In this document: one piece after another, positions 1-64,000 of the stretch | Layout of the letters: each line of letters starts with the position of its first letter | Position numbering within the stretch: the first letter of the stretch is position 1 | IMG/VR virus record: IMGVR_UViG_3300021255_000131 | Location: 32,001 to 96,000 of that record | Reading direction: 5' to 3' (one strand) | Source: a virus | Lineage: Duplodnaviria; Caudoviricetes | DNA: 64,000 bases | The notes under the pieces: model-generated | Seen by the model: only the letters and a program-made list of their open reading frames with translations | What the model was told of the DNA's origin: nothing | The model's database searches: none | Program-made: the position numbers and the translations under genes

Positions 1-367
1 CGCCGCCTTCTCCGACCGGATCATCCATGTCAGGCTCATACTGTTTGACGCCCAGTATTTGTGTGACATCCTGACCGAGAATGTACTGCCCGGCAGGCAG
101 TACAGACATCGGGAAGCAGATGCCCTGAGAGATGACGCCCGCCATTTTCATGGTTTTGATCCTGAAATTCTTGGACCTGAGGAATTCAAACTCCGGCTTT
201 TCAGGAAGCACGGAATCGATCTCGATATAAACGCACTGATCGCCGACGTTATAGTCGGCTTTGCGTACGATGACGCGCCAGCCAAGCACTGTTGCCAGGA
301 CGATCTGATCTCTGTCGGGGATCGGTTCGAGCGCGTCAATCCGTTGTACTGTCGCTAAGTGTCTCAT
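1..367 (-). CDS. RNA ligase, DRB0094/Rnl2-like family (runs off left edge)
   Basis: Not in ORF track. ATG at 367 after AGGAG; reads MRHLATVQRIDALEPIPDRDQIVLATVLGWRVIVRKADYNVGDQCVYIEIDSVLP, the typical N-terminal domain of this family. Confidence 0.75.
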   Translation of the reverse strand, partial: MRHLATVQRIDALEPIPDRDQIVLATVLGWRVIVRKADYNVGDQCVYIEIDSVLPEKPEFEFLRSKNFRIKTMKMAGVISQGICFPMSVLPAGQYILGQDVTQILGVKQYEPDMDDPVGEGG

Positions 368-938
368 TTGATTCTCCTGTAATCGGGTTGATCTTTGCAT
401 AGATATCGCAATAGGTGGAATCATATGGATCGTCGATGGAGCAGATGTACCATGGTTTGGTACGGTATTTGTTGTGCGTGGTGCCGGACCAGTTGGACGA
501 GCCCTGCCGGGCATGGATATACAGCACGTCGTTCCTGCCGACAAAGCGGTTGAACATGGCTAAGTTGTCTTCAACCTTTTTGCCGCTGTGCCGCAGAATG
601 TACTTGACCATTTTGCGCGCTTTACCATGCAGGTTCTCCCAACGGATACCAGCAATGTCGTATCCGTTTTCATCCATGACGTAATACCGCTTCAGCTCTT
701 TCTTCGTACGGCTGCTGTATGCGTGCCAAAACGGATTAAAAGACCAGCGCGGATGAGCTTCAACCAGATTCCGCAGGTCGTCGCTCAGCTTCATCTTCTT
801 TGCCGCGGCGATCTCCTCCGCGACGATCGGCTTTTCATCAGACATCAGGCGCAGACCGCGCAATCTGTCGACAGAGATGCCGTTTTCACGCATGACAGTG
901 CCAAGTGTTTCTATCTGTGCATATGCTCCAAGATCCAT
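336..938 (-). CDS. hypothetical phage protein
   Basis: 200 aa ORF, SD-like AAAGGA, co-oriented with neighbours. Confidence 0.7.
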   Translation of the reverse strand: MDLGAYAQIETLGTVMRENGISVDRLRGLRLMSDEKPIVAEEIAAAKKMKLSDDLRNLVEAHPRWSFNPFWHAYSSRTKKELKRYYVMDENGYDIAGIRWENLHGKARKMVKYILRHSGKKVEDNLAMFNRFVGRNDVLYIHARQGSSNWSGTTHNKYRTKPWYICSIDDPYDSTYCDIYAKINPITGESNETLSDSTTD

Positions 939-1126
939 ATTGTTTTTCCTTTCTTTTATCGCTACGACGTCTCCAACTGGTTACCGGAAGCCGCATGGAT
1001 ACAAGACTTCGTAGCTCCAGCCGTTGTTAAGGCCTGTTAGCGGCCGCGTTTTTATCGGCTTCACCTTTTGCGGACGCATCCGCTTTCCAAACCAGCGGGC
1101 TCCAAAGAGCCGCCGGACCCAATGTA

Positions 1127-1765
1127 TTACCAGAGGATATCGTCGATGGATCCAATGATCCCGTCGCAGACCTTATACTTCATGCAATCCTCAGCGTTCA
1201 GCTCCCAATCGTTCGCCTTCTTGCGGTTGAGCGTCGCCTTCGGGATTTCGGTCTTCGTGAGAATATAATCCTTCATTTTCTTCAGGACTTTCTTGTAGGA
1301 CTCGGACGCGTCGAGCACCTTACCGGCGTCGCCCTCGAAGCCGGCAGAGCCCTCATGAATGATCATGGTGGCGTTGGGCGTCATGAACCGCTTCTGGCCG
1401 GCCATGAAGATGAGCCCGGCTGAGGAGTGTGCGACGCCGATATTGTAGGTGTACACAGGTGTTTTGGACGTCTGGATCGCGTCGACCAGCATCCACATGA
1501 AATCGCCAATGCCGCCATAGGACATGATGACGATGCGGATCGGCTTGCGCTCTTCAACAGGTTTGCCATAATCTTCCGCGTTCCAGAGCATAATCTGCTT
1601 ATGCAGGCGGAGCATGGACTCATTGACGTCGGTCTCCAGATAGATGACGCGGTCCTTAAGCAGCTGATGGTATGCGAGGTAATCAGGATCGGGGAAGTTT
1701 GGATCAGCGGACAGGGCTGAAAGAATTTCCGACAAGGCTTCGGTAATAGACATTTGTTCAGGCAT
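1127..1765 (-). CDS. clpP: ClpP-like ATP-dependent protease proteolytic subunit
   Basis: DRVIYL, IMSYGG, GVAHSSAG (Ser), MIIHEG (His), KVCDGII. Confidence 0.85.
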   Translation of the reverse strand: MPEQMSITEALSEILSALSADPNFPDPDYLAYHQLLKDRVIYLETDVNESMLRLHKQIMLWNAEDYGKPVEERKPIRIVIMSYGGIGDFMWMLVDAIQTSKTPVYTYNIGVAHSSAGLIFMAGQKRFMTPNATMIIHEGSAGFEGDAGKVLDASESYKKVLKKMKDYILTKTEIPKATLNRKKANDWELNAEDCMKYKVCDGIIGSIDDILW

Positions 1766-1788
1766 AGAGTACCTCCAGATTGAATTGA

Positions 1789-2646
1789 TTACTGCGGCGG
1801 GTCCAGCAGATCGGCCAGCTTAGCGGTTTCAGACCGCACAGATTCGCGCAGATGCACGTAACCGAACAGCCGGTTGCCCTTCAAGCAGTTGACGGCGGCC
1901 AGCAGACCGTTGTCCCGCTCGAAAGCTTTCGCGTCGATCTGACGGAAATCGCCTTCAAGCACGAGCACGGAGCCTTCGGACACGCGGCCAAGCAGCAGCT
2001 GGACGTGCTCGCGGGTCAGGTGCTCCGCCTCGGAGCAGAAGATGATCGCGTTCTTGATGTCTCTGCCGCGCAGGAAGCCTAAGTGAACGACCTCGATCTT
2101 GCCGTGCTCGATCATGAAATCAAGCTGATCCTTGCCGCCGATATGATCGGCCAGTGGCATGGCCCAGACGGACATCTTGTCGTAGTAATCGCCTTTCAGA
2201 TGACCGATAGGGTTAGAATCTTTGACCTCAATGTTGTTGCGGACCCAGACGATCTTGTCAAAGGCGCCGTCCTGCAGGAGCTTAAACGCGCAGGCTGAGG
2301 TCAGGAACGTTTTGCCGGAGCCGAAGGAGCCGGACAGGCATTTGACGGTGGTCGTCTCGTCGAGCAGCAGATCAATGGCGCATTCCTGCTCGGCGTTCTT
2401 AGCCCTTACCTTGCCGAAGGCGGAGCTTTCGACAGGCTTGCGCCAGATGGGCTTATACTTGCCATCCTGCCACTTGTATTTGTCGACGACGTGGCCGGCT
2501 TCATCCGTCAGGAACAGGTACTGGTTTTCAGCCAGGTCGAAAACGTTACAGGTTTTGTCTGCATAAAGCTGTGCGGCTTCCGCCGACAACGCGGAAGCCG
2601 CCAGGATACCGGTGTAGTCATTAGGAAGTGTCTTAATAAACACCAC
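1789..2646 (-). CDS. phoH: PhoH-family ATPase
   Basis: GSFGSGKT, FLRGRDI, SEAEHLT, LLGRVSEGS, GDFRQID, VRSETA. Confidence 0.9.
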   Translation of the reverse strand: MVFIKTLPNDYTGILAASALSAEAAQLYADKTCNVFDLAENQYLFLTDEAGHVVDKYKWQDGKYKPIWRKPVESSAFGKVRAKNAEQECAIDLLLDETTTVKCLSGSFGSGKTFLTSACAFKLLQDGAFDKIVWVRNNIEVKDSNPIGHLKGDYYDKMSVWAMPLADHIGGKDQLDFMIEHGKIEVVHLGFLRGRDIKNAIIFCSEAEHLTREHVQLLLGRVSEGSVLVLEGDFRQIDAKAFERDNGLLAAVNCLKGNRLFGYVHLRESVRSETAKLADLLDPPQ

Positions 2647-2656
2647 CCCTTTGCAG

Positions 2657-2926
2657 TTATTCTTTCGCGATGAATTCCTTCCACAAATCAGGGTTGGTCA
2701 TATCTGCGATGCGATGGCGGATGGCCGCGTACTCATCGGCCGAGAACTCCTGAGCGCGTTCGGCGATCGGCTGCTTCTTCTGGCCGACACACTCAAAGCG
2801 GCCCTTGATTTCAGGCTTGTTGGACCACAGCCATTCCTTGGCGGAGGGCAGGTTGCGAGCGTAGACGTAAAAGACTTTGCTGGCATCCGTTTTATCTGTG
2901 ATCCTGTAGATGTACGTTTGCTTCAT
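2657..2926 (-). CDS. hypothetical protein
   Basis: Likely start MKQTYIY after AAAGGG; part of ORF 2657..3049. Confidence 0.55.
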   Translation of the reverse strand: MKQTYIYRITDKTDASKVFYVYARNLPSAKEWLWSNKPEIKGRFECVGQKKQPIAERAQEFSADEYAAIRHRIADMTNPDLWKEFIAKE

Positions 2927-3024
2927 CGTTTTCCCTTTCGGCATTGGTGGCGATGACCAGGCAGGCCGCGCAGCCATAATGCCACCAGCACGGACATGAT
3001 ACATAGTACACGCAGTCAACGCAC

Positions 3025-3606
3025 TCACGGGGCGGGCTGTTGGATACATCCATCTTTTTCTTCACTCACTTTCAATATGCCGTTCTGTACGAGGAATGAG
3101 ATTGCGACCGCCGCGGCATCTGACTCATCGTCGGTCTTGTATTCGAGACCCGGCAGCCATTGCGGCAGCGCTTTCGCGACGTCTTCCTTGGTGGCTTTGC
3201 CGGAGCCGGTGATACACTTTTTGACGGTGACGGGATAGATCTCCGACCAGTCCAGCTTCAGCCGGTACAGCAGCCAGTCCATGACGCCGACGACCTTGTA
3301 GATACCGATCTCCGCCTGTGAAGCCCTGGCGTTGAACGCCTTCTCCCTGACGAAGTAAATCGGCACGCCGTCGTCCGGCATAAAGAAAGCGAACGCCTTC
3401 ATGATTTCATCCAGCAGCTGGCCGTGCGATTTCTGGTTGGCCTTGTTGTCGACGCTGACGGCGGCCGCGCTTTGGAGCGCGGCGCCGTCAGGAGAATTGG
3501 TGACGAGGATTTTGCAGAAGCCTGGCCTGCGCAAACTGAGATCCGCCGCGACGACCCAATACTTATCCGGCAGACGCAGCGGTTCCGACTGTTTCTTTTT
3601 CGCCAT
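3025..3606 (-). CDS. ruvC: RuvC-like Holliday junction resolvase
   Basis: AADLSL.RPG, VREK, PVTVKKCITGSGKATKEDV, DDESDAAAVA. Confidence 0.85.
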   Translation of the reverse strand: MAKKKQSEPLRLPDKYWVVAADLSLRRPGFCKILVTNSPDGAALQSAAAVSVDNKANQKSHGQLLDEIMKAFAFFMPDDGVPIYFVREKAFNARASQAEIGIYKVVGVMDWLLYRLKLDWSEIYPVTVKKCITGSGKATKEDVAKALPQWLPGLEYKTDDESDAAAVAISFLVQNGILKVSEEKDGCIQQPAP

Positions 3607-3929
3607 CAGACGTGATGCATGATCTTTCCGACGGGCTTCGGTACAAACGTCCGTTCTTCGGTCATAACGGGCTGGAAATCATCGGGGCAATGAAGCTCAC
3701 AGATATCAAGCCAGTAGTCCGTGAACTCCAAACAGATGCTGAACGCGTCGATTGCGCTGCAGCTATCCCAGTGATAGGCGTCTGGATCTTCCGAGTCAAA
3801 GCGTTCCCGCCAGGCGTTTCTACCAGCTGCATCATCGAAAATTTGATCCAGCAGCCAAGCTTTCGCCATGGATTCTGTGGTGCATACATACATGTTTTCG
3901 CCTTGTTCAGAACATACATAAACTTTCAT
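3606..3929 (-). CDS. hypothetical protein
   Basis: 107 aa ORF, SD AAGGAG, abuts ruvC start. Confidence 0.65.
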   Translation of the reverse strand: MKVYVCSEQGENMYVCTTESMAKAWLLDQIFDDAAGRNAWRERFDSEDPDAYHWDSCSAIDAFSICLEFTDYWLDICELHCPDDFQPVMTEERTFVPKPVGKIMHHV

Positions 3930-3946
3930 AGCATCAAACTCCTTTA

Positions 3947-4297
3947 TTAGAATTCTTCCTTCAATGGTTCAAGAAACGGTAGGCTGTCCATATAATCGTT
4001 GTACGTCTCGATGACGTACTGCAGGGCGACGTCGTCGTCGACTTCCTCGTCCCAACGCTCAAAGAAGGGCGCGTACTGGAACGACCAGCTGTCTGTGACC
4101 AGCACGTTGTCAAAGTCATTCCATTCCGACATGTCGCGATCGAACGCGACGCAGATGGTGAACTCACTGTCTGTCACTTTATTGATAAATGTTTTGGCGA
4201 TATATCCCATCGCGCCGCCTTTGACCCAGCCGCCATCAAGGTGCATGCTTCTCGGCAAAGGAGCGCCGTTATACTGATAGCGTTTGATTCTGCTCAT
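3947..4297 (-). CDS. hypothetical protein
   Basis: 116 aa ORF, ATGA overlap with nrdG. Confidence 0.65.
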   Translation of the reverse strand: MSRIKRYQYNGAPLPRSMHLDGGWVKGGAMGYIAKTFINKVTDSEFTICVAFDRDMSEWNDFDNVLVTDSWSFQYAPFFERWDEEVDDDVALQYVIETYNDYMDSLPFLEPLKEEF

Positions 4298-4788
4298 AGA
4301 TATTCCTTTTGAAACTTGTGTGTAATATCAAAAACTGCGGGACGGTTTTGATCGTCCCGCAGTTTAAACATACGCTGATTTGTATTCGGATCCGATAAAG
4401 GCCCGTGATCCCGCTGCCAGGAACCGAACTTAATATAGTCCAGATGCTGAAGCAGTTGACCGTCGATCACTTTCAGGCTGTCTGCGCCAGTATACAAACA
4501 AACTTTGAACCCAAGTTTGTGCGCGAGACGAGCACAATAGATCAGCTCGCGCGGCCGCCATTCGCCGCCCATAAAGCAGACGCAGGTAACGCCGCCTGTA
4601 TAGGTGAGACTATCCAGAATCTGCTGAAACATGGGAGCAAACGGTTCGCCGGTGTAAGACCACAGGTCCTGCGAGTGACAGCCGTCACAGCGATGCGGAC
4701 AATCTGTGATATTGAACGCGACGGCGATTTCGTCCGGCACTTCCTGCAAACAGACCGCGGCACCCTGGCATTTAAGCGGTCTGTTCAT
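4294..4788 (-). CDS. nrdG: anaerobic ribonucleotide reductase activating protein (radical SAM)
   Basis: QEVPDEI, CPHRCDGCHS (CxxxCxxC), FMGGE, LYTG, TNQR. Confidence 0.92.
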   Translation of the reverse strand: MNRPLKCQGAAVCLQEVPDEIAVAFNITDCPHRCDGCHSQDLWSYTGEPFAPMFQQILDSLTYTGGVTCVCFMGGEWRPRELIYCARLAHKLGFKVCLYTGADSLKVIDGQLLQHLDYIKFGSWQRDHGPLSDPNTNQRMFKLRDDQNRPAVFDITHKFQKEYL

Positions 4789-6658
4789 GCGGGACCTCCG
4801 CGTAATAGCGCCTCGCGGCTTCCTTCTGCCTGGCCTCAGAGAACGAGGAGATGAGCTTCAGATAACCAATAACACGGGTAGCCCAATCCAGATTATCGCT
4901 GCCGCACTTGGGGCATCTGGCCAGCTTATGCTTGCTGATATGCCCGCAATCCCGGCACACGGTGTTCGGTATATTGAAGGTGAAGTAAGGACAGCCGGTC
5001 TCAATGGCGTAATCCATGAGCCTGCGGTACTGCGCCTTGCTTAAATGCTCGTCCAGGTTGCAGTGCAAGGCGGAACCGCCGTCCAGATACTGCGTAAACT
5101 GCTTGCCGTGAAGAATGAACTTATCCAACACGGAAGTAGACGGATCTTCTACGAGATAGAAATAGGAATTGTAGCAGGCGCGAGGCACGGCATAACCGTC
5201 TCGCTTGTCCCACTTGGCGTTCTTGACACCAAGATTTTCGGCAGGCACATATTCAGTATTGAACATGATGCCCTCTTCGCGATCGGCTTTATTGAGATCG
5301 CTGATCAGCTTCAATACAGTATTGACGAAGGTCTGATATTCTTTGCAGCCGGGCTTGATCTGATAGCCGAGAAACTCGGCGGCTTCAACCAGACCGTTGA
5401 TACCGACCGTAAGATACTGGCGATCCGGCGCGACGAACTGAGCGTCGTACATCGGCAGGAGGCCCGCTTCGTTACGGTCCGTCAAGATGGTGTTGAAAGC
5501 TTTCAGATATTTATGTACGCGGGCGACTTCAACCTGGATCGCGCCATAAACCTTCTGCATGAAGGGTACGGCGCTGAAATCAGGATCTGGATGATGAGCC
5601 GCTTCCTGAACAATGCGATTGATGTTGATGGTCATGACGCACTTGGAGCCGGTGGATACGCCGCCGGCGCCGAGCGTATACGAGAACTGATTATCCTGGA
5701 TCTCGTTACGCAAACGGCAGCAGGAGGCCAGGCTGTCTACGTTATCGGAACGGTAGAGGAAGAAGGAGTGGCCCTTCGACCACATTTCCGCTACGAAGTC
5801 AGCCCATTCCTGATCCTTATATCGCTTGCCGTCGTCCAGAAGGTTGACCGTTTCAACGGGGAATGTAAGGACTTTGCGCAGCCGCTCCTGGTTAAACCAG
5901 GTCATGAACCGTTTCTGCAGCCAGTTGACGGATGCCCACTGCATGGGTGTGCCATCCGGGAAGCAGAAGTCTTCGAACATGCCGGCGAAATAGTACTTGT
6001 CGAAGTAGGCGATGTTCCAGAAAACCGCCTGATTGCCACGAGCTGCGGCAGGCTGGTTGATAGAGTAGACCACTTGCTCAAAGCAGTCCGTAATGACACG
6101 GTCGATGGATCGGCCGCGCGTCGTCATATCAACGACTTGATCCGGGTGCAGATAGTATTCGTTGCCGTATTCCTGTCGGATAAAGTAATCCATATACGGA
6201 AGAAATTCCGGCGTGGATACAGCTCCGGCCAGCTGCGCGGCGGCCGCGAAGACAAGGTTGATAAAAGCGCCGCAGAAAGAAGAAAGATTCTTCGGAGCGG
6301 CGGAGGTACCGCCCAGATCCTTTAAACCCTTCAGCAGGAACGGATACATGGTGATGGAAGCGCAATAAGGCTTTCCACATAGGGCCGTCTCATCGTGTCG
6401 ATAGATGCGGTGCGTTTCCAGGTCTTCGATATATTGCTTCGCCAGGTCCTCACCGTACAGCTCGGCGATACGCTGCTGCATGGCGAGACGGTTGATGGCG
6501 ATGGCTTCTTTCTTAAATATTTCCGACTCCATGGTAGCGATGGATTTCTTTTCCACGTTTGCGTTGGCGTCCACCTCGGAGCCGGAAGCGGCGTTGACCG
6601 CCTCGGAATAATTCTTGATAAAATTCAGATAAGGCTGGCGGTCTGCGTATTTATACAT
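4772..6658 (-). CDS. nrdD: class III anaerobic ribonucleoside-triphosphate reductase, no ATP cone
   Basis: YRHD, LASCCRL, PAEN, C-terminal CxxC...CPKCG and TRVIGYL glycyl-radical motif; start placed at MYKY after AAGGGTGG. Confidence 0.95.
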   Translation of the reverse strand: MYKYADRQPYLNFIKNYSEAVNAASGSEVDANANVEKKSIATMESEIFKKEAIAINRLAMQQRIAELYGEDLAKQYIEDLETHRIYRHDETALCGKPYCASITMYPFLLKGLKDLGGTSAAPKNLSSFCGAFINLVFAAAAQLAGAVSTPEFLPYMDYFIRQEYGNEYYLHPDQVVDMTTRGRSIDRVITDCFEQVVYSINQPAAARGNQAVFWNIAYFDKYYFAGMFEDFCFPDGTPMQWASVNWLQKRFMTWFNQERLRKVLTFPVETVNLLDDGKRYKDQEWADFVAEMWSKGHSFFLYRSDNVDSLASCCRLRNEIQDNQFSYTLGAGGVSTGSKCVMTININRIVQEAAHHPDPDFSAVPFMQKVYGAIQVEVARVHKYLKAFNTILTDRNEAGLLPMYDAQFVAPDRQYLTVGINGLVEAAEFLGYQIKPGCKEYQTFVNTVLKLISDLNKADREEGIMFNTEYVPAENLGVKNAKWDKRDGYAVPRACYNSYFYLVEDPSTSVLDKFILHGKQFTQYLDGGSALHCNLDEHLSKAQYRRLMDYAIETGCPYFTFNIPNTVCRDCGHISKHKLARCPKCGSDNLDWATRVIGYLKLISSFSEARQKEAARRYYAEVPHEQTA

Positions 6659-6863
6659 GCGGCGCGCCACCCTTCGTAAGAGCGATAATATCAGGCAGAT
6701 GATATACCTGTCCATCCATCACAAGCGCCGGCACGGAAGAAATATCATACCGTTTCGCCTCGTCGGCGTCTTGCGAAATGATGTACTGGATTTGGCTGTC
6801 GTCCAAAATGGCTTTCGCGAGCTGACACTTCGCGCAGCCGGACGACGTAAAGAGAATGTTCAT
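6651..6863 (-). CDS. glutaredoxin/NrdH-like redoxin
   Basis: GCAKC (CxxC), SVPAL; directly upstream of nrdD. Confidence 0.85.
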   Translation of the reverse strand: MNILFTSSGCAKCQLAKAILDDSQIQYIISQDADEAKRYDISSVPALVMDGQVYHLPDIIALTKGGAPHV

Positions 6864-6885
6864 GAAAACAACTCCTGTTAATAGC

Positions 6886-6915
6886 CCGAAGGGGCGCTTT
6901 GAGGCGCCCCTTCGG
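6886..6915 (-). terminator. GC-rich stem-loop (terminator or processing site)
   Basis: ccgaaggggcgc-tttgag-gcgccccttcgg; no clear U tract. Confidence 0.5.
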
Positions 6916-6929
6916 TGAGAATGATTTGA

Positions 6930-7397
6930 TTATTCTGCGAGATCCGCGATGATCTCGTCGAGTTCAAGCTCTGTCGCTTCGATCAGGTCGTTGAGTGCGT
7001 TGAGCTCTTCCTTGCAGCGATTACGCGCGGCCTTGTAATGCTCAAGTTCCTGCGCTACACGATCGCGCTGCTGCGCGAGCGTTTGCTTTCCATCATCGAG
7101 CTGTTCGGTCTTTTCTTCTTCGAGCACGGCTTTAAACATGGCGTCCGCCTCCTTGATATCCGCGTCGGGACCGGCCTTTTCAAACAGCTGGTCGAGACAA
7201 ACCGTCAGATCATATTCAACATCCTCAAGGATGTCCTCAAGATTATCAATCTTCTGACGTTCAGAGATCTTCAGTTCTTCGGACATCGAGGCCGCGTAGC
7301 GTTTCAGATCACGCTTACGGTTGCTGATTTCTGTTACGAGGCGGAGGCGTTCTGCGTCGTACTGCTGCACCTTATCTTTAAGCTCATCGATATTCAA
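6930..7397 (-). CDS. coiled-coil hypothetical protein
   Basis: Heptad-rich acidic 155 aa ORF. Confidence 0.7.
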   Translation of the reverse strand: MNIDELKDKVQQYDAERLRLVTEISNRKRDLKRYAASMSEELKISERQKIDNLEDILEDVEYDLTVCLDQLFEKAGPDADIKEADAMFKAVLEEEKTEQLDDGKQTLAQQRDRVAQELEHYKAARNRCKEELNALNDLIEATELELDEIIADLAE

Positions 7398-8065
7398 TCG
7401 ACAGCACTTCCTTCCTTTGAGACGTATTGATGATAGAGATCGTCAAACGCTACGGGAACGGCATCGGCTGAGAGCTTAAGCATCTTGGTTGCAAGCGATC
7501 GCATCTGAGGATATGCGGCGGGGGAGCAGCGTAGTTCAAAGATGTGACGCCATTCGCGTACGTTTGCCTTCATAATGATGCGGCAAGCTGTCGAGTTTGG
7601 TAATACCTCTCTGGCTTGCTCAGGTTTCATGCCCAGAGAGATTAGCGTCTTATAGGTGCTTTCCGCGGACAACATGGCGTCGTACCATGCCGCGGAGCCA
7701 TTACGAACAATGGAATCACCGCTTTCAGAATCAAACCACTCGGGGAGAATGAATGTGATGTCACCCGTTTTCGCCTCTTGAATATACCGCTGCGACTCAA
7801 CGCAGAAGGAAGCGAGACGGTGACGGGTCATTTCGGCCAGCACAGCGCGTGATGTGGTGATATCGAATGTGAGATCAGCAAACTCAAGCGGCGTTTCGTG
7901 GCCACGCTCAATGAGAGACTTTGTGAAACGAAGACAGGAGTCTTCTGTTGTTTTGGCATGCGAAGCATAGCAATTCCGGCCAGCGAACTCAATTGCTTTC
8001 AGCAAGGTGAGTCCTTCGCCGGGTGCCGGCTTCAGCAAAACTGCCTGTTGTTCAGTGAGAATCAA
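7394..8065 (-). CDS. thyX: flavin-dependent thymidylate synthase
   Basis: GHETPLEF, EMTRHR, ESQRY, EQAREVLPNS, WRHIFELR. Confidence 0.95.
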   Translation of the reverse strand: MILTEQQAVLLKPAPGEGLTLLKAIEFAGRNCYASHAKTTEDSCLRFTKSLIERGHETPLEFADLTFDITTSRAVLAEMTRHRLASFCVESQRYIQEAKTGDITFILPEWFDSESGDSIVRNGSAAWYDAMLSAESTYKTLISLGMKPEQAREVLPNSTACRIIMKANVREWRHIFELRCSPAAYPQMRSLATKMLKLSADAVPVAFDDLYHQYVSKEGSAVD

Positions 8066-8460
8066 ATAGACACCTCTGATTCTTCCGCTTCCGCCGTCAT
8101 TTCTGGCACGTCTTCATCTTCTAAATCAGGGTCTGGTTCTTCATCGTCAATATCGTAAACGCGCATGCGCTCAGGCGTGCGGAATTTTGTTGGGTTGACT
8201 TTCTTATAGTTTGCCTTTTCGATGGCAGACAAAAGCCGCGTGACAGTCAGCGGAGAAGCGATGACGGACCCGTTGTCCAGAAAGATCGCTGAGTTGACTT
8301 TCGCGCGGCCGGCCGCGTTGATCAGCGTGCCCGCCTGTTTCTCATCCTTGATGGTGCGGCGGGCCTGATACGCGTTGGTTGACATGATGGCGACGATGCG
8401 CGTGGCGCAGATCGAAACGTCATCAGACACCTTGATAAAACGTAGGGGAAGTTGATACAA
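8062..8460 (-). CDS. RemA/DUF370-like protein with acidic tail
   Basis: RIVAIMS..AYQARRTIKDEKQAGTLINAAGRAKVNSAIFLDNGSVIAS matches the RemA/DUF370 pattern by eye. Confidence 0.75.
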   Translation of the reverse strand: MYQLPLRFIKVSDDVSICATRIVAIMSTNAYQARRTIKDEKQAGTLINAAGRAKVNSAIFLDNGSVIASPLTVTRLLSAIEKANYKKVNPTKFRTPERMRVYDIDDEEPDPDLEDEDVPEMTAEAEESEVSI

Positions 8461-8474
8461 ATAACATCACTTCT

Positions 8475-8801
8475 TTATTCGAAGGGCTCGAACAAATCAG
8501 TCTCTGTGCCGAGCGCGGTATCCCAGCTCTGGCCGGCATAGCCGTCGATATCGTAGTGAATCTGCTGGCCTGTGAAGCCGGACCAGCTTTCGCCGAGATA
8601 CCTGCCGTTGGCGTCGTGATGAGTGTAATCGGCAAGCAATCCCGGATCAGAATAGCCGACATAGCCGCCGTTGGCGTCGTAGTGCTCGAAAGAGCCTGGG
8701 ATCAGCCCGGGACGGGACTCGCCGGCGTAATTTCCAAACTCGTCGTAATGGATCTTGCCGCCAAACAGGCCGTCGACACTGGTATAATGCTTGCCTTTCA
8801 T
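8475..8801 (-). CDS. Gly/Tyr/Asp repeat protein
   Basis: Four HYDxxGxYxGxS-type repeats. Confidence 0.7.
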   Translation of the reverse strand: MKGKHYTSVDGLFGGKIHYDEFGNYAGESRPGLIPGSFEHYDANGGYVGYSDPGLLADYTHHDANGRYLGESWSGFTGQQIHYDIDGYAGQSWDTALGTETDLFEPFE

Positions 8802-8804
8802 AGA

Positions 8805-11800
8805 TTACACCTCTTTCTCTTTGATCGTGTGATAGGCAACCGCCCATATATCCGTCTGGTCAAGCTCAATGCGCTTACCGTCTTTATACATGCACCGTCG
8901 CTGCTCTTTCCATTTATCCAGACAGATGATTTGCCCGGCGGTCAGAGGATTTGCCCTGAACAGGTCTTTGCGAACCTTTGCAACGCCGGACTTACCTCTG
9001 CAAATATTATACAGCTTTATTTTTATTCCATATAAATCGTCAATTTCCTGCACGAAATACAGGTTGGACTCTGAAAAAGGATCGCAGGACAGGCAAATGC
9101 ACATGAACTCCAGCTCAGCGCGGAGCTGTTCTGCAATCGGGAGATCTTCGTTTGGAAGATCGTGTTCCATCTGTATCAAATGCTGAGTTCGGGCAGTAAC
9201 CGATTTTTCTGACAGGGTTTTTGTCAAGCGGTTCTTGCCATCTTTGAACTCGTTGAACACCTGAAGCAGCATTGCGCTGCCGCCAAAGGCGGAGAAATAG
9301 CCGAGACGAATCAGCAATTCAATCTGATTCTTTCGGACGCAGGATTCCATCTGTAACGCTCTGAGCAGAGACGTGAAGCTGTCGAACTGTCGTTGCCCAA
9401 GCGTATAAAGGTCTTCAGCGGCGAGCTGAGACATATCCTTGATGGAAGAAAGACTTTGAGAAATTGTTTTGTTTTCTTTATCAATGTACCAGTCCCGATT
9501 GTCCTGGCCAAACTTGCCAGGCGTCATGCGGATATGCCGGTACCGTTTCATCTCGTCGACGATCAGGGCTACCTTGGCCTTGTTGCCTTTCTCTGTGTAA
9601 AGTTTCAGCATCGTCGTATAAAATTCGTACGGGAAATGCGCTTTCAGATACGCGCCGTACAAGGAATCACAGGCCATTGAAAAAGCGTGAGCTGCACAAA
9701 ACATGTAACTCGCGGCATCGTTGATGATGGTCCAAACCTTTTCAACAATGTCGGCCGCTTCAGCGTCTGACGCGTGCTCTTTTTCTTTCAGCGTCTGTGT
9801 GAAACCTTCTTTGAAACGCTCCTTGAAAGAAGCTACTTTGGCGGCCTTCTTCTTCTTGATGGCTTTGCAGCATGTATATGCGTCTGCTGCGGAGATGCCA
9901 GCCGCCTGTAAAATCGTGAGGATCTGTTCATCGAACATCAGAAATGATGCAGGGATCTCTTTCGTTTGCAACAGTTGATCCAGCGACGGAATGCCGTAGC
10001 TGAAAGGCTGTCTCGCCACAAACGTGGACAGCATGGATTTGAAGCCGGGACGCACAGCCGCAATAAAGGCGGCAAGTTCTACCACGTTAGTTGGCTTGTA
10101 TTGCTTGACCCGTTCGGTGGTTTTCTCTCGCTCCACCTGGTTGAGCCCCATGGTGAAGCCGTTGGCGTAGAGATTCCAGACTTCTGGATCATCCTTCACC
10201 TTGTCCAGCAGTTCGTCCACCGACATGACCGGCAGGCCGCAGGCTTTGAACGCGGCGTCGATGGTTTTCACAACGTCAACGCGCAGGTAATCAGCCTTGA
10301 GATAACCGTAAGCGTCAGCGGTCTGACCATCAATATATGCCGCATATACAGCTTCTTTATTGCCGGACTTTGCCTTGACCCTGATGACGCCAATCTCACG
10401 CCGGATGTCTTTGTCCAGCAGCAGATGTGCGCAGGGGTGAGGCGACATGTTGGTGACAATGCCCTGATATTGCCGGCTGTCTTCAATGAGCTGCAGATAC
10501 TTTTGATCCACATAGTCCTCGATGTGAACATCGTCTTCGGCGTTATAATCAGGATCGTCCTGATTGTTTTCCCAGGCGTGCTTCAAATCGTTCTGATACG
10601 CCTTCAGCTGCTTGGAAATCTCATTAGAAGTATCGAAGTCCAGATTTCTGGCCCTGGCCAGCAGCTTGAACGCTGACAGCACCTTGTTGGTGCCGAAGGC
10701 GATCATTGGCAGGCAGCCCCACTCGCCGAGAATTTCCTTGCCGGCCTTCTCGAAGGCCGGAACATTGGCCATATTCAGATCCAGATCCGGGAGGGCACCG
10801 CTGGCCAAGCGTTCCCGTGAGATGAATCTTGCCGGGTACAGTTTGACCGGGCATTTGAGACGGTTGATTGACGTAAAGCCCAACGCGTAATTGGTGCCGA
10901 ATGATACGCCGGAGCCTCTGCCTGTCGTCGTGAGTACGCCGCCATACTGTATGCCTTTATCCACAATGTCTTTCATGGCAATAAAGTAATCGGCGGTTCC
11001 GGTATCGACAACGGCGTCCATTTCCTCATGGATCGCGGCGGCTTCCTCTTTGTTTGGCATACCGGCCTTTTCGATATAGCCGTAGCAGCACTCCTTCTGA
11101 TACAGCTTATTGCGCTGCTGCGGGGTCAGATCAGGACGCGAGCAGGGGATCTTCTTTTCCGTTGTGAAATGAAGGCCTTCAAAATCCCTGAGCTGCAGGG
11201 TATTCTGCATGGCTTCCTCAATCTGGGCGCGGCTCAGAACATGTTGAAATTCCAGCATCTGATAAGCCTCTTCCGCCGTAGGCAGATACAGATCGAACTC
11301 GTCCTCGTACCCGTTGTTGATGCCGGAAGAAAGCAGTTGCTCCTTGCGAAGCATCGCGTCTTCATGGCGGATATAATGGCTGTCCGTACCGTAGATCAGC
11401 GGGATGTCGAGCTTTCTGTACAGCTCCAGGATTTTCTTATTGTGCTCGACCTGGATAGCCTGCGGATGGTGCTGCACTTCAAGGTATAAATTTTCCCTGA
11501 AAATCTGCTTCAGCCTTCCTACGATGTCCTCGGCCCTGGAATCCCTTGCCGGACCTGCCACGCACGCTGTGGTGCACAGAAATTTTGCTGGATCCAGACG
11601 GGAAAGCAGGTCAAAATCGACACGCGCCTTTCGGAAGAAGCCGGACAGGTTCGCTTCGGACAGGATTTCATTCAGCTCATAGAAGCCTTCCATGTCTTTT
11701 GCGATCAGGATCAGGTGAAAGTTACGATCATCCTTCAGTTCCGGATTACGATCCGGAACGAAGTAGCATTCCGCCGCCGCCAAAGCAACCATGTTCAGCT

Positions 11801-11981
11801 TCGAGGCGACCTCGAACTGGCGCCAGACATTGGAGCGATTGCCGTGCTCGGACATACACAAAACACGCTGCCCGCGCTCGGCGTAAGCTTTGGCGTAATC
11901 CTCGATAGCCATGGTGGAATCCGGCTGCGTCAAAGGATTGGAGTAGTAGGTATGACAGTGATAGTTTTCGTACTCAAGCAC
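8805..11981 (-). CDS. dnaE: DNA polymerase III alpha subunit (PHP + DnaE catalytic domain)
   Basis: NYHCHTYYS, SEHG, TDSHY, GRGSG, PDLDLN, HPCA, KADYL. Confidence 0.95.
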   Translation of the reverse strand: MLEYENYHCHTYYSNPLTQPDSTMAIEDYAKAYAERGQRVLCMSEHGNRSNVWRQFEVASKLNMVALAAAECYFVPDRNPELKDDRNFHLILIAKDMEGFYELNEILSEANLSGFFRKARVDFDLLSRLDPAKFLCTTACVAGPARDSRAEDIVGRLKQIFRENLYLEVQHHPQAIQVEHNKKILELYRKLDIPLIYGTDSHYIRHEDAMLRKEQLLSSGINNGYEDEFDLYLPTAEEAYQMLEFQHVLSRAQIEEAMQNTLQLRDFEGLHFTTEKKIPCSRPDLTPQQRNKLYQKECCYGYIEKAGMPNKEEAAAIHEEMDAVVDTGTADYFIAMKDIVDKGIQYGGVLTTTGRGSGVSFGTNYALGFTSINRLKCPVKLYPARFISRERLASGALPDLDLNMANVPAFEKAGKEILGEWGCLPMIAFGTNKVLSAFKLLARARNLDFDTSNEISKQLKAYQNDLKHAWENNQDDPDYNAEDDVHIEDYVDQKYLQLIEDSRQYQGIVTNMSPHPCAHLLLDKDIRREIGVIRVKAKSGNKEAVYAAYIDGQTADAYGYLKADYLRVDVVKTIDAAFKACGLPVMSVDELLDKVKDDPEVWNLYANGFTMGLNQVEREKTTERVKQYKPTNVVELAAFIAAVRPGFKSMLSTFVARQPFSYGIPSLDQLLQTKEIPASFLMFDEQILTILQAAGISAADAYTCCKAIKKKKAAKVASFKERFKEGFTQTLKEKEHASDAEAADIVEKVWTIINDAASYMFCAAHAFSMACDSLYGAYLKAHFPYEFYTTMLKLYTEKGNKAKVALIVDEMKRYRHIRMTPGKFGQDNRDWYIDKENKTISQSLSSIKDMSQLAAEDLYTLGQRQFDSFTSLLRALQMESCVRKNQIELLIRLGYFSAFGGSAMLLQVFNEFKDGKNRLTKTLSEKSVTARTQHLIQMEHDLPNEDLPIAEQLRAELEFMCICLSCDPFSESNLYFVQEIDDLYGIKIKLYNICRGKSGVAKVRKDLFRANPLTAGQIICLDKWKEQRRCMYKDGKRIELDQTDIWAVAYHTIKEKEV

Positions 11982-11995
11982 AGCTTTTCACCACC

Positions 11996-12778
11996 TTACC
12001 TTTTGCGCTTGTAAGGCTGCCCGTTTGCGCAGTGATCGCGCATATTGCACAGATTTTGACAGAAGAAATCCGGCTCCGGTTTCTGCTCGAGCCAATCGAG
12101 CATTTCAAAGGACTCGATCTTGCCCATGATTTCGTCAGCCCAGGCCAGGGCGGCGTCAAAATCCTGCTTGATAAACGGGCGGGAGATGCGCATGCCATCT
12201 TCCTTGAAGAGGTTGAACATCATTTGATCCGGCCATTTGCCATATGTTTCGTAGACGTGCTGCGAATAGATGAGCTGCTGACGGAACATGGCGTCTTCGT
12301 TTTTCATGAAGGATTTCAAGGACTTGGATTTGTGGTCGACGATGATGAGCTCGCCGGTCTTTTGATCTTCGGCAATCATATCGACGATGCCGACGAATGG
12401 GCGGCCGCAGATGTTGTTCTTGAACTTCGTTTCTGTGCCGATAATTTTCAAGCCCTCGAACTCATCGAAGGTTTCAAAGTAACGCAGGCCGGCTTCGTAC
12501 GTCTTTTCCACATAGCCTTTCGCGGCAAGGATCCGTGGGAACTGGGTGACGACTTCGTCCGGGTAGCGTCGCGCATACTCCACCGGCAGCTGCTCCTTGG
12601 TAAGCAAGCCTTTGGCCCATTGATCGATCAGATCATGGATCAGCGTGCCTTGCTCGGCAAAGCCGTTGGACTTTTGCGGCAGGCCCTCCATGCGCTGGAG
12701 GTAGAAGCTGTAAGGACACTCCTCAAAAGACGTCAGCTGAGAATAGGAATAGATATGATTTTCTCTTAGCAGACCCAT
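11996..12778 (-). CDS. PD-(D/E)XK exonuclease, AddB/Cas4-like, probable Fe-S cluster
   Basis: SYSQL..FEECP, GTLIH, GIVD, IVDHKS, QQLIY, C-terminal CQNLCNMRDHC. Confidence 0.85.
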   Translation of the reverse strand: MGLLRENHIYSYSQLTSFEECPYSFYLQRMEGLPQKSNGFAEQGTLIHDLIDQWAKGLLTKEQLPVEYARRYPDEVVTQFPRILAAKGYVEKTYEAGLRYFETFDEFEGLKIIGTETKFKNNICGRPFVGIVDMIAEDQKTGELIIVDHKSKSLKSFMKNEDAMFRQQLIYSQHVYETYGKWPDQMMFNLFKEDGMRISRPFIKQDFDAALAWADEIMGKIESFEMLDWLEQKPEPDFFCQNLCNMRDHCANGQPYKRKR

Positions 12779-14079
12779 GCGTGTTCTCCATGCTTGATCT
12801 TGATCGGTTCAAAGTCAGCAACGGCGTCGCCAGCGACATGCGCAGACAGCGGGATCGGCAGTACTGATTCCACGCCGGAGGAAGACACGACCATGCAGAC
12901 CTGCACAGGCGGGCCGTACAGGCGCTTCTTCATGGTGTACTCGTCGCCAGAGCCGCACACGGAACCGTTGTGGATATAGTTGGTATGCTCCATACGCGCG
13001 TCGAAGATGTGCGTGTGTCCGGCGACGATGGTATCGACATGCCGGCCGAGCAGGTATTCGATACGCTGCGCGGAGGCTTTCAGATCCGGATCCATATCGC
13101 CATGCACGGACACGTACGTGTTGCCAAAGATATCGAACAGGCCGATGGTGTTGTCCAGAGCGTTCTCGACAAACACGACGTTTGAGAAATGCTCGAGCTT
13201 TGTTGCGCAGTACCAGGGGATCAGGTTATCCAGCTTCTCGCCGCGCAGGGCGTCGCTAAAGCTGGGATCGACTCGAGAGTGATTGCCGGGAACGGAGTTC
13301 ACATAGACGTGCCTGAACGATTCCGCCAGCATGCGAAGGAATTCAGAGACGAGCTCCGACGCGCCGACAACCTGGCGCACGATGTTTTCCCGGTTCTCCA
13401 GACGGATGGTCTGGTGAATGATACCGGACATCATATCGCCAAGCAGGGAAACGTAAATGGTGTTGATGTTCTCCGAAAAGCCGATGTTGATAAGCTTCTG
13501 CGCGTAGTGCAATACGCGGGAACTCGCGACAGACGGATCATACGTGCCGGCGCGGGACATGAACGCGATGCCGTAATGCACGTCAGACAGTAGGGCGTAG
13601 AGGGCGCGCTGCGTCGGCGCCTCCTCGGGCGCCGCCTTGCGCTTCGGTGGATCGAAGCGTTTGATTTCTTCCCGAAAGATCTCGGCGACGTTGACCGCTC
13701 TCGCTGCGCGGCGCATGACGCGATTCTGATCCGTGCGGATGTCCTGAATGAGCGCGCGTTCCCGCTGCGCTTCGGCGAGATATGCTTTGATGCCGCCATC
13801 CTTGAGCTCTGGGAGCTGCTCGGGCGGATCGTATGGGAGCTCGTCGGGATCGAGCTCCCGGTGTACAGGCGGGTTTTGCTGCAGCCGCCTGAAGCGTTTG
13901 CGCCAGCTTGAATCATCCCACGGCGGGAGATGCGGGCGTAAGACGCTGTTGAAGATGCTTGAAAGTTCTGGCCAGGTAGACTGTATCGTCCCGGCTTCCT
14001 TTAAGCAGCCGAGACGATACAGATATTCGTCCTGGATCTCTCCGGGACGAAGCTCGTAGATATCGCTTATAAGAACCAA
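12766..14079 (-). CDS. calcineurin-like metallophosphoesterase
   Basis: LSDVHYG, LGD, GNHSR, HGD, GHTH, NGS. Confidence 0.85.
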   Translation of the reverse strand: MVLISDIYELRPGEIQDEYLYRLGCLKEAGTIQSTWPELSSIFNSVLRPHLPPWDDSSWRKRFRRLQQNPPVHRELDPDELPYDPPEQLPELKDGGIKAYLAEAQRERALIQDIRTDQNRVMRRAARAVNVAEIFREEIKRFDPPKRKAAPEEAPTQRALYALLSDVHYGIAFMSRAGTYDPSVASSRVLHYAQKLINIGFSENINTIYVSLLGDMMSGIIHQTIRLENRENIVRQVVGASELVSEFLRMLAESFRHVYVNSVPGNHSRVDPSFSDALRGEKLDNLIPWYCATKLEHFSNVVFVENALDNTIGLFDIFGNTYVSVHGDMDPDLKASAQRIEYLLGRHVDTIVAGHTHIFDARMEHTNYIHNGSVCGSGDEYTMKKRLYGPPVQVCMVVSSSGVESVLPIPLSAHVAGDAVADFEPIKIKHGEHAWVC

Positions 14080-14087
14080 CTTCTTTC

Positions 14088-15938
14088 TCAGAAGGGCGCT
14101 CCAGCACTGACAGAAACACCGCGCTGCACTTTGAACTCGGGCAGCGAACCGGCGGGATCTTCAGGCATGGTGATGCCCGTATGGTCCCAGCTGTAACGCA
14201 CATGATCGCCGGCGGCCGTCTGAAAGATACGGCGGTTGCAGGGATCAAAGGAGCATTCGATGACAGGCTCAACGCCAAACTCGCGGTTCTTGCACACACG
14301 GATATTGGGCTTCTCGATATTGAGCACTGTATCAGCCAGGTTGGTGATGTTCGAAGAGCCTGCCACGTCGTCGTTCTGGAAGATGGCGTCGGCCCTGGTT
14401 TTACGTGGATGGGCAACGAGTATAACAGCCACCTTGTTCTTGACGGCAAAGCTCTTCAGGGCGCTGACAAAGTCAGACTGTGCTTTGTTTTCTTCTTCGG
14501 CAGAGCATTGCAGGGAAGACATCAGATTATCCACAAGGAACAGCTTGCAGCCATACCGACGGGCGCAGACGGAGAACACGTCCAGAATCGCTTCCTGCGT
14601 CGTCTTCTTGGTGACAAGCGTGTTGTCAAACAGGAAGAATTTGCCATCGATATAATCGCGGATCCGCTTCTGGATTTCAGGCGGTACGACGGTGAAGCGC
14701 TTATTGCTGACGCCGTCTGTTCCGTAAGCGATGTACTTGCTTTCAGTGGCCTGAAGCATGATCCACTCCAGGAACTTATAAGCCGGCAGCTCACCGGAAT
14801 ACGCGCACACGGTGTGGCCCTGCTCAATGGCGTTCAGACAGAACTGACCACCGAGGGTGGACTTGCCATGCCCGCGCTTGCCGGAGCAAACGGTGAGGGA
14901 GCCTTCGGCGAGGCCGCCGATGGCGTTGTCCAGCGCTGGAATGCGGGTATAGATGCGCGGCACTTTGGTCGGATCCACGAACTGCACGGATGCCAGGTTC
15001 AGGATGCCCTGCACAGGAGCAGGCTCACACTGGTCCACGACAGCTTTTAAGCCTTCTTTTCCCCAGCAGATCAGGATCTCGTTGGCATCCTTGCAGTTGC
15101 GGCCATAGTCTTTCCCGTTGAAGACGGCCTGCGGATATTCCGCAGGAATCATGCAGCGATCTTCACCCAAACGGGACATGAGCGTGGTCATCATATTGAT
15201 GCCAGGCTCGTCCATGTCGCCGAACAGGATGATCTGCTGAAACTTTTCAAGCCAGTTCCAGCAAGTATCGACCCACTCCATGTTATTGCAGCCACATGGC
15301 ACGGAGACGGCATTGGTGACGCCGGCTTCGTACAGGGACAGAGCGTCAATCTCACCCTCGGTGATGATCAGCGGCTTGTGGAAGGACACGAGATCCATGC
15401 CGAACAGGATGGGCTGCGTGTTGGCCATCTGCCATTCCTTGCCCATCTTGGACGTTGCCTTATCGAACGCCTTGGGCTCACGGTACTTGACGTAGATCAG
15501 CTTGTCATCCCGATAGAACGGGAACACGATGTTGCCGTTCGCGTCGCAGCCGACTTTATAGGCGGCCAGCGTTTCAGGGCTGAGCTTGCGCTGACCCAGA
15601 TAGTTAAGCGCTGTTTCGGTCAGAGGCAGCACATCTTCCGGATTCGGACGGGCGTACAGCTTCTTGCCTTTTGCGCCGCCGAAGCTTACGGAGATCGTTT
15701 CAGGAGCTTCTTCACCGAAATAGTTGCACAGCTCACGGAAAGAGCCGGACTTGCCGCACTGGCCGCGCTTGCAGTTGAACGCGCCGTTGTACAGTCCGAC
15801 GGCGAACGTATCCTGATCCCGGGAGTCGCCGCCTTCGCAGAACGGGCAGTATTTCGGGATCAATTCGCCGTTGCGGATCTTATAGGAACCAAAGTGCTTG
15901 GTGGCCATCGCTTTGACGGCGTCACTGATATTTTCCAT
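14088..15938 (-). CDS. bifunctional primase-helicase (T7 gp4/Twinkle-like)
   Basis: Zn-binding CPFC...C..C, TOPRIM EGEIDALS/DMDEPG/KDANE, Walker A GKRGHGKST, VDNL, LVAHPRK. Confidence 0.92.
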   Translation of the reverse strand: MENISDAVKAMATKHFGSYKIRNGELIPKYCPFCEGGDSRDQDTFAVGLYNGAFNCKRGQCGKSGSFRELCNYFGEEAPETISVSFGGAKGKKLYARPNPEDVLPLTETALNYLGQRKLSPETLAAYKVGCDANGNIVFPFYRDDKLIYVKYREPKAFDKATSKMGKEWQMANTQPILFGMDLVSFHKPLIITEGEIDALSLYEAGVTNAVSVPCGCNNMEWVDTCWNWLEKFQQIILFGDMDEPGINMMTTLMSRLGEDRCMIPAEYPQAVFNGKDYGRNCKDANEILICWGKEGLKAVVDQCEPAPVQGILNLASVQFVDPTKVPRIYTRIPALDNAIGGLAEGSLTVCSGKRGHGKSTLGGQFCLNAIEQGHTVCAYSGELPAYKFLEWIMLQATESKYIAYGTDGVSNKRFTVVPPEIQKRIRDYIDGKFFLFDNTLVTKKTTQEAILDVFSVCARRYGCKLFLVDNLMSSLQCSAEEENKAQSDFVSALKSFAVKNKVAVILVAHPRKTRADAIFQNDDVAGSSNITNLADTVLNIEKPNIRVCKNREFGVEPVIECSFDPCNRRIFQTAAGDHVRYSWDHTGITMPEDPAGSLPEFKVQRGVSVSAGAPF

Positions 15939-16349
15939 ACAATAAACTACCTTCTTCTTTCTTTTATTTTCGTCAGCCGAATGTTTTCGTCGAGCTTAAT
16001 ATGGTTTTGTCCGCCCCTGAGAGGGCGGAACAAACAAACATAAGCAGAAACGTTTTTGTTTCAATAGAAATAAGCGCGAGTGACAGAGGGATAAGACGAA
16101 AGACCGCTCCTTACGTGACACGCCTAATGTTAAATGCTGTAAAGCGCCAGGTGTTACGCGTAAGACGACCAATATAACAAACGATCCCAGATGGTGGAAC
16201 CCATTTGCCTAAACTTGTTGTCAACAAGAGCGAATTGAACGTTTCCCGTGCGCCGCGCGAAGCGGAATACAGAAAGCGTTGAACACGCGGATAAAAACGT
16301 TTGCTGTTCATATTCATCTGTTCAGCCTTCTCAGGGGCGGACAGTTAAA

Positions 16350-16967
16350 TCAACTGAGTATACCTGCCGACGCTGCGGCAGTCAGACAGGAATCATTGAC
16401 GCTGAAGGCCGGATCAAAGTTGACTTCTACGTCAATCAGGATCCGATCAATCTCGGCGGAACGTTCGTCCGCCTGGTCCATCAGCTTTTTCGAGGCTTCG
16501 GCAGCGACCTTCGGATCAAGCACGGGCGTCTTTTTGACGACGACCGGATACAGATACTGAGACGCGCCTGTATCGTTGATGAATGTACCGGTGCTGGTTG
16601 TGCGTTGCTCCGACTCCTTCAGTCCTGCGAGCTGGCGGAACTTGAGCCCGATGGCCCGCATCTCTCGCGCTGTATCGAGCGTGCTCTTATAGCCGGCGGC
16701 GTTCATAGCCATCGACGCGTCAATTGCCTGAGAGACCGCCGCGTACTCTTGCAGGAGTACGCGGATGAACTCAAACGCCTGGGCGGCGTTGAAGCCGGTT
16801 CTCGATGGGACAGACGCGTCGATCAGCTCGTCCTTTTCAGCGGGGACGACAGAGTGCTTCAGGTGCGCTTCAGTTGTCTTGTACTTGCCCTGATCGTCAA
16901 AGAGGAGCAGTTCGCTGATCCACTCTCCGAGTTGGCTTTTATAACGGAATGCGTCTTTGAGCTTCAT
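16350..16967 (-). CDS. hypothetical protein, possibly DIP1984-like
   Basis: MKLKDAFR start, helical composition; family call weak. Confidence 0.55.
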   Translation of the reverse strand: MKLKDAFRYKSQLGEWISELLLFDDQGKYKTTEAHLKHSVVPAEKDELIDASVPSRTGFNAAQAFEFIRVLLQEYAAVSQAIDASMAMNAAGYKSTLDTAREMRAIGLKFRQLAGLKESEQRTTSTGTFINDTGASQYLYPVVVKKTPVLDPKVAAEASKKLMDQADERSAEIDRILIDVEVNFDPAFSVNDSCLTAAASAGILS

Positions 16968-16976
16968 AAACGCTCC

Positions 16977-17375
16977 TTAGGCGCCGAACGGATCATCGTC
17001 GACGGGCATCGGGGCGGCCGCGGGCGAACGGGCTTCAGCGCCCTTAGCCTTGGCTGTGATCTTGACCTTGAACGCGTCAACGCGCAGGCGCACGCGCTTC
17101 TGGTTGTCCTTCTGGCTGACATATTCGACCATCGACAGATCGCCGACAACCTGCACAGCCGTACCCTTTTCGGCGTGCTGCACGAAAGCTTCGCCGCGCG
17201 GACCCCAGAGAGAGACGTCGTAGAAGTTTGTATCGAAGGTGCCATCGGGTTTCTTGACGGCGGTCGAGACGGCGACGGTAAAGGCCGCCACCTTCGATTT
17301 GGTTGCGCCGACTTCCTTCAGTTCGGGATCACGGACGAGGTTGCCATGGATGACGACAGTTGCATCATTTGCCAT
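16977..17375 (-). CDS. ssb: single-stranded DNA-binding protein
   Basis: GNLVRDPEL, FTVAV, KGTAVQVVG, DDDPF near C-terminus. Confidence 0.92.
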   Translation of the reverse strand: MANDATVVIHGNLVRDPELKEVGATKSKVAAFTVAVSTAVKKPDGTFDTNFYDVSLWGPRGEAFVQHAEKGTAVQVVGDLSMVEYVSQKDNQKRVRLRVDAFKVKITAKAKGAEARSPAAAPMPVDDDPFGA

Positions 17376-17433
17376 AATTGTTTTCTCCTTTTTCGTTGGC
17401 TGATTTGTTTTTGAGAAGGGACCATTCTCTTCT

Positions 17434-17461
17434 CATATATATCCATTCTTGAATGTCGACA
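17434..17461 (-). promoter_or_regulatory. 28-bp conserved element, copy 1 (candidate phage RNAP promoter)
   Basis: TGTCGACATTCAAGAATGGATATATATG on minus strand, identical to 41248-41275; upstream of ssb/primase/dnaE block. Confidence 0.7.
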
Positions 17462-17464
17462 TGC

Positions 17465-18136
17465 TTATGCCGCTTCAAGCTTGGCTAACAGGTCTGCAAG
17501 TTTCTCCGCGTCGGTGCACTTGAGATAGTTGGACATGCCGAGCACCGGCTCTACCTTTTCAACGGCGAACTTGCGCTTTTCATCCGGAGACATGGAACGG
17601 ATGAGCGTTTTGATTTTCGAGTCTACCTTGTTGAGAACGACGGCGAGATCGGCCTTTTGCTGCCTGGTCGCGTCGTCCTCTTCCGGCAAATCTTCGCCGG
17701 CGTAGATATACAAGCCGAGGCCGTGACGCGCAATAGCCTTGGTCAGCGAACGCTGAATGGCCTTATTGACCTGCATGGAGGTAACGGCGTCGGCCGGAAT
17801 CGAAGCATTCTTGAAGTCCATGACGGGCAGTTCTTCGATATACTCCTGAACGTAATCGCCGTCGACCACGGTGACGCCGGTCTTGACCCAGCATGTGCGG
17901 CCATCGGTGAAGTAGTTCCAGTCATCCTTGTTGTGGTAAACGGTATAGTAGGACAGGGGATAGCGCTTTTTCAGCTCCGCCCAGGCCCAGGCCCAGCTCA
18001 GATAGGTCAGACCGTTCTTCTTTTCCGTGTGTTTGGTAACGTCGATTTGGTTTAAGACGCTGAATACGGACTGTACTTTGGCTTCCGCGGCCGCCGCTTC
18101 GGGCGCGGCGGCCTCCGCTTTCTTGACGGGAGGCAT
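17465..18136 (-). CDS. Sak-like single-strand annealing recombinase (DUF1071)
   Basis: KKNGLTYLSWAWAW, LPVMDFKN, INKAIQRSLTKAIARHGLGLYIYAGEDLP-type motif. Confidence 0.88.
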   Translation of the reverse strand: MPPVKKAEAAAPEAAAAEAKVQSVFSVLNQIDVTKHTEKKNGLTYLSWAWAWAELKKRYPLSYYTVYHNKDDWNYFTDGRTCWVKTGVTVVDGDYVQEYIEELPVMDFKNASIPADAVTSMQVNKAIQRSLTKAIARHGLGLYIYAGEDLPEEDDATRQQKADLAVVLNKVDSKIKTLIRSMSPDEKRKFAVEKVEPVLGMSNYLKCTDAEKLADLLAKLEAA

Positions 18137-18153
18137 TGAAACACTCCTTTCTT

Positions 18154-18657
18154 TTATTGATGTAGTTTGGGTTTAGCATTGGACGACGTGAGATGATAGA
18201 AATGATCATCCCGCGTCAGGATCTCTGACATCAGAGGTTTCTTTTCCCAGAAAGCTTTGAGCCTGGCGAAGCCCTGGTCGGCCACCCTGCCAATATCCGG
18301 ATCGGGCACGCGCTTGATGAAGAGCGCGGGCCCTGTCTGATAGCCGGAAATATCGCACGGGAACCAGAACAGTCCGCCTTCCGGGTAGTATTTGCGCATC
18401 TTCTTGTTCTTGCGCCGGCCTGTTTGATACATCGTATCCCGCGTGCGGTAGCAGGAGAGAAAATCGATCATCTCCTCATGCCCGGTCAGCGTGGTGACAA
18501 GGACCTTCGGCATGGCGCCCAAGGTATTGTCCGGCTGAACGACGCGCCAGGGGGCGCGGCTTTCCGCCGTGCCCCTGGTTTTGCAGAGCACGTAAGAGGG
18601 AACGATGTTGCCTTTGCGCATATCCGTTTTCTTTACAATGGCGAGGTAGTAATACAT
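18154..18657 (-). CDS. hypothetical protein
   Basis: 167 aa ORF with AAGGAGG, overlapping end of RNAP-1. Confidence 0.7.
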   Translation of the reverse strand: MYYYLAIVKKTDMRKGNIVPSYVLCKTRGTAESRAPWRVVQPDNTLGAMPKVLVTTLTGHEEMIDFLSCYRTRDTMYQTGRRKNKKMRKYYPEGGLFWFPCDISGYQTGPALFIKRVPDPDIGRVADQGFARLKAFWEKKPLMSEILTRDDHFYHLTSSNAKPKLHQ

Positions 18658-21404
18658 ACTTCCTCCTTGCGGCGCAGACGTTCTTTGACTTTGCTGGCGC
18701 GTTTAACAAGCTTCCTGTGCTTCGCCTGGCATTCCGGGCAGCGCTTTTGCCGACCATTGAGCCGGTGGCACCACTTGCCGCACTCGACACAGGTGAAGAA
18801 CCCTTTGACTGCGGCGGAACAGCCGTGCTCTTCCGTCCAGACGGGCAGCTTTATGCCGCAGTGAACGCAGGTAACGCAAGTCATGAGATTCAGCTTGAGA
18901 TTGCGTAATGCAATGTCTCCAAACACACGCCAGAACATTTGCTTATGCGCGGCTTTATCTTTTCCGTCGCCGACGAACAGGGTGTACGCGATGGACGGAT
19001 ACGCGGCTTCAATGCTGCCGCACAGCTCAGTGAGCTTATCTGTAATCAGTTCTTTGAGCGCCTCATAGCCGAAGGCGTTGTACATTTCCATAACGTCCAT
19101 CATGGACGCTCCGTCAATTCTGGATTGCAGATTGCTGTCATCGAGCCGGGAAAAAAGTTCAACGGCTTCTGTGTTGATCTCCGTGACCGGAGCTTCCAGA
19201 AACATCTCGCCGTTGAAGGGTGGAACGCCTACTGCGTTTAAGTTGATGTTGCCGATATTATCAAATAAAGCGCAAAGCCTGTTCATGGTAGAATTGTTGG
19301 CTTTCGCGCACTGCTTCTTCTTTTTCGTCGTGTCTGCATGGCGGCCGTTCTTGGAGAACTGGAACCAGTAAGGCATCTTACCGTTCGGGCCGCCGATTGC
19401 TTTATTGATTTTCGCAGAGACTTCCGGATAATTGGTATAACCGTTGACGGAACCTGTTTTGGCCCCGTCGATCGTGAGATTGTTGAAGTAACACAAAAGC
19501 GCGGCAGACTGTAAATCAGGATGCGGTCTGTTCCAAAGCCTGGTCAGGGCGTTTGAAATCTGGCCGATGCCACTGTAGTCATGCGCGCGCTTGACCCCGT
19601 GAAACAATGTTTCAAGGGAAATCTGTTCGGACGCGGCCTTGGTCGCGTCATAGAACAGGGGAACGATATCATACTCTTGAATGTTTCGCTTGGCGTTGTC
19701 GATCAGAATACGGTCTGAGACAACGTTGAGCTGATCTCCGTCTACATCGAACTGAAGAATTCTTGATATCAGATCATGACAGCTGGTGTAAATGCCGTTC
19801 GTGTAAAACCACGAGGCGATTTCCGGATCGTGATTGACGGTGCGAATCGCATGCTCGTTGAAAAGATGCGGACTCCTTAGAACATCTACCTCGTCTACAT
19901 CCCTGAACGGACGGGCAAAGACTTCGCCGTTTTTCAACAAACCTTCCGGCTCCTTCTGACCGAGAAACCAGTATTGGCAAGCGGCATACAGATCCGGAAT
20001 GGCAAACAGGCGTTTGTTTTTACAGCGTATTTTGCCGGACTTGGCGTCGAGCGTCCAACGCTTTTTGATTGCCTTCAAAGACTCTCTGGAATAAGCTTCG
20101 CGCAACAGCTCCGGATATAAAGTAAGCGCCTGACGATACGGGACTTCCGAATAATCGTCGGCGCCGAGCGCGTGAAGCATGTGTTCCCGGTCGTTCGAGA
20201 GGCTTTTGATCCGATCGTAGGTAGGCCTGACAAACTCCTTCAGCTCATTCTGTGGAAAATTTTGAAGCGTTTGAATGAACTGATAGTTGAGCTCGCTGTT
20301 GCCAATGTACGCCTCTTCCATGTTGGTGCGGCCAAATGTACAGCCGCAGGTCTTGAAGAAGGATTTGTACTCATCCCAGCTGTCGTAGTACTTCCACAGC
20401 TTGAGTTGTGACTTGGTGAAGACGACCTGTATGTCTTCCGCGCGGAGATCGTGCATCTGACCCCAGACGTCTTTCAGCTTTGCCTCGCAGCCGTTTTCCT
20501 CGCAGAAGCGTAGAAAATTAAAACTGCACAATAGGCCCTTTAAAAATGGACCTCGTATCATGAAATTCCATCTGGATACAGAAGGCAGCATCATGCCCGC
20601 GCCGTCACAATGGTTGATAACGACGGTCCGTTCGCCGCGCTCGATGGTGTAATCCGGACTGATATAATCCATCAGGCCGGTGACGGGAGCTTCAAAGTCG
20701 TCCACGACGATGCAGCGGTCAATATCGAGCGGGTAAGGATCCGTTGCCGAGCATGGCAGGGCCAAATACGCCATGAGCTTACTCGTATTAATTCCACCCC
20801 GTTCGTTGATGCGCTCCCAGCTGAGGCCGCACATAATGCGCGGCTCGATTCTTGACCAGGCGTCGTCTGAGAGAAACTGCACCTTGTCCGTTCTGAGCTG
20901 GCCGGCCGAAGCCGTAGAAAAGCGATAGCGTTTGACGGAAACGGAGCCATCCTCGTTCAGCACAGACATATTAAAACCCTGAAGGATGATCTGTCTTAAG
21001 ATATCTTCTGATTTCCACTTGATGATAATCTTGTCGAAGGTGATGTCGTTTTCGTTCAGGCCGAGGGCGCGGGTTTCTTCTGATACGAACTCGGCGATGC
21101 GGCGGTTGGGTTTGAGCGTTTTCCACGTGACGCCCGGCGGGCGTTCTGGAAGCGTTGGATCGAGGACGGCGCTGAGATTCACCGTCCGGGGGACATGCTC
21201 GTGCGAAGCGATGAGCTTGGCGAGAGCGTTTTGCTGTACACGTTTTTCATTGACGATTTCCTGACGGTTAGGTACGGTATCATTCAGCATGCGTTTCAAA
21301 CGGGCGATGTTGAAGAAAATCACGCGCTCCTCGTCAGTCAGCAGATCGTACGTAGAGAAACTTGCGAGGCGGATTTGACTGCTCAGATAAGATTTGTTAC
21401 TCGT
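18633..21404 (-). CDS. YonO-like single-chain DNA-dependent RNA polymerase (RNAP-1)
   Basis: ASAGQLR, HCDGAGM..FMIR..KG, LNYQFIQTL, LRSPHL, LQFDVDGD (19734-19748), IDGAKT, C-terminal Zn ribbons; start uncertain (ACG 21404 vs ATG 21452). Confidence 0.88.
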   Translation of the reverse strand, partial: TSNKSYLSSQIRLASFSTYDLLTDEERVIFFNIARLKRMLNDTVPNRQEIVNEKRVQQNALAKLIASHEHVPRTVNLSAVLDPTLPERPPGVTWKTLKPNRRIAEFVSEETRALGLNENDITFDKIIIKWKSEDILRQIILQGFNMSVLNEDGSVSVKRYRFSTASAGQLRTDKVQFLSDDAWSRIEPRIMCGLSWERINERGGINTSKLMAYLALPCSATDPYPLDIDRCIVVDDFEAPVTGLMDYISPDYTIERGERTVVINHCDGAGMMLPSVSRWNFMIRGPFLKGLLCSFNFLRFCEENGCEAKLKDVWGQMHDLRAEDIQVVFTKSQLKLWKYYDSWDEYKSFFKTCGCTFGRTNMEEAYIGNSELNYQFIQTLQNFPQNELKEFVRPTYDRIKSLSNDREHMLHALGADDYSEVPYRQALTLYPELLREAYSRESLKAIKKRWTLDAKSGKIRCKNKRLFAIPDLYAACQYWFLGQKEPEGLLKNGEVFARPFRDVDEVDVLRSPHLFNEHAIRTVNHDPEIASWFYTNGIYTSCHDLISRILQFDVDGDQLNVVSDRILIDNAKRNIQEYDIVPLFYDATKAASEQISLETLFHGVKRAHDYSGIGQISNALTRLWNRPHPDLQSAALLCYFNNLTIDGAKTGSVNGYTNYPEVSAKINKAIGGPNGKMPYWFQFSKNGRHADTTKKKKQCAKANNSTMNRLCALFDNIGNINLNAVGVPPFNGEMFLEAPVTEINTEAVELFSRLDDSNLQSRIDGASMMDVMEMYNAFGYEALKELITDKLTELCGSIEAAYPSIAYTLFVGDGKDKAAHKQMFWRVFGDIALRNLKLNLMTCVTCVHCGIKLPVWTEEHGCSAAVKGFFTCVECGKWCHRLNGRQKRCPECQAKHRKLVKRASKVKERLRRKEEVCITTSPL

Positions 21405-21484
21405 GAAACCACCTCTTTTGAAAAGTAAAGCGGCATGTGCCGCTGGGTGCATCCGCGCTGACTTTTGCGCGGATGTAGGAAATA

Positions 21485-21680
21485 TTGAAAACCGGAGGCA
21501 TCGTCTCTAAGTTGTTCTACTCCGAGGATCGTTTCGGCGGTGGCTGCCACCAGGCGTAGCCTTGGTGGCAGCCTGAGCCGAAACGAGCCGAGAAATCGTA
21601 ATTTAAGACGAAGCTCCTGATGACATCAAGAGTGCTAAACCCGCAGGTAAAGCCAGTGCACGATGCCTCCGGTTGTTCAA
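21485..21680 (-). ncRNA. retron-like msr-msd ncRNA
   Basis: 15-bp perfect inverted repeat 21490-21504/21660-21674, unpaired G right after the 5' arm (21659), short stem-loop, long hairpin 21529-21586. Confidence 0.7.
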
Positions 21681-22832
21681 TCAGTTTGCATAACGCAATG
21701 CTTGTTTAATCATTACGTTTTTGTCGTACCACCAGATGTGAAACTTCCCTTTGGTATGATCGAACACATGCTTGGTGAATTCTGGTTCGATATAGCTGTA
21801 GTAGCTCCAGCGGCCGATGAAAGATTTGACCCAATCTTTTGACAGCGTTCCGCGGAAATTCTTGACGAAGTTGTACATATCCGCTTTGAAGAGCCGTTTC
21901 ACCTGATGGCCGATGGTGATCTTGTGATCGGCGTTCAGCATGTAGCCGAGATTCCAGTTCGCGCCTTTGATGCTGCCATATCTGGTCTTTTTGCTGTTCA
22001 GTTTATAAGGATAGCCCAGCCTGAACAGGAGACCAAGGACATCGTGGTGGATGATGTATTGTTTGACGTGGCTGAAGTCGCCATAGCCTGAGATCAGACA
22101 ATCGTCCGCGTAGCGGGTGTAGACATAGCCCGATCCCAGGACCCTGGTCAGCTCATAATCAAATGGGATCATGATCAGATTGGTGAGCATGGGGGAAAGC
22201 GTTGTGCCCTGCGGCAAACCGCCACGCAGGAACGCGTAGCTCAACGCCTTTTCGAGCTTTGCTTTTCTGGCCGGATCCTGCATAAATGTATTGAACGGCC
22301 AAATTGCGCCCAGAATATTCATGACTGTCGCGAGCGAAGTCGAGCCAAAGAAATCATGAAAATCGGTCTTCAGGAAGTAACTGCTGTTCTGATGCCGCTG
22401 GATGCACTTGTAGGTGTTGCGATAGCGGACGTAAGCGTAGGCCGCGCTGTGATACAGCGCGAAGAACCGCCTGCGGAGAATTTTCTCGATTTCTTCATGA
22501 ACTTTTCTGAGCTCAGGCTTGGGATCATCGATGGGCCTGACGCCGCCGGAACGCTTTGGGATGGTGTAATGCTTGTACCAGCTTTCCGGATCGCCGGTGA
22601 CGGTTTTCTCCGCCAGATCGATCACGGCGTCGAGCGCGGTCTCGGCCGCTTCCGCGTCAAAAAGGTAGGAGAATTCCTGCGGGACGGTGTTGGTTTTGAT
22701 TGTTTTCGTCGCTGCGGAGCCGTACATGAAGTTGCTTTCAGCGCCCGGAATCTCAGGATCAGTGTCCATCAGAAGAGACATGTATATTTGTTCTTCGTTT
22801 GTTTTGCCAAAGAGGCGCCGCGTAATGTACAT
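21681..22832 (-). CDS. reverse transcriptase, retron-like
   Basis: IPKRSGGVRPI, AYAY, KTDFHDFF, GLPQGTTLSP, YTRYADD, LNSKKT, NLG in place of VTG. Confidence 0.9.
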   Translation of the reverse strand: MYITRRLFGKTNEEQIYMSLLMDTDPEIPGAESNFMYGSAATKTIKTNTVPQEFSYLFDAEAAETALDAVIDLAEKTVTGDPESWYKHYTIPKRSGGVRPIDDPKPELRKVHEEIEKILRRRFFALYHSAAYAYVRYRNTYKCIQRHQNSSYFLKTDFHDFFGSTSLATVMNILGAIWPFNTFMQDPARKAKLEKALSYAFLRGGLPQGTTLSPMLTNLIMIPFDYELTRVLGSGYVYTRYADDCLISGYGDFSHVKQYIIHHDVLGLLFRLGYPYKLNSKKTRYGSIKGANWNLGYMLNADHKITIGHQVKRLFKADMYNFVKNFRGTLSKDWVKSFIGRWSYYSYIEPEFTKHVFDHTKGKFHIWWYDKNVMIKQALRYAN

Positions 22833-22842
22833 TTTAACTCCT

Positions 22843-23514
22843 TTACAGGGCGAGAACGTCCCAGGTTTCCGTATTGATCAGGATGGTTTTCTTGATGGTT
22901 TTCTTCTTGACGAAGTCAAGAAAGTTGACGACGCCGCAGGTGACGATCATACGAACGGTGGCGGCGACGCCCAGTGTGACGCGGCACGCGGACATCGGCG
23001 TCTCCTGTGCCGCTTCCTCATGCGTGAATTGCATTGAAGCGATGAACGCTTCTTTCTGCTTTTCATTAGACCAGTCCGCCGCGTAATGCTGCGCGTCGGT
23101 CAGGCGTGTTCTGAAATCGAACATAGCCTTGATGAACGGATTGCTCTTGTTCTCTTCAGCAATCTTACGGCGCAGCTCGATATTATCAACGCAGAGGAAG
23201 ACATAGCCGCTCAGCTTCTGATTGGTGTAGCCTTTGTCCGCGACGCGCAGAGATTCCGCGATTTCCGGGTTAATGGCCACAAGATGATCAGCCAGGGCTG
23301 TCACCTTTTCTTTGCCGATGTCCGCCGAAGTAAACATCTGGTTAACGATGTTCTTGGGCTCAACGTAATCGAAATCATAGAGCGTGATGTCCTTGAGCCC
23401 GTAACGAACAAGCAGCTCCGCAAGCGTAGAGCCTACGGAGCCGCAGCCGATGATATGGATACGGCCTTCCGCCATGGAAGGCTGAAAGAAGTCATAGCTT
23501 TTCGACAGATCCAT
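22843..23514 (-). CDS. ThiF/E1-like adenylyltransferase
   Basis: IIGCGSVGS, DFDYVEPKNIVNQ, IGKEK, LCVDN, candidate catalytic Cys in TPMSAC. Confidence 0.9.
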   Translation of the reverse strand: MDLSKSYDFFQPSMAEGRIHIIGCGSVGSTLAELLVRYGLKDITLYDFDYVEPKNIVNQMFTSADIGKEKVTALADHLVAINPEIAESLRVADKGYTNQKLSGYVFLCVDNIELRRKIAEENKSNPFIKAMFDFRTRLTDAQHYAADWSNEKQKEAFIASMQFTHEEAAQETPMSACRVTLGVAATVRMIVTCGVVNFLDFVKKKTIKKTILINTETWDVLAL

Positions 23515-24344
23515 TACGAATAACTCCTTCCGTACGGATAGCCGCGACCGTAAGGCGCCGTGCCATCGTCAAAAAGATCGTCGTAATCTTCGTACGGGTC
23601 CTCAGCGGCCTTTTTTTGCTTTTCCTTTTCCTTTTTCTCTTTCTTTCCGCCGTTGATAACCGTACCTGTAAAGACCGTTTTTTTAACCCTGGCCTGCGCG
23701 GCCTGAATGAAACTCGTTTTGGTGTAGGTGTTGTCCGTGCCGCCGTAGTCGAACACGATGGAGAGATCGATATCCTTCGTTTCATACATGACGTTGTTCG
23801 GGATATCGTAGATAGCGCTGCTGATTTCACCCTTCTTGTTCCAGATCTGGAAAATCCAGGCTTTATCAGGATCAGACGCCTTCATCAGATTCGCTCGGTG
23901 CGTCATATCGGTCGAGGAAGGGAACACGGCCATATTGACATGACTGTGACCGTGAAAGAACATATGATCCGCCTGGTCCTGTGTGAGATGCTGCAGGAAC
24001 ATCGGGTAGCTGTTTTCGCCCTCGTAGACGGTGTTGACGGTCGTGCCGGTCACCTCCTGATCGTACACGAGGACGTCGTAGACGAGCCAGGTTCTGTCGC
24101 TGGTCTTGCGTACCAGGGCGTGCCAGCCGACCTCAGAATCGAATTTCTGAACGAGCAGCAGCATCTTGATGTACGCTTCCGCGGAATATGAGATGGTGGC
24201 GCGTTCTTCCGGCAGCGCGTCGCGGGACGCGAAGCTACGGGTGAAGGTGAAGTGTCCGTCGGACAGACGAGCCGTCTCGAGCTCCTTCAGGAACTCCTGT
24301 CTCATTTTCTCTTTATCGGCTTCGGTAATTGTAATCGGTTTCAT
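23514..24344 (-). CDS. JAB/MPN+ metallopeptidase
   Basis: EVGWH...HGHSHVNMAVFPSSTD (E...HSH-x7-S-xx-D). Confidence 0.88.
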   Translation of the reverse strand: MKPITITEADKEKMRQEFLKELETARLSDGHFTFTRSFASRDALPEERATISYSAEAYIKMLLLVQKFDSEVGWHALVRKTSDRTWLVYDVLVYDQEVTGTTVNTVYEGENSYPMFLQHLTQDQADHMFFHGHSHVNMAVFPSSTDMTHRANLMKASDPDKAWIFQIWNKKGEISSAIYDIPNNVMYETKDIDLSIVFDYGGTDNTYTKTSFIQAAQARVKKTVFTGTVINGGKKEKKEKEKQKKAAEDPYEDYDDLFDDGTAPYGRGYPYGRSYS

Positions 24345-25693
24345 TTCTGCTCCTTCAGTTTCTCCAACGCTTCTTTTGCGTTATATTCGTTGCCGTCCTT
24401 GTCGATGAGGACTTTTTCTTTCTTGGTGGTGGCGAAGAGCCGCTTCATAAACGGGATAAAGGTGACGCCTGTCTCTGCCAGGTTGATAGACTGGCAGGAC
24501 GCGACGCACTGCTCAATGGCGCCGATATAGTTGCTGTTGCGGATCGCCGTTCTGATCGGGTCGCGGTAAGAACCGAGACACTGATGATATTGCAGATGCG
24601 GATTCGGAAGATACTGACGGGTCAGCTCTTCCGGATATTCGTAATTGCGGAAGACGGCCACGTCCGTGTTGAGCGCGTATATGGCGCACAGACGAATGCG
24701 GAAAACCGGATCATCCGAGAAGATCGCGTCCATCAGGAGTTTGCGGTCTTCTACCTTGCAGAAAGGCGGATCGGCGGTCATACGGTAGATAGAGCCGTTC
24801 GAGGAGGCACGGCGATAAAAGTCCAGGTCGAACCAGTCTGCGGTCGTCTTGACGTAGAATTTGATGGTGCCGTCGGAAACGTTGACAAGCTGAAGGTTCT
24901 TGTGCCGCTTGAAATAATCGACAAGCTCGGTGCTCTCGTTCTTCGGTCGGGCGAGCAGGGCTTCATATTTAATCGTCGCGTCGTTGACCTTCTGCACCAG
25001 GCGGGCGTATTCGGCGACATTATCTTCGAGCGCCGCCCGTGCGACCCGCAGGGTGTTGTTGGTTTCATCAATACTGCGTTCGAGCTCGACGTTGGCGAAG
25101 CGCTTAAGCAGGACTTCGTTCAGCTCGTTCTCAAGACCGGACTGACGGACCAGCTTCGCGATCATGGACTCGAAGTCTCCAGAGGTGCGCTTGGTCATGG
25201 AGAAGCATAACTTCTTCTCGTCATCGGTCAGCGGCTTTTCATCAAATGGCGTTTTGATAAACAGCGGGAGCAGCGACATAAGCATGTGCGTCTTGCGGGT
25301 ATCGAGCTCCTGCGAGAAGACGACCGCGCTGTTGATATCATGGTTGACGAAGATCTGGCAGCTCAGCCATTTCGAAAGATAGTTTTCGGCCTTTTCGAGC
25401 TTGGTGTAGGCGGGATGCGACGCGGCGAACGAATCGTCGGTCGTGTGAACGATATTGAAGGATTTCGGCAGCTGCGTGTCCGGGATCGGCCACGACTCCT
25501 TAATGCTTCTGAGGGTCAGGGTTTCGTCTTCCGGCAGCCTGTTAAACAAAAGAATCCTTGCCGTCGCGAGGCATGTGCTATCATCCGAATCGAACGGGTA
25601 ATGTTTATCGACGCTGATTCTGCTGAGGATTCCGTGTTCGTTGCCGAACGTGTCGGTCAGGCCGCGGACGGTATTGAATGTTGCGCTGAACAT
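24341..25693 (-). CDS. coiled-coil protein with putative C-terminal prokaryotic E2-like domain
   Basis: LPNPHLQYHQCLG motif resembles E2 HPN..C; position between Ubl and JAB/E1. Confidence 0.55.
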   Translation of the reverse strand: MFSATFNTVRGLTDTFGNEHGILSRISVDKHYPFDSDDSTCLATARILLFNRLPEDETLTLRSIKESWPIPDTQLPKSFNIVHTTDDSFAASHPAYTKLEKAENYLSKWLSCQIFVNHDINSAVVFSQELDTRKTHMLMSLLPLFIKTPFDEKPLTDDEKKLCFSMTKRTSGDFESMIAKLVRQSGLENELNEVLLKRFANVELERSIDETNNTLRVARAALEDNVAEYARLVQKVNDATIKYEALLARPKNESTELVDYFKRHKNLQLVNVSDGTIKFYVKTTADWFDLDFYRRASSNGSIYRMTADPPFCKVEDRKLLMDAIFSDDPVFRIRLCAIYALNTDVAVFRNYEYPEELTRQYLPNPHLQYHQCLGSYRDPIRTAIRNSNYIGAIEQCVASCQSINLAETGVTFIPFMKRLFATTKKEKVLIDKDGNEYNAKEALEKLKEQK

Positions 25694-25714
25694 AGTTACT
25701 CCTTTTGTTTAAGA

Positions 25715-25741
25715 GGCTGCCGCGAGTAAACCGCGGCAGCC
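25715..25741 (-). terminator. stem-loop between Ubl and E2-like genes
   Basis: ggctgccgcg-agtaaac-cgcggcagcc. Confidence 0.55.
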
Positions 25742-25749
25742 CTGAATGA

Positions 25750-26364
25750 TTACTGAATGGTGATGAAGCCCTTGATCTTCTCCTGATCCGCGTGGATGGA
25801 CGCGACGGCGTCAGCGAAGTTCTCCTCGATCTTGTTCAGATAGAGCAGGCCCATGCCGATCTTGTCGGTCAGCTGGGCTTCGATATCATTGTCGCGGTCG
25901 ACGCACATTGTGATGGTGGCGTAGCCTTCCTGGTTCGTGGCCTCGGAGAAGGTGGCGCCCTTATCGTTGATAGAGCCGGAGGAGCGGGTGGTCACGTCGA
26001 TGCCGAAGAGCTGCTCGTTCTTCTTATCGTCCTTGTAGAGCTTCAGAGCCTCGGGGCGATACTTCTTCGCGAGCTGAATATCCTCGAGCTTCAGCGCGGA
26101 GGTGACGACAGCGGCTTCACCGATAACGGTCACGGTGGCGGCGTTATCCGCCTTCACGACGACGGACAGGTAGCAGGCATCCTCGATACCGTGCTGCGCG
26201 AATGTCTTATCGAGATCGCCGGGACGCAGGGAGCATCCGTCGATCTGGGTCATGCCGACGGAATAGTTGACGCGGTTCTCGTCGAGAACTTCGCGGACGG
26301 TGGCGTCTTCAGAAACGTTGATGGTTTTGCGGCCGGAATTGGTGATGAGGGTGATCTGGATCAT
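25750..26364 (-). CDS. ubiquitin-like (beta-grasp) domain fused to a C-terminal domain
   Basis: MIQITLITNSGRKTINVSEDATVREVL...IDGCSL..GDLDKTFAQHGI...YLSVVVKADNA; SD AAAGGAG before ATG 26364. Confidence 0.75.
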   Translation of the reverse strand: MIQITLITNSGRKTINVSEDATVREVLDENRVNYSVGMTQIDGCSLRPGDLDKTFAQHGIEDACYLSVVVKADNAATVTVIGEAAVVTSALKLEDIQLAKKYRPEALKLYKDDKKNEQLFGIDVTTRSSGSINDKGATFSEATNQEGYATITMCVDRDNDIEAQLTDKIGMGLLYLNKIEENFADAVASIHADQEKIKGFITIQ

Positions 26365-26562
26365 TGTGTTTTCTCCTTTTTTTGATCGATAGTGAATTAA
26401 TTTGATTTTTTGTGCGGCAAAATACACCGCGCGGCAACAATACGCGCCGCCAAAAATATATGTGGTTGTTCAGATGATGGTCAGGCGCTCGGGCCGGCTC
26501 TCACCTTAATCATGCGCTGCCTCCTTTCCTGTTGGCATAAAGATATAAACGGAACGCTCCGT

Positions 26563-26895
26563 TTACAGCAATGAAAGAAATTCCGCGGGATCCGCTTCGA
26601 GCTCGTTCATTTCCGACTCCGAAAGCAGCATCCAGTCTGCCCAGTTGTATGCCCGGTTGAACTGTTTTCTGTGTTCCTCGTTCGGGTCGATGCACGACAA
26701 TGTGTAGGTTCTGGCATTTTTATACGTTATCTCGCATTTGTATCCCGCGAAAGTTGTCATTTCCGGAACAACGGATGGGCTGCGATGGGATTCGATGATA
26801 TCCGGATGGATATAGACGACGCTGCCCTCTTTAAAAAGTTTGGTGCCCTCTCTCTCCTTGCATCTTTGATTTGCAAGTCCTTCAAAGTTGAGCAT
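26563..26895 (-). CDS. small SH3/KOW-like family protein
   Basis: FKEGSVVYI...WADWML...EFLSLL. Confidence 0.65.
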   Translation of the reverse strand: MLNFEGLANQRCKEREGTKLFKEGSVVYIHPDIIESHRSPSVVPEMTTFAGYKCEITYKNARTYTLSCIDPNEEHRKQFNRAYNWADWMLLSESEMNELEADPAEFLSLL

Positions 26896-26896
26896 A

Positions 26897-27103
26897 TCAG
26901 CCTCCGAGCATTTGAAAATGCTTCTTCTCTGTCGTCGTGTCTTCCGGCACCTTTCTGAGCTGCGAGGCGCGGAAGTATCGCTTTCCTCCCAACTGGTTGC
27001 GGCAGGTGTAATAAACGTCTCCGTCCTGTCCGGTGTCTATGACCTCGTAAATGTCACCGGTGGCCACGTATAAAACCGCATCTCCGTTCTGATACCTTCT
27101 CAT
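26897..27103 (-). CDS. small SH3/KOW-like family protein
   Basis: YQNGDAV...HFQMLGG. Confidence 0.55.
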   Translation of the reverse strand: MRRYQNGDAVLYVATGDIYEVIDTGQDGDVYYTCRNQLGGKRYFRASQLRKVPEDTTTEKKHFQMLGG

Positions 27104-27387
27104 ACAAGCATTCCTTCAAATTCTTCGGCCGTGACGGGGTCTTCCGTTTCCGGTGGGACAAACATGTAATCGGCCCAGTAAAACGGGCATTCCTCGAGCG
27201 TGTATGAATCCGGATGCACGTGTTGAATGGTCATTTCCTGGCCTCGGTAGTCGAGCATATCGCTGACGACGGACGGACCAAAATCGAGATCGTCGGTCAG
27301 GTCCGTTCTGACGACAACTTTATCGCCGACCTGAAACAGATCGGCATTGGCATGTTCCAAACAATATTCATCTGTCAATTCAGGCAT
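27100..27387 (-). CDS. small SH3/KOW-like family protein
   Basis: FQVGDKVVVR...WADYMF...EEFEGMLV. Confidence 0.7.
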   Translation of the reverse strand: MPELTDEYCLEHANADLFQVGDKVVVRTDLTDDLDFGPSVVSDMLDYRGQEMTIQHVHPDSYTLEECPFYWADYMFVPPETEDPVTAEEFEGMLV

Positions 27388-27444
27388 ATTTGCTCCTTCA
27401 TGAATCGTGTTGTTAGAAAAGATCTCCTTCGTGATATCCGGCGT

Positions 27445-27741
27445 TCACAGCAGCATGGCTTCAAACTCAGTCATGGAAACGTCTTCTTCGGGCGGTACCA
27501 GCATATAATCCTGCCAGTAGTAGGTTCGTATACGACAATCTTCGCCGCTCAGACGATAATAGACACCCTTTCTCTGGGCGACGAAGGCTGGTTGTCCCGA
27601 CAACTCGGTCATTAGCTCAGTGACGACCTTGCCATACGGCATCCTTTTTATCAGGTCCGGTCTGATGACAACGGCGTCTCCGACCTGAAACCATTCCGCT
27701 TTGCAGTGCGCTTGACAATAATCCGGTGTTAATTTTTCCAT
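27445..27741 (-). CDS. small SH3/KOW-like family protein
   Basis: FQVGDAVVIR...WQDYML...EFEAMLL. Confidence 0.7.
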   Translation of the reverse strand: MEKLTPDYCQAHCKAEWFQVGDAVVIRPDLIKRMPYGKVVTELMTELSGQPAFVAQRKGVYYRLSGEDCRIRTYYWQDYMLVPPEEDVSMTEFEAMLL

Positions 27742-27755
27742 TGTTACCTCCGAAA

Positions 27756-27829
27756 TAGGGCTTCTTGGACTCGAACCAAGGACCTGCGCTTTATAAGAGC
27801 GCTGCTCTGACCTGCTGAGCTAAAGCCCC
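27756..27829 (-). tRNA. tRNA-Ile(TAT)
   Basis: GGGGCTT acceptor, AGCTCAG D-arm, gcgct-CTTATAA-agcgc anticodon arm, GGTTCGAGTCC; no encoded CCA. Confidence 0.85.
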
Positions 27830-27832
27830 GGA

Positions 27833-27903
27833 CTGAGGCGGCGGGAGTTGAACCTGCGATGCGGGAGTCAAAGTCCCGTGCCTTACCGTTTGGCGACGCC
27901 TCA
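27833..27903 (-). tRNA. tRNA-Gln(TTG)
   Basis: TGAGGCG acceptor, cggga-CTTTGAC-tcccg, GGTTCAACTCC. Confidence 0.88.
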
Positions 27904-27944
27904 ATAAAAAGAGCCTGCGTGCCGAACCTATAGCACGCAGGCTT
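27904..27944 (-). terminator. Rho-independent terminator-like hairpin inside tRNA cluster
   Basis: agcctgcgtgc/gcacgcaggct stem followed by T tract on minus strand. Confidence 0.55.
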
Positions 27945-27982
27945 GCGCAGAAAGGATTGCTGACTTGTTTCACATCAGCAAC

Positions 27983-28058
27983 TGGTGGAGACTGGCGGAA
28001 TTGAACCGCCGGCTTCCTGCTTGCAAAGCAGGCGCTCTGCTAACTGAGTTAAGTCCCC
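27983..28058 (-). tRNA. tRNA-Ala(TGC)
   Basis: GGGGACT acceptor with G3:U70, cctgc-TTTGCAA-gcagg, encoded CCA. Confidence 0.92.
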
Positions 28059-28158
28059 ACGTGCACCGGTTAGATTATAGCGCCCAAACCGGTGCCAAAA
28101 CGACGTACAGAAGTGCCGGTCATGACTCCGGCATACTGCCCCCTGTAAGGCAGCATCT

Positions 28159-28228
28159 TAGACCCTGCCTGACTCGAACAGGCGCATAAGCCATACTCGC
28201 TTCGCTCTGCCAACTGAGCTAAGGATCC
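28159..28228 (-). tRNA. tRNA-like RNA with aberrant anticodon arm
   Basis: Normal acceptor, D and T arms; anticodon arm aagc-GAGTATG-gctt lacks U33. Confidence 0.6.
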
Positions 28229-28479
28229 ATATGCGCGTAAACCTCACCGATGTAAACCGCGCCGCTGCGTTCTTACGTCTGCCGACTTCTTCGCTTTTGC
28301 TCCATTAGCAGATCAAACGTCAGCTTTAACCGCTTCTCTCTTGTGCGGAGGTTTTGTTTGCAACGCTGCAAACAAGGTGTGGGATTGGATCAAAGGCAAG
28401 ACTAATTGCGCAACCCAAGCCTTCTGTTCCAACGGCGTTGCGCGTGAGCTGCGCCATTTTCCGGCAGCTCGTCCCGACG

Positions 28480-28552
28480 AGGCCCCTGCGTGACTTGAAC
28501 ACGCGACAAGCTGGTTAACAGCCAGCTGCTCTGCCAGCTGAGCTAAGGGGCC
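28480..28552 (-). tRNA. tRNA-Asn(GTT)
   Basis: GGCCCCT acceptor, gctgg-CTGTTAA-ccagc, GTTCAAGTC. Confidence 0.88.
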
Positions 28553-28555
28553 ATG

Positions 28556-28771
28556 TTACAGCATTTGAAAAAATTCGGATTCTTCTACGGGGGCGCACAG
28601 ATAATCGAAATCGTCGTCTTCGACCCAATACTTGCCACCGGGGCCGTCAACAAAGATGTTACTGCCATTGACCTCCAGGACCGTGCCGATCCAGCCCGTT
28701 TTTGTAATCGAATAATAAACCGACGCTTTTTCGTTGCCGACGACCTCGTCGCCTATAGAAAATTTAGGCAT
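28556..28771 (-). CDS. small SH3/KOW-like family protein
   Basis: FSIGDEVVG...EFFQML. Confidence 0.7.
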   Translation of the reverse strand: MPKFSIGDEVVGNEKASVYYSITKTGWIGTVLEVNGSNIFVDGPGGKYWVEDDDFDYLCAPVEESEFFQML

Positions 28772-28943
28772 AGAAGACTCCTTTCAAAAAAGATCTCGCC
28801 CGGGGACGTAAGTTATTGTGGAACCGTCCCCGGACTTGCAGTCACACTGCCATGGCCTGTTTATCCTGCGGCATTTATGGACTGTGCCGTAAACCTCGCG
28901 TTGCATCCGAGCTCAACGCATGCTCTGAAAGGAGGTAATCACA

Positions 28944-29007
28944 TGGCTCCCTGCCCGAGTCGAACGGGCTATTCCAATATGGCGTGTCGTCGTAACACTA
29001 TGGGAGC
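28944..29007 (-). tRNA. truncated tRNA-like RNA (vestigial anticodon arm)
   Basis: GCTCCC/GGGAGC acceptor, gtgt/acac D-stem, gcccg-TTCGACT-cgggc T-arm, only cca-TAT-tgg in between; 64 nt. Confidence 0.55.
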
Positions 29008-29264
29008 ATGGCGGTGAATTCCTCTATGTCGACATCATTATATGGCGAAAAATACTCATCGTGCGTTAATTGAAAAGTCTTTCCGTTGGCCCAGCGGTAG
29101 CAATATTCGCCGCAGTCATACCTTAAGAATACGACGGGATAATTCGTTTCGTCCAGCAGCATCCTGGCGAAGCCAGGGTTCATACCTTCTCCTCTGGAGG
29201 TGCGTCTACTGGCCGCGCATTCGCGGCCGTAGTCGTTAAGGATCAAAAGATCTCCTGTTTCCAT
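28998..29264 (-). CDS. small SH3/KOW-like family protein
   Basis: METGDLLIL...EEFTAMLP. Confidence 0.65.
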   Translation of the reverse strand: METGDLLILNDYGRECAASRRTSRGEGMNPGFARMLLDETNYPVVFLRYDCGEYCYRWANGKTFQLTHDEYFSPYNDVDIEEFTAMLP

Positions 29265-29273
29265 ACAAACTCC

Positions 29274-29546
29274 TTATAGCAATTTTAAAAAATCATCTTC
29301 AGCAGCCTCTTCGACGTACGGTATGATATAATGACCTTCGAGCCCCAGACAATAATATGAGCCTATGTGTTCTGCCAATTCAAAGCACCCATCTTGCACT
29401 TTGGTGATCATCAGCGGCTTTCCGTTGGCGAAATCTCGTCCGAGTTTGAGTTTTTCCGCTGAAAAACTGCTCATGTAAATTTGTCTGACGTGAGCTGCTT
29501 CTTCCGGTTTTACTACAACCATATCGCCAACTTTTAATTTTTCCAT
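29274..29546 (-). CDS. small SH3/KOW-like family protein
   Basis: LKVGDMVVVK...DDFLKLL; start after GGAG at ATG 29546. Confidence 0.65.
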   Translation of the reverse strand: MEKLKVGDMVVVKPEEAAHVRQIYMSSFSAEKLKLGRDFANGKPLMITKVQDGCFELAEHIGSYYCLGLEGHYIIPYVEEAAEDDFLKLL

Positions 29547-29636
29547 TATTTCGTCTCCAGTCGCGGGTTTATAAATTTTAAAAAGCGTCATTACGGCAAG
29601 ACAGCTTGGCAAAGCAGTGGTAACTTCGGCCACGGT

Positions 29637-29677
29637 AAAAAAGCCGGGATAGCCCAGGAGGAGGGAGCTATCCCGGC
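29637..29677 (-). terminator. Rho-independent terminator
   Basis: gccgggatagc/gctatcccggc stem plus T tract on minus strand. Confidence 0.65.
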
Positions 29678-29757
29678 AACGGTGAGGAGGTGATGCGCTC
29701 TTGTACGGCTTGACCGACGTTGACGGTCGCGGCCGCATAAAAAGGCGGAGCTGCCTT

Positions 29758-29865
29758 TCACAGCTCCGCGTCGTCGTCAAGTTCTTCAGCGTCTTCGAAG
29801 AGCGCCTCCGCGATATAGAAGGCCTCTATATCCTCAAAGGAGGCGTTTTCGCTGTACGGATCCAT
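29758..29865 (-). CDS. 35-aa highly acidic peptide
   Basis: MDPYSENASFEDIEAFYIAEALFEDAEELDDDAEL, starts 4 nt after ssb stop. Confidence 0.5.
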   Translation of the reverse strand: MDPYSENASFEDIEAFYIAEALFEDAEELDDDAEL

Positions 29866-29869
29866 CTGC

Positions 29870-30274
29870 TTAGCCGAACGGGAACTCGTCGGGCTCCTCG
29901 GTCGCGGGAGCGGGAGCCGCGGGGGCTTCCTCGCCGTCACGCTTCTGCGCAGACAGGAACTCGAAGTTCTGGATGACGTTGATTTCGGGGCTGGCACGCC
30001 AGGACCCATCCTGCGTGGACTGATAGACCGACACCTTCAGCGGGCCTTCGACGAGCACCTGGGTGCCCTTCTTCAGGTACGGAGCGGTGTTGGTGGCCTG
30101 ATTGCGCCACATGGTGCAGCGGACATAGGTGACGGGGCGCTGGCCCTGTTCGTCACGGCGGCCGGAGTTAGCGGCGACGGTGAATGTGCACACGGGCGTC
30201 TGCACGCCAGAAACATTGCGGTTGACCAGCACAGCGTCATTGGTCAGATGTCCTACGATGGTGAGCTTATTCAT
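29870..30274 (-). CDS. ssb: second single-stranded DNA-binding protein
   Basis: MNKLTIVGHL, FTVAAN, YLKKGTQVLVEG, DEFPF near C-terminus. Confidence 0.9.
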   Translation of the reverse strand: MNKLTIVGHLTNDAVLVNRNVSGVQTPVCTFTVAANSGRRDEQGQRPVTYVRCTMWRNQATNTAPYLKKGTQVLVEGPLKVSVYQSTQDGSWRASPEINVIQNFEFLSAQKRDGEEAPAAPAPATEEPDEFPFG

Positions 30275-30509
30275 GTGATACCTCTTTCTGCCCGGCTAAC
30301 GGGCGTGATCAATATTGGCGTAAGCCGAAGTTTTAGAACCTGTAGCAGGTTCAAAATATATCGTTTAGCGCCGGAGCATTCGTCTGCAGCGCTTAACGAG
30401 CGTATTTGCCGGCCGCGGAAATTGTTTTCTTTTCCCGCAAACCTTTCATCATGGCTGCGGCCCGTCCCCGGGCCGCCCTGCTGGCGTAAAGACCAGCTGG
30501 GGAGGGGCG

Positions 30510-30689
30510 TCAGGCTTTCAATAAGCCGGTCGCAGGAAGCGGCGCTTTCTCGCCGAGATATTTGCTGAGCGTTCTGGCGATCTTGAGCCACGCTTCTCTG
30601 TCGTGTTCTTCCCTGGCGATCTTGTTGAGCACGCAGCCCATCGTCGGGTCGAGCTGCTTGGAGCCGTTGTAATACAAGCTTTTATCCAT
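30510..30689 (-). CDS. small hypothetical protein
   Basis: MDKSLYYNGSKQLDPT after AAAGGAG. Confidence 0.6.
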   Translation of the reverse strand: MDKSLYYNGSKQLDPTMGCVLNKIAREEHDREAWLKIARTLSKYLGEKAPLPATGLLKA

Positions 30690-30858
30690 ACGACAATCTC
30701 CTTTCAGGCTACGTAAACCTTTCATCCTGGCTGCGCGGCGTCCCCGCCGCGCCCTGCTGGCGTAACAACTGCCGGGCAGCGAAAATAAAGCACTTGTGCC
30801 GGCTTTCTATGGTTAAAAAAGTGAACTTAAAATGCGAAAAATGTAACAGAAATTTAAC

Positions 30859-30887
30859 TTGACAGCGATTTTTCGCGGCAGTATAAT
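30859..30887 (+). promoter_or_regulatory. consensus sigmaA promoter
   Basis: TTGACA-17-TATAAT, AT-rich upstream element. Confidence 0.8.
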
Positions 30888-31040
30888 GGAATCCCGAGAA
30901 AAACCACCATGGTGCCGCCCGTCCTCGGGCGGCGTTGCCAAGAAGATAGAAACGAGCCAAGCAAGAACAGTGAACATTAGCTTGGCCGGCTTAAGGCGAG
31001 ATATGGTTATAAACATGTATAATCTGGTACCAGAAAATAC

Positions 31041-31076
31041 TGTCGACATTCAAGAATCGATATATATGGAAAGAGA
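31041..31076 (+). promoter_or_regulatory. 28-bp conserved element, copy 2
   Basis: TGTCGACATTCAAGAATCGATATATATG-GAAAGAGA; one mismatch in 36 bp versus 41248-41283. Confidence 0.7.
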
Positions 31077-31637
31077 AGCCCAAAACGCAGAAGTACGCGA
31101 ATCGCGTGAAGCGCGATTCGCCTGATAACTACACGACGGTTAAAAGATAACCGAAGTGAAGCTGACAGGACGGCATTGAATAAAGCGTCGTTCCCATGGA
31201 AGGAACGACGCGCTGAAACAGTGAAAACTTAGGCTTGAAGAGAAACGCAGGACCTGCATAACAGGACCTGCAATGAAAAATATCTCCCGTCGCCCATGGA
31301 AGGCGACGGGAGGGTGATGAAGATAACATGTCTAAAGAAAGAAAAGAACCTCGAAGCTGACACGCTGAAGTCAAAAGAAAGAAACGAACTTTCTTTCTTT
31401 TCAGGCACGATGAAGATAACTACAGAGGGTAGAGAGATAACACCTCCTCGATATAGGAATAAAAAAGGAATCAAAAGGACAAAACTGTGAAAGAACTACT
31501 CGTGCTTCTGAGTAAACACAAGATATTGTATCCGATTCCCCTCCTTTCTACTACATCTTGATATATCTCCAATATTGCTGATATATCACCTCTTTTCCTG
31601 TTATCGTTCGGCATGGTTTTAAGTTAGCAGTGTAAAT

Positions 31638-31672
31638 AGGGGAGCGCCGGTGAAGCGCTCCCCTTATTTTTT
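31638..31672. terminator. probable bidirectional terminator
   Basis: aggggagcgc/gcgctcccct stem with T tract on + strand, right after stop of minus-strand gene. Confidence 0.65.
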
Positions 31673-31973
31673 ACATATGCACGTCGTAGCCTTTCAGCCA
31701 GTCAGGATTCACCGCCATTGTATCCGCTAACACGGTGAACTTGTCATCTTTCGGGCAGTACTTTTCATGTTCGTAGTTGTAGACATCCTGGTATGAAATT
31801 CTGATGCCGGATCCGTTGGCTTTCAGGTTTGCCATTTTGACGAGCTGTATTCTGGACATGGGCTTACCGTCAACACCGTGCATCGTTCTCCACTGGATAG
31901 AGCGTTGGCCGAGCGTAGCAACTTTGTGGGTGGACACTCTGCGATAGGCTACCGAATTGTAGGGATACATCAT
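31671..31973 (-). CDS. XRE-family HTH regulator
   Basis: ISYQDVYNYEHEKYCPK...LADTMAVNPDWLKG. Confidence 0.75.
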   Translation of the reverse strand: MMYPYNSVAYRRVSTHKVATLGQRSIQWRTMHGVDGKPMSRIQLVKMANLKANGSGIRISYQDVYNYEHEKYCPKDDKFTVLADTMAVNPDWLKGYDVHM

Positions 31974-31988
31974 AATACGTTTCCTCCT

Positions 31989-32399
31989 TTACGGGCGCGG
32001 CAGTGATACTGCGTTCCATTCACGGGCAAGAGACTCGCCTTTGGCTTTCGACCAGATATAGCCTATTAGCCGGCTGTCGTTGGTAGCATGGTTGGTCCAG
32101 CCGACACGATACGCTGATTCGGGCATGATGGCGTGATCATACTTGCCGATTTCACGGACGTCTCCTTCATCGAAGACGATCTCGTGAAACACGGGCTTGA
32201 AGATTGTACGATCGTACTTGTTATCGGCGTGCGATGGGAACTGGATGAACATCGATCTGTCATTGACGATCTGCGTGCGGTATTCGGTGTCACTGACCTT
32301 GTGAAATTCACCAAGTCCTTTTGCTCCGGACATTGCTGTGACGATACTCATCACGTCCGGTTCATCAATCTCTGGTACGACGACTACTTTTCTCTCCAT
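31989..32399 (-). CDS. hypothetical protein
   Basis: 136 aa ORF with AAAGGAG. Confidence 0.65.
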   Translation of the reverse strand: MERKVVVVPEIDEPDVMSIVTAMSGAKGLGEFHKVSDTEYRTQIVNDRSMFIQFPSHADNKYDRTIFKPVFHEIVFDEGDVREIGKYDHAIMPESAYRVGWTNHATNDSRLIGYIWSKAKGESLAREWNAVSLPRP

Positions 32400-32477
32400 A
32401 AAAAACTCCTTTCAAACCTGAAGTTAAATATCATCATGGTCCCCGCCCGTTTCCGGGCGGGGCAGTGAACAGCCTCG

Positions 32478-32825
32478 TTACGGACGATTGTAGCGCGCGG
32501 TGCTGACTTCCGCGACGCGGCGGGTGACGATGAGTTTGCTGGATCCATAGCCGCAGAGCCAGGACGTGCTGACGCCCATGACCTTGCACAGGACGGTCAT
32601 GTTGTTCATCTTCGGCGTGCAGCGGTTGTGCACGTACGAGTTGATGATGGACTTGCTGAAGTTGACGCCGTAGTGGCGGCCATAGACGTTGCAGGCCCTG
32701 GTGAGCTCCGCCTGCGTCGTGCCGGTCTGGATGAGCCAGGCCTTGATGCGATCACCGATATACTCGGTGCGTTTGGTGTAACCGTGTTCCATCTTCTGCC
32801 ACGAGCAACTGTAAGGCTTATTCAT
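32478..32825 (-). CDS. XRE-family HTH regulator
   Basis: TQAELT...SKSIINSYVHNRCTP...GVSTSWLCG. Confidence 0.8.
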   Translation of the reverse strand: MNKPYSCSWQKMEHGYTKRTEYIGDRIKAWLIQTGTTQAELTRACNVYGRHYGVNFSKSIINSYVHNRCTPKMNNMTVLCKVMGVSTSWLCGYGSSKLIVTRRVAEVSTARYNRP

Positions 32826-32998
32826 GTGTGTTACCTCCCAAGATTATTGAAGTGATGACTTCACCATGGCGCCGCCCGTCCTCGGGCGGCATTCAGCATC
32901 AGCCTGCTGAACCAGGCTTCGAACGGTCAACAGGCATGTTACGAGAAAAAATATAGGGCCCCGCAAAAATAGGGGACCCTCATACATAGACGGTGTGC

Positions 32999-33466
32999 TT
33001 ACTTAACGGGCGTCACTTCGATCAACTGTAGTTTCGCCAGATCACGCTGGGCGCAGGCTTCCTCGTCGCAGCGCTCGTTCAGGGGATGACCGGCATGACC
33101 CTTCACTTTAGTGAAGGTAACCTGATGGATGTCAAGCTGGTTCTTGAGCGCGGTCCAGAGATCGACATTCTGGACAGGCTTCTTATCCGCCTTGACCCAG
33201 TTGTTGGCGATCCACTTGTCTAAGTAGCCGCCGTTGATCTGGTCGACGATATAGGCCGAGTCCGTGAGGACTTCAACTTCACAGGGAAAATGGAGCTCCT
33301 TGAGGCCGCGCACGACGGCTCTCAGCTCCATGCGGTTGTTGGTGGTCTGTGGGCTATTGCCGGAGACCATCATTTCACGGTCTTGACACTGCAGGATCGC
33401 GCACCAGCCCCCGGGGCCTGGATTGCCGGAGCACGCGCCGTCTGTAGCGATGGTCACGTGATACAT
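32999..33466 (-). CDS. rnhA: ribonuclease HI
   Basis: TDGACSGNPGPGGW, TTNNRMEL, TDSAY, VQNVDLW, VKGHAGHPLNERCD. Confidence 0.95.
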   Translation of the reverse strand: MYHVTIATDGACSGNPGPGGWCAILQCQDREMMVSGNSPQTTNNRMELRAVVRGLKELHFPCEVEVLTDSAYIVDQINGGYLDKWIANNWVKADKKPVQNVDLWTALKNQLDIHQVTFTKVKGHAGHPLNERCDEEACAQRDLAKLQLIEVTPVK

Positions 33467-34289
33467 AAGATGTCCTCCTTAACGAAAATCGCGGCGGACC
33501 CTTTGCGGGTGCCGCCGCTTGTTGTAATTGAGACGCCAGCGCGGGAAGCGCTGACGCAGATTCCAGATGGCTTCAGTAGATTCGAGCCAGATGATGTCGC
33601 CGAGGATCAGGATGGTCAGGGCGGCGACGATGATGAACAGCGTCAGCATTTAGTCACCTCTTCGATGACGACGAAGCTGAAGCTTTCGCAGCGGCCCATT
33701 GTGGTGACCCAGTCATAACGAAGCTCGGCGTTGTGTCTGGTTTCGTCATAACCGTGAATAATGAATCTACCGTCGGACAGATACTCGATGACTTTGAACA
33801 TATACAGATCCTCCTTCTGCATTGCAATAAAATAAGCGCTGTGTGGCCAGCGCTAACCCCGGCGAGGCTTTTCGGGTCACCGATCCCGCTGCGGTTTATC
33901 GCGGTACGCAGGATATACCGGAAGAGCCTTACGTCTTCAGCCCGGTTGGCCAAAGGCGTAAAACTATTCATCATGGCCGCGCGCCGTCCTCGGCGCGCAT
34001 CTTGGGATACATTTTGCCGGAGAGTGACGATGCACAAACACCGCACAGACCGGACAGGAGTGCAATAATGCATTCGCCATGGCCGCGCGGTGTCCCCAAC
34101 GCGCTTAGCTTGGAAGTGAAGACGTCCAGCAACGCTCATAAATTGTAAGGATAGAAAGACGTCATCATAGAGGCAGGCAAGAATATGGGGAAACGCGGAG
34201 AGCTGGATCAGCCTGCATAAATTATGCAGAAAATTCGACAGGAATCACGCTTCAGCACCCGGAGACAGCACGCAGATGAAAACAGCGAG

Positions 34290-34470
34290 ATCGGGAGGTG
34301 GCGGAGCGGAGGCGAAGCCGAAGCGGAGCCCGTGAAGCGCAAAGCGACGACACGGGATACGGGACCGACAGACGCAGCACCCGGAAGCAAGCTTGAGAGT
34401 GAACCCAAGTAAGCAATGCGAAGCGAAGGCCGGCGAAGCCGTGACGCAGCGGAGCGAGCGAAGCGGGAAA
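34290..34470 (+). repeat. cluster of GCGRAGC mini-hairpin motifs in purine-skewed intergenic DNA
   Basis: Repeated gcggagc/gcgaagc/ggcgaagcc. Confidence 0.55.
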
Positions 34471-34583
34471 AATATGGGGCCCGGAAAAAAGGGGAGGCCC
34501 GCTCGTGGTGCAATGCCTGTCTTGACGGCGCAGGCAGGGCCGGAGCAGTTTAACGACGTGCTCAGGTCGGCTTGACTTAATGA

Positions 34584-34700
34584 TTAATCTGTGCTATCAT
34601 CGGGCTGGAGGTACTCACGGTATTCTTCTTCTGTCGCGAAGAGAATCCACTCGTCACCAACGAGCCCCATGTAGCCGCTTGCGGTGGAGTAGCCGTACAT
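34584..34700 (-). CDS. small phage protein
   Basis: MYGYSTASGYMGLVGDEWILFATEEEYREYL after AAAGGAGG. Confidence 0.65.
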   Translation of the reverse strand: MYGYSTASGYMGLVGDEWILFATEEEYREYLQPDDSTD

Positions 34701-34810
34701 GGAGAACCTCCTTTCCGCCGGATGTTGCTGCATCCGGCTTATTTTATTTTGAGCCTGGGGCTCACTCGCAGGCCGCAACGCGGCGGCCCGTGGTGTGAGA
34801 CTCAGACGAA

Positions 34811-36034
34811 TTACAGGTCGTCAGCGACGCAAAGAGAATAAAGAGAATTATATGGATCAACTGCTGCCGCTTTGCTGTCGTAAAGATAACGCCATTCTTC
34901 TTTCTCAGTACAGCCGCTCATTTCGACATAATAACTATCGTTGCGTACATATTCGTCTCTGATGTAGTAAGAACGACCGTCGACGCAGATTTCAAACGGC
35001 TCACCCTCGAAGAAATATCTGTCTTCAGGTTTGAAGGATTTCAGAAAAGAATCCAATATTTCTTCAAGTTCGTCGGACAGATCGATGTCGCAATGAGTCC
35101 ACGATTCTTTCAGAGAAAAGACATGAAAGATCGCGTTCAATGCATAATCTTTATTTGCTTTGTCGAAGTTAAAAGAATGCACTTCGACATAGCTCTGATT
35201 GCGAGAATCGGTATTTTCAAGCATGCTGAACGTAATCATTGCAACGTGGGCTTTATTCAGCTCGCTGAAGTACTTGACAGCCTTTTCCTTGGTCGCATAG
35301 CGCAGATCCATATAACCGTCTAGGATCCGATCATCCACGCGAACAATGTGATACAGGCCATCCGGGTCCTGGTCAAGGAACGAAGCGTCTTCAATGAGAT
35401 CAAGATTGATCGCTTCTTCAACGGACTGTTCCTGTACAGGCTCAATGCTATCGACAGCATCCATGTCATCAATGGCGTCGTTCATTTCGTCGATCGCTGC
35501 GTCGATGTCAATGTCAGGCGTTTCGGATTCCGGCATAGGCGCGACGCCCGCTTTTGGGGCGGGCGTCGGCTGGAGCTGGTCAGCATGGATGCTGTAGCCG
35601 GCCCACTTCGGGCCGCAGTTGTCGGCGGTGACGATCTGGCCGTCCCGGCTCAGGAACACTGGATAGCCGGCATGCAGACCATGCACATAGATCGTGGCGG
35701 CTTCCATGGAGTTGTTCGTCGTCTTGCTATAAACACGGCGGCCGGTCTTGATCTTGACTTCGTAGATGTGGGCGAAGCATACGCCGGTGATAGCCTGGGT
35801 GAGGGACATAGTGTAGTTCGCGGGGTTGGCGGTGTAAACATGGCGTCCTGTCTTAGTCGTCAAGATGACGCAGGCACGGATTACGGACGGTTCGCCGTCA
35901 GTGCCATACTCGATCATGACTCGGTCTGATTTGATCAACTGATCCATCTGGCGATACGCCTCCATAACGGAAGGCAGGTCATTCATAACGATTTTAATAC
36001 CGTATTTGTTGTTATAGCCGATGCTGATAGACAT
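34811..36034 (-). CDS. hypothetical early protein with acidic linker
   Basis: AAGGAGG before ATG 36034; about 407 aa. Confidence 0.75.
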   Translation of the reverse strand: MSISIGYNNKYGIKIVMNDLPSVMEAYRQMDQLIKSDRVMIEYGTDGEPSVIRACVILTTKTGRHVYTANPANYTMSLTQAITGVCFAHIYEVKIKTGRRVYSKTTNNSMEAATIYVHGLHAGYPVFLSRDGQIVTADNCGPKWAGYSIHADQLQPTPAPKAGVAPMPESETPDIDIDAAIDEMNDAIDDMDAVDSIEPVQEQSVEEAINLDLIEDASFLDQDPDGLYHIVRVDDRILDGYMDLRYATKEKAVKYFSELNKAHVAMITFSMLENTDSRNQSYVEVHSFNFDKANKDYALNAIFHVFSLKESWTHCDIDLSDELEEILDSFLKSFKPEDRYFFEGEPFEICVDGRSYYIRDEYVRNDSYYVEMSGCTEKEEWRYLYDSKAAAVDPYNSLYSLCVADDL

Positions 36035-36096
36035 AATGATTTCCTCCTTGTAATCTGATATTTTTTGTTGTATAATCACCCGCAGGGGGTGGTATC

Positions 36097-36267
36097 ATGG
36101 AAGAATTCGATACTCAGGCGCTGCAGGAAGAGAAAGCTCTTGCAGACATCGAGAAATCGCAAAAAGTACGCAAACTTAAACTTCTGAAAGATCAGAAGCT
36201 TCTCGAGCTCGAAGCCATCGAAGCGATGCTCAGCGAGCTCGAGAAAGACGAGGATTACCCCTTCTGA
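36097..36267 (+). CDS. 56-aa helical peptide ending DEDYPF
   Basis: Not in ORF track. Promoter TTGTAA-17-TATAAT (36048-36076), SD AGGGGG; converges on RNAP-2 stop. Confidence 0.65.
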   Translation: MEEFDTQALQEEKALADIEKSQKVRKLKLLKDQKLLELEAIEAMLSELEKDEDYPF

Positions 36268-39081
36268 TCAGAAGTCCATCCCAGCCAGCCAGGAAGGTAA
36301 TGCTGCCTTCCTGGCCTTTTCTTCGTGCGCTTCAACGCATTCCTGGCGGAACGTCTTCTCCGGAATAACGGCGGGCAGTATGGTACGCTCCTGTTTGTTT
36401 TCAGCGAGGATATCGCCGAAGCACTCCAGAATCGCCATCAGGTGACGCGCGGCGAACTTCTTGTTCCATTTGTCGTGGGCATGCGCCACATGCTGACGCA
36501 GAATCGCGGCGGCAGTCCAGCGAGCCAGCTCGTCGTCGGACATGTTGCCCTTATTGACACCTTGCATGAACGCAAGCGTCTCGTCGCGGACGTACTTGTA
36601 AGCGCTCAGCATTGCCTCTTCGTATTCAGCCGCTTCAAACGACGCTTTCGCGATCTTCTGGACTGCGCTGCTCAAAGTTTCGAACAAGAAGTAGATCGAA
36701 TATTTTGTGTCTGCTGCGAAGACCTCCTTGCCGAGCATGTCGTTGTATTCCTTGACCTTTTCAGCAGGAAGCACGTCGTTGCGCACCATGCGCACGTTTG
36801 CGCTGCAGCCGCCAGGCATCGCGATTTCCCAGCGGTAATCGATCTTACTGAAGTCCGGCGCCCACTCGGAACCGCCGATGATCAGGTTGACCTGGTGGCC
36901 GAACCGATCTACGATGGACTCTGATTCGGGCAGGGTTTTCTCGTCCCATCTCTGGTCGTTCCAAGGAGTTTCATCACAGTGTTTTGCAAACCGCTGGTTG
37001 TAAGGCATCGCGTTATAGTTTTGCCCGACGGTGCGAGCGATTTCCCGGAGCGCCTGCGGAAGCACGCCCGTCTTGATGTAGTCCAGAATCAGGATGGTCA
37101 GCACGTGCGGGATCGCCGCAGTTTCCAGGATGCCGCTGATGACGGAAGGATCCATGTCGATCCTGCAATCGTTCAGGATCTTGGTGCAGAGGTTGGAGTA
37201 GACGCCAACCTCGTTGTACCGTTCAGCGTCGATCATCATCTGAGCAGTCTGATTCTGCCACTCGTCCGTCTTGGGCAGCTTGCCCTTGGGTGCTTTGTCG
37301 TGGTCGAAGATCACGCAGGGCGGATTGACGCGATTGATGACTCGCTCCATCAGGGAGACGAGCAGCGGATTCGAGGACCAGAAGCCCTCGTCTCCGTCGT
37401 TGTCACCGTCCCAGTAGCCGGACAGAACAGTGCTGTTCCACGGCAGGATCATCATGTTGCCGCAAACGGCGAGCTCATCGTGCACCTCTACGTGAAGCAC
37501 ACGAGCGTTCAGCAGGTTGGCGGGATGGCGAATACCATAGATTTTCCGGCCATTTTCTACGCCGGTGACGCAGCAGGTCTTGCTGCTGTTGAAGACGCCG
37601 ATCTTCTCCTTGGCCGGGTCCTTGCCAAAGACCCAGACGTCGATCAGGGCGTAGGGGTCCATAGCAATATATTCATAATGAGATTCTTCGATTGCAGGCG
37701 AGATCATTGCGTCTGCGTACTTGTTGTTAAACAGGTCTTCCAGGTGGTTGATGATGTCTTGATTTGCCACATAGTCCGGGAAAGCGCGGAAGAACTTGGC
37801 GGCGTTGCCGCATTCCTCCTCGTCGGCCCAGGGTTTTTGTAGTTCCTTTACACAGCCTTCAACTGTTTTCAGCTGCTTTACGCAAATGGCCTTAGACGTA
37901 CCGAGCTTCCTAAGCTCGGCGTTGCTGGTGTAGACCAGCTCCTGCAGCGCCTGGCGGGAGAGATTTCGTTTGTCGCCTTCTGCCTTGTTGGCGAAGCCGC
38001 ACACACGCAGCTCATCGATGCCGAGGGTTTCGAACGTGGTCCGATAGTCGTCGAGGCTATCAAACCATTTGAGGCCTTTGCAGCACGACTCGCTGAGAAT
38101 GATATAGATACCATCAGTCGAGCGCCAAATGCCCTGATAATCTTTGATCTTATCCGGTATATTCTCGACGATGGCGACGACGGCCATTGTCTTGTTGGTG
38201 CCGAGGCGACCCTGAAGGGAGAGGAAATTCTTGGTATCCTCGAGGCTACGAGCGATGATTACGGACTGACCGTCGGCGATTGTTGCGTCCTCTTCGGATT
38301 CGGGAACGTATTTGATTGCGCCGGTTTTGGCGTCAATTTTCAACACGTTGGTATACTTCAACTGCCAGTTGAAGTCCTTAACGATGATCGCGTTCTTCAA
38401 CGCTATCTTCTTCAAACCAAACCGACTGACCGGCACGCTGCCGGAGAACAGCGTGCTAAGTACTTTGTTGTATTCTACGGGGTTGGTGCCCCTGTCGAAC
38501 TGCTCCTTGGTGCGGAGCAGCGCGAGCTCCTTCTTGTATTTGGCCTGAATGTCGACGCGAATAAGAAGAGATTTGCCGACCTTCAGGTAGGAAGGCGTTG
38601 AACACAAGTATTTCCAAACAAGCTGGCCAGACTGGATGCCCAGCTTCTGCAGGTTCTTGCCGACCTGCTTTTTGATTTGGCCGACAAGGAAGAAATATTG
38701 TTTTGCTTGATCCGCTGTGAAGTGGATTTCACAATTGAATTTCAGAAGGTTGTATAAGTGGTGTTCGAGTACGACGACGCTGTCGTCGAATTTATCGTAC
38801 TCAATGTGGAGCATATCAGCTCCAGCGGATTCATCCATTGTAATGACCTTGGGGTCATCAATGGAAATGGTGTAGGGAACGGTGCGCTCCCGCTCCAGCT
38901 TCAGGATTTGCTGGGCGGCAGAGATCATTTTCTGGCAGATGTTGTCTTTCGAGTATAACGCTTTATTGAAGATGTCTGTCTCTTCCTTCGGGAAGAAGGC
39001 GGCCTGGCTGAAGGACCAGGTCATATAATGTTGTTTATTCAGGGCGGGAGCTTCAATGGCGCGTTCGATAACCTTAGACAT
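36268..39081 (-). CDS. second YonO-like single-chain RNA polymerase (RNAP-2)
   Basis: IADGQS...LQGR..NK, LSRQALQEL, IRHPAN, WDGDNDGD (37390-37410), VGVYSN, LDYIKTG. Confidence 0.75.
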   Translation of the reverse strand: MSKVIERAIEAPALNKQHYMTWSFSQAAFFPKEETDIFNKALYSKDNICQKMISAAQQILKLERERTVPYTISIDDPKVITMDESAGADMLHIEYDKFDDSVVVLEHHLYNLLKFNCEIHFTADQAKQYFFLVGQIKKQVGKNLQKLGIQSGQLVWKYLCSTPSYLKVGKSLLIRVDIQAKYKKELALLRTKEQFDRGTNPVEYNKVLSTLFSGSVPVSRFGLKKIALKNAIIVKDFNWQLKYTNVLKIDAKTGAIKYVPESEEDATIADGQSVIIARSLEDTKNFLSLQGRLGTNKTMAVVAIVENIPDKIKDYQGIWRSTDGIYIILSESCCKGLKWFDSLDDYRTTFETLGIDELRVCGFANKAEGDKRNLSRQALQELVYTSNAELRKLGTSKAICVKQLKTVEGCVKELQKPWADEEECGNAAKFFRAFPDYVANQDIINHLEDLFNNKYADAMISPAIEESHYEYIAMDPYALIDVWVFGKDPAKEKIGVFNSSKTCCVTGVENGRKIYGIRHPANLLNARVLHVEVHDELAVCGNMMILPWNSTVLSGYWDGDNDGDEGFWSSNPLLVSLMERVINRVNPPCVIFDHDKAPKGKLPKTDEWQNQTAQMMIDAERYNEVGVYSNLCTKILNDCRIDMDPSVISGILETAAIPHVLTILILDYIKTGVLPQALREIARTVGQNYNAMPYNQRFAKHCDETPWNDQRWDEKTLPESESIVDRFGHQVNLIIGGSEWAPDFSKIDYRWEIAMPGGCSANVRMVRNDVLPAEKVKEYNDMLGKEVFAADTKYSIYFLFETLSSAVQKIAKASFEAAEYEEAMLSAYKYVRDETLAFMQGVNKGNMSDDELARWTAAAILRQHVAHAHDKWNKKFAARHLMAILECFGDILAENKQERTILPAVIPEKTFRQECVEAHEEKARKAALPSWLAGMDF

Positions 39082-39102
39082 AGTTTTCCTCCTTATGCGG
39101 TA

Positions 39103-39225
39103 TTGACCGCGTTTTCATTTTGTCGTATAATAGTGAACGGGGTGCGTTGATGAGTTAACGTTACTACAGTGGTATAATGTTTTCACCTCCCTGCCGGGTG
39201 CTGCTGACACCCGGCTTTTTGTTTT
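39103..39225 (+). ncRNA. candidate small RNA with sigmaA promoter and terminator
   Basis: TTGACC-17-TATAAT (39103-39131); gccgggtg/cacccggc stem + T tract at about 39193-39225. Confidence 0.55.
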
Positions 39226-39257
39226 ATGTGAAGAGCCTAAGGCTCGCTGAGGTGTGC

Positions 39258-39680
39258 TTATTGGCAAACAGAATCTATATATCTCAAGTTATCTTTTGTT
39301 GTTTTGCTATCTTCGGCAGAAATACAAAATGGAAAAGAGCAGCCTGCCATATTGTCTAAATATTCTGCATAATCTTTATCATGTTCTTCGGACAATATTT
39401 TTTCTTTTACTGCTATTTCTTTAGCGATAGAATATTCTTTGTCTTTGAATGTGCCGATGTTTTTAATGTTGTTGTTTATAGTTATAACAATATACTCGCG
39501 GTTCAACTCATCATACTCACCGAAGTACCATTCTCCATCAAGCATCGCTGCTATGCTTGATATTTTGAATGTTCTGGGCAACGCGCCCATTGAGATGAAT
39601 CCTTTTGCCATGGCAGAGGCGGCTTCGAGGCCGATGGTGCTCCAGGCTTTGTTGATTGCTCCGATTCTCCAATTTTTCAT
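39258..39680 (-). CDS. hypothetical early protein
   Basis: AAGGAGG SD, AT-rich. Confidence 0.7.
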   Translation of the reverse strand: MKNWRIGAINKAWSTIGLEAASAMAKGFISMGALPRTFKISSIAAMLDGEWYFGEYDELNREYIVITINNNIKNIGTFKDKEYSIAKEIAVKEKILSEEHDKDYAEYLDNMAGCSFPFCISAEDSKTTKDNLRYIDSVCQ

Positions 39681-39778
39681 AAGGTTTCCTCCTTCTGCTG
39701 TTTAACGCACAGCTGCATATTATTCGAGCAAGCGCCCGTATCTGCCCACCGCATGGATGGGCAGAAGCTGGTGCTTGA

Positions 39779-40468
39779 TTACTTTATGGCCGTGTATTCG
39801 CCACGGTGCTTCTCGATACAAGATAGTAATTCTTGCATCGAATCGAATTGCCAATCGATATCACATCCCATTAGTCCATCCCAGCCTCCGACATCTGTTG
39901 TGCTATCTCCGCGCATGACATATTTTTCGCGGATCTTGTAAACACGACCACTTCCTTCATAATGGCAATAGTTGTGGCAACACACTTGGCCATAAGATAC
40001 GGAAATACTTCCTTCCGTATAAGACCATTTGAATTTGCCTAAAAGCTGCCGATTTAATCTGTCTGCAACAGCTTCGCACGTTCTTTCCAGATATTCGCTT
40101 CCAATCTTTTTCCATGCTTCAAAGAAACCTTCGTTGTAGAATCTTGAAGTTTCTTCAATCCATGCGTCGTACTCCTTTCCATGCGTTTCTTGCTCGTAGA
40201 AAAGACTCTTATAGAAATTAATTATTCTGTATCCGCAACCTCTCGCATAATACTCATCAAGGTCAACGGAAATGAATATTGCTTGTTGCAGCTTAAACCG
40301 TTCGTACTTGAATTTATCGGACTCCACATCGAAGAAATCAATTTCTTCTTTGTTTCCGCAATATGTTTTTCCGACGTAAAATATTTTTGCAAAGTACACC
40401 GTGTCGTCGTTCTCGTCCACATAGGACTTGGTTGCCCACCACGTGAGCTTTTCGAATACTTGTTTCAT
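39779..40468 (-). CDS. hypothetical early protein
   Basis: AAGGAGG SD, AT-rich. Confidence 0.7.
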   Translation of the reverse strand: MKQVFEKLTWWATKSYVDENDDTVYFAKIFYVGKTYCGNKEEIDFFDVESDKFKYERFKLQQAIFISVDLDEYYARGCGYRIINFYKSLFYEQETHGKEYDAWIEETSRFYNEGFFEAWKKIGSEYLERTCEAVADRLNRQLLGKFKWSYTEGSISVSYGQVCCHNYCHYEGSGRVYKIREKYVMRGDSTTDVGGWDGLMGCDIDWQFDSMQELLSCIEKHRGEYTAIK

Positions 40469-41247
40469 AATGTTTCCTCCTTGCGGCTGTGCCGATAATC
40501 GTTGTTTGAAGGTTAAATTTAAGAATCTATAATCAGCATATTGATTAAGATTCTTAACCTTCGATTGAATAATATATCATGACGGCCAAAGTGTAAAGGA
40601 CAACTTTTGCCGTTGATACAGGGAACATCAGCGAACAAATCTGATGTGTTATCAGGATAATTCGCCGATGTGCGAGGACTCGTCAAGCGATTTGTCAAGA
40701 TGGAACTTTTCATGAAGCCAACTTAACAAATGCTTAACATTTTGCTCGATACAGTTTCGCGTTCCGTTTCGGCTCATGCCATCATCGGGTCTCGGACTCT
40801 TACCGAGACGACGGAATTGCCCTTGACGGCAGCGGTTTTTTGTGCTACCATCAAGGGCGGAGGGGTTTACGGTCGCGTATAACGACGTGACCGACGCGTA
40901 GAGACGTTCGTCAACGTCTCTGAGTACCCGTTAAGGTACTCAACCTCGGCTGTGCGAGCCGAGAGCCAACGGATCTTGCGCACTTGACCGAGTGCGCAGG
41001 CTAATGCATACAGCGTGTCAGCGCTGTCATGCACCAGGCGCTGTTTGTCAGCGCGTCCTGGCTTGGCGCCTGAGTCCACCATGAAGCCAAGGTTATTCAA
41101 TGGACATTGCATCCGCCGGGCACCCCACCCATTTACGCTGAAAACATAAACGAGGGAGAAAACCCAACAAATTTGTTCTTCTCTAAGTCCCTTCTCTAAG
41201 TCTCTTCTAACCGTGCTCAGCACGGTCTTTTTTATTGCCAAAAAACA

Positions 41248-41283
41248 TGTCGACATTCAAGAATGGATATATATGGAAAGAGA
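41248..41283 (+). promoter_or_regulatory. 28-bp conserved element, copy 3, at head of morphogenesis operon
   Basis: TGTCGACATTCAAGAATGGATATATATG-GAAAGAGA, about 50 bp before first late gene. Confidence 0.75.
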
Positions 41284-41330
41284 CGAGGGTCTCTGACCAA
41301 GATTTTATGATCAATTCAAGAGGTGTTTTT

Positions 41331-41717
41331 ATGCAGAACAAAACCTATGAGAACAACACGTACGTTGCTCAGCGTCCCGCCTATGGATTCAATCAACCGC
41401 CAAAGCAGGCGTATGATATGGAGTACGGCACGCAGAGCAGAAAAGAATTTGAGTATCTGAAAGATCATGGCATGCTGCCCGTGTTCGTTAAGAAATCCGA
41501 ATACGGCATCAAGACCTACAAGTACACGAAGACGCCGGCTTTATTTAAACTCCTTGTCGATTACTTCACCGCTGTTAAAGCCGAGAAGGAATACGATAAG
41601 TTGAACCGTGAGATCGAAAATAACAAGACTCCTCTGTCCGAAGAAGAGGAGCATGAGATTATCGATTCTCTGATTGATCGCGGCGCTCCGATTCGGAAGG
41701 CGCGTATCTATGCCTAA
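41331..41717 (+). CDS. hypothetical late protein
   Basis: AAGAGGTG before ATG 41331. Confidence 0.7.
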   Translation: MQNKTYENNTYVAQRPAYGFNQPPKQAYDMEYGTQSRKEFEYLKDHGMLPVFVKKSEYGIKTYKYTKTPALFKLLVDYFTAVKAEKEYDKLNREIENNKTPLSEEEEHEIIDSLIDRGAPIRKARIYA

Positions 41718-42606
41718 TGTTACTGAGTCAAAACCGAAGCGTATACCGAAGCCGCCGCAGACAAAGCTCTGTCTTAAGTGCGGCCGGGTAAAGCCTATCG
41801 CCGACTACTACGTCAACCGAGACTGGGAAGACCAGCTCGGCAAAGACATTTGGTGCAAGGATTGTGTCAATCGTTGTTCTTCCAAAGACGAAGTGCGTGA
41901 GTACTTTTGGGAGAACCATCGCGAATGGAATGATCGTATCTGGCAGAAAGCCGAGGAACGCGCTGAGAAGCTGGCCGCCAACAACACGGTTTATCAGAAA
42001 GCAAACGATGACCGTAGGCGCATCCTGCTTGAAAAACTTACATGTCAGCAAGTGCCGGCAGTGATGGGCGTCTATTACAAATACATTGATAACGGAGAAG
42101 ACGGCAAGACGATTACCTATGCGGAAGCGAAAGAAAATGGACAGATCGTAGAAGAAGCCGATCCTAATGTCAAAACGTACAGCCACAAGTTCAACGGGTA
42201 CTTTAAACCTAACGAGCTTGAATACCTTGAAGAATACTATGCCGGGCTTGAGGAAGACTTTGATCTTTCTGACACTAACCTTCGCGACATCGCACGCAAG
42301 CTCGCAAAGGCAAGCTTGCAAGCCGATAAAGCACAGGATGATTTCATGGCCGGCAAGTGCGATTACAGCGTCGTTAAAGACGCTATCTCTCAATTTGACT
42401 TATTGAGTAAGTCTGGTAACTTTGCCGCATGCAAACGCAAGCCTGGAGAAAATGCCGGCATGAGTTCCTGGTCGGAACTGACTCTGAAGCTTGAGACATC
42501 CGGACATCCTTGTACACGAAAGATTGAGTGGCCTAAGGACGATGTAGACAAAACGCTTGAAGAGTTCAAATACATTATTGAGGCTTTAGGTCTTGATCAG
42601 CAGTAG
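41710..42606 (+). CDS. Zn-finger protein, probable terminase small subunit
   Basis: CLKC...WCKDC; directly upstream of large terminase. Confidence 0.55.
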   Translation: MPNVTESKPKRIPKPPQTKLCLKCGRVKPIADYYVNRDWEDQLGKDIWCKDCVNRCSSKDEVREYFWENHREWNDRIWQKAEERAEKLAANNTVYQKANDDRRRILLEKLTCQQVPAVMGVYYKYIDNGEDGKTITYAEAKENGQIVEEADPNVKTYSHKFNGYFKPNELEYLEEYYAGLEEDFDLSDTNLRDIARKLAKASLQADKAQDDFMAGKCDYSVVKDAISQFDLLSKSGNFAACKRKPGENAGMSSWSELTLKLETSGHPCTRKIEWPKDDVDKTLEEFKYIIEALGLDQQ

Positions 42607-42624
42607 CAAGGAGGTGGTGGCCGC

Positions 42625-44270
42625 ATGATGTCAAAGCCAGGCGTTATAACGAACTGGGACGTTGCTGAAGAGCAAGTCATTTTTTATCGAACTCACTTAG
42701 ACATCTTTATATAGAAGACGCGTTTCCACCTTATAAGCTGACCCGCGACCAGCATGTTATTGCCAGAGCTACCGGCAACGGAGAAGACATTAAGCCAGTA
42801 GAAAGCCGCGGGTCTGGCAAAACTTGGCTCATGGCTTTATGCGCACATTCTATCTGCTGTCTTTATCCGGGTACTATCGTTGCTGTATGTGCCGGCACTG
42901 CGGAGCAAGCGACGCTTATCTTCCAGAAGCTGAAGATGATGGCGGAGCAAAATCCGAATATCGCTAATGAGATGCAGGCAAACAACGCTCGCAATCTTGT
43001 TCAGCTTTCCGGCGACAAAGGTAAAGTGACCTATAAGAACGGATCCAAGATGGAAAGCTTTGCTGTCCGCTCTATGCGCGGACAGCGCGCCAAGATCGTC
43101 ATCGTCGACGAGATCCCCGAGGTTGACCAGGATGAATTAGACGCGATCGTTTCACCTATCCTTAACTATCGCAGAGACATCTCGTTTAACTATGGGTTCA
43201 AAGATTACGCGTCTAAAATGATTTCTATTACTTCAGCCTGCGAAAAGTCTAACTCATTTTACGATGCGTTCTTGCGTACCGTTAAGGATATGGCGCGAGG
43301 CGAACCTGGAGCGTTCGCCTGCGCCTTAGACTACCGTGCCGCGGCAGCTAACGGAATTACCGATATGGATTTCTTCATGAAGAAGAAAGCTGAGTTGCCG
43401 CAGTCCGTATTTGACAAAGAATATGGATCAAAGTTTATTGGCGCGACGACGAACTCTGCGTTCCCGTACGAGCTGACGCAGACTTGCCGTACGTTGAAGA
43501 AGGTTGAGCTCGAGCAGCCTAAGAACAGTAAATCGAGATACGTTATATCTTTAGACATAGCTACGTCTGAAGCAAAAGGCGCCGACAACTCTATTATCAC
43601 AGTACTCAAATTCAATGAGCGAAGTGATGGTACTTACGCAAGGAAGGTTGTCCTGATCCGAAGCTTCCACGGTAAAGGCTTGGATGTACTCGCTGAAGAG
43701 CTGCGCAAGCTTTACCATTTAAAGTTTCCAAATACAGAAAAAATTGTCTACGACGCTCGTGGCTTAGGCGACAGCTTAGACAAGTTCTTTGACAAAGAGT
43801 GGGTCGACATAAATGGAAAAGAGTATCCTCCGCTTGTTGTAGACGATACTCCTAACATGAACTCGGCGGCTTTACCTGTGTTGCATCCATTCCGCGCCGT
43901 CCAGACTTTGAACCAGCGGATCTACACAAACCTGCGCGTCGCCTTAGAAAAGCGTACGATCGAGATCCCTGTGAATCAGCGCATTATACGCGCTGATCAG
44001 GAAGCAATAGATGATCCCTCAAAGCGGATGAGCAAAGAAGAGCAGGCAATATATTATGAAGCCGACGCCTTGCAATTCGAGATGGGTAACATCGTCAGCA
44101 AGGTAGGTGCAAGCGGCAACGTATTATACGACACGCCGCGGAACTCAATGCACAAGGACCGCTACTCAAGTCTCGCGATGGGCAACGACTACATCAGCGA
44201 GCTTGAAAAAGATAGCGTCAAACGTCATAAACGTGGCAAGCCCTGCGTTGGGCTTGTCAGTTATTTTTAA
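42625..44270 (+). CDS. terL: terminase large subunit, frameshifted at 42709-42714
   Basis: Walker A SRGSGKT (42804-42824), MRGQRAK.VIVDE, SLDIA, DARGLG, HKDRYSS; first 29 codons in another frame. Confidence 0.88.
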
Positions 44271-44285
44271 GGAGGTTGAGCGGCT

Positions 44286-45863
44286 ATGGGCTGGTTCGAC
44301 AGATTCCGAAGACGGAAACCGGTAGAGGCTGCGGTTGAAAAGCCTCCTACGCAGAACAAGCAAAAAGTTGTTACCGGCGCGAAAGATGAAGATGACTTTA
44401 TCAAGTACTCGTCGTTTTCTAATTCTAACATTACTTTTAGCGGCAGCTTGTCGGGCTATGATTACGACAGCATTTTGCGGAACAAGCAAAGGAATATCGT
44501 AAGTTTGTATCAGCTGTCTGACTATTACAGCGACGCTGACTCTGTCGTGCATGGTATCATCAAACACGTATACGTTCCGTATACGGTTGGGTCTTCGTGG
44601 ACATTATCTGGCACGAACGACAAGACGAACAAAATCTACGAAGAGTACTACAAGAAGATTCGGCTCAGAGAGAAACTTGAAAGCATCGCCACGGAATACT
44701 GGAAATACGCTAACGTATTTGTCTATATTCTAAACGGCGTGCCAATTACTCTTCCTGTGCATCTCTGTAAAATCGGCGACACGATGCTGAACGGCGAGCC
44801 GATCGTTGACTTTGACTGCCAGACGATTCTGAATGAATGGCGTGTTAAAAACTACGCTATTAAAGAAAACTGGATCAAGGACAATAACCTCCAGCATTAC
44901 TTTGAGGGGTATCCACCTGAGATTCGGGAAGCTTTGAACGCCGGGCAGCAGTATGCCCAGCTCAATCCTAAGTATACGAAAGTGCTTCAAGCTCCGAAGG
45001 AAGGCTGGCTGAGATACAGCATTCCTTTTATCGCGGCTTGTCTTCCGGCGCTCGCGAAAAAGGAACTCATCTCTAAATACGAAAACGCAATCCTTAACCT
45101 CGGTATCCGCTCGTTTGTTCACATTACTTATGGAGACAAACAAAAGGGACGTGACATCCTCCCAGATGCTGCTGAGCTTACCGATGTGCGCTCGATTTTC
45201 TCAAGAGCTATGTCTAACTTTCCTTTAGCTGTAACGAATCAGCTTGCGGAAGCTCATGTCGTTCAGCCGAAGCTCGATGATCTTTTCCAGTTTGACAAAT
45301 ATCGCGACGTTAACAACGATATTCTTTCAGCTGGAGGCATCAGCGGCATTATCGTCAACGGCATCTCTGAAGACGGCAGTACCTTCGCTTCCGCTCAGGT
45401 GTCTATGCAGACGGCAGCCGAGCGTATCGACGCGGCGAGGGACGAGATCTGCGAGCTCATGAATAAGATCAATGTCTGTATTCAGGAAGAGCTTGCGTTA
45501 TCTCACGTCTACAACGTCAGCCAGGTTCCTGAGTTCAAGTTTAAGCCGTTGGATATGGATGGCCGCAAAGCGATGCGCGAAACCTGTAAGGAGCTTTGGG
45601 CTCAGGGCTTAGTGTCTACTCAGACAATGATGAAGACACATGGCTATTCGTTTGAACGGGAACGCGCTATGCGTGAAGAAGAGAAAGCGAACGGCGCCGA
45701 CGAAGTGTTTGCGCCGCGGCCGCTGCAGGGCCAGACGTCTACTGAGAAAGAAAGCGGCAGGCCAGAGATGACCGACGAGGAGCGACACTCGGATCCCGAC
45801 GCTGCCAACAGAAGCAAACAACCCAAGCCATCCAACCCAGACGGCAGTATGGATGACACGTAA
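44286..45863 (+). CDS. portal protein
   Basis: 525 aa after terminase; ILSAGGISG...TFAS, GLVSTQT. Confidence 0.75.
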   Translation: MGWFDRFRRRKPVEAAVEKPPTQNKQKVVTGAKDEDDFIKYSSFSNSNITFSGSLSGYDYDSILRNKQRNIVSLYQLSDYYSDADSVVHGIIKHVYVPYTVGSSWTLSGTNDKTNKIYEEYYKKIRLREKLESIATEYWKYANVFVYILNGVPITLPVHLCKIGDTMLNGEPIVDFDCQTILNEWRVKNYAIKENWIKDNNLQHYFEGYPPEIREALNAGQQYAQLNPKYTKVLQAPKEGWLRYSIPFIAACLPALAKKELISKYENAILNLGIRSFVHITYGDKQKGRDILPDAAELTDVRSIFSRAMSNFPLAVTNQLAEAHVVQPKLDDLFQFDKYRDVNNDILSAGGISGIIVNGISEDGSTFASAQVSMQTAAERIDAARDEICELMNKINVCIQEELALSHVYNVSQVPEFKFKPLDMDGRKAMRETCKELWAQGLVSTQTMMKTHGYSFERERAMREEEKANGADEVFAPRPLQGQTSTEKESGRPEMTDEERHSDPDAANRSKQPKPSNPDGSMDDT

Positions 45864-45880
45864 TAATAGGAGTGGTCAAT

Positions 45881-46045
45881 ATGCGCATTTATGAAAACGG
45901 TACTTACCGTGACGCAACCGAAGCTGAAATCGCGGCCGCCGAGAGCGTCGTCGAGCCGGACGAGAAGCAGACGCTTGAGCAGCGCCTTGCTGAGCTCGAA
46001 CAGGAGCTGGAGGCTACGAAGATTCTGCTGGGGGTGAGTGAATGA
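45881..46045 (+). CDS. 54-aa coiled-coil protein (XkdW-like tail)
   Basis: Not in ORF track. MRIYENGTYRDAT...TLEQRLAELEQELEATKILLGVSE; ATGA overlap with next gene. Confidence 0.6.
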   Translation: MRIYENGTYRDATEAEIAAAESVVEPDEKQTLEQRLAELEQELEATKILLGVSE

Positions 46046-46440
46046 CTCTTACCGAGCTTGCGCAGAAGCTGCGTTCTTATATCGAGAAGGCGGCTATTTC
46101 TCTGAGCGACGAAGACGCGCTTGACGCGGTGCAGCTGTATCCGAGCTGGAAGAACGAACACGAATATAAGACGATTGGCGAACGCGTGCGTTACGATGGC
46201 GTTTTATATAAGGTTCTTCAGCCCCACACGTCTCAGAGCGCTTGGACGCCTCCGGCTGCGCCTTCTCTGTTCGCGAAGGTACTGATTCCGGATCCCGATG
46301 TGATTCCTGAATGGGAACAGCCTGACAGTACGAACCCTTATATGAAGGAAGACAAAGTTACACACAACGGTAAGACCTGGATCTCTGACGTAGACAATAA
46401 TGTCTGGGAGCCGGGGGTCTATGGCTGGTCCGAGGTGTAA
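46042..46440 (+). CDS. carbohydrate-binding module (CBM5/12-like) protein
   Basis: YPSWK...VRYDGVLYKVLQPHTSQSAWTP; WEQP...DKVTHNGKTWIS..NVWEPG.YGW. Confidence 0.75.
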   Translation: MTLTELAQKLRSYIEKAAISLSDEDALDAVQLYPSWKNEHEYKTIGERVRYDGVLYKVLQPHTSQSAWTPPAAPSLFAKVLIPDPDVIPEWEQPDSTNPYMKEDKVTHNGKTWISDVDNNVWEPGVYGWSEV

Positions 46441-46564
46441 CGAATATTACATATTATTTGTGACATAGCGCCGGCTTTCTATTGAGGCCGGCTTTATGTA
46501 TATCTGTGCAAACACATAAAGTATCTCCCACTGCTGTATGTGTAAGCATGAAGGAGAAATGCGT

Positions 46565-47692
46565 ATGAACCAAATTACGTTCATAGCGTCTGCCTCCGAG
46601 CTGCAAACTTCTGACCTGTATATGACTGTGAAAGCAACGTTGTTCACTGTACCCGAAGCAAACTTGAACGGCGTGCGCTGCACGCACGAATTCCTTTCGG
46701 AAATCGTAGAACATCAGGACAAGTATATTGGCCTGCCTCTTTGCGCAGATGTAAAAAATTTGGCACAAGGCCGATATGAAAAGCTGGGTCATTGTTACAA
46801 CCCGGTAACCGGAACCTTTCTGACGTCAATGATAGGAAGCTTTTATAAGTTTGAGTCTGTTGCTACAGAGAACGACGGAGAGGCGCTGGTTGGATACGCC
46901 AGGATTCTGAAACGGAACAAAGCTGTATGCAAGGCGATTGGCGAACTGTTTGCCGAAGGCGCGTTGAAGTTCAGCTTTGAAATTGCCTGCGGGAGTTACG
47001 AGACGCTCGACGACAAGACGATCTTGATCGACGCGGCGGACGACAATTATCTCGAAGGCATGTGTGTCGTTTCGTTCCCTGCTTGTCCCGAGGCCGTAGC
47101 GTTGCAGCTCGTGGCCGAAATCGAAGCTTGTAACAAAGATCTGACAAAGGAGGCAGAAAATATGCCTAATGAAGAGGCTGAACAGCCTATTGAAACTGTG
47201 GTCGCTGAAGAAGTGACAGAACAGGAAGCGGAACAAACCGCTGAAGTCAAACCCGAAACAGATGAAGTTGTCGCTGAAGAAACAGCTGCTGTTGTCGTGA
47301 CCGAAACGCATGTCGAAGTTGACGAAGCTAACGCTTATGATACTGAGACCGGCGAAGAAGTTTCTGAACGCAACGTTCATGAGACGACTACCCGCACCTA
47401 CGCTGAGGAAGAACAGCAAGAAGAAGAAACGGCCGCCTGCAAAGACGACAAAGAGAAGGAAGATGAAATAGCTTCTCTGAAGGAAATGATTGCCGAGCTT
47501 CGCAAGGAATTAGTTTCCGTAACGGAAGGCATCAATGATGTCCGCAACATGTTTGCGGAACGGGAAAAGCAAGTTGCTGAAACCGTCAACCCTTTCATGG
47601 CTGAAATTGAGCAGCCTGTGAAAAAGTATTCTCTGCTCGAGTCTGACAACGAGCCGGCGAGCAAGCAGTGGTCGCTGCTTGATCCGGCGTAA
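46565..47692 (+). CDS. prohead protease/scaffold protein
   Basis: ANLNG, LGH, FSFEI, GMCVVS.PA; acidic coiled-coil C-terminus; upstream of capsid. Confidence 0.7.
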   Translation: MNQITFIASASELQTSDLYMTVKATLFTVPEANLNGVRCTHEFLSEIVEHQDKYIGLPLCADVKNLAQGRYEKLGHCYNPVTGTFLTSMIGSFYKFESVATENDGEALVGYARILKRNKAVCKAIGELFAEGALKFSFEIACGSYETLDDKTILIDAADDNYLEGMCVVSFPACPEAVALQLVAEIEACNKDLTKEAENMPNEEAEQPIETVVAEEVTEQEAEQTAEVKPETDEVVAEETAAVVVTETHVEVDEANAYDTETGEEVSERNVHETTTRTYAEEEQQEEETAACKDDKEKEDEIASLKEMIAELRKELVSVTEGINDVRNMFAEREKQVAETVNPFMAEIEQPVKKYSLLESDNEPASKQWSLLDPA

Positions 47693-47760
47693 GTAAATAA
47701 ACAATCGAGTATTGCCGCCCTTCGGATTGGGCGGCAATACGCATTTTTGGAGGGATAGCT

Positions 47761-48192
47761 ATGGCTGGATACATGACCAAGCTGCAGGGCTACCTCTATG
47801 AAGGCGAATTCACTAACGGCACTGGCGCCCCCGTCGAGAACGGTACGCTGGTTGCTCTCGGTTCCGGTGATGACGCCGGCAAGATGGTCCTGCCCGCGGC
47901 TAATGCCAATACTAAGTTTGTGTGCAAGGAAGTTGCCGCTATCTATGACGGTATTCCTGCTTATCGTTTTATCGTGACTGCTATCAATACGCCCGTGTAT
48001 TTCGTCGAAAACGGCTTCGAGCTGAACGTCGGCGAGGGCGAATATGATACTACCCAATACGCCACTAAGGACGGCGCTTTCCTGCGTGCTCACCCGCTGC
48101 AGGTCGGCGAAGAGTTTGTGACCAACATGGTCACTGGCACCCCTGTGGCTGGCACCGAGTACTCCGTCAAGGCTGACGGTACGATCGGTTAA
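47761..48192 (+). CDS. capsid decoration/minor head protein
   Basis: VENGTLVALG; position before major capsid; strong codon bias. Confidence 0.65.
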   Translation: MAGYMTKLQGYLYEGEFTNGTGAPVENGTLVALGSGDDAGKMVLPAANANTKFVCKEVAAIYDGIPAYRFIVTAINTPVYFVENGFELNVGEGEYDTTQYATKDGAFLRAHPLQVGEEFVTNMVTGTPVAGTEYSVKADGTIG

Positions 48193-48213
48193 TCAGGCTG
48201 AGAGGTGATAACT

Positions 48214-49218
48214 ATGGCTGATATTAATGTGACAAAAGACAGTAAGTTTGTAAAGGTGCTTACTGCTCAGGCTAAGAACGAACGCGTTGATTCTAACCTG
48301 GTTCAGGAAGCTAACGAGATCGTTGCCGAACTCGTGAAGGATCCTTCTCCCCAGAATCGCCATCAATTGGCGCAGACTGTCGGCTTCGCCGTCAACGATC
48401 TGCAGCAGGGCGAGCTGGATTTCCTCAATCATGTTGCCGACATTAAGAACATTGCGTATGGCGACAAGGCCGCGTTCAATGTGAAGACCGGCGGTATCAA
48501 GGCGTATATCCAGGCCAAGGGCTCTACAACCGCCCGCAGCTACGTGGCTGACCGTCAGGTGACGCTGGAGACCGTTGAAATCTCCGCTCGTCCCGCGATC
48601 AACATTATGGATCTGCGTACCGGCCGTGTGAACATGGCCGACCTGATCCGTGAAGCAAACCGCGAAATGACCAACATGAAGCTCGCCAAGATCGAAGGCG
48701 TGCTGCATGACGCGATCGACGATTATGCTTCCCCGTTCTACGCTACCGGTACCGGCGTGGTCAAGGCCACCCTGGACGCCCAGCTGGCGTACTTCAACCG
48801 CCTGGGCAATGTGACCCTGCTGGGTGACGCGGCCGCGGTTGGTCAGCTGTCTGGTATTACTGGCTTCGCGAGCTACAGCGGCCAGAACATGATCGTGAGC
48901 CCGTCCGACAATATGATCGACGAGCTGAACAACAACGGCTTCATCGGCCGTTATATGGGCGCGAACGTTATGAAGCTGCAGAACGCATACAAGGATGGTA
49001 CGACCACTCCTGTGCTGGCTGTGGACTGGATCTATATCCTGCCCGCTGGCATGACCGGCGATGCTCGCAACCTGAAGGTTGTGAACGAAGGCAACGTTAA
49101 CGCGTTTGAATCTCAGAACATCGACGATCTCGTTTACGAGATCCGCCTCGATCAATGGTTTGGTGCTGGCTTTGTGACCGGCAAGCTGCCTACGATCGGC
49201 GCTTATAAGATCGGCTAA
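48214..49218 (+). CDS. major capsid protein
   Basis: 334 aa, strong codon bias, followed by hairpin terminator. Confidence 0.8.
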   Translation: MADINVTKDSKFVKVLTAQAKNERVDSNLVQEANEIVAELVKDPSPQNRHQLAQTVGFAVNDLQQGELDFLNHVADIKNIAYGDKAAFNVKTGGIKAYIQAKGSTTARSYVADRQVTLETVEISARPAINIMDLRTGRVNMADLIREANREMTNMKLAKIEGVLHDAIDDYASPFYATGTGVVKATLDAQLAYFNRLGNVTLLGDAAAVGQLSGITGFASYSGQNMIVSPSDNMIDELNNNGFIGRYMGANVMKLQNAYKDGTTTPVLAVDWIYILPAGMTGDARNLKVVNEGNVNAFESQNIDDLVYEIRLDQWFGAGFVTGKLPTIGAYKIG

Positions 49219-49224
49219 TTTAAC

Positions 49225-49259
49225 GCGAGGCCGTCCTTTATGGGGCGGCCTCGCTCTTA
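49225..49259 (+). terminator. terminator after capsid gene
   Basis: gcgaggccgtcc/gggcggcctcgc stem. Confidence 0.6.
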
Positions 49260-49278
49260 AGGTAGAAAGGTGTTAATT

Positions 49279-49725
49279 ATGACTGAAACATTATATCGAG
49301 TATACAATAAATGCAAGTATGATATCGGTGTCGTGACTCAACAGAATATCGGTATCAATATCAAGGCCGGCAGTTTTCAGATGCTGACGCCTAACGATAT
49401 TGCGTTTATCGAAGCAAACTGTGCCGACAGGAAATTCTTTTCTCAGAGGATGCTTGTGCCCGTCGATGACGATGGCAATGAGGTCGATCTGCGAAAGGTG
49501 CATGTGCCGGTTGACGTAGACGTTGTGCCGCACAGAAGTGACGACGAAATCATTGCTGCGCTGAAAGGATCCGCGAAGAAGCTTGAAGACTGGCTGTCTA
49601 CGATCGACGATCCTGCCGAGCTGCATGCTATTTATAAAGTTGCCGAGGGGCTTGATCTCCCCGCGAGCAAGCTGAAGATTCTCAGCGGCAAGATGCCGAA
49701 CAAAGACTGGCTCGACCAGCGTTAA
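49279..49725 (+). CDS. hypothetical virion/morphogenesis protein
   Basis: Position after capsid; SD AAAGGTG. Confidence 0.6.
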   Translation: MTETLYRVYNKCKYDIGVVTQQNIGINIKAGSFQMLTPNDIAFIEANCADRKFFSQRMLVPVDDDGNEVDLRKVHVPVDVDVVPHRSDDEIIAALKGSAKKLEDWLSTIDDPAELHAIYKVAEGLDLPASKLKILSGKMPNKDWLDQR

Positions 49726-49747
49726 CTTAATTTGGGAGGTGAGACTT

Positions 49748-50176
49748 GTGACAAGCATCAATGATCTGATCGACGAAGTGAAGGATGCTACCGGGTGGCA
49801 GCGTACGCCTGAGCCTGTGACAGACAGCGACTATAAGCGCTTAATTGTCAACGCTATCAAAACGCTGTTTATTGATACGGGTCGAACCTTCCAGTATAAA
49901 AAAGAATATCTGACTCAAGACGAAAAAGGCAACGACGTCTTTGACTACGATTTCGAGATTGACGAAGAGAAGTACATTCTTCTGACAGCGCAAATTGGAT
50001 TCTTTAAAAAGGTTCAATCTGACGTGAATAACATCGTCAGCTACAGTACAGACGCGTTAACCGTCACATCGGCTGACAAACCTTACACTCATTTACAGGA
50101 CACTATCGGTGAGCTTGAGAATGAGCGCAGGATCGTTTTCTATAAAATGAGCAGGTTTGTTTGCCTGCAGAACTAA
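49748..50176 (+). CDS. putative head-tail adaptor
   Basis: Size and position; GGAGGTG before GTG. Confidence 0.5.
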   Translation: MTSINDLIDEVKDATGWQRTPEPVTDSDYKRLIVNAIKTLFIDTGRTFQYKKEYLTQDEKGNDVFDYDFEIDEEKYILLTAQIGFFKKVQSDVNNIVSYSTDALTVTSADKPYTHLQDTIGELENERRIVFYKMSRFVCLQN

Positions 50177-50191
50177 GAGGAGGAACCCAAT

Positions 50192-51355
50192 ATGCCTAAT
50201 GAATACACTGTGATTCATGCGGAAGATCATGCTGCCGCATTATACGCGGCGCAGCTTCAGGCCCGCATCGACGAAATCGAAGCCAGCGGCAGCGCTGTTG
50301 ACGAGCATGGTGATCCGGTTACTATCGCCGCTGACCAGGTCGTTAAGTCCGGTACTGAAATCGGCGGCATTACGATTGGCAGTAAACGCACTGCCTTCTA
50401 TGCTCCTGAGGTGCAAGTGCCAGAAGCGTCCAAGGTTGTTGTAACACCTTTGACGAACACAGGCACAAAGATTGCAAATATCAAGGTCGATAACACGCTG
50501 CACTCAATCTACGCGCCGGCTGGTGAACAAGTAACAGTTACGCCTGCGCTGAGCAACGGTGTGGCCATTGGTACGATCAAGGTTGGTAATACGACAAAAA
50601 CACTGTACGCACCCGAAATCATTGACGATGGCAGCGGCGGCACAGTTGATATCAGCGGCAAGCTTGACGCACCGGCTACCCCCGGTACAAGCGGGCAAGT
50701 GCTTGCCACGAACGGCCAGGGCACTACCTACTGGACAAACAATGGTTCTGGCGGCGGTTCTACTGTTACAGTAACACCGCGGCTTTCAAGCGGCACAAAC
50801 ATCGCTACGATCACCGTCAACGGCACGGCGACGCAGCTGTACGCTCCGACGTCCGGTGGTGGTGGCTCTACTGTCGTGACCGGCGGCGGGGCGTTCCCGC
50901 TGCTGAAGTCTATCACGCTTGACGAAGATGTTTCAACCATCGTCATCAGCGAAGACGACGGTGGCAACGGTTTGAGTCTGACCGAAGGGTTCTTTATTCA
51001 GGCTGAGTTTGAACTCGCTTCTGAGAACCGCGCTCAGTATTTCAATGTTAGTCTTGGCAGCTCGGACAGCGAGAACAATGTGCCTGTGAGCACAAACCAT
51101 CGTCTCGACACGACCAGGTTCACTTATGCCGATATCTACGGTGTTCAGGTCGCTCCGCAGCAATGGCTTGTTGAAACACACACGAAGCAAGCAATGTACG
51201 ACGGCGCCACCGGCGTTGGCACAAATGTCGGTAACTTAAGCTATAACAACTGGAACGGTTTTAACAACCCGCCGGCTACAGTCAACCGTGTAGTGATCAG
51301 CTTCAACACTTCGCTGTTCGGCAAGAATACGAAGATCAAACTCTTCGGTCGGTAA
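50192..51355 (+). CDS. fibre-like virion protein with internal repeats
   Basis: Four GTxIxxIxV...YAP repeats, GQVLATNGQG..W motif, Gly/Thr-rich. Confidence 0.65.
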   Translation: MPNEYTVIHAEDHAAALYAAQLQARIDEIEASGSAVDEHGDPVTIAADQVVKSGTEIGGITIGSKRTAFYAPEVQVPEASKVVVTPLTNTGTKIANIKVDNTLHSIYAPAGEQVTVTPALSNGVAIGTIKVGNTTKTLYAPEIIDDGSGGTVDISGKLDAPATPGTSGQVLATNGQGTTYWTNNGSGGGSTVTVTPRLSSGTNIATITVNGTATQLYAPTSGGGGSTVVTGGGAFPLLKSITLDEDVSTIVISEDDGGNGLSLTEGFFIQAEFELASENRAQYFNVSLGSSDSENNVPVSTNHRLDTTRFTYADIYGVQVAPQQWLVETHTKQAMYDGATGVGTNVGNLSYNNWNGFNNPPATVNRVVISFNTSLFGKNTKIKLFGR

Positions 51356-51384
51356 TTTTTATTTAAGGAAACAGAGGCCAAGGT

Positions 51385-51729
51385 ATGAATAAGGACTTCA
51401 CAGTACAGATCGATTACATGAACCGCAATATGGATCACGTTGATCGTAAACAATATCTGTTCAATGAATATACTGGCATGCTTGAGCTCGAGATTAAACG
51501 CCTTATTCTCGATGTTGAGGATGCTTTTTATAAGCTGGAAGACGACAAGCAAAAGGATGAATGGTCTGCCGAAGCCAAGCAAAGCTTCGGCAGGATCCGT
51601 CATAAGCTGCTTGATATCGCCAACGCTGTTGGGCGCCTTCCGAAAACACTTCATTACAAAGGCGTGTCTTGCTCTGAAATCAAGCTGTCTGATCTTATTG
51701 CGGACATCGTTGACAAATCTGCTAAGTAA
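51385..51729 (+). CDS. hypothetical protein
   Basis: 114 aa ORF in operon. Confidence 0.6.
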   Translation: MNKDFTVQIDYMNRNMDHVDRKQYLFNEYTGMLELEIKRLILDVEDAFYKLEDDKQKDEWSAEAKQSFGRIRHKLLDIANAVGRLPKTLHYKGVSCSEIKLSDLIADIVDKSAK

Positions 51730-51746
51730 CACAGGGGGAGAGGTCA

Positions 51747-52469
51747 ATGTCAAAAGCGTACGTGCCGGCTGGCACAAATAAACGGTTTTATATTCCGCCA
51801 ACGTTGGCCTCAGACTTTACTGAATTTCTGAGCAACGATATTCCAGATACTGTAATGGACTTTATTGTATATCACGATTGGTATGACCAGTTCTTGGACG
51901 GATACGTGGACACTATCGTCAGAGGCGAAGTGTACCCGGACTCCTCCAAGAGCCGTTATACCAACATGGACAACAACATGAATATCCGTTGCAATGTCGA
52001 TAGCGGCATCCGTAAAGGAGACATCGTCAAAGACGAAAATGGAAGGATCTATATACTTGACTGGGAAGTGCATGAGCAAAGCAATAACGCACCCTCGCGG
52101 GCTTTACGTTGCAACATGTATCTGACCGTTGAGCATTTTTACAGAGAAGAGACAGATGACGAAGGCTATCTGATTAAAGAAGAGGGCTGGAAGCCGCTGT
52201 TTGAAAACCTTCCTTCTAACGGCTACAGATATGACGGCAGGCCGGAATACTCCGCGATCTCTGCTACTCCTGGCGTTACGCCTAACGCTCTGACGATCGT
52301 CACCGTGCAGTATAACGATAAAACGAAGTTTATCCGCATCGGTGATCGGTTCAACTGGGGCGGCGAGTATTTTGAAATCGTTGACGTCAACCGGATCGGT
52401 GTTTCGTTAGACGAAACCTTTGGCTGCATTACGCTGCAGGCAAAGAAGGCGGCGGGTGGTATTCAATGA
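51747..52469 (+). CDS. putative head closure protein
   Basis: IRKGDIV, IRIGDRF beta-rich repeats; position. Confidence 0.5.
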   Translation: MSKAYVPAGTNKRFYIPPTLASDFTEFLSNDIPDTVMDFIVYHDWYDQFLDGYVDTIVRGEVYPDSSKSRYTNMDNNMNIRCNVDSGIRKGDIVKDENGRIYILDWEVHEQSNNAPSRALRCNMYLTVEHFYREETDDEGYLIKEEGWKPLFENLPSNGYRYDGRPEYSAISATPGVTPNALTIVTVQYNDKTKFIRIGDRFNWGGEYFEIVDVNRIGVSLDETFGCITLQAKKAAGGIQ

Positions 52470-52738
52470 GCTTGTTAAACACTGACGCTATCATGAAAAG
52501 AATCGACGATATAGTCAACGAAAAAGCGCACGGCATGTTGGATAAAATGCTTGCTATTCTTGACTATGAGGGCCGTGTAGAGAAGACGGATTTGTCTCAG
52601 GTTACGGGCTCGGTTGAAAAGAAAGGCGACAATGAGTATAACATCGAGTTTCATCTCGGCGCCTTGAACGAAGACGAAAACAAACTCTTCAAAGAAATTT
52701 ATTATCCAAACATGTTAATCAAAAGGAAGTGGGACTAA
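52466..52738 (+). CDS. hypothetical neck/tail protein
   Basis: Coupled to both neighbours. Confidence 0.55.
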   Translation: MSLLNTDAIMKRIDDIVNEKAHGMLDKMLAILDYEGRVEKTDLSQVTGSVEKKGDNEYNIEFHLGALNEDENKLFKEIYYPNMLIKRKWD

Positions 52739-53205
52739 TGCCATCAGCATGGATTTCAGAATGGAACACCATTCTCAGAAAGGTTATCTGGAAAGATGAC
52801 AAGCTCAAAGAATTAATGATGATCCCTGACGGCACAGATATTATCACTTTCTTTGACAAATACTTTATCAGAGCTGGGTACGCAAACACCTTGGTTGAGC
52901 ACGAAGACGTCCGCATCACATACGGCGTTATGGGAAACAGTGATACTGATGTCCCAGACGTGAAACGGAATATGCTTAACTTTGACATCTATGTGAAAAC
53001 AGAACATCTGCATGACGCAGACAGAGATCGGTTGCTTTATCGAACCGTTCTGATTGCGGACCGGCTTAAAGAAATGCTGAAGCGGAAAGATTTTATCGAA
53101 GGTACTGGTTATAAGTTCCGGCTCGCTGGCGAAGGCGAGCTCGGCACCCGTACGATTGGATACAGCAGATACGGTATCAGCTTCAGCTTTATGCGTGTTT
53201 ATTAA
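52738..53205 (+). CDS. putative tail terminator/completion protein
   Basis: LNFDIYV...R...IADRLKEML; directly before tail tube. Confidence 0.55.
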   Translation: MPSAWISEWNTILRKVIWKDDKLKELMMIPDGTDIITFFDKYFIRAGYANTLVEHEDVRITYGVMGNSDTDVPDVKRNMLNFDIYVKTEHLHDADRDRLLYRTVLIADRLKEMLKRKDFIEGTGYKFRLAGEGELGTRTIGYSRYGISFSFMRVY

Positions 53206-53303
53206 CACACATTGATATATCTTGCGCGGATTCTGTGGGAGGTTTCCAAGCTTTATATGTCATCTGTGTTGGTAAAAATAAATTCGAAAGGAAGTGCTTC
53301 TGA

Positions 53304-55338
53304 ATGAGCACTTATATTGCCGCGTACAAAGGGTAAATAACATTGCCCCATATGACAGTGATGCCATATGCAAACTCACCTAAACGGAGGAAATCTTAAG
53401 CTTGGCAACTTAAGACTACTTACCGTGCTAAAGGTTGGAGATTGTTTACGATTGTTCCATGATTATAGGATTATGTAACCAATCAAAAGCCTAACGATCA
53501 TCCCTGATGGGAGTAGGGGCAAGTGTCCCGAAATGGTGAGCGTCTCATTGAGACGGTGATATGATCTACTCTGCATGGCGACATGCAGCTGCCTTATTGG
53601 CGGCAGAAGCTTAACGAACTTCTGCGAATAATAGGATATCGCTGACGTTCCGCGCGTGTGGTTCCGTCGTTGCGATGGCCGCATTTTCTATTTTGACGAA
53701 ATCACTCAGGCGAACGCCTCTCCTAACGTCCAGTATACCGAAATCAACGCCGGTTGGTCTCTGTTCCCCGTTGCGTACTTACCCGGTCAGTCTACCATGG
53801 AAATCTCCATGACCTCCGGTCAGTTCAACGCCGACCTGTTCGCGCTGGCAAATGGTTCCAACTTCAAGGCCGACGCCGCCTATACCACTTACACCACCGA
53901 GCACCTGACGGTCGACGCTACTTCTCACAGCATCACCCTCACCAATACGCCTGTGGCGCATAGCATTTCCATTGGCGGTATGGTTGAAGGTACGACCGCC
54001 GGCGCTGGCACTGAAGATACTGATAACCTCGACACCTTCGCGGTTGCCGAAAAGGTTATCACCCTGCCTGACGACGTCACTGGCGAAATCGAAGTTTCCT
54101 ATGAGTATGTCGTGACCGACGCGAAGGTTGCCGAAATCGACAACCAGACCTCCGCTATCGGCGAAGCTGTCTTCAAGTGGCCGGTATACAACTCTGGCGA
54201 AGACTGCACTGACGCCTCTATCAAGGGCTACGTTATCATGAAGGTGTACCGCTGCCGCGTCAGTCAGATGCCCGGTTTCGATACAAGCTATAAATCTGCG
54301 GCTTAGTAATATAGGCCCCTATAATAGAAATATTATTTGAACAACCTGCTTAAACGGGGAACGTCTCAAAAGAGATAACCTACCGTGCTAAAAGCATAAT
54401 TCCAAACGTCCTCAAGAAAGGACGTGTTTTATTATAGAAACGTATATTGTCTACATGCACGTGAATAAGATTAACGATAAAAAGTATATTGGTATTACCA
54501 AGAGAGAGCCTGACGAAAGATGGAAAAACGGAAGAGGCTATTCGAAGAACGTACATTTTTACAGAGCTATTAAAAAGTACGGATGGGATAACTTTAACCA
54601 TGTGATCCTTTGTGAAGGTTTGACAAAAGACGAAGCTTGCCAAACTGAAAAAGACTTAATTAAGAAGTATAAAACCACCGATGAAGAGTATGGTTATAAC
54701 AACTGTGCTGGCGGCGAGGGTGTTTCCGGATATCGCCATACGGAAGCAACAAAGAGAATTATTTCTGAACGTATGAAGGGTGAACATAATCCGAATTACG
54801 GTGGAGTACACAATACGCCGGAGCAAATGAAAAAACTTCTTGAAGCAAATTTAGGATTAAAGCATACAGAAGAACATAAGAAAAAGATTGGAGAAGCTCT
54901 TAGAGGACAACATTATCACGATGAGACGTTTAAAAAAGCATTATCTGAAAGAGCATCTCATCCAGTTCAAAGAGATGACGGTGTTATATACAAATCTGTT
55001 AAAGAGGCTGCGGCCGCGATGGGTGTTTGCCGCGCAGCTATCAGCCAATCGATCAAACGAAATCAAAAATCATGTGGATACGTTTGGAGTTATGTAAAAG
55101 CCTAACGACTATTCCGGAAGGAAGTAGAGCACAAGCGATTGGTGCTCGAAATGGCAGGGCTCTTCAATTTAAGAGCGTGATATAGTCTGCTCTGCACAGT
55201 GATGTGCAGCTGTACAACAGTACGGGCGCGGTGTAGCGAACCGCGCCGAACATAAGGACTAATAGCGTCACCTGGGCCACGATGGACCCGAAGCGTGACG
55301 ACGGCAAAGCGTACAGCATTGCCTACGTTGCTGCCTAA
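53304..55338 (+). CDS. major tail tube protein, three exons (53304-53334, 53636-54303, 55258-55338)
   Basis: Splicing gives a continuous frame MSTYIAAYKG-Y-IADVPRVWF...YKSAA-TNSVTWATMDPKRDDGKAYSIAYVAA. Confidence 0.8.
53335..53635 (+). mobile_element. group I intron, ORF-less (301 nt)
   Basis: Exon ends in U with P1 gggU/Gccc, terminal G, core AAGCCTAACGATCAT...GATATGATCTA. Confidence 0.85.
54304..55257 (+). mobile_element. group I intron with homing endonuclease (954 nt)
   Basis: P1 ggcU/Ggcc, terminal G, core AAGCCTAACGACTAT...GATATAGTCTG. Confidence 0.88.
54431..55105 (+). CDS. intron-encoded GIY-YIG homing endonuclease with NUMOD3/NUMOD1-like repeats
   Basis: YIVYMH...KKYIGIT...ERW, AIKKYGWDNF, GYN, HTEATK, HTEEHKKKI; motif begins upstream of ATG 54455. 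Confidence 0.85.
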   Translation: MIETYIVYMHVNKINDKKYIGITKREPDERWKNGRGYSKNVHFYRAIKKYGWDNFNHVILCEGLTKDEACQTEKDLIKKYKTTDEEYGYNNCAGGEGVSGYRHTEATKRIISERMKGEHNPNYGGVHNTPEQMKKLLEANLGLKHTEEHKKKIGEALRGQHYHDETFKKALSERASHPVQRDDGVIYKSVKEAAAAMGVCRAAISQSIKRNQKSCGYVWSYVKA

Positions 55339-55431
55339 TTATAATTAAATACTCAAGCGTTTATTAAGACTATATAAGGTTTAGCCGCGCAAGCGGTGTT
55401 ATTAAGGCAGTCCTTTCTAATATACGCGATC

Positions 55432-55465
55432 AGGGGACACTGCCTTGTGCAGTGTCCCCTTTTTT
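55432..55465 (+). terminator. Rho-independent terminator after tail tube gene
   Basis: aggggacactgc/gcagtgtcccct + T tract. Confidence 0.75.
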
Positions 55466-55493
55466 AAAACCATAAGGAATGAAGGTGTCTGTA

Positions 55494-56302
55494 ATGCTCG
55501 CAGAAGAAAAGCCGGTTCCGGAAGTTTTAGAAGAAGAAGTTCCAAAGCCGGCGCCAAACAAAAAGAGAAAAGTAATTCCGAAAGAGAATACTGCGCTCAA
55601 GGAAACACCTGAAGAAAAGAAGCTTGATAAAGCAATGCCGGTCGAGGTGAATCCTGAAAACTGCGTTACTATAAACGGCGAGACGATTGAAATAAAGCCG
55701 ACGAAGCTGAAGTATCAGCGCAACCGTACGGCCGCCGCTTATCATATTCTCGAAGTCTATCCTCTCGCTGACATCTTAGCTTGGGACAAGGGCGTCGTTG
55801 ATCCAGAGCGTGACGGAGATCAGGTCGTATTTGATTTCCTGATTGCTGTGTTCGACAACAGCAAGCTTGTTGCCAGGCTATACGACTCAATGACGACTGG
55901 CGATATAGAACGCATCCTTCAGATTTTTAAGCGTCTCAATAAAATTCAAGAGAAAGAGGACGCGGCAAAAAACCGGGCGGCCAAGGAAACGAATCGTTAA
56001 GCCTTGACGAAGCCGTGGCTATGATTGCAGTTTACCTTGGCGAAACAAACGAAGACAACATCGACAATATGAGCTGGCCATTTTTCAACGACGTCTTGGC
56101 GGCTTTGGGTAAGCGCGTGAATTATGACGCTGTTGTCAACTATGCAGGAAACGCGTTTGCTAAAGACAGTTGGAAGATTATCCAGGAAGCTAATCCTATG
56201 ACGAAGCCTAAGAAGATGAGCACGAGCTTTATCGACATGCTGAGTAAACCGAACACGATGTCGAAGATCGAGGATCTTGGAGACTTGTCATGGGCGCAAT
56301 AG
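55494..56302 (+). CDS. tail assembly chaperone pair (G/GT type) joined by -1 frameshift
   Basis: Slippery A AAA AAC at 55967-55973; the -1 frame is open into ORF 56015..56302. Confidence 0.8.
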
Positions 56303-56394
56303 TACATAAACACTATTGCTTGCTGCGTGCTAAAGCACGCATGGCACAATAGCGTATATACGTTACAATTATATTTTTCAAAGGAGATCTTATT

Positions 56395-56622
56395 ATGAAC
56401 AAAGAGAACGCTGCTTATCAGTATTACGATATTATGGTCAACAACTATCAGCGCTGGCAGATGAACGTCATCGACAGCAAGGCTTGCCGCGGGCGTTTTA
56501 TTAACGCGGCGATCAACCTTGCTAAGCTGAATATGCCGAACCCGTTTACGTTTGCGCAGACGCATGACAATGCTCAGGCTCGGCCTGTTGAACCCGGTAT
56601 TGTGACAGCTGTTGCTGAATAA
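56395..56622 (+). CDS. hypothetical protein
   Basis: AAGGAG SD, hairpin after stop. Confidence 0.6.
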   Translation: MNKENAAYQYYDIMVNNYQRWQMNVIDSKACRGRFINAAINLAKLNMPNPFTFAQTHDNAQARPVEPGIVTAVAE

Positions 56623-56681
56623 AATAAAAATACGCCCTGCGGCTTTGAGCGCCGCAGGGCGGTGTAAAGGAAGATAAGATT

Positions 56682-57317
56682 ATGATACAAGCGATTGAAA
56701 CGTACTATAAAGGCTATCGATTCCGTTCGCGGCTTGAAGCAAGATGGGCTGTATTCTTTGATGAATGCGGCGTTGTCTGGGAGTACGAAAGCCAGGGTTA
56801 CAAATGCAGTGACGGCACCTGTTATTTGCCGGATTTTCTGCTACACAATGTCGCCGGCCGTGTTAATGGAGATTTATACGTAGAAGTCAAAGGACAGATG
56901 AACGACGCCGACGCCAAGAAGATCAAAGCTTTCGTTGCAGAAGGCATGACCGAAGATAATAGATATACGAATACGCCTATATTGATTGTTGGCGATATAC
57001 CTTATGGAGATACGATCGACGATGTTATTGAATGCATCTTCGAACGCGCATACGATGATCATGAGAAGTGGCCAAACTTCTACAACTTTGAAACAATTGA
57101 CGGCGATTACTTTGCTGCTTATCCTGGTATCAATCGCAGAGGACAGTTTGAAATCTTCGGAGATGCCGTGCACTATCTTGGCAGAATGAACAGGCAGGCG
57201 ACAGAACAAGCTTATCGTACCGCCAGGCAGGCGCGGTTTGAACACGGAGAGAGACCAGTCCAAACGTATCAGAATTGGTCAGATACCACATTACTTACAA
57301 ACAGAAGATACAGATAA
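56682..57317 (+). CDS. PD-(D/E)XK-fold nuclease-like protein
   Basis: FRSRLEARWAVFFD, WEYE, YLPDF, VEVKG. Confidence 0.75.
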   Translation: MIQAIETYYKGYRFRSRLEARWAVFFDECGVVWEYESQGYKCSDGTCYLPDFLLHNVAGRVNGDLYVEVKGQMNDADAKKIKAFVAEGMTEDNRYTNTPILIVGDIPYGDTIDDVIECIFERAYDDHEKWPNFYNFETIDGDYFAAYPGINRRGQFEIFGDAVHYLGRMNRQATEQAYRTARQARFEHGERPVQTYQNWSDTTLLTNRRYR

Positions 57318-57425
57318 AACAATCTTTCAATATTTTGTAAAGGCGCCGACGTGAACCGGCGCCTTGCGAGAGCATTAATCGAAGCTGCTGGTAACAGCTT
57401 TTAGTTTATCAATGACCGTCTTTTG

Positions 57426-57545
57426 TTATTTCATTTGTCTGGGCCAATGCAGCTTAATCAAGCTGCACAGCATCCATTCGACGAACATGATAAAGCTACC
57501 AATTGTTCCGACGACTGAAATAAAATTCCAGAAGACTTCACTCAT
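57426..57545 (-). CDS. 39-aa hydrophobic peptide, candidate type I toxin
   Basis: Not in ORF track. AAAGGAGG SD; MSEVFWNFISVVGTIGSFIMFVEWMLCSLIKLHWPRQMK. Confidence 0.6.
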   Translation of the reverse strand: MSEVFWNFISVVGTIGSFIMFVEWMLCSLIKLHWPRQMK

Positions 57546-57645
57546 GGCGATCGCCTCCTTTCTTTTGCTAATTCGGGAACGCGGGGGAAGGAGACGGTCT
57601 GCTCTCGCGTTCTCATTCTATCACAACAAAGAAAGGAAAACAATT

Positions 57646-58083
57646 ATGAATTATTTTGATATTGTTAATCAGGCTATTGAGCTTGTTGTCGTCGATGCCG
57701 GCAACGGCCTGTATTTTCTCGAACCTCGATATAAAGAAGTCCTGCGTGAAGCAGGACTGACGGAGCACGAAGAATCTATTGATCCCGAAGAGCTGTTTGA
57801 AGTTGTCAGGCTTGAAGTTGAAAAACGTAACACGCTTGGCAATCAGATGAACGTTATTGCCGCTTGGGTCGCGGAGACAATCACTACAGTAATTGAGCCT
57901 GCTATTGCTCAGGAGCAGAACGAACTGATGAAGAATATGCTTGCCTATCTCGAACGCGACAAAGAAGTCAAAGAGAAGGAAGCCGAACTTGAAGAAAAAG
58001 AAAAGGAATTAGACGTCAAGGAGAATGTCGGCAAGATTGTGCCGATGGGGATTAACCTGTCAAAGCGTAGGGCAGAGGAATAA
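57646..58083 (+). CDS. hypothetical coiled-coil protein
   Basis: GAAAGGA before ATG 57646. Confidence 0.65.
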   Translation: MNYFDIVNQAIELVVVDAGNGLYFLEPRYKEVLREAGLTEHEESIDPEELFEVVRLEVEKRNTLGNQMNVIAAWVAETITTVIEPAIAQEQNELMKNMLAYLERDKEVKEKEAELEEKEKELDVKENVGKIVPMGINLSKRRAEE

Positions 58084-58087
58084 AACA

Positions 58088-58414
58088 TCAGAACGGATAC
58101 TCTTCGCCGGCTTCTTTTTCAAAAGCAGCTTTGATTGGATGATCGTTGCCGTCGAAGAATTCAGGATACAAGACATGAGGTCTCATATTCCGGTTGGCGG
58201 CCATCAAATGCTTAGCAACGTTTAACTTGACAGCGCAGGGATCTGTAATGCCTAAACGCTCGCCGTAGACCCATTCTAACTTTTGAAGAAATTCTTTTAG
58301 AAGAATCGCAGGATCATCCTGAACTTTAGGAACATCGTGGGTTGCAAAATACTTTTCTTCATCGAAGCTGTCGATCATGTGCATGATGTCCGCCTGGTCG
58401 TCGTTGTAATTCAT
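58088..58414 (-). CDS. hypothetical moron protein ending EEYPF
   Basis: GGAGGTG SD; antisense to late operon. Confidence 0.65.
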   Translation of the reverse strand: MNYNDDQADIMHMIDSFDEEKYFATHDVPKVQDDPAILLKEFLQKLEWVYGERLGITDPCAVKLNVAKHLMAANRNMRPHVLYPEFFDGNDHPIKAAFEKEAGEEYPF

Positions 58415-58439
58415 AGGGCACCTCCATGTTTAATACGTT

Positions 58440-58928
58440 TTATATCATAAGGAACAAAGTATATGATTTCATTTTATCATCCAAACAATTCGTAATCCAG
58501 TTTGTGTAGTCGTGCACGCCAGTAGCTAAAGCGCTGTATAAAGTAACAGCGGCTGCTTTATCATAGATTCTACCATCTGGCAAGAAATAACTGTGTTCGC
58601 AAACCCAGAACGGGCTGTAAGATCTGTTTGCATGATTATAGTCGGCACACAGATAAAATAGATTACTATGGTAATTACCAAAATCATATATGATTTCCAT
58701 TCGCGCCAATACAACAAAATGATAGCTCGCATTACTACTTTTGTTTTCGTAATCGACGGGAAAACTACGACCAGGTGTAAGCGTTAAGTTTTTGTAGACA
58801 ACCTTATTCTTTGAGTCGAAGGTTTGAGCCATTCTGTTATAATCGTTTTCAATTAAACGCATATAAGTAGGATCAGATAGTGTAAACATGTAAGCATCGT
58901 TTAAACAGTCAAACAACCTCTGTTCCAT
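58440..58928 (-). CDS. hypothetical moron protein
   Basis: Own promoter TTGACT-17-TAGACT (58984-58956), AAGGAGGTG SD, AT-rich. Confidence 0.7.
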   Translation of the reverse strand: MEQRLFDCLNDAYMFTLSDPTYMRLIENDYNRMAQTFDSKNKVVYKNLTLTPGRSFPVDYENKSSNASYHFVVLARMEIIYDFGNYHSNLFYLCADYNHANRSYSPFWVCEHSYFLPDGRIYDKAAAVTLYSALATGVHDYTNWITNCLDDKMKSYTLFLMI

Positions 58929-59011
58929 AATGCACCTCCTTATGTAGGTGCATTAAGTCTACCACACCGGAATTATAAAGTCAAACAAAATAAGCAAAAG
59001 GAGGAAAACAC

Positions 59012-62000
59012 ATGGCAGACGAAATTGAACTATCAGTACATATAGACAATCAACAAGCACTTATGTCGTTGACAGAATTAGAAGTCAAAGCCGGTGAGAT
59101 GAGTGAAAGTGTTCAGCAAATGCAATCTGGTATGACAACGCAGCTTCCCGGTTATGCTGAAGGTATGGCGTTTCAGTATTCTCAATTTCAAGACAACCTG
59201 CAACGACTCATCGACTTAAGGCGAAGTATAGATACTGCATCCAGCAGTTTCGATGCAGATCGTTTGACAGAATCATTTACAAGGTCTTTAAAAACTATCG
59301 AAAACGTTTATAAAGATTTTACCGAAAACTTTCAATTTTCCAAAACGATTGAAAGCAATCTGTCAGGCATGGGAGACGCTGTTAAGAACAATCTTCTTTC
59401 GTCTCTCAGAGAATTACAACCTGAATTGATTGGTGAACTACGGAAATTCGCAGCTTCGGCAACGCAGGCAGTCGGAGCACAAACAGATAAAAGCTTATTG
59501 AATATGTTTGCCGGCAGCGACGCATTTAAGAGACTACAGAGACAATTAACACAACGTACTTCTGCTTTTGGCGGTTCTGACGACAGCTCTCTGCATAATC
59601 TTCAAACTCTTGCAAAATTAAGTATGCCATTTGCTGTCGCTCAGTATAACAGACAACAAATCGTTGACTGGTTTGATAAGACCAATGCTCCCGAAACTTT
59701 TAGACAAATGCTTCCTAAAAGCTTTCAGACGATTCCGGCTTACCTTAAAAATACTCAACTCAGACAACGCGGGAGCAATGCTGCAGAAAACAGGCATTTG
59801 ACAAACGATGAGAAGAAGGCTTTAGAAAGTATTATAACATCTGATTCGTTTGCCCTTGATGCCGCAGTTTCTCAGGGTATCGCCAGAAAGCATAACGGAC
59901 GTATTTTTCTAAACGAATATACAACCAGAGAAATGATTAACGCTATGGCCGGACGTGTCATGCACGACATCGTCAACGGCGCTCAGGGCGAAGCGCGTTA
60001 TGGAATTACTGATGTTGAAGATCCAGATGTCTTTTATAAGATCATTCGCAAAAACAATAAGATGCTGACTGGCAGTTTACAAACTGCCAGAGTGATGAAC
60101 GATCGTTTTGGATCATGGTTGAATCCCGGATATTATGAAGCGTCTAAAGGTCGGTTTTCTGAAGGCGGCAAAGATTTAGGCACCGTTCGATTCGCACCGA
60201 GAATCGATACGCGCGCTTTTGCTGAATATACGCTCGATGAAATGAAACACGGCGCACAGTTCGACGGGCAACCAGTGACGGAAGAAGGAAGACCAGTCAG
60301 GCCAGAAGACTACCATCAGATCACATTGCGAGACAGTATTCATCACAGAAAATTACGCGCAACGCAGGCCGGTGACAATGTTGAACATAATGGTTTCAGC
60401 AGAAACGCTATCTACTTAAAAACTCCAGAAGAAGCTTACGATTATGAAACTTCACCTGAAAGATTAAAAGAAATAGAAAAAGATTTAGCCGAAAGAATTG
60501 AAAATGGTTATACTGTCAATGGCAGACATTATTCATACGTCAGGCACAATGCAACTCATGCCGAATTTGTTCTCGACGATATTATCAAAGAATTAGGCGG
60601 CGGGGATTTTGAAAAAGGCAGAAACGTATTTTTAAACGGTGCGCAAAGACGATATACGGATCCTGTCAAATTTCATAAGGCGTTAGATTATCAAAATAAG
60701 ACAGCTACCGACTCTCAAAGGATTGCTGACTTATATGGATCAGACTTACGTGGCGCAAAAGTAGTTGTGTCTAACCTTAAAGAGCTCGGTATGGACGGCT
60801 TCAATTTAATAAGTGATGAAATTGTTCCGGCCAGCTTTCAAGGCAGAGAAAATGAGGCAGCCGAAAAAGCTACATATGTTAAGTTCAATATGGCCGGCTT
60901 ACGAAAACTTTATAAAGATAAAATTGATAGTCAAGGCAATCTTGTTATCCCTAAAGCTGCGCCTGGCGGACAAGATTTAGTTATCGGGCCGGATGTTACA
61001 ATGATAGAAGACCAGGCCAACATAAAAAACTTTGATAGCCTGTATCGTGACAAAAAAGGAAATCTATTACCTCTTGAAGCAATTAATGCCGCCAGAAGCC
61101 AAGTTATGCAGCGCGGGGATCTTTCAGCCAAAGTAACATATGAAGGCGCTAATACTGAAAAAAGATGGTTGTCTCATCAGATGGTTCAGACTTTAGGTCC
61201 TGTTTTTACTCCTGAACTTCGGAAATACTTTATGCAAAATGTTTTCGATGAATTAGCTTCGCTTGGTGACGACGAAACTGTACGTAGGAAATTATTTGGC
61301 GGGCAAAATATTGATTTAAATTCTCCTGCTGCTCAGCAGACTATACAGGATTACAGAGATTCTATTTTTGAAAGAATATCTCAAGGTGACCTTTTGGGTC
61401 CTGAAGGCGGTATTCAATACGGAATGGCTGCGCCGTGGGTTCCCAGCATCGTCAACAAAGCATTGAAGCGTGCTGGAGTTTCGCTAACAAAAGAGCAGGA
61501 AAACGCTGCAATCGACGAAAACAACGTTTTATTCATGAACATGCTTGCCGATACGCTGGGCATTGTTCGCGCTCCGTATTCAGCAGAAGGCAACATTGTC
61601 GCCGGTAATGAAGCAGTAAAAGATAATTTTAAAGCATTGGTAAAAACGCTGGGCCTTGACCCGAATGGTTTATATATGGCGCCTGGCGCTCCAATGCTCA
61701 GCTTTATGCAAACAGAAGACTTTGACGGCGACATTAATGCTATCATGGACTTAAGCGGCCAAGGCGTTAGCCGGAATAATCCACGCTTTGCTGCCGCCAT
61801 GAATAAGCTAATGACAGACGCTCAAGCGTGGTACCAAAAAAACATTGTCGAAAGATCCGGCAGAACACAAGAAGAGCAAGAAGCATTAAAAGCTCAACGT
61901 ACCATTCAAGCTGCTAATCAGCCTGGTGCCGTGTTCGACATGTTTGATAGTAAAACCAACGCACACGAAATCATTGAAGGCGCGCAAGCCGGGCAAAAGA

Positions 62001-64000
62001 TGGGATTAGCCAACGCTGTTGACCGTAATGCATGGCAGTATGGTGTATCTCAACGTGTCGCAAGAGCTCACCGAGATTCAGCGTCTCACTATGACGCTGT
62101 TTCTACGTTTTTAAAAGAAAGAAACAATTTTGATTTAACTGAAGACGAACGAAAAATTCTCTCTGGCGGCGCTCCATTTGCGGCTATGTTTAAGTGGATA
62201 AACGATGCTTTAGAAGATGTAGATGGCAATCGGATGTGGACAGAAAACAGTCAAGCGCAATTCAATAAACATAATATTGATAAAGTGAATCTTCCCAGCC
62301 AGAAGCAAGGAGATATTCAAGCAGCTTTATATACAAGGTTTTTAGCCCATAAACAGGGCTTTGATATTAACGGCAAACTGAATTTAGATGAAATATTTGC
62401 TAAGTTACCTGAAGTAGATTTAAACACAGCTACCGGCAGAATGACTCAGCAGTTAAGAAATATACGGCGCGACATGGGCAAAGGTCTATATGTGGCTTTG
62501 TCTGATTCATTGGCCGAAGAAACAAAACTGATGAGTACAATGGCTTATAATGAGATCACAAGAGACGTTAATCAAGACAGTCGTTTTGTTACTACGAGCG
62601 ATAAAAACAAGGAAATTGCAAGACGGTTCAGAGAAGCTGGCGGAGAAGTAGCGAAAAACATAGATCAATTTGTTGTTACAGAATCTATTGCACGTGGTAA
62701 CCAAGATTTAAGAAATGAGTTAAAACAGCTTTCTGATTTATCTGGTCAACACTCTGTTTTTGGCACGAGCTATGGAATAACATTTAAAGAACCAGAAAAA
62801 GTCATTGAGCAGAACAAGCGAGAATTAGAAAGAATTGATAAAGAGAATCAAGAAAAACAACGTCGTGTTGATGAAATAAAAGCTAAACAGGCTGGCAATG
62901 GCCGCAGGCTTATTTCCGATACGGAATATATGATATATGATCCAAATATATCTAAAGAACAAAATATCAAAGAGCGAACTGAACATTTTAAAAAACAAGG
63001 TCTTTCTCAAGAAGCAATTGATAAAGATGCAAAAGCTGTTTCAGACTTGTATGATGCTATTGAATCAGGACAAATAATTGTAGATGACGGAAAGAATTCT
63101 AAGTTCAAGGTTAAAAACAATGGACAATGGGTCAACTTAGCCAATGAAGAGGTTGAAGAGCTCAAGCAATTAAAAACATTAACAACAGAGATCGGTGATA
63201 ACGACGAAAGAAAAGCAGCTATCGAACAGAATATTGATTTGGCCGAAAATCAGATTTCAGCAGCTTATAATTTTATAAAAGCACAAGAGAGGTTTAATGG
63301 CATACGGTCTAACGTTGGACAATTTACTTCAGGCCTCTATTCTTCTATTGCGAAAAAAGAAAATGAATTAGAAGGATTAAGCAAAGCGGATATATATTAT
63401 AACGATAAATGGAATATGGCTAATCGTCTTAGCAAAGAGTTGGACGCTTTTAGAGAATCGCAAGAATTTGCAGCGTTGAGTACGGACGATCAAGATACCA
63501 TTAATCGCTGGCTTTCCAAAGACAATGGTTTGTTTGCTTTAGTGGATAAAGATTTAGCAGAAACAACAGCGTTCAAGACTAAGAGAACGCTGGAGCAATA
63601 TCAAAAAAAGAATGTAAAGCATAATGGGAACGCTGCGATATTAAAAGATCGTTTTGAGGCATACGATAAGGATATAGAAAATTTAATAGGATATAGAGAT
63701 CTGTTAGAGGAACGTTTAGCTGCTGGCGGATTTGACGATAAAACAAGGGATCTGTTTGAAAAGCGATTGGTAGAATCAAATAAAAATATCACATCTGCGC
63801 AGGGCGAAGTTGGGCGACTGAAAGTTTCTGAAGCCACCGAAACATTAGATAAAATAAAAAACACTGTAATTAATGACCCATTTCAAAAACTAAAGCAAGG
63901 TGCTGCTGAAGCTAAGGTTCAAGTATCAGCTTTGGTTGATGTTCTTGCAAAAGTATACAAAGATCAAGGTTTAAATGATGCAGAAATAGAAAAGAAAATG
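59012..64000 (+). CDS. giant protein at tape-measure position containing a third YonO-like RNA polymerase domain (runs off right edge)
   Basis: Not in ORF track (no stop in window). AAAGGAGG + ATG 59012; in-frame GMDGF...FQGR...K (60794-), LSHQMVQTL (61169-), IVRAPY (61568), EDFDGD (61718-61732); helical flanks. Confidence 0.8.
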   Translation, partial: MADEIELSVHIDNQQALMSLTELEVKAGEMSESVQQMQSGMTTQLPGYAEGMAFQYSQFQDNLQRLIDLRRSIDTASSSFDADRLTESFTRSLKTIENVYKDFTENFQFSKTIESNLSGMGDAVKNNLLSSLRELQPELIGELRKFAASATQAVGAQTDKSLLNMFAGSDAFKRLQRQLTQRTSAFGGSDDSSLHNLQTLAKLSMPFAVAQYNRQQIVDWFDKTNAPETFRQMLPKSFQTIPAYLKNTQLRQRGSNAAENRHLTNDEKKALESIITSDSFALDAAVSQGIARKHNGRIFLNEYTTREMINAMAGRVMHDIVNGAQGEARYGITDVEDPDVFYKIIRKNNKMLTGSLQTARVMNDRFGSWLNPGYYEASKGRFSEGGKDLGTVRFAPRIDTRAFAEYTLDEMKHGAQFDGQPVTEEGRPVRPEDYHQITLRDSIHHRKLRATQAGDNVEHNGFSRNAIYLKTPEEAYDYETSPERLKEIEKDLAERIENGYTVNGRHYSYVRHNATHAEFVLDDIIKELGGGDFEKGRNVFLNGAQRRYTDPVKFHKALDYQNKTATDSQRIADLYGSDLRGAKVVVSNLKELGMDGFNLISDEIVPASFQGRENEAAEKATYVKFNMAGLRKLYKDKIDSQGNLVIPKAAPGGQDLVIGPDVTMIEDQANIKNFDSLYRDKKGNLLPLEAINAARSQVMQRGDLSAKVTYEGANTEKRWLSHQMVQTLGPVFTPELRKYFMQNVFDELASLGDDETVRRKLFGGQNIDLNSPAAQQTIQDYRDSIFERISQGDLLGPEGGIQYGMAAPWVPSIVNKALKRAGVSLTKEQENAAIDENNVLFMNMLADTLGIVRAPYSAEGNIVAGNEAVKDNFKALVKTLGLDPNGLYMAPGAPMLSFMQTEDFDGDINAIMDLSGQGVSRNNPRFAAAMNKLMTDAQAWYQKNIVERSGRTQEEQEALKAQRTIQAANQPGAVFDMFDSKTNAHEIIEGAQAGQKMGLANAVDRNAWQYGVSQRVARAHRDSASHYDAVSTFLKERNNFDLTEDERKILSGGAPFAAMFKWINDALEDVDGNRMWTENSQAQFNKHNIDKVNLPSQKQGDIQAALYTRFLAHKQGFDINGKLNLDEIFAKLPEVDLNTATGRMTQQLRNIRRDMGKGLYVALSDSLAEETKLMSTMAYNEITRDVNQDSRFVTTSDKNKEIARRFREAGGEVAKNIDQFVVTESIARGNQDLRNELKQLSDLSGQHSVFGTSYGITFKEPEKVIEQNKRELERIDKENQEKQRRVDEIKAKQAGNGRRLISDTEYMIYDPNISKEQNIKERTEHFKKQGLSQEAIDKDAKAVSDLYDAIESGQIIVDDGKNSKFKVKNNGQWVNLANEEVEELKQLKTLTTEIGDNDERKAAIEQNIDLAENQISAAYNFIKAQERFNGIRSNVGQFTSGLYSSIAKKENELEGLSKADIYYNDKWNMANRLSKELDAFRESQEFAALSTDDQDTINRWLSKDNGLFALVDKDLAETTAFKTKRTLEQYQKKNVKHNGNAAILKDRFEAYDKDIENLIGYRDLLEERLAAGGFDDKTRDLFEKRLVESNKNITSAQGEVGRLKVSEATETLDKIKNTVINDPFQKLKQGAAEAKVQVSALVDVLAKVYKDQGLNDAEIEKKM

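What the first reader, a model, noticed from the sequence alone, without database searches (positions are those of the whole stretch)
18633..61732. Three divergent YonO-like RNA polymerases in one genome: possible polymerase cascade
Seen: three ORFs (18633-21404, 36268-39081, 59012-) share the ordered motifs DG / (Q,I)xR..K / LxxQxxQxL / RxP / DxDGD. Known: SPbeta YonO is a single late-gene RNAP. Inference: virion RNAP transcribes early genes including RNAP-2 (near the start of the left arm), RNAP-2 transcribes middle genes including RNAP-1, and RNAP-1 serves replication and late genes. No sigma factor gene was recognised in the window.
Basis: partly seen in the sequence, partly recalled or inferred. 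Interest (0 to 1): 0.88.

Follow-up and report, generated by a model that had tools for sequence, protein, structure and literature searches.

The report
Three YonO-type RNA polymerases, one tape-measure-fused
A 111-kb phage from ruminant-gut metagenomes encodes three single-chain RNA polymerases of the SPbeta YonO type, one of them inside its giant tail tape measure protein, so it probably brings its own transcription enzyme into the cell and then runs a staged, largely self-contained gene-expression programme.

Summary
The window is part of a complete 111,048-bp viral genome with SPbeta-like head and tail genes.

- **RNAP-1** (18633-21452, minus strand) is a clear YonO orthologue: 36.8% identity to SPbeta YonO, E 1e-123.
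- **RNAP-2** (36268-39081, minus strand) is a fast-evolving YonO paralogue: hhalign 99.8%, E 2e-30.
- **The third ORF** is the start of a 5,918-residue tape measure protein. Residues 400-1119 fold (pLDDT 87) as a two-barrel RNA polymerase, with Z 14-18 to RDR2, QDE-1 and P23-45 gp64. They are YonO relatives by profile comparison (94%, E 9e-8), and the catalytic residues are invariant across 39 homologues.

The same trio occurs in three other distant phage genomes. SPbeta, Perkons and D-1873 each have one YonO. No sigma-70 domain was found in the genome.

A tape-measure-fused virion polymerase plus a non-virion polymerase is published for Thermus phage P23-45 (Chaban 2024). This fusion shows no detectable sequence relationship to gp96 and there are three polymerases, so I class it as a new variant of a known kind.

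The proposed order of the cascade is untested. I found no promoter motifs, and no RNA run was listed for this DNA. This scan has already noted tape-measure-slot polymerases in at least 87 other genomes and three-polymerase phages in at least two.

The parts
18633..21452 (-). RNAP-1: 939-aa orthologue of SPbeta YonO, a single-chain two-barrel DNA-dependent RNA polymerase, with a C-terminal Cys-rich zinc-ribbon-like tail
   Evidence: tblastn gives 36.8% identity to SPbeta yonO, E 1e-123. phrog_8308 E 4.7e-176 and Pfam RdRP PF05183 at 23.9 bits against a cut-off of 23.8. It groups with YonO orthologues in the tree.
19734..19748 (-). DVDGD metal-binding motif of RNAP-1 (aa 569-573)
   Evidence: D569, D571, G572 and D573 are invariant in the YonO alignment.
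36268..39081 (-). RNAP-2: 937-aa fast-evolving YonO paralogue near the head of the leftward (early) arm
   Evidence: phrog_8308 E 2.3e-22 over the full length. BLASTP against RNAP-1 gives E 2e-5 with the DxDGD motifs aligned. hhalign of its family against the YonO family gives 99.8%, E 2.3e-30, 711 columns. A low-confidence model still hits RDR2 and QDE-1 first.
37390..37404 (-). DNDGD metal-binding motif of RNAP-2 (aa 560-564)
   Evidence: D560, D562, G563 and D564 are invariant in 8 homologues of 24-84% identity.
59012..64000 (+). First 1,663 codons of a 5,918-aa tape measure protein. The ORF continues about 12.8 kb beyond the window. The tape-measure core (Pfam PF10145) lies at aa 2025-2228, outside the window.
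   Evidence: Whole-genome ORF. PF10145 E 1.6e-23. The gene lies downstream of terminase, portal and major head genes. In relatives it is followed by Sipho_tail and Prophage_tail genes.
60209..62368 (+). RNAP-3: two-barrel RNA polymerase domain (aa 400-1119) embedded in the tape measure protein
   Evidence: AlphaFold2 model with pLDDT 87.2 and pTM 0.80. Foldseek: QDE-1 E 4.7e-10; all hits below E 0.02 are two-barrel RNAPs. VIA-align: Z 17.8 RDR2, 14.9 P74-26 gp62, 14.8 P23-45 gp64, 14.6 QDE-1, 10.2 gp96. hhalign against the YonO family: 94.4%, E 9.4e-8, 381 columns.
61718..61732 (+). DFDGD metal-binding motif of RNAP-3 (aa 903-907)
   Evidence: The three aspartates are invariant in 39 tape-measure homologues.
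39115..41256 (-). Five small ORFs between RNAP-2 and the divergence point of the two arms; candidate first-expressed genes (inferred only)
   Evidence: ORF map. No PHROG match for two of them. An HNH endonuclease and the large terminase gene lie immediately on the other side.

Best explanation
The phage encodes three enzymes of one family, the single-chain two-barrel RNA polymerases typified by SPbeta YonO. All three keep the catalytic residues.

Shown. RNAP-3 is the N-terminal globular domain (aa 400-1119) of the 5,918-aa tape measure protein, so it is built into the tail. RNAP-2 is a free-standing, rapidly evolving paralogue about 2 kb from the head of the leftward early arm. RNAP-1 is the YonO orthologue and sits within the replication gene block.

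Inferred. The tape measure protein is expelled into the cell envelope at infection, as in other long-tailed phages. Its polymerase domain meets the entering DNA and transcribes the first genes, which probably include RNAP-2. RNAP-2 then transcribes the early and middle leftward arm, including RNAP-1. RNAP-1, like YonO in SPbeta, transcribes the rightward structural and late arm. No sigma factor is needed.

The tape-measure fusion appears to have arisen from a YonO-type gene within this phage lineage, separately from the Thermus phage P23-45 fusion.
For: Identity of the three. Catalytic residues are invariant within each family. Same polypeptide as the tape-measure core: PF10145 in the same open frame. 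In a search of 1.84 billion proteins, the domain sits at about residues 400-1300 in the long hits (3.7-6 kaa); shorter hits look like truncated pieces. The trio is conserved in G005, G006:C1 and G006:C9, whose tape-measure domains are only 25-30% identical to this one. RNAP-2-type genes lie next to the arm divergence point in 3 of the 4 genomes. YonO orthologues and second polymerases fall on either side of one branch, SH-aLRT 99. SPbeta, Perkons and D-1873 have a single hit with the same profile. No sigma-70 r2, r4 or r4_2 domain occurs in the genome. Precedent for the mechanism: the gp96 virion RNAP transcribes pre-early genes, including the gene for the gp64 non-virion RNAP (PMC10770324). 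YonO transcribes the SPbeta late operon (PMC5467207). Lineage origin of the fusion: the tape-measure domain profile matches YonO (E 9.4e-8) and RNAP-2 (E 3.5e-4) but not the gp96 family (P 0.12).
Against: There is no expression, virion or activity data, and no RNA run was listed for this DNA. I found no promoter motif that separates gene classes. The physical genome ends, and therefore which DNA enters first, are unknown. The 107-bp terminal repeat lies inside the tail module and looks like a circular-assembly overlap. Sigma-70-like matches are enriched in 34000-43000 (22 against 9.1 +/- 3.1 in shuffles). The phage has a tyrosine integrase, so host RNA polymerase may take part, as it does for SPbeta early genes. 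The RNAP-2 model is poor (pLDDT 57.9) and its catalytic barrel is not modelled. The RNAP-3 model resembles clamp-bearing enzymes more than the flat gp96, and how such a domain would pass through a tail tube is unexplained.
Confidence: 0.55

Rival explanations
1. Host RNA polymerase starts the infection from sigma-A-type promoters at the head of the early arm, as in temperate SPbeta. RNAP-2 and RNAP-1 then divide middle and late transcription. The tape-measure-fused polymerase has another task, such as pulling the 111-kb genome into the cell by transcription or making a few transcripts that bias the lysis-lysogeny choice.
For: Sigma-70-like matches are enriched in 34000-43000, including minus-strand sites at 40597-40569 and 40686-40657 upstream of early ORFs. 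A tyrosine integrase is present, so the phage is probably temperate. SPbeta uses host polymerase for everything except its late genes (PMC5467207).
Against: Consensus matches are weak evidence, and many lie antisense inside genes. Conservation of a third, virion-borne polymerase with invariant catalytic residues across homologues of 22-61% identity argues for an essential catalytic role at entry, as shown for gp96.
Confidence: 0.25
2. One or two of the three are no longer polymerases. For example, the tape-measure domain could be a structural or DNA-binding plug, or RNAP-2 a regulatory pseudo-enzyme, leaving one working YonO as in SPbeta.
For: RNAP-2 evolves fast, with long branches, and folds poorly. 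The tape-measure domain is only distantly related to YonO.
Against: DxDGD, RxP and the basic residues of the second barrel are invariant in both families, while the rest of the sequence has diverged to 22-30% identity. All three are retained in four distant genomes.
Confidence: 0.08
3. One of the extra copies works on a different template or for a different purpose than gene transcription. It could be an RNA-dependent RNA polymerase like its QDE-1 and RDR2 structural neighbours, or it could synthesise primers for replication or counter-defence.
For: The best structural matches are eukaryotic RNA-dependent polymerases. RNAP-1 sits among replication genes: PolIII alpha, primase-helicase and NrdD.
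Against: YonO itself has the same structural neighbours yet is a DNA-dependent transcriptase (PMC5467207). The genome already has a Toprim-DnaB primase-helicase.
Confidence: 0.07

Closest known systems
Thermus phage P23-45 gp96 (tape-measure-fused virion RNAP) with gp64 (non-virion RNAP); Chaban et al., Nat Commun 2024, PMC10770324; PDB 8h2n, 8f72, 8f5m
   Same: A giant tape measure protein (5,002 aa there, 5,918 aa here) carries an N-terminal two-barrel RNA polymerase with a DFDGD motif. A free-standing second polymerase gene lies in the early region. The polymerases appear to derive from duplication within the phage lineage. Fold-level similarity: Z 10.2 to gp96 and 14.8 to gp64.
   Different: No detectable sequence relationship to the gp96 family (hhalign 0.5-3%; tblastn none). 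The domain is instead a YonO relative. The structural match is better to clamp-bearing enzymes than to the flat gp96. There are two free-standing polymerases rather than one. The phage is a probably temperate SPbeta-like phage of anaerobic gut Firmicutes, not a lytic Thermus phage. In P23-45 the late genes use host polymerase; here a YonO orthologue is available for them.
Bacillus prophage SPbeta YonO (Forrest et al., Nat Commun 2017, PMC5467207)
   Same: RNAP-1 is its orthologue (36.8% identity). In relatives the head and tail genes match the Pfam families YonB and YomU_Tube. DnaE-type polymerase is present, and the phage is probably temperate.
   Different: SPbeta, Perkons and D-1873 have one YonO and no polymerase domain in the tape measure protein. 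This clade has three.
Coliphage N4 programme (virion RNAP, then RNAP II, then host RNAP)
   Same: It works like it: an injected polymerase starts a three-stage relay of polymerases. This comparison rests on established knowledge and was not tested here.
   Different: The N4 enzymes are T7-like single-subunit polymerases, are packaged in the capsid, and the last stage uses the host enzyme. Here all three are two-barrel enzymes and the first is part of the tail.
crAss-like phage phi14:2 gp66 virion RNAP (PDB 6vr4), and QDE-1 and RDR2 cellular RdRPs
   Same: The same single-chain two-barrel fold: Z 7.5 for gp66 and 14-18 for QDE-1 and RDR2.
   Different: gp66 is a capsid-packaged 2,180-aa protein that is not fused to a tape measure. 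QDE-1 and RDR2 are eukaryotic RNA-silencing enzymes.

Membership tests
YonO-type single-chain two-barrel RNAP | Significant sequence homology to SPbeta YonO over most of the length | tested here: met
   RNAP-1: tblastn E 1e-123, 80% coverage. RNAP-2: hhalign 99.8%, E 2.3e-30, 711 columns. RNAP-3: hhalign 94.4%, E 9.4e-8, 381 columns covering both barrels; a shallow 3-sequence profile gave only P 0.033.
YonO-type single-chain two-barrel RNAP | DxDGD metal-binding loop preceded by RxP in the beta-prime-like barrel | tested here: met
   DVDGD, DNDGD and DFDGD, each with RSP, RHP or RAP 42-50 residues upstream. These are invariant within each family.
YonO-type single-chain two-barrel RNAP | Conserved basic residues in the beta-like barrel | tested here: met
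   The DG...(Q)xR...K block aligns in all three. R213, K220 and K273 are invariant in 39 tape-measure homologues and lie on predicted beta-strands 185-268. The assignment to the active site is inferred.
YonO-type single-chain two-barrel RNAP | Two double-psi beta-barrel fold | tested here: met
   RNAP-3: pLDDT 87, Z 14-18 to RDR2, QDE-1 and gp64 over about 500 residues, with only RNAPs among the significant hits. RNAP-2: inconclusive on its own; the model has pLDDT 58 and the catalytic barrel is unmodelled, yet the top nine hits are RDR2 and QDE-1. RNAP-1: not folded here.
YonO-type single-chain two-barrel RNAP | DNA-dependent RNA synthesis | not testable with these tools
   This needs purified protein and RNA-DNA scaffold assays.
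Tape-measure-fused virion RNAP (P23-45 gp96 type) | Polymerase domain and tape-measure core in one polypeptide, at the tape-measure gene position | tested here: met
   One 5,918-codon open frame with the RNAP domain at aa 400-1119 and PF10145 at aa 2025-2228. The gene follows the head genes and in relatives precedes the Dit- and Tal-type genes.
Tape-measure-fused virion RNAP (P23-45 gp96 type) | Sequence homology to gp96 of P23-45, P74-26, G20c or TSP4 | tested here: not met
   hhalign gives 3.2% (P 0.014, only the RxP-DFDGD stretch) and 0.5% (P 0.12). tblastn finds nothing in either direction. So it works like gp96 but is not a member of that sequence family.
Tape-measure-fused virion RNAP (P23-45 gp96 type) | Clamp-less flat architecture | tested here: inconclusive
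   The model aligns better to clamp-bearing gp64, QDE-1 and RDR2 than to gp96. The predicted linker between the barrels is about 130 residues, against 67 in gp96 (PMC10770324). Coordinates were not inspected.
Tape-measure-fused virion RNAP (P23-45 gp96 type) | Present in virions, and transcribes first-entering genes that include the non-virion RNAP gene | not testable with these tools
   Only gene position is available: RNAP-2 lies 2.2 kb from the arm divergence point, next to the HNH and terminase genes.

The most novel reading that the evidence does not exclude
A clade of temperate, SPbeta-like gut phages independently fused a duplicated YonO gene to the tape measure protein. It then added a third paralogue, giving a three-polymerase relay (tail-delivered, then early, then late) that needs neither host RNA polymerase nor sigma factors. 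Tape-measure delivery of a polymerase would then be a recurrent, convergent solution rather than a Thermus-phage oddity. The single YonO of SPbeta would be either the remnant or the precursor of such a system.
Probability: 0.35. Interest if true: 0.75.

Novelty: new variant of a known kind. Interest (0 to 1): 0.6.

Why it matters
In the literature I could search, the only described tape-measure-fused RNA polymerase is that of Thermus phage P23-45 and its close relatives. Their 2024 survey of viruses with two or more polymerases lists almost only phiKZ-like jumbo phages.

This finding is a second fusion with no detectable sequence relationship to gp96, derived from the YonO family. It is represented by at least 45 protein clusters at 50% identity (E <= 1e-30), and the long hits all carry the domain at about residues 400-1300. 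It comes with two further YonO paralogues, and the set is conserved in four genomes.

- It links the well-studied SPbeta/YonO system to the injected-polymerase strategy.
- It offers three paralogous minimal RNA polymerases from one genome for comparing promoter recognition and structure.
- It suggests that many 'hypothetical' N-terminal parts of giant tape measure proteins are enzymes.

It would also be a temperate phage that carries its own initiating polymerase, which raises the question of how repression and lysogeny are imposed.

Tried and rejected
- **Direct searches for RNAP-3.** Pfam, PHROG, PDB-sequence and phage tblastn searches gave nothing. BLASTP against RNAP-1 and RNAP-2 was not significant; the best match was E 0.19, on the LxxQxxQTL block. 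A shallow 3-sequence profile gave only weak hhalign scores. The link became significant only with a 23-sequence profile.
- **RNAP-2 structure.** The model from 8 sequences was poor.
- **Promoter discovery.**
  - Genome-wide repeated k-mers: none.
  - Enriched intergenic 9-11-mers: only the Shine-Dalgarno AAAGGAGG.
  - Repeats in 39000-41400: only ribosome-binding-site repeats.
  - k-mers shared by the divergent regions of the four related genomes: none convincing.
- **Hairpin elements.** Six hairpin-plus-CCATGRTG elements at 30454-33998 were considered as N4-style hairpin promoters. They are absent from the three related genomes, so they cannot be the conserved signal of a conserved polymerase.
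- **Prophage copies.** The first search of species-representative genomes found nothing. The second found only two phage-sized contigs in one Acutalibacteraceae MAG.
- **Sequencing runs.** No RNA holder was listed.
- **Terminal repeat.** I rejected the 107-bp repeat as the true genome ends because it lies inside the tail gene module.
Full report
**Setting**

The window is bases 32001-96000 of a complete 111,048-bp viral record with a 107-bp end overlap. Genes form two divergent arms that part at about window 41.2 kb.

- The leftward arm (minus strand) carries early and replication genes. It includes a DnaE-type PolIII alpha (8805-11981), a Toprim-DnaB primase-helicase (14088-15938) and the anaerobic ribonucleotide reductase NrdD (4772-6715).
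- The rightward arm begins with an HNH endonuclease, large terminase, portal and major head protein. It runs through the tail genes and wraps around the record.

A tyrosine integrase sits at the far end of the leftward arm, so the phage is probably temperate. Relatives carry the Pfam families YonB and YomU_Tube, which means SPbeta-type head and tail genes.

Three lines point to an anaerobic Firmicutes host. The ribosome-binding motif is AAAGGAGG. Two related phage-sized contigs are binned with an Acutalibacteraceae MAG. The host assignment is inference.

**RNAP-1**

The 939-aa ORF at 18633-21452 is an orthologue of SPbeta YonO. tblastn gives 36.8% identity over 80% of its length, E 1e-123, with similar matches to Perkons and Clostridium phage D-1873. 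It matches phrog_8308 at E 4.7e-176 and sits just over the Pfam RdRP cut-off. The DVDGD motif and the C-terminal cysteine pairs are invariant among YonO orthologues.

**RNAP-2**

The 937-aa ORF at 36268-39081 has no tblastn match in 50,697 phage records. It nevertheless matches phrog_8308 over its full length (E 2.3e-22). It aligns to RNAP-1 at 21% identity with the DxDGD motifs in register (E 2e-5).

Its family of eight sequences matches the YonO family by hhalign at 99.8% probability, E 2.3e-30, over 711 columns. DGDxDGD, RxP and the R..SRQ..Q block are invariant.

The AlphaFold model is poor (pLDDT 57.9). Even so, its only significant PDB matches are RDR2 and QDE-1.

**RNAP-3**

The third ORF is not a 1,663-aa protein. 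It is the start of a 5,918-aa open frame whose residues 2025-2228 are a Pfam PhageMin_Tail tape-measure core (E 1.6e-23).

A profile of residues 400-1300 searched against 1.84 billion proteins found 74 relatives (E <= 0.001). In the long hits (3.7-6 kaa) the matched part lies at about residues 400-1300; the shorter hits look like truncated pieces.

With a 23-sequence alignment, the domain folds at pLDDT 87.2 and pTM 0.80.

- **Foldseek against the PDB.** Every hit below E 0.02 is a two-barrel RNA polymerase: QDE-1 4.7e-10, RDR2 1.5e-7, P74-26 gp62 3.6e-5, P23-45 gp64 3.6e-4, phi14:2 gp66 2.3e-3 and P23-45 gp96 1.9e-2.
- **VIA-align.** Z is 17.8 for RDR2 (503 residues, 3.7 A), 14.9 for gp62, 14.8 for gp64, 14.6 for QDE-1 and 10.2 for gp96 (373 residues). 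After these come the beta-prime barrels of cellular polymerases at about Z 7.

At sequence level the deep profile matches the YonO family at 94.4% probability, E 9.4e-8, over 381 columns spanning both barrels. It matches the RNAP-2 family at E 3.5e-4 over 447 columns. It does not match the gp96 family (P 0.12; P 0.014 for the catalytic loop alone).

A six-frame search of the whole genome with the YonO profile finds exactly three places, the three ORFs, at E 0, 2.6e-6 and 6.3e-5.

**Is the trio a lineage feature?**

Yes. Three other phage-sized sequences each carry the same set:

- an IMG/VR genome of 108 kb (G005);
- two contigs of 100 and 136 kb in one MAG (G006:C1 and G006:C9).

Their tape-measure domains are only 25-30% identical to this one. 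Each has a giant tape measure protein with the domain, a YonO orthologue, and a second, more divergent YonO-like gene of 806-1058 aa. In three of the four genomes the second gene lies beside the point where the two arms diverge.

In a maximum-likelihood tree, YonO orthologues and 'second' polymerases sit on either side of one branch (SH-aLRT 99). The second group has the longer branches. That fits one old duplication followed by faster evolution of RNAP-2.

As a control, the same profile finds a single gene in each of SPbeta, Perkons and D-1873. The gp96-type domain is confined to ten Thermus phage records.

**How it probably works**

The anatomy is shown; the following steps are inferred.

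- Tape measure proteins of long-tailed phages leave the tail at infection (established knowledge, as discussed in PMC10770324).
- In P23-45 the fused polymerase was shown to be in virions. It transcribes pre-early genes at the first-entering genome end, including the gene for the second polymerase.
- In SPbeta, YonO transcribes the late structural and lysis operon.

Put together with the gene positions here, the best reading is a relay. The tail-delivered RNAP-3 transcribes the head of the leftward arm, which includes RNAP-2. RNAP-2 transcribes the rest of that arm, which includes RNAP-1. RNAP-1 transcribes the rightward late arm.

The HNH-terminase pair at the arm junction suggests that the packaging site is there. 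If so, the RNAP-2 end would be packaged last and injected first. This is inference from what is usual in HNH-dependent cos phages.

No sigma-70 domain is encoded.

**Weak points**

- I found no promoter motifs that separate gene classes.
- No RNA holder was listed among the public runs (recorded as tried, not as evidence).
- Sigma-70-like matches are enriched near the arm head.
- The phage is probably temperate, so host polymerase may well take part.
- The domain's resemblance to clamp-bearing enzymes leaves its passage through the tail unexplained.

**Comparison and novelty**

The arrangement works like P23-45 gp96 plus gp64 but is not a member of that sequence family. The fusion looks independent, made from a YonO-type gene. 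There are three polymerases rather than two, all of one family, in an SPbeta-like, probably temperate phage.

The supplementary survey in the P23-45 paper of viruses with two or more polymerases lists mainly phiKZ-like phages and a few siphoviruses with two. A full-text search found no other description of a tape-measure-fused polymerase. That search covers open-access papers and preprints only.

Within this scan, tape-measure-slot polymerases have been noted in at least 87 other genomes, and three-polymerase phages in at least two unrelated ones. The theme therefore recurs in uncultured phages. Those notes are leads and I did not test them.

**Verdict**

I class the finding as a new variant of a known kind, with interest 0.6.

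Noticed in passing
window 30454-33998, minus strand: Six elements made of a perfect 8-9-bp GC-rich stem, a purine-rich tetraloop (AGGA, GGGA or GAAA), 1-2 nt, then CCATGRTG (CCAGGATG in one copy). Most open only a 7-19-codon frame, and at least three lie just upstream of a separate Shine-Dalgarno and start codon. Stem sequences differ while pairing is kept. No such hairpins occur in the three related genomes. They could be lineage-specific promoter, processing or antitermination signals.
   Followed up: partly
L037-L040 (G006:C1 88169-91170) and L038/L039 (G006:C9 28080-31295): The YonO orthologues of the two related MAG contigs are each split into two ORFs at different positions, profile positions 639 and 550. 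The second break is close to the catalytic loop. This could be an intron, an intein, a homing-endonuclease insertion or an assembly frameshift.
   Followed up: no
window 54455-55105, plus strand: A GIY-YIG plus NUMOD3 homing-endonuclease gene sits inside the tail gene module. A relative has a GIY-YIG gene in the same neighbourhood.
   Followed up: no
window 21485-26364, minus strand: Earlier first-reader notes describe a Ubl-E2-JAB-E1 set joined to a retron-like reverse transcriptase directly downstream of RNAP-1. My only data point is that the 450-aa ORF at 24341-25693 gave no Pfam match at E <= 0.01.
   Followed up: no
L062 (genome 18938-20254, minus strand; outside the window): A tyrosine integrase (PF00589, E 1.9e-21) lies at the end of the leftward arm, so the phage is probably temperate. 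No serine recombinase was found.
   Followed up: partly
window 34000-43000: Sigma-70-like promoter matches (22 against 9.1 +/- 3.1 in shuffles) and terminator-like hairpins (19 against 9.4 +/- 3.8) are both enriched. Many lie on the plus strand, antisense to the leftward genes.
   Followed up: no
genome ends (coordinate 1 / 111048; outside the window): The 107-bp 'direct terminal repeat' falls inside the tail gene module, between the gene after the tape measure and a 965-aa tail protein gene. It is more likely an overlap from a circular assembly than the physical ends of the DNA.
   Followed up: no

Follow-up and report, generated by a model that had tools for sequence, protein, structure and literature searches.

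Results

The window analysed here, 64,000 nucleotides long and corresponding to positions 32,001 to 96,000 of IMG/VR record IMGVR_UViG_3300021255_000131, belongs to the 111-kb genome of a gut phage, which is uncultured and has cell-type RNA polymerases of its own. Seven hairpin elements, here named W1 to W7, are present on its minus strand between positions 30446 and 34104 (Table 1). All of them lie between genes and point in the direction of the genes, and they are confined to one strand and a single 3.7-kb stretch, 3.3% of the genome. The genes behind the elements are small and of early or takeover type, plus SSB.

Each element consists of a G/C stem of 8-9 bp, a 4-nt loop reading RGGA (GAAA once), a short spacer and the tail CCAKGRTGA, in which two G residues are invariant. 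A preliminary description had reported seven minus-strand hairpins with such a tail, stem and loop, and every one was recovered at its place with this anatomy. The stems are made of G and C only, with nine pairs in W4 and eight elsewhere, apart from the one T.C mismatch in W1. The tail is CCATGRTGA in five of the seven, and W1 and W6 differ (Table 1). The spacer had been given as 1-2 nt; here it measures 0-2 nt, its length varying with the inclusion or exclusion of a ninth stem pair. No U tract follows any of W1-W7, and the single orientation holds for 7/7, again in line with the description. Both DNA strands of the elements fold at -12 to -14 kcal/mol (ssDNA energies), the individual values for W1 and W2 being -7.3 and -13.7 kcal/mol.

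Table 1. Position and features of the hairpin elements, the adjoining terminator and the polymerase genes in the window.
Feature	Position	Strand	Description	Covariance model (bits)
W1	34074..34104	-	8-bp stem (one T.C mismatch), GGGA, 2-nt spacer, CCATGGCGA	45.1
W2	33968..33998	-	Perfect 8-bp stem, AGGA, tail CCATGATGA	52.2
W3	32861..32890	-	Perfect stem, AGGA	50.9
W4	32431..32462	-	9-bp stem, GAAA	43.7
W5	30904..30933	-	Perfect stem, AGGA	47.4
W6	30722..30752	-	Perfect stem, GGGA, tail CCAGGATGA	50.6
W7	30446..30476	-	Perfect stem, GGGA	56.9
Intrinsic terminator (hairpin + T run)	32946..32979	-	Read from sequence; follows RNase H gene and immediately precedes W3; conserved in L004	
RNAP-2	36268..39081	-	Diverged YonO-like single-chain two-barrel RNA polymerase; phrog_8308 E 2.3e-22	
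RNAP-3	18633..21452	-	True YonO orthologue; phrog_8308 E 4.7e-176, Pfam RdRP	

About 700 nt separate the end of the RNAP-2 operon from W1, which is preceded by a repeat array and is the leading member of the tandem pair W1/W2. W2 follows 106 nt past W1 and lies 175 nt ahead of a 52-aa gene. W3 is found 44 nt ahead of the start of an HTH gene (32825), and W4 begins 12 nt past the stop codon of this gene, 40 nt ahead of the start of a 136-aa gene (32399). W5 borders an 800-nt conserved non-coding block and is followed 182 nt on by W6, which in turn lies 41 nt ahead of the start of a 59-aa gene (30689). W7 begins 28 nt past a stop codon and lies 180 nt ahead of the start (30274) of the SSB gene, which spans 29870-30274. 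In agreement with the earlier remark that several copies lie shortly upstream of minus-strand genes, W3, W4 and W6 are 40-44 nt before the starts. The flanks of W6 and W7 are near-identical and their stems differ at 4/8 pairs.

A covariance model run on the complete 111-kb genome matched exactly these seven elements, at 43-57 bits, and the next best match scored 14. A strict pattern gave 4 matches versus 0.16 expected. Six perfect copies were seen, whereas 200 genomes simulated with a second-order Markov model had 0.025 on average and never more than 1. Chance origin of the elements is excluded on several tests. Among 26 distinct sequences 98.6% of the stem cells are paired, compensatory double changes occur at 6/8 stem pairs and the covariation score was reached by 0/500 shuffles, which substantiates the previous observation that the stems differ while pairing is kept. 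When the stem register was slid, pairing collapsed to 27-52% in every case. The fixed parts are the two closing pairs, the GGA of the loop and the tail, and the other stem positions vary with compensation; the loop is 4 nt and the stem 8-9 bp in all 26, and the loop reads RGGA in 24 of them. No G-U pair was present in 208 stem cells, and one-sided stem changes amount to three, none of them G-T. The absence of G-U is weak evidence for action at the DNA level, because just three one-sided changes exist; wobble asymmetry was for the same reason dropped as a discriminator between RNA and DNA, having no power. Both CCATG and CCATGG occur near expectation genome-wide, and the tail is therefore not a product of restriction-site bias.

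Contigs of this phage or of near-identical strains originate from runs SRR873598 and SRR873606 and from assemblies ERZ28612945, ERZ28612978, ERZ12302817 and ERZ12302822. Relatives were obtained through exact-protein look-ups only. Searches of IMG/VR with a 422-aa protein, with RNAP-2 and with an RNAP-2 alignment yielded no relatives, nor did searches of INPHARED with the region and RNAP-2, and the JGI metagenomes contributed two short pieces only. In four related phage contigs 17 further copies were present, at the same gene heads. L004 keeps all seven sites even though it has lost a gene between W6 and W7, has gained one ahead of W4 and shows large indels on the upstream side of W1. Its counterpart of W1 combines a conserved downstream flank with a stem that is perfect but of another sequence, and the sequence of W5 is identical. 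One compensatory pair was noted in a possible 5′-terminal stem of W3 and its L004 orthologue. Among the orthologues of W4, those of L005 and L013 carry GGGA/AGGA loops and that of L004 the degenerate loop TTGA, and W4 and its orthologues begin 3-12 nt past a stop codon. Recombination between copies is evident from the fusion of W1 and W2 into a single element in L015 and from the loss or swapping of genes between elements; those between elements 3 and 4 differ in the relatives. One further copy was found in L001, whose RNAP-2 is only 52% identical. Over the five phages the distance from tail to start codon is 33-51 nt in 11/24 copies, and for six copies the next copy follows 106-186 nt on with no gene between.

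The only polymerases found in the genome are YonO-like. The DxDGD motif of RNAP-2 is intact, YWDGDxDGDE being invariant across 7 homologues, and RNAP-2 and RNAP-3 share 21% identity across the metal-binding motif. The RNAP-2 family numbers 88 cluster representatives. RNAP-3 is 35-37% identical to SPbeta YonO. Together with a putative virion enzyme fused to the tape-measure protein (from 59012) the phage appears to have three polymerases; BLASTP of this putative polymerase against RNAP-2 gave nothing. No sigma70 region-2 domain was detected in the phage, and PF00940 (T7-like polymerase) had no match in the genome, nor any signal in the control genomes. The genome carries 107-bp terminal repeats. 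A 35-nt linear motif was also observed, e.g. at window 41248-41283.

Discussion

The fixed loop, closing pairs and tail in combination with stems that vary with compensation suggest that the elements are recognized by shape and not as a sequence-specific duplex operator. An operator for a dimeric HTH protein was considered and rejected, as the half-sites vary from copy to copy with pairing intact. We propose that the elements are N4-style, structure-read promoters for a two-barrel polymerase of the phage, probably RNAP-2, and give this a little less than an even chance. The elements would then be promoters, or at least start signals, of early transcription units, and would be read by a sigma-less YonO-like polymerase that the phage itself encodes, RNAP-2 being the likeliest. 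The G/C palindrome would be extruded or melted into a hairpin of 8-9 bp, and the polymerase would read its shape together with the fixed parts, that is the two closing pairs and the loop (RGGA in the coding strand, TCCY in the template strand). The tail, 0-2 nt past the stem, may fix the start site, giving leaders of about 30-45 nt ahead of most genes served.

Several observations argue for this proposal. The copies are co-oriented, intergenic and 33-51 nt before many start codons, as expected of start signals at gene heads, and tandem copies with no gene between them fit tandem promoters better than RNA operators acting gene by gene. Relatives retain the sites even where the flanks carry indels, no copy has a U tract, W3 stands behind a true intrinsic terminator, both DNA strands fold, and precedents exist in phages N4 and P23-45. 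No sigma factor is present, and the cluster begins directly downstream of the RNAP-2 gene. RNAP-2 is favoured over the virion enzyme as the probable reader. The promoter reading of the preliminary description is in this way partly supported, by gene-head positions, tandem copies and kept sites, and the start function, the action on DNA and the identity of the reader are what we infer. The compact intergenic spacing, however, also suits gene-end signals, as at W4, and two-barrel polymerases are not known to recognize hairpins. A protective 5′ stem formed by the first six bases from the tail on was suggested by several copies; it was tried as evidence for an RNA 5′ end and dropped, since mean pairing was 0.42 versus 0.48 at 913 control sites in the genome with the same five bases, i.e. 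no enrichment. A leaderless mRNA or small ORF from the ATG of the tail was likewise rejected; the frames are 7-35 codons and unconserved, and W6 and one orthologue are without ATG.

Binding of a GGA-loop protein and RNA processing, both named as alternatives in the preliminary description, are still live, and we regard an RNA-level function as rather unlikely, though as the strongest competitor of the promoter proposal. The hairpin and its single-stranded tail would here be bound or cut by a protein in early transcripts, either a host CsrA-type regulator recognizing the loop GGA or a phage or host endonuclease making stable 5′/3′ ends, and this would influence how stable the mRNA is, how it is processed or how well the following gene is translated. 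An RGGA hairpin loop is also the best-known CsrA-type RNA ligand, and the SELEX experiments of Dubey et al. in 2005 reportedly gave a high-affinity CsrA ligand with such a loop. The near-universal RGGA is as expected from this, and many copies have a GGA-containing Shine-Dalgarno 25-40 nt downstream, like two-site CsrA targets and like CsrA/RsmA hairpins, which often pair a GGA in a short loop with a second one at the downstream ribosome-binding site. Co-orientation of every copy with transcription is equally accounted for, and very stable stems could protect RNA ends. The strictly conserved tail at fixed spacing is nevertheless outside any CsrA consensus, in which the GGA is accompanied by A/U, and eight G/C-only pairs make a stem long and atypical for CsrA sites and too short for RNase III. 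Behind several copies, namely W1, W5 and the copy A6 of L004, there is neither a gene nor a ribosome-binding site. The lack of G-U pairs also speaks against action in RNA, no CsrA gene was found in the phage, and a search of Rfam over positions 27000-42000 with E up to 1 returned four tRNAs only and no match to the elements.

Signals at gene ends for termination, pausing or antitermination, serving a polymerase that ignores U-tract terminators, are in our view distinctly improbable. The short distances of W4, its orthologues and W7 from preceding stop codons would agree with such a role, and conserved hairpin terminators of a class specific to a polymerase occur in P23-45 (PMC10770324). In contrast, a U tract is missing, W3 comes directly behind a real terminator with no gene between, and W1, W5 and W6 are preceded by long non-coding stretches and not by genes. 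The elements also differ from intrinsic terminators in having the CCAKGRTGA tail in every copy, and none was picked up in the terminator scan. In lambda nut sites boxA precedes boxB, whose 5-bp stem is capped by a GNRA-like pentaloop, and one or two such sites stand behind the early promoters. Here seven sites within 3.7 kb are too dense for nut-type antitermination, a boxA-like partner or any other upstream box conserved in all copies is absent, and the loops are of 4 nt with AGGA, which is not GNRA. Antitermination, which had been listed among the alternatives, and plain termination are less likely.

The early promoters P1-P3 of coliphage N4 are DNA hairpins, extruded with the help of supercoiling and SSB and read by its virion RNA polymerase (PMC4496689). 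The elements resemble them in being short G/C-rich inverted repeats with a variable stem of kept pairing and a fixed loop and part of the stem, and in occurring in few copies, clustered before early genes in one orientation. Transcription in N4 starts a few nucleotides past the stem base, a position to which the tail may correspond as the putative start site, and SSB is involved in N4, where here an SSB gene lies behind W7. The N4 hairpins differ in having stems of 5-7 bp and a 3-nt loop centred near -11, in contrast to 8-9 bp, 4 nt and another tail here, and the N4 reader is a T7-like single-subunit enzyme whereas the polymerases found here are two-barrel and cell-type. By the same precedent (PMC4496689), the elements could be promoters for the injected, tape-measure-fused virion polymerase and not for RNAP-2, which we consider quite unlikely. 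The cluster lies about 7-11 kb from the arm start beside the HNH-terminase-portal block. If the phage resembles cos phages, this end would be the last to be packaged and the first to be injected, and the genes served are of the kind expected early. The RNAP-2 operon, on the other hand, has no copy upstream, although it would be the expected first target as in P23-45.

In Thermus phage P23-45 two-barrel polymerases, one fused to the tape measure and one free, form a cascade and use distinct promoter motifs (PMC10770324). The phage studied here shares with it the polymerase fold class, the logic of a cascade and short phage-specific motifs heading early genes, and the free enzyme gp64 uses seven G/C-rich promoters with its own gene upstream of them. 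What argues against extending the comparison to a hairpin promoter is that the P23-45 motifs (Supplementary Data 1; PMC10770324), AT-rich or G/C-rich and situated immediately before mapped start sites, are linear, without a stem, and have no sequence similarity to the elements; P23-45 also has two phage polymerases, compared with the apparent three here. Bacillus phage 0305phi8-36 likewise encodes a PF05183-type polymerase but no sigma factor, and a 21-bp motif repeated in its promoter-sized gaps was proposed as the promoter of this polymerase (PMC2147016). That motif is described as linear with no hairpin reported, and both the lineage and the sequence are different. No similar element was seen by eye in the 1.7-kb yonN-yonK gap of SPbeta, which contains the YonO start site at a position not placed in the record, and no paper on such hairpins beside YonO-like polymerases was found in the literature.

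A DNA-level role outside transcription, either as single-strand initiation hairpins for primase loading near an origin or as recombination cassettes for gene shuffling, is very improbable. The phage primase-helicase is encoded at 14088-15938. The highly conserved non-coding block adjoining W5 is a possible origin, the repeat array before W1 would fit, and the recombination between copies is clear. Most copies are, however, at a fixed short distance before start codons and far from this block, and strict conservation of loop and tail across lineages implies a reader protein and not just homology for recombination. Shuffling is moreover an equally expected by-product of repeated promoters, as in the PeSL promoter/stem-loop cassettes of T4-like phages, regulatory units that likewise recur on either side of small early genes and at which recombination lets genes be gained, lost or swapped (PMC2839356, PMC4122927). 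A PeSL joins an early promoter for host sigma-70 to a stem-loop resembling a terminator, whereas the elements have neither a sigma-type promoter nor a U tract.

The promoter of YonO was left undefined (PMC5467207), as are those of related single-chain two-barrel phage polymerases, for which mapped motifs exist in P23-45 only. Should the elements be promoters, they would represent a compact promoter-polymerase pair from an uncultured phage, and recognition of promoters by shape would have evolved twice in unrelated polymerase folds. Hairpin reading by RNAP-2 would, if true, have arisen convergently with that of the T7-like N4 enzyme, to which it is unrelated. An orthogonal polymerase of about 100 kDa that needs no sigma factor could in that case, with its 30-nt promoter, be a useful expression tool. 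One may further speculate on a cascade of three polymerases, in which the two-barrel RNAP-2 reads DNA hairpins, RNAP-3 the 35-nt motif and the virion enzyme another signal, a scheme we hold to be possible though doubtful. RNAP-3, itself an alternative reader of the elements, is more likely the late-gene polymerase.

In contigs with an RNAP-2 of about 32-35% identity, other lineage-specific motifs occupy comparable positions, as expected if polymerase and promoter co-evolve. Two of these contigs have hairpins with a tail containing GGTGA, a likeness between lineages that spans 5 nt and could be due to chance.

The elements and their genomic setting

The IMG/VR virus record is complete, with 111,048 bp and 107-bp terminal repeats; the window spans its bases 32001-96000. 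Its rightward arm, from ~41332, holds an HNH endonuclease, the large terminase, the portal and a giant tape-measure gene from 59012. The leftward arm, from ~41240, runs through two small genes, the diverged YonO-like polymerase RNAP-2, a 422-aa gene and the element stretch, and then through SSB, tRNAs, a retron block, a further polymerase (RNAP-3), primase-helicase, exonuclease, DNA polymerase and NrdD.

All seven elements (W1-W7) are minus-strand features located within 30446-34104, and each is built of a G/C-only stem of 8-9 bp, a four-base loop, 0-2 bases and the nine-base tail CCAKGRTGA. The W1 stem has one mismatch, and a U tract is absent from every copy. Fold energies are -12 to -14 kcal/mol on either DNA strand, and no Rfam match was obtained. 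A covariance model trained on 18 copies and run over the whole genome returned only these seven, at 43-57 bits (next 14 bits), and where this genome has six perfect copies, 200 simulated genomes averaged 0.025. Among 26 distinct sequences from the window and its relatives, 98.6% of the stem cells were paired; six of eight stem pairs had changed on both sides and none showed a one-sided standard change. The covariation score was reached by no shuffle, and sliding the register lowered pairing to 27-52%. The fixed parts are the two closing pairs, the loop GGA and the tail with its two invariant G residues. The preliminary description of seven elements in one orientation, with varying but paired stems and no U tracts, is thereby confirmed, and the genome-wide scan it had suggested added no copy. 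Since any stem sequence is allowed if paired, a duplex operator is ruled out and the element must be recognised in hairpin form, whether as DNA or as RNA.

Roughly half of the copies, W6 (30712-30765) and W7 (30436-30489) among them, have an extra upstream box of 12-13 nt in common, and several share a downstream box repeating its first 7-8 bases, which suggests spread by duplication of a ~55-nt unit.

All copies are intergenic and oriented with the genes. That several precede genes also held: of 24 copies across five phages, 11 have the tail 33-51 nt ahead of a start codon, two have it 82 nt and four 132-180 nt ahead, while six are followed by the next copy without an intervening gene and one runs off its contig. 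A true terminator stands behind RNase H, and W3 comes directly after it. Given the compact spacing, W4 and W7 could also be read as gene-end signals.

Coordinates of the elements, polymerases and other signals, and loci of related phages
Feature	Position	Strand	Description
W1; W2; W3; W4	34074-34104; 33968-33998; 32861-32890; 32431-32462	-	elements
W5; W6; W7	30904-30933; 30722-30752; 30446-30476	-	elements
RNAP-2	36268-39081	-	937 aa; phrog_8308, E 2.3e-22
RNAP-3	18633-21452	-	35-37% identity to SPbeta YonO
Second motif class	41248-41283 (+); 31041-31076 (+); 17430-17461 (read on -); genome 108798-108829 (+, outside window)		~35 nt, four near-identical copies
Host-type sigma-A-like promoters and terminators	39103-39215; 34572-34738; 30859-31664	+	opposed to early genes
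800-nt non-coding block	30800-31660		93-97% identity to L004, above that of neighbouring genes
Two terminator hairpins	31284-31312; 31185-31211	-	stems differ; common loop with CCATG, then T runs
Cassette	34536-34751	-	A-rich run, hairpin, ribosome-binding site, tiny gene (38 aa)
L004			syntenic with window, 18 kb; 7 elements, same seven places
L005			3 elements
L013			6 elements
L001			RNAP-2 52% identical; 1 element
L014-L018			near-identical strains; window's element set, W1/W2 fused in L015
L009	6609-6650; 7530-7570		two covarying 10-bp hairpins, one loop and one tail in common
L020	3794-3835		one hairpin similar to the L009 pair
L006	3997-4028; 4885-4916		two copies of a linear 32-nt motif

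Conservation in related phages

Searches of IMG/VR, INPHARED and JGI yielded no useful relatives of this rare phage group, and related loci were retrieved by exact-protein look-ups. Base-by-base alignment with L004, the syntenic locus, showed the elements kept despite gene loss between W6 and W7, a gene inserted before W4 and large indels upstream of W1, whose stem is swapped for a different perfect one beside a conserved downstream flank. In L015, recombination has fused W1 with W2, leaving one element in place of two. Between the third and fourth elements lies an HTH gene in the window, HTH and a 63-aa gene in L004, and the 63-aa gene only in L005 and L013. Such differences are taken as a side effect of the repeated elements, and resemble the modular gene shuffling of PeSL cassettes in T4-like phages (PMC2839356, PMC4122927).

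In four more distant contigs (L006, L009, L019, L020), RNAP-2 is ~32-35% identical, and behind its gene a long non-coding region containing T-rich iterons is kept, followed in L006 and L009 by small genes and SSB. Lineage-specific motifs stand at the end of the iteron array in all four; L006 and L009 have them in addition ~35-45 nt ahead of the first small gene. The L009, L020 and L006 motifs stand at syntenic gene heads, and each is preceded by 12-nt iteron arrays behind the polymerase gene. A GGTGA or GGCGA core in the distant tails recurs in the window's tail, at a similar stem distance in L009; being only five bases long, this likeness is only a hint.

Candidate promoters and their proposed reader

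The proposal that the elements are structure-based promoters for a phage polymerase gives the best fit to the gene-head, covariation and retention data, at less than even confidence. It is favoured because the fixed parts are one-sided, copies sit at gene heads and some are in tandem without genes between, and because they are kept through flanking rearrangements and replaced by other motifs where the polymerase diverged. The phage, moreover, lacks a sigma factor (no sigma70 region-2 domain in the genome), and the elements begin right after the polymerase operon. No support came from a test of whether the tail begins with a 5'-terminal stem, and the main rival reading is action at the RNA level, by protein binding or processing. 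RGGA on a hairpin is also known as the classic loop bound by CsrA; against an RNA-level role stand the fixed nature of the tail, stems made of G/C only and copies with no gene behind them. The genome holds no CsrA gene.

For the promoter reading, RNAP-2 is favoured as reader over the putative tape-measure-fused virion enzyme since no copy precedes the RNAP-2 operon. By sequence, RNAP-3 is a true YonO orthologue, with matches to SPbeta YonO and to many phages of Bacillus and Clostridia, and RNAP-2 is its distant paralogue, with only 21% identity across the metal-binding motif. YWDGDxDGDE is invariant in seven RNAP-2 homologues. Nothing in the GenBank phage collection matched RNAP-2, and among 1.8 billion proteins its family counted just 88 cluster representatives.

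Hairpin promoters are proven in one case, N4, where a T7-like enzyme uses shorter stems and three-base loops in contrast to the 8-9 bp stems and four-base loops here (PMC4496689). P23-45 follows the same cascade logic for two-barrel enzymes, yet with linear motifs rather than hairpins (PMC10770324). YonO's own promoter is undefined (PMC5467207), and for the PF05183-type polymerase of phage 0305phi8-36 21-bp promoters were proposed in 2007, untested (PMC2147016). Our literature search found no paper describing hairpin promoters for the two-barrel YonO-like class.

Other signals in the genome

The second motif class may be a long linear promoter that serves a different polymerase, possibly RNAP-3. 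Three of its four copies lie ~20-55 nt before a start codon, and the genes behind them are the first structural-arm gene, a gene at 108.8 kb and the minus-strand gene 16977-17375.

The sigma-A-like promoters, one matching the consensus at 12/12 positions and conserved in L004, are followed on the same strand by intrinsic terminators after ~85, 130 and 770 nt, respectively; these units may encode antisense or small RNAs. The promoter at 30859 faces W5 head-on. T-rich repeats, two terminators and a copy of the second motif class lie in the 800-nt block, which may act as an origin or specify a non-coding RNA. The CCATG in both terminator loops is the core of the element tail, with one change in the second loop of L004. 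The tiny-gene cassette is not in L004 and has three copies in L001 (1047, 2448, 6950); its hairpin reads as a terminator on the opposite strand.

Follow-up and report, generated by a model that had tools for sequence, protein, structure and literature searches.

The 3′ end of the window, the whole 64,000-nucleotide stretch of viral DNA analysed here, encodes the first part of a giant tape measure protein whose N-terminal region contains a predicted RNA polymerase (RNAP) of the YonO/QDE-1 clade. We consider it likely that this polymerase is injected at infection and transcribes the first phage genes. A virion RNAP fused to a tape measure protein is already known as a concept from gp96 of the Thermus phage P23-45; what is new here is the different polymerase lineage.

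The reading frame opens at ATG 59012 on the plus strand and has not yet closed at the end of the window (59012–64000), after 1,663 codons. This bears out the first-pass annotation, which had noted an unannotated ORF of more than 1,660 codons; extension past the window corrects its size to 5,918 codons in one piece (genome positions 91012–108768, window-equivalent end 76768). The genome measures ~111 kb and belongs to a siphovirus with an SPbeta-like structural module. A locus search with the single giant protein returned only two near-identical IMG/VR contigs and none among the genome contigs, and independent assemblies again contained the protein, with identities of 100, 96, 62% and below. 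An assembly chimera was rejected because the identical architecture returns in many independent assemblies.

The giant ORF is a real tape measure protein. Downstream of the window border, it contains a PhageMin_Tail domain (PF10145, aa 2025–2228, E = 2e-23), matches nine tape measure PHROGs (aa ~1657–2799) and carries two hydrophobic segments that form a hairpin (aa 2321–2380). Its body is long and helical, and the next gene 3′ of it encodes the distal tail protein Dit, with no second tape measure gene there. Moreover, PF10145 is present in all ten giant homologues among the matches listed. Polymerase and tape measure core share one ORF at the siphovirus tape measure position, with the tube gene upstream and Dit downstream. 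The first-pass annotation had proposed a polymerase “fused to, or replacing” the tape measure protein; the PF10145 and PHROG matches in the same ORF, followed by Dit, uphold fusion and speak against replacement.

The giant gene belongs to the late structural operon. The first part of the tail tube gene (53656–54306, plus strand; phrog_2729) shares 46% identity with the PF27173 YomU_Tube protein of a related contig, and after it comes a conserved pair of genes for 173 and 95 aa (55479–56302, plus strand) whose synteny extends to L006 and L007. In two distant relatives, the genes follow one another as here, from the tube gene through the conserved pair and the giant gene to Dit. Structural genes near the giant gene in relatives carry the SPbeta-named families YonB, YomU, YomW, YomX and YomG, and the SPbeta-named PF27xxx families were assigned to genes of the window by their similarity to annotated relatives. 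The giant gene had also been placed “downstream of the tail chaperones”. The position is correct, but the identity of the chaperones was not upheld, as neither the 173-aa nor the 95-aa protein matched a Pfam family or PHROG, and we regard the pair as positional candidates for tail assembly chaperones. Between the pair and the giant gene lie ORFs for an endonuclease and for a 223-aa protein, as well as two unassigned minus-strand ORFs. The tube gene, upstream of the giant ORF within one tail module, is split; an Rfam scan of 40–64 kb at gathering thresholds gave no match, and no group I intron was recognised at the split gene either.

The AlphaFold2 (AF2) model of aa 1–1200 (pLDDT 86.4, pTM 0.82) shows a helical bundle at aa ~20–210 (59069–59641, plus strand), which includes columns conserved across the family. 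The polymerase core is predicted at aa ~397–1120 (60200–62371, plus strand) by AF2, Foldseek and VIA, and a separate AF2 model of it reached a pLDDT of 87.3 and a pTM of 0.84. Foldseek matched this model to the eukaryotic polymerases QDE-1 (E = 1e-10, probability 1.00) and RDR2 (E = 1e-8), and among phage proteins to P74 gp62 (3e-5), phi14:2 gp66 (7e-4) and P23-45 gp96 (4e-3). The VIA Z-scores followed with 19.4 over 522 residues for QDE-1, 19.1 for RDR2, 14.2 for P74 gp62 and 10.9 for P23-45 gp96. Alignments to QDE-1 and RDR2 cover ~500–520 residues at 3.5–4.1 Å, and the C-terminal parts of QDE-1 beyond residue ~1181 and of RDR2 beyond ~970 are unmatched. Residues ~792–1040 also match cellular β′/A190 (VIA Z 8–9), and the best BFVD matches are proteins of phages that carry an RNA-dependent RNA polymerase annotation (E = 1e-14). 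In the model of aa 1–1200, the polymerase match covers the same range as in the core model. The connector between the barrels is full-length (~230 aa), confidently modelled and well ordered. The two-barrel fold and the helical flanks suggested from the letters alone are thus both recovered in the models, and aa ~397–1120 are predicted to form a complete single-chain two-barrel RNA polymerase.

Four polymerase motifs lie in frame and in the order first reported. The MDG..FQGR..K motif spans aa 594–619, and its FQGR(x6)K portion (aa 609–619; 60836–60868, plus strand) holds the basic residues of the first, β-like barrel; it aligns to F-x-I-R..K and LQGR..K of the two free RNAPs of the same phage, RNAP-1 and RNAP-2 respectively. 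LSHQMVQTL (aa 720–728; 61169–61195, plus strand) lies in the connector and aligns to LNYQFIQTL (RNAP-1) and LSRQALQEL (RNAP-2). The start of the second, β′-like barrel is marked by RAP (aa 853–855; 61568–61576, plus strand), which corresponds to RSP and RHP in the alignments with the free polymerases; we take it to be comparable to NRAPTLH of bacterial β′. DFDGD (aa 903–907; 61718–61732, plus strand), the predicted metal-binding catalytic loop, aligns to DVDGD and DNDGD, and a pattern coding for it is found a single time in the window, where 0.01 would be expected.

These motifs are conserved in homologues. All three aspartates of DFDGD (D903, D905 and D907) are invariant in 51 of 51 sequences, in keeping with the importance first attached to this loop, and G906 is kept in 49. 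In the first barrel, R612 and K619, which the AF2 model places on adjacent strands (aa 609–613 and 618–625), are found in every one of 48 homologues and Q610 in 47; the basic residue K672 is kept in 47/47, as is Q723 of LSHQMVQTL. For RAP, the counts are 47/48 for R853 and 48/48 for P855. The near-invariance of the catalytic residues at an overall identity of 25–35% indicates selection on catalysis.

Sequence searches recovered little of this relationship. The N-terminal 1,663 aa matched no Pfam family at E-values up to 1 (PF05183 included) and no PHROG, and phmmer against the PDB gave chance matches only. A profile of nine sequences found only designed helical bundles in the PDB, matched via the N-terminal helices. 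Pairwise BLASTP comparisons with RNAP-1 and RNAP-2 gave no information beyond a 35-aa LSHQ/LNYQ segment (E = 0.058). Profile–profile comparison (hhalign) of the fused domain with the two free RNAPs yielded E-values of 8e-5 and 3.5e-4, with alignments colinear over all four motifs. On the basis of predicted structure and weak profile scores, with hhalign probabilities of 37% and 61%, we assign the domain to the YonO/QDE-1 clade. We file it as a new family of that clade and not as a member of PF05183 because the PF05183 model was not matched.

Both free polymerases are encoded on the minus strand. RNAP-1 (18633–21452) is a 939-aa YonO homologue with DVDGD and LNYQFIQTL motifs, a PF05183 match (E = 2e-5), 37% identity to SPbeta YonO (E = 1e-123) and more than 1,900 homologues. 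RNAP-2 (36268–39081) is a 937-aa YonO/RdRP-like polymerase with a DNDGD loop (Atlas feature score 0.98; TM 0.65–0.67 to PF05183 clusters), and its gene is located close to the head of the leftward gene arm. When we considered the ATG that follows hairpin-CCATG elements (30.4–34.0 kb) as the start codon of leaderless early mRNAs, four of six such frames stayed open for only 7–19 codons, and the idea was rejected.

The fused domain has about 59 representative clusters of homologues, all of which carry it N-terminally, at aa ~370–1350. All full-length members comprise 3.7–6.1 k aa, with identities down to ~25%, and the fusion of polymerase and tape measure is invariable across the clusters. An exhaustive search of 1.84 billion representatives found no free-standing full-length form of the polymerase domain, and tblastn with three divergent members found no match in 50,697 deposited phage genomes.

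The overall architecture is reminiscent of P23-45 gp96, the N-terminus of which is an active RNAP that is found in virions and transcribes the pre-early genes, including the gene for the non-virion RNAP (Chaban et al. 2024; PMC10770324). Proteins of the gp96 type are known from the Thermus phages P23-45, P74-26, G20c and TSP4, and both gp64 and gp96 of P23-45 are reported as DNA-dependent RNAPs (PMC10770324). Both gp96 (5,002 aa) and the present protein (5,918 aa) are giant tape measure proteins with a single-chain two-barrel RNAP after an N-terminal region of ~330–400 aa, a DFDGD loop (at aa 779 and aa 903, respectively) and membrane segments and a ruler C-terminal of the polymerase. Each phage also has free non-virion two-barrel RNAPs, one in P23-45 and two here.

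However, on the sequence level no relationship between the two proteins was detected. The hhalign probability was 0.3%, from a comparison with a single gp96 sequence and thus of limited sensitivity, full-length BLASTP gave chance-level matches only, and tblastn of three family members against phage records gave none. Among the single-chain RNAPs with a Z of at least 10, gp96 is the weakest structural match, its score covering 366 aa. Whereas the ~230-aa connector is ordered in our model, that of the clampless gp96 has 67 residues and is disordered. The flat, clampless shape of gp96 (PDB 8H2M/8H2N) was proposed to permit passage (PMC10770324); in view of the full-length ordered connector, this rationale may not transfer to the present protein. 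Moreover, no metallopeptidase domain was found in it, and its structural module is SPbeta-like and not Oshimavirus-like as in P23-45. Since all four motifs align to the phage's own free RNAPs and nothing to gp96, we regard the present protein as a separate variant of the tape measure-fused virion RNAP. These alignments suggest that the fusion to the tape measure probably arose independently of the gp96 case.

Judged by its fold, the domain falls into one clade with SPbeta YonO and the PF05183 polymerases, and its motifs, in the order DG / Q-x-R..K / L-x-x-Q-x-x-Q-x-L / R-x-P / D-x-DGD, are colinear with those of the phage's own YonO homologues. YonO, annotated as a DNA-dependent RNAP, is however a free protein of ~800–940 aa that is not reported in tape measure proteins, and the fused domain is more distant from the free copies (E ~1e-4) than these are from each other (hhalign E = 3e-25). 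Neurospora QDE-1 and plant RDR2, despite being the best structural matches, share only ~10% identity with it and act in another biological context. In crAss-like phi14:2 gp66 and N4 vRNAP the polymerase is likewise part of a very large ejected virion protein. The two-barrel fold is shared with gp66, a DNA-dependent RNAP by the title of entry 6vr4, but neither protein is annotated as a tape measure protein. Both are podovirus proteins kept in the capsid, and N4 vRNAP is T7-like and not two-barrel.

The N-terminal fifth of the protein comprises the helical bundle, a mixed α/β region and the predicted two-barrel RNAP with its full set of catalytic residues, and the remainder is a very long helical ruler with the PhageMin_Tail domain and the membrane hairpin. 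If the part behind the polymerase sets the length, the tail would measure about 0.7–0.9 µm. By analogy with gp96, the following course of events can be proposed. The protein would be built into the tail and, expelled at infection, would cross the envelope before the DNA. The N-terminal polymerase should adjoin the leading DNA end. There it could transcribe the pre-early genes independently of host RNAP, and among them is probably the gene for one of the two free YonO-like RNAPs, which would then take over. That the protein is packaged and ejected, that its polymerase acts on DNA and that such a cascade runs in this order are all inferred.

An active RNAP need not be a virion enzyme. It could be cleaved off the tape measure precursor late and serve as a late, non-virion RNAP in the producing cell, which would agree with the location of the gene in the late structural operon. 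A folded globular domain of ~800 aa cannot sit in the lumen of the tail tube, a point that weighs against virion delivery, and some phages process their tape measure proteins. We nevertheless consider this unlikely: the fusion is invariant over about 59 clusters down to ~25% identity, with no free-standing full-length form in the representatives searched, and fragments of gp96 are present in P23-45 virions (PMC10770324). The two free RNAPs that the phage already has speak against a late, non-virion role, but they also count against the main proposal, as there is no obvious requirement for a third. A delivered polymerase might, on the other hand, mainly pull in the genome by transcription-driven internalisation, or make primers or non-coding RNA, and not serve to express pre-early genes. 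Being N-terminal, it should lie at the channel beside the entering DNA end, and Chaban et al. have proposed a coupling of transcription to translocation via the tape measure pore (PMC10770324). We found no primase- or motor-specific feature and give such a main role a low probability; it is in any case compatible with pre-early transcription and not exclusive of it.

Two further readings concern the activity itself. The lack of a sequence-level match to any curated RNAP family could suggest a structural relic that is catalytically dead and works in the tape measure solely as an N-terminal plug or as a platform for assembly, but the aspartates and the glycine of DFDGD, the two basic residues and R-x-P vary little or not at all at 25–35% identity, which makes this very improbable. 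Still less probable, in our view, is an RNA-dependent RNA polymerase that makes dsRNA or interferes with host RNA. The tested phage members of the clade (P23-45 gp64 and gp96, phi14:2 gp66 and YonO) are reported to be DNA-dependent, and it is not evident why a phage with a dsDNA genome should require an RdRP on entry. In favour of an RdRP, the best structural matches are the eukaryotic RdRPs QDE-1 and RDR2, and QDE-1 is described as having both DNA- and RNA-dependent activities (PMC9508822).

Delivery of an RNAP on the N-terminus of a tape measure protein has probably evolved more than once. The sole experimentally characterised example belongs to a small set of Thermus phages and could pass for an oddity of thermophiles. 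The present family shows the same architecture with a YonO/QDE-1-like lineage that has no detectable sequence homology to gp96, and its members come from dozens of divergent, uncultured phages that measure about 100 kb and have SPbeta-like structural genes. Its recurrence on a different lineage in dozens of phages argues for tape measure-borne RNAP delivery as a general strategy. We tentatively hypothesise, at somewhat less than even odds, that a YonO-like gene was duplicated in an SPbeta-like lineage and fused independently of the Thermus case. A relay of three polymerases (injected, early and late) would then free the whole transcription programme from host RNAP, and long-tailed phages would have arrived convergently and repeatedly at the solution of mounting an RNAP on the tail ruler. 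The family further provides a second, structurally different enzyme for studying the storage of a globular polymerase in a tail, its expulsion, and whether it transcribes the DNA during entry. With three two-barrel RNAPs in 111 kb, the genome is also a compact system for promoter partitioning between paralogous polymerases.

The giant open reading frame (ORF) that begins with an ATG at position 59012 on the plus strand runs for 1,663 codons without a stop to the end of the window. Beyond it, the ORF continues as a single unbroken frame of 5,918 codons, ending at genome position 108768 and occupying ~16% of the genome. The first-pass annotation had reported an unannotated ORF of more than 1660 codons carrying RNA polymerase (RNAP) motifs, and this observation is confirmed: all motifs are present in the claimed frame and order, with GMDGFN...FQGR(x6)K at aa 593–619, LSHQMVQTL at aa 720–728, RAP at aa 853–855 and DFDGD at aa 903–907 (nt 61718–61732). 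The DFDGD-coding pattern occurs once across the 64-kb window, compared with 0.01 expected. By sequence, the first 1,663 aa have no match in Pfam, PHROG or PDB.

Several lines of evidence identify the giant protein as a tape measure protein (TMP). It matches PF10145 (PhageMin_Tail) at residues 2025–2228 (E 2e-23) and nine tape-measure PHROGs at aa ~1657–2799, and tblastn with aa ~1900–2900 retrieved annotated tape measure proteins, mostly of Firmicutes phages (Bacillus, Enterococcus, Clostridium and Lactococcus among the hosts). Two hydrophobic segments (aa 2321–2348 and aa 2354–2380) are both located C-terminal to PF10145. The gene directly 3′ encodes the distal tail protein Dit (phrog_33; weak Sipho_tail match), with large tail genes beyond, while terminase, portal, major head protein and tail tube genes lie 5′. 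The polymerase region had been proposed to be fused to, or to replace, the TMP; since TMP domains are found in the same ORF, fusion holds and replacement does not.

An AlphaFold2 model of aa 380–1180, built on a 28-sequence alignment, was confident (pLDDT 87.3, pTM 0.84). Structural searches matched it to QDE-1 (Foldseek E 1e-10, probability 1.00; VIA-align Z 19.4, 522 residues at 4.1 Å), RDR2 (E 1e-8; Z 19.1, ~500 residues) and the phage non-virion RNAPs P74 gp62 and P32 gp64 (E 3e-5 and 1e-4; Z 14.2 over 440 residues for gp62). More distant Foldseek matches were gp66 of crAss-like phage phi14:2 (E 7e-4; absent from the VIA-align list), P23-45 gp96 (E 4e-3; Z 10.9, 366 residues) and the cellular β′/A190 barrel (E 0.08–0.5; Z 8–9, ~130–170 residues). 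In a viral structure library, the top matches were phage proteins that bear the annotation RNA-dependent RNA polymerase (E 1e-14); next came large proteins of crAss-like phages and P23-45 A7XX94, a protein of 616 aa and probably the non-virion RNAP gp64. When aa 1–1200 were modelled (pLDDT 86.4, pTM 0.82), a helical bundle at aa 20–210 and a mixed region preceded the core at aa 397–1120, which both models recovered alike. The predicted match to QDE-1/RDR2-type RNAPs argues against a fold without double-psi barrels.

When 1.84 billion representatives were searched exhaustively by HMMER with aa 380–1180, homologues emerged in 59 clusters, with overall identity to the query down to ~25%. Full-length homologues measure 3,695–6,126 aa and carry the domain at aa ~370–1350 every time; shorter matches either likewise start at ~aa 380, fitting ORFs truncated at contig ends, or are short fragments. 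PF10145 was present in 10/10 giant homologues listed by a word-based search. When 61 domain sequences were aligned, D903, D905 and D907 were each conserved in 51/51 sequences and G906 in 49/51, so that a DFDGD motif lacking conservation can be rejected. Conservation was similarly counted for R612 and K619 (48/48 each), Q610 (47/48), K672 and Q723 (47/47 each), R853 (47/48) and P855 (48/48).

Two free polymerase ORFs are found in the same phage. RNAP-1 (939 aa; 18633–21452, minus strand) contains DVDGD and LNYQFIQTL, the motif with which the first-pass annotation had compared the giant ORF. With 37% identity to SPbeta YonO (E 1e-123) and a match to PF05183, RNAP-1 is, judged by sequence, a true YonO homologue. 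RNAP-2 (937 aa; 36268–39081, minus strand; motifs LSRQALQEL and DNDGD) has no Pfam match. Its Atlas feature score of 0.98, with TM values of 0.65–0.67 to PF05183 clusters, and its hhalign match to the RNAP-1 family (E 3e-25) mark it as YonO/RdRP-like; the phage therefore encodes three two-barrel polymerases. The fused-domain profile aligns colinearly, with all four motifs paired over ~380–416 columns, to the families of RNAP-1 (E 3.5e-4, probability 37%) and RNAP-2 (E 8e-5, probability 61%). Together with the predicted fold, these profile scores, weak when alone, place the domain in the YonO/QDE-1 clade, at a large distance from RNAP-1 and RNAP-2, its free paralogues.

A TMP-borne virion RNAP is already an established concept through work on gp96, a 5,002-aa tape measure protein of Thermus phage P23-45 (Chaban et al., Nat Commun 2024, PMC10770324). 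At its N-terminus, gp96 forms a two-barrel RNAP whose DFDGD lies at aa 779–783, and residues 327–1124 were crystallised; this RNAP was found in virions and transcribes pre-early genes, including the one for the non-virion RNAP gp64. The structure is flat and clampless, which the authors propose eases passage through the tail (PMC10770324). Apart from this study, we found no further description of RNAP–TMP fusions in the literature. The polymerase-in-TMP interpretation is supported here as a new fusion of the kind first described in 2024, not as a new principle, with relevance to phage transcription and tail biology. In our model, the inter-barrel connector spans ~230 aa and is ordered, unlike in gp96. 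The fused-domain profile did not match gp96 residues 1–1250 (probability 0.3%); at the sequence level the two have no traceable link, and the fusions are probably independent.

Two distant relatives keep the gene order of tube, a conserved pair (~170 aa and ~95 aa), a few small genes, giant gene and Dit, and their neighbouring genes carry SPbeta-named Pfam families (YonB, YomX_C, YomW, YomU_Tube, YOMG_N). The tube protein shares 46% identity with one relative protein of these families, and the major head protein is nearest to that of Geobacillus virus E3. Because of these similarities, we assign the TMP-RNAP family to uncultured phages whose virion module resembles that of SPbeta. Three divergent members gave 0 tblastn matches among 50,697 deposited phage genomes, and reference genomes yielded no prophage copy.

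The IMG/VR record (111,048 bp), of which the window covers bases 32001–96000, has a terminal repeat of only 107 bp, leaving a unique length of 110,941 bp. Since a 1,294-aa ORF crosses the record ends (genome 109965–110941 joined to 1–2908; loci L002/L005), the repeat is an assembly overlap, and the record is a circularly closed assembly whose direct terminal repeat is no evidence of physical genome ends. A replication/nucleotide module at 4772–15938 (minus strand) encodes anaerobic ribonucleotide reductase NrdD, a DnaE-type Pol III alpha subunit (1,058 aa) and a Toprim-DnaB primase-helicase.

In tape measure proteins such as lambda gpH, the N-terminus points toward the head and the C-terminus toward the tail tip. 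Because the N-terminus faces the head, the polymerase, a globular domain of ~800 aa, would exit last during ejection, adjoining the leading DNA end, where it could transcribe the first-entering genes, as proposed for gp96. Predicting these genes depends on the true packaging ends, which assembly ends do not show. The RNAP-2 gene is close to the head of the leftward arm and is thus a candidate pre-early gene; a relay from injected RNAP to RNAP-2 and then RNAP-1 can be envisaged.

Six perfect GC hairpins of 8–9 bp with AGGA, GGGA or GAAA loops lie at 30454–33976, all on the minus strand, each followed 1–2 nt later by CCATG(A/G)TG (one copy reads CCAGGATG). The stems differ in sequence with pairing kept, and the 111-kb genome has no further hairpin-CCATG site whose 4-nt loop is purine-rich. 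The ATG is not consistently a start codon and was rejected as such; the elements could serve one of the phage RNAPs as promoters or as RNA signals.

In the structural module, the tail tube gene (53656–55338, plus strand) is seemingly split. Part one ends at 54306, and the final ~20 codons (...TMDPKRDDGKAYSIAYVAA*) are found at ~55255–55338 and agree with the C-terminal end of the protein in relatives. A GIY-YIG homing endonuclease ORF (54455–55105) lies between, probably within an intron, although Rfam gave no group I intron match at this site. Two genes after Dit, a 717-aa tail-module protein (L005:2921–5074, plus strand) contains a calcineurin-like metallophosphoesterase domain (PF00149, E 9e-6), unusual in a tail gene. 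A 387-aa ORF (50192–51355), an endonuclease-like ORF (phrog_21138; 56682–57317) and two unassigned minus-strand ORFs just 5′ of the giant gene (58088–58928) are missing from the syntenic regions of the two relatives (L006 and L007) and are likely mobile insertions.
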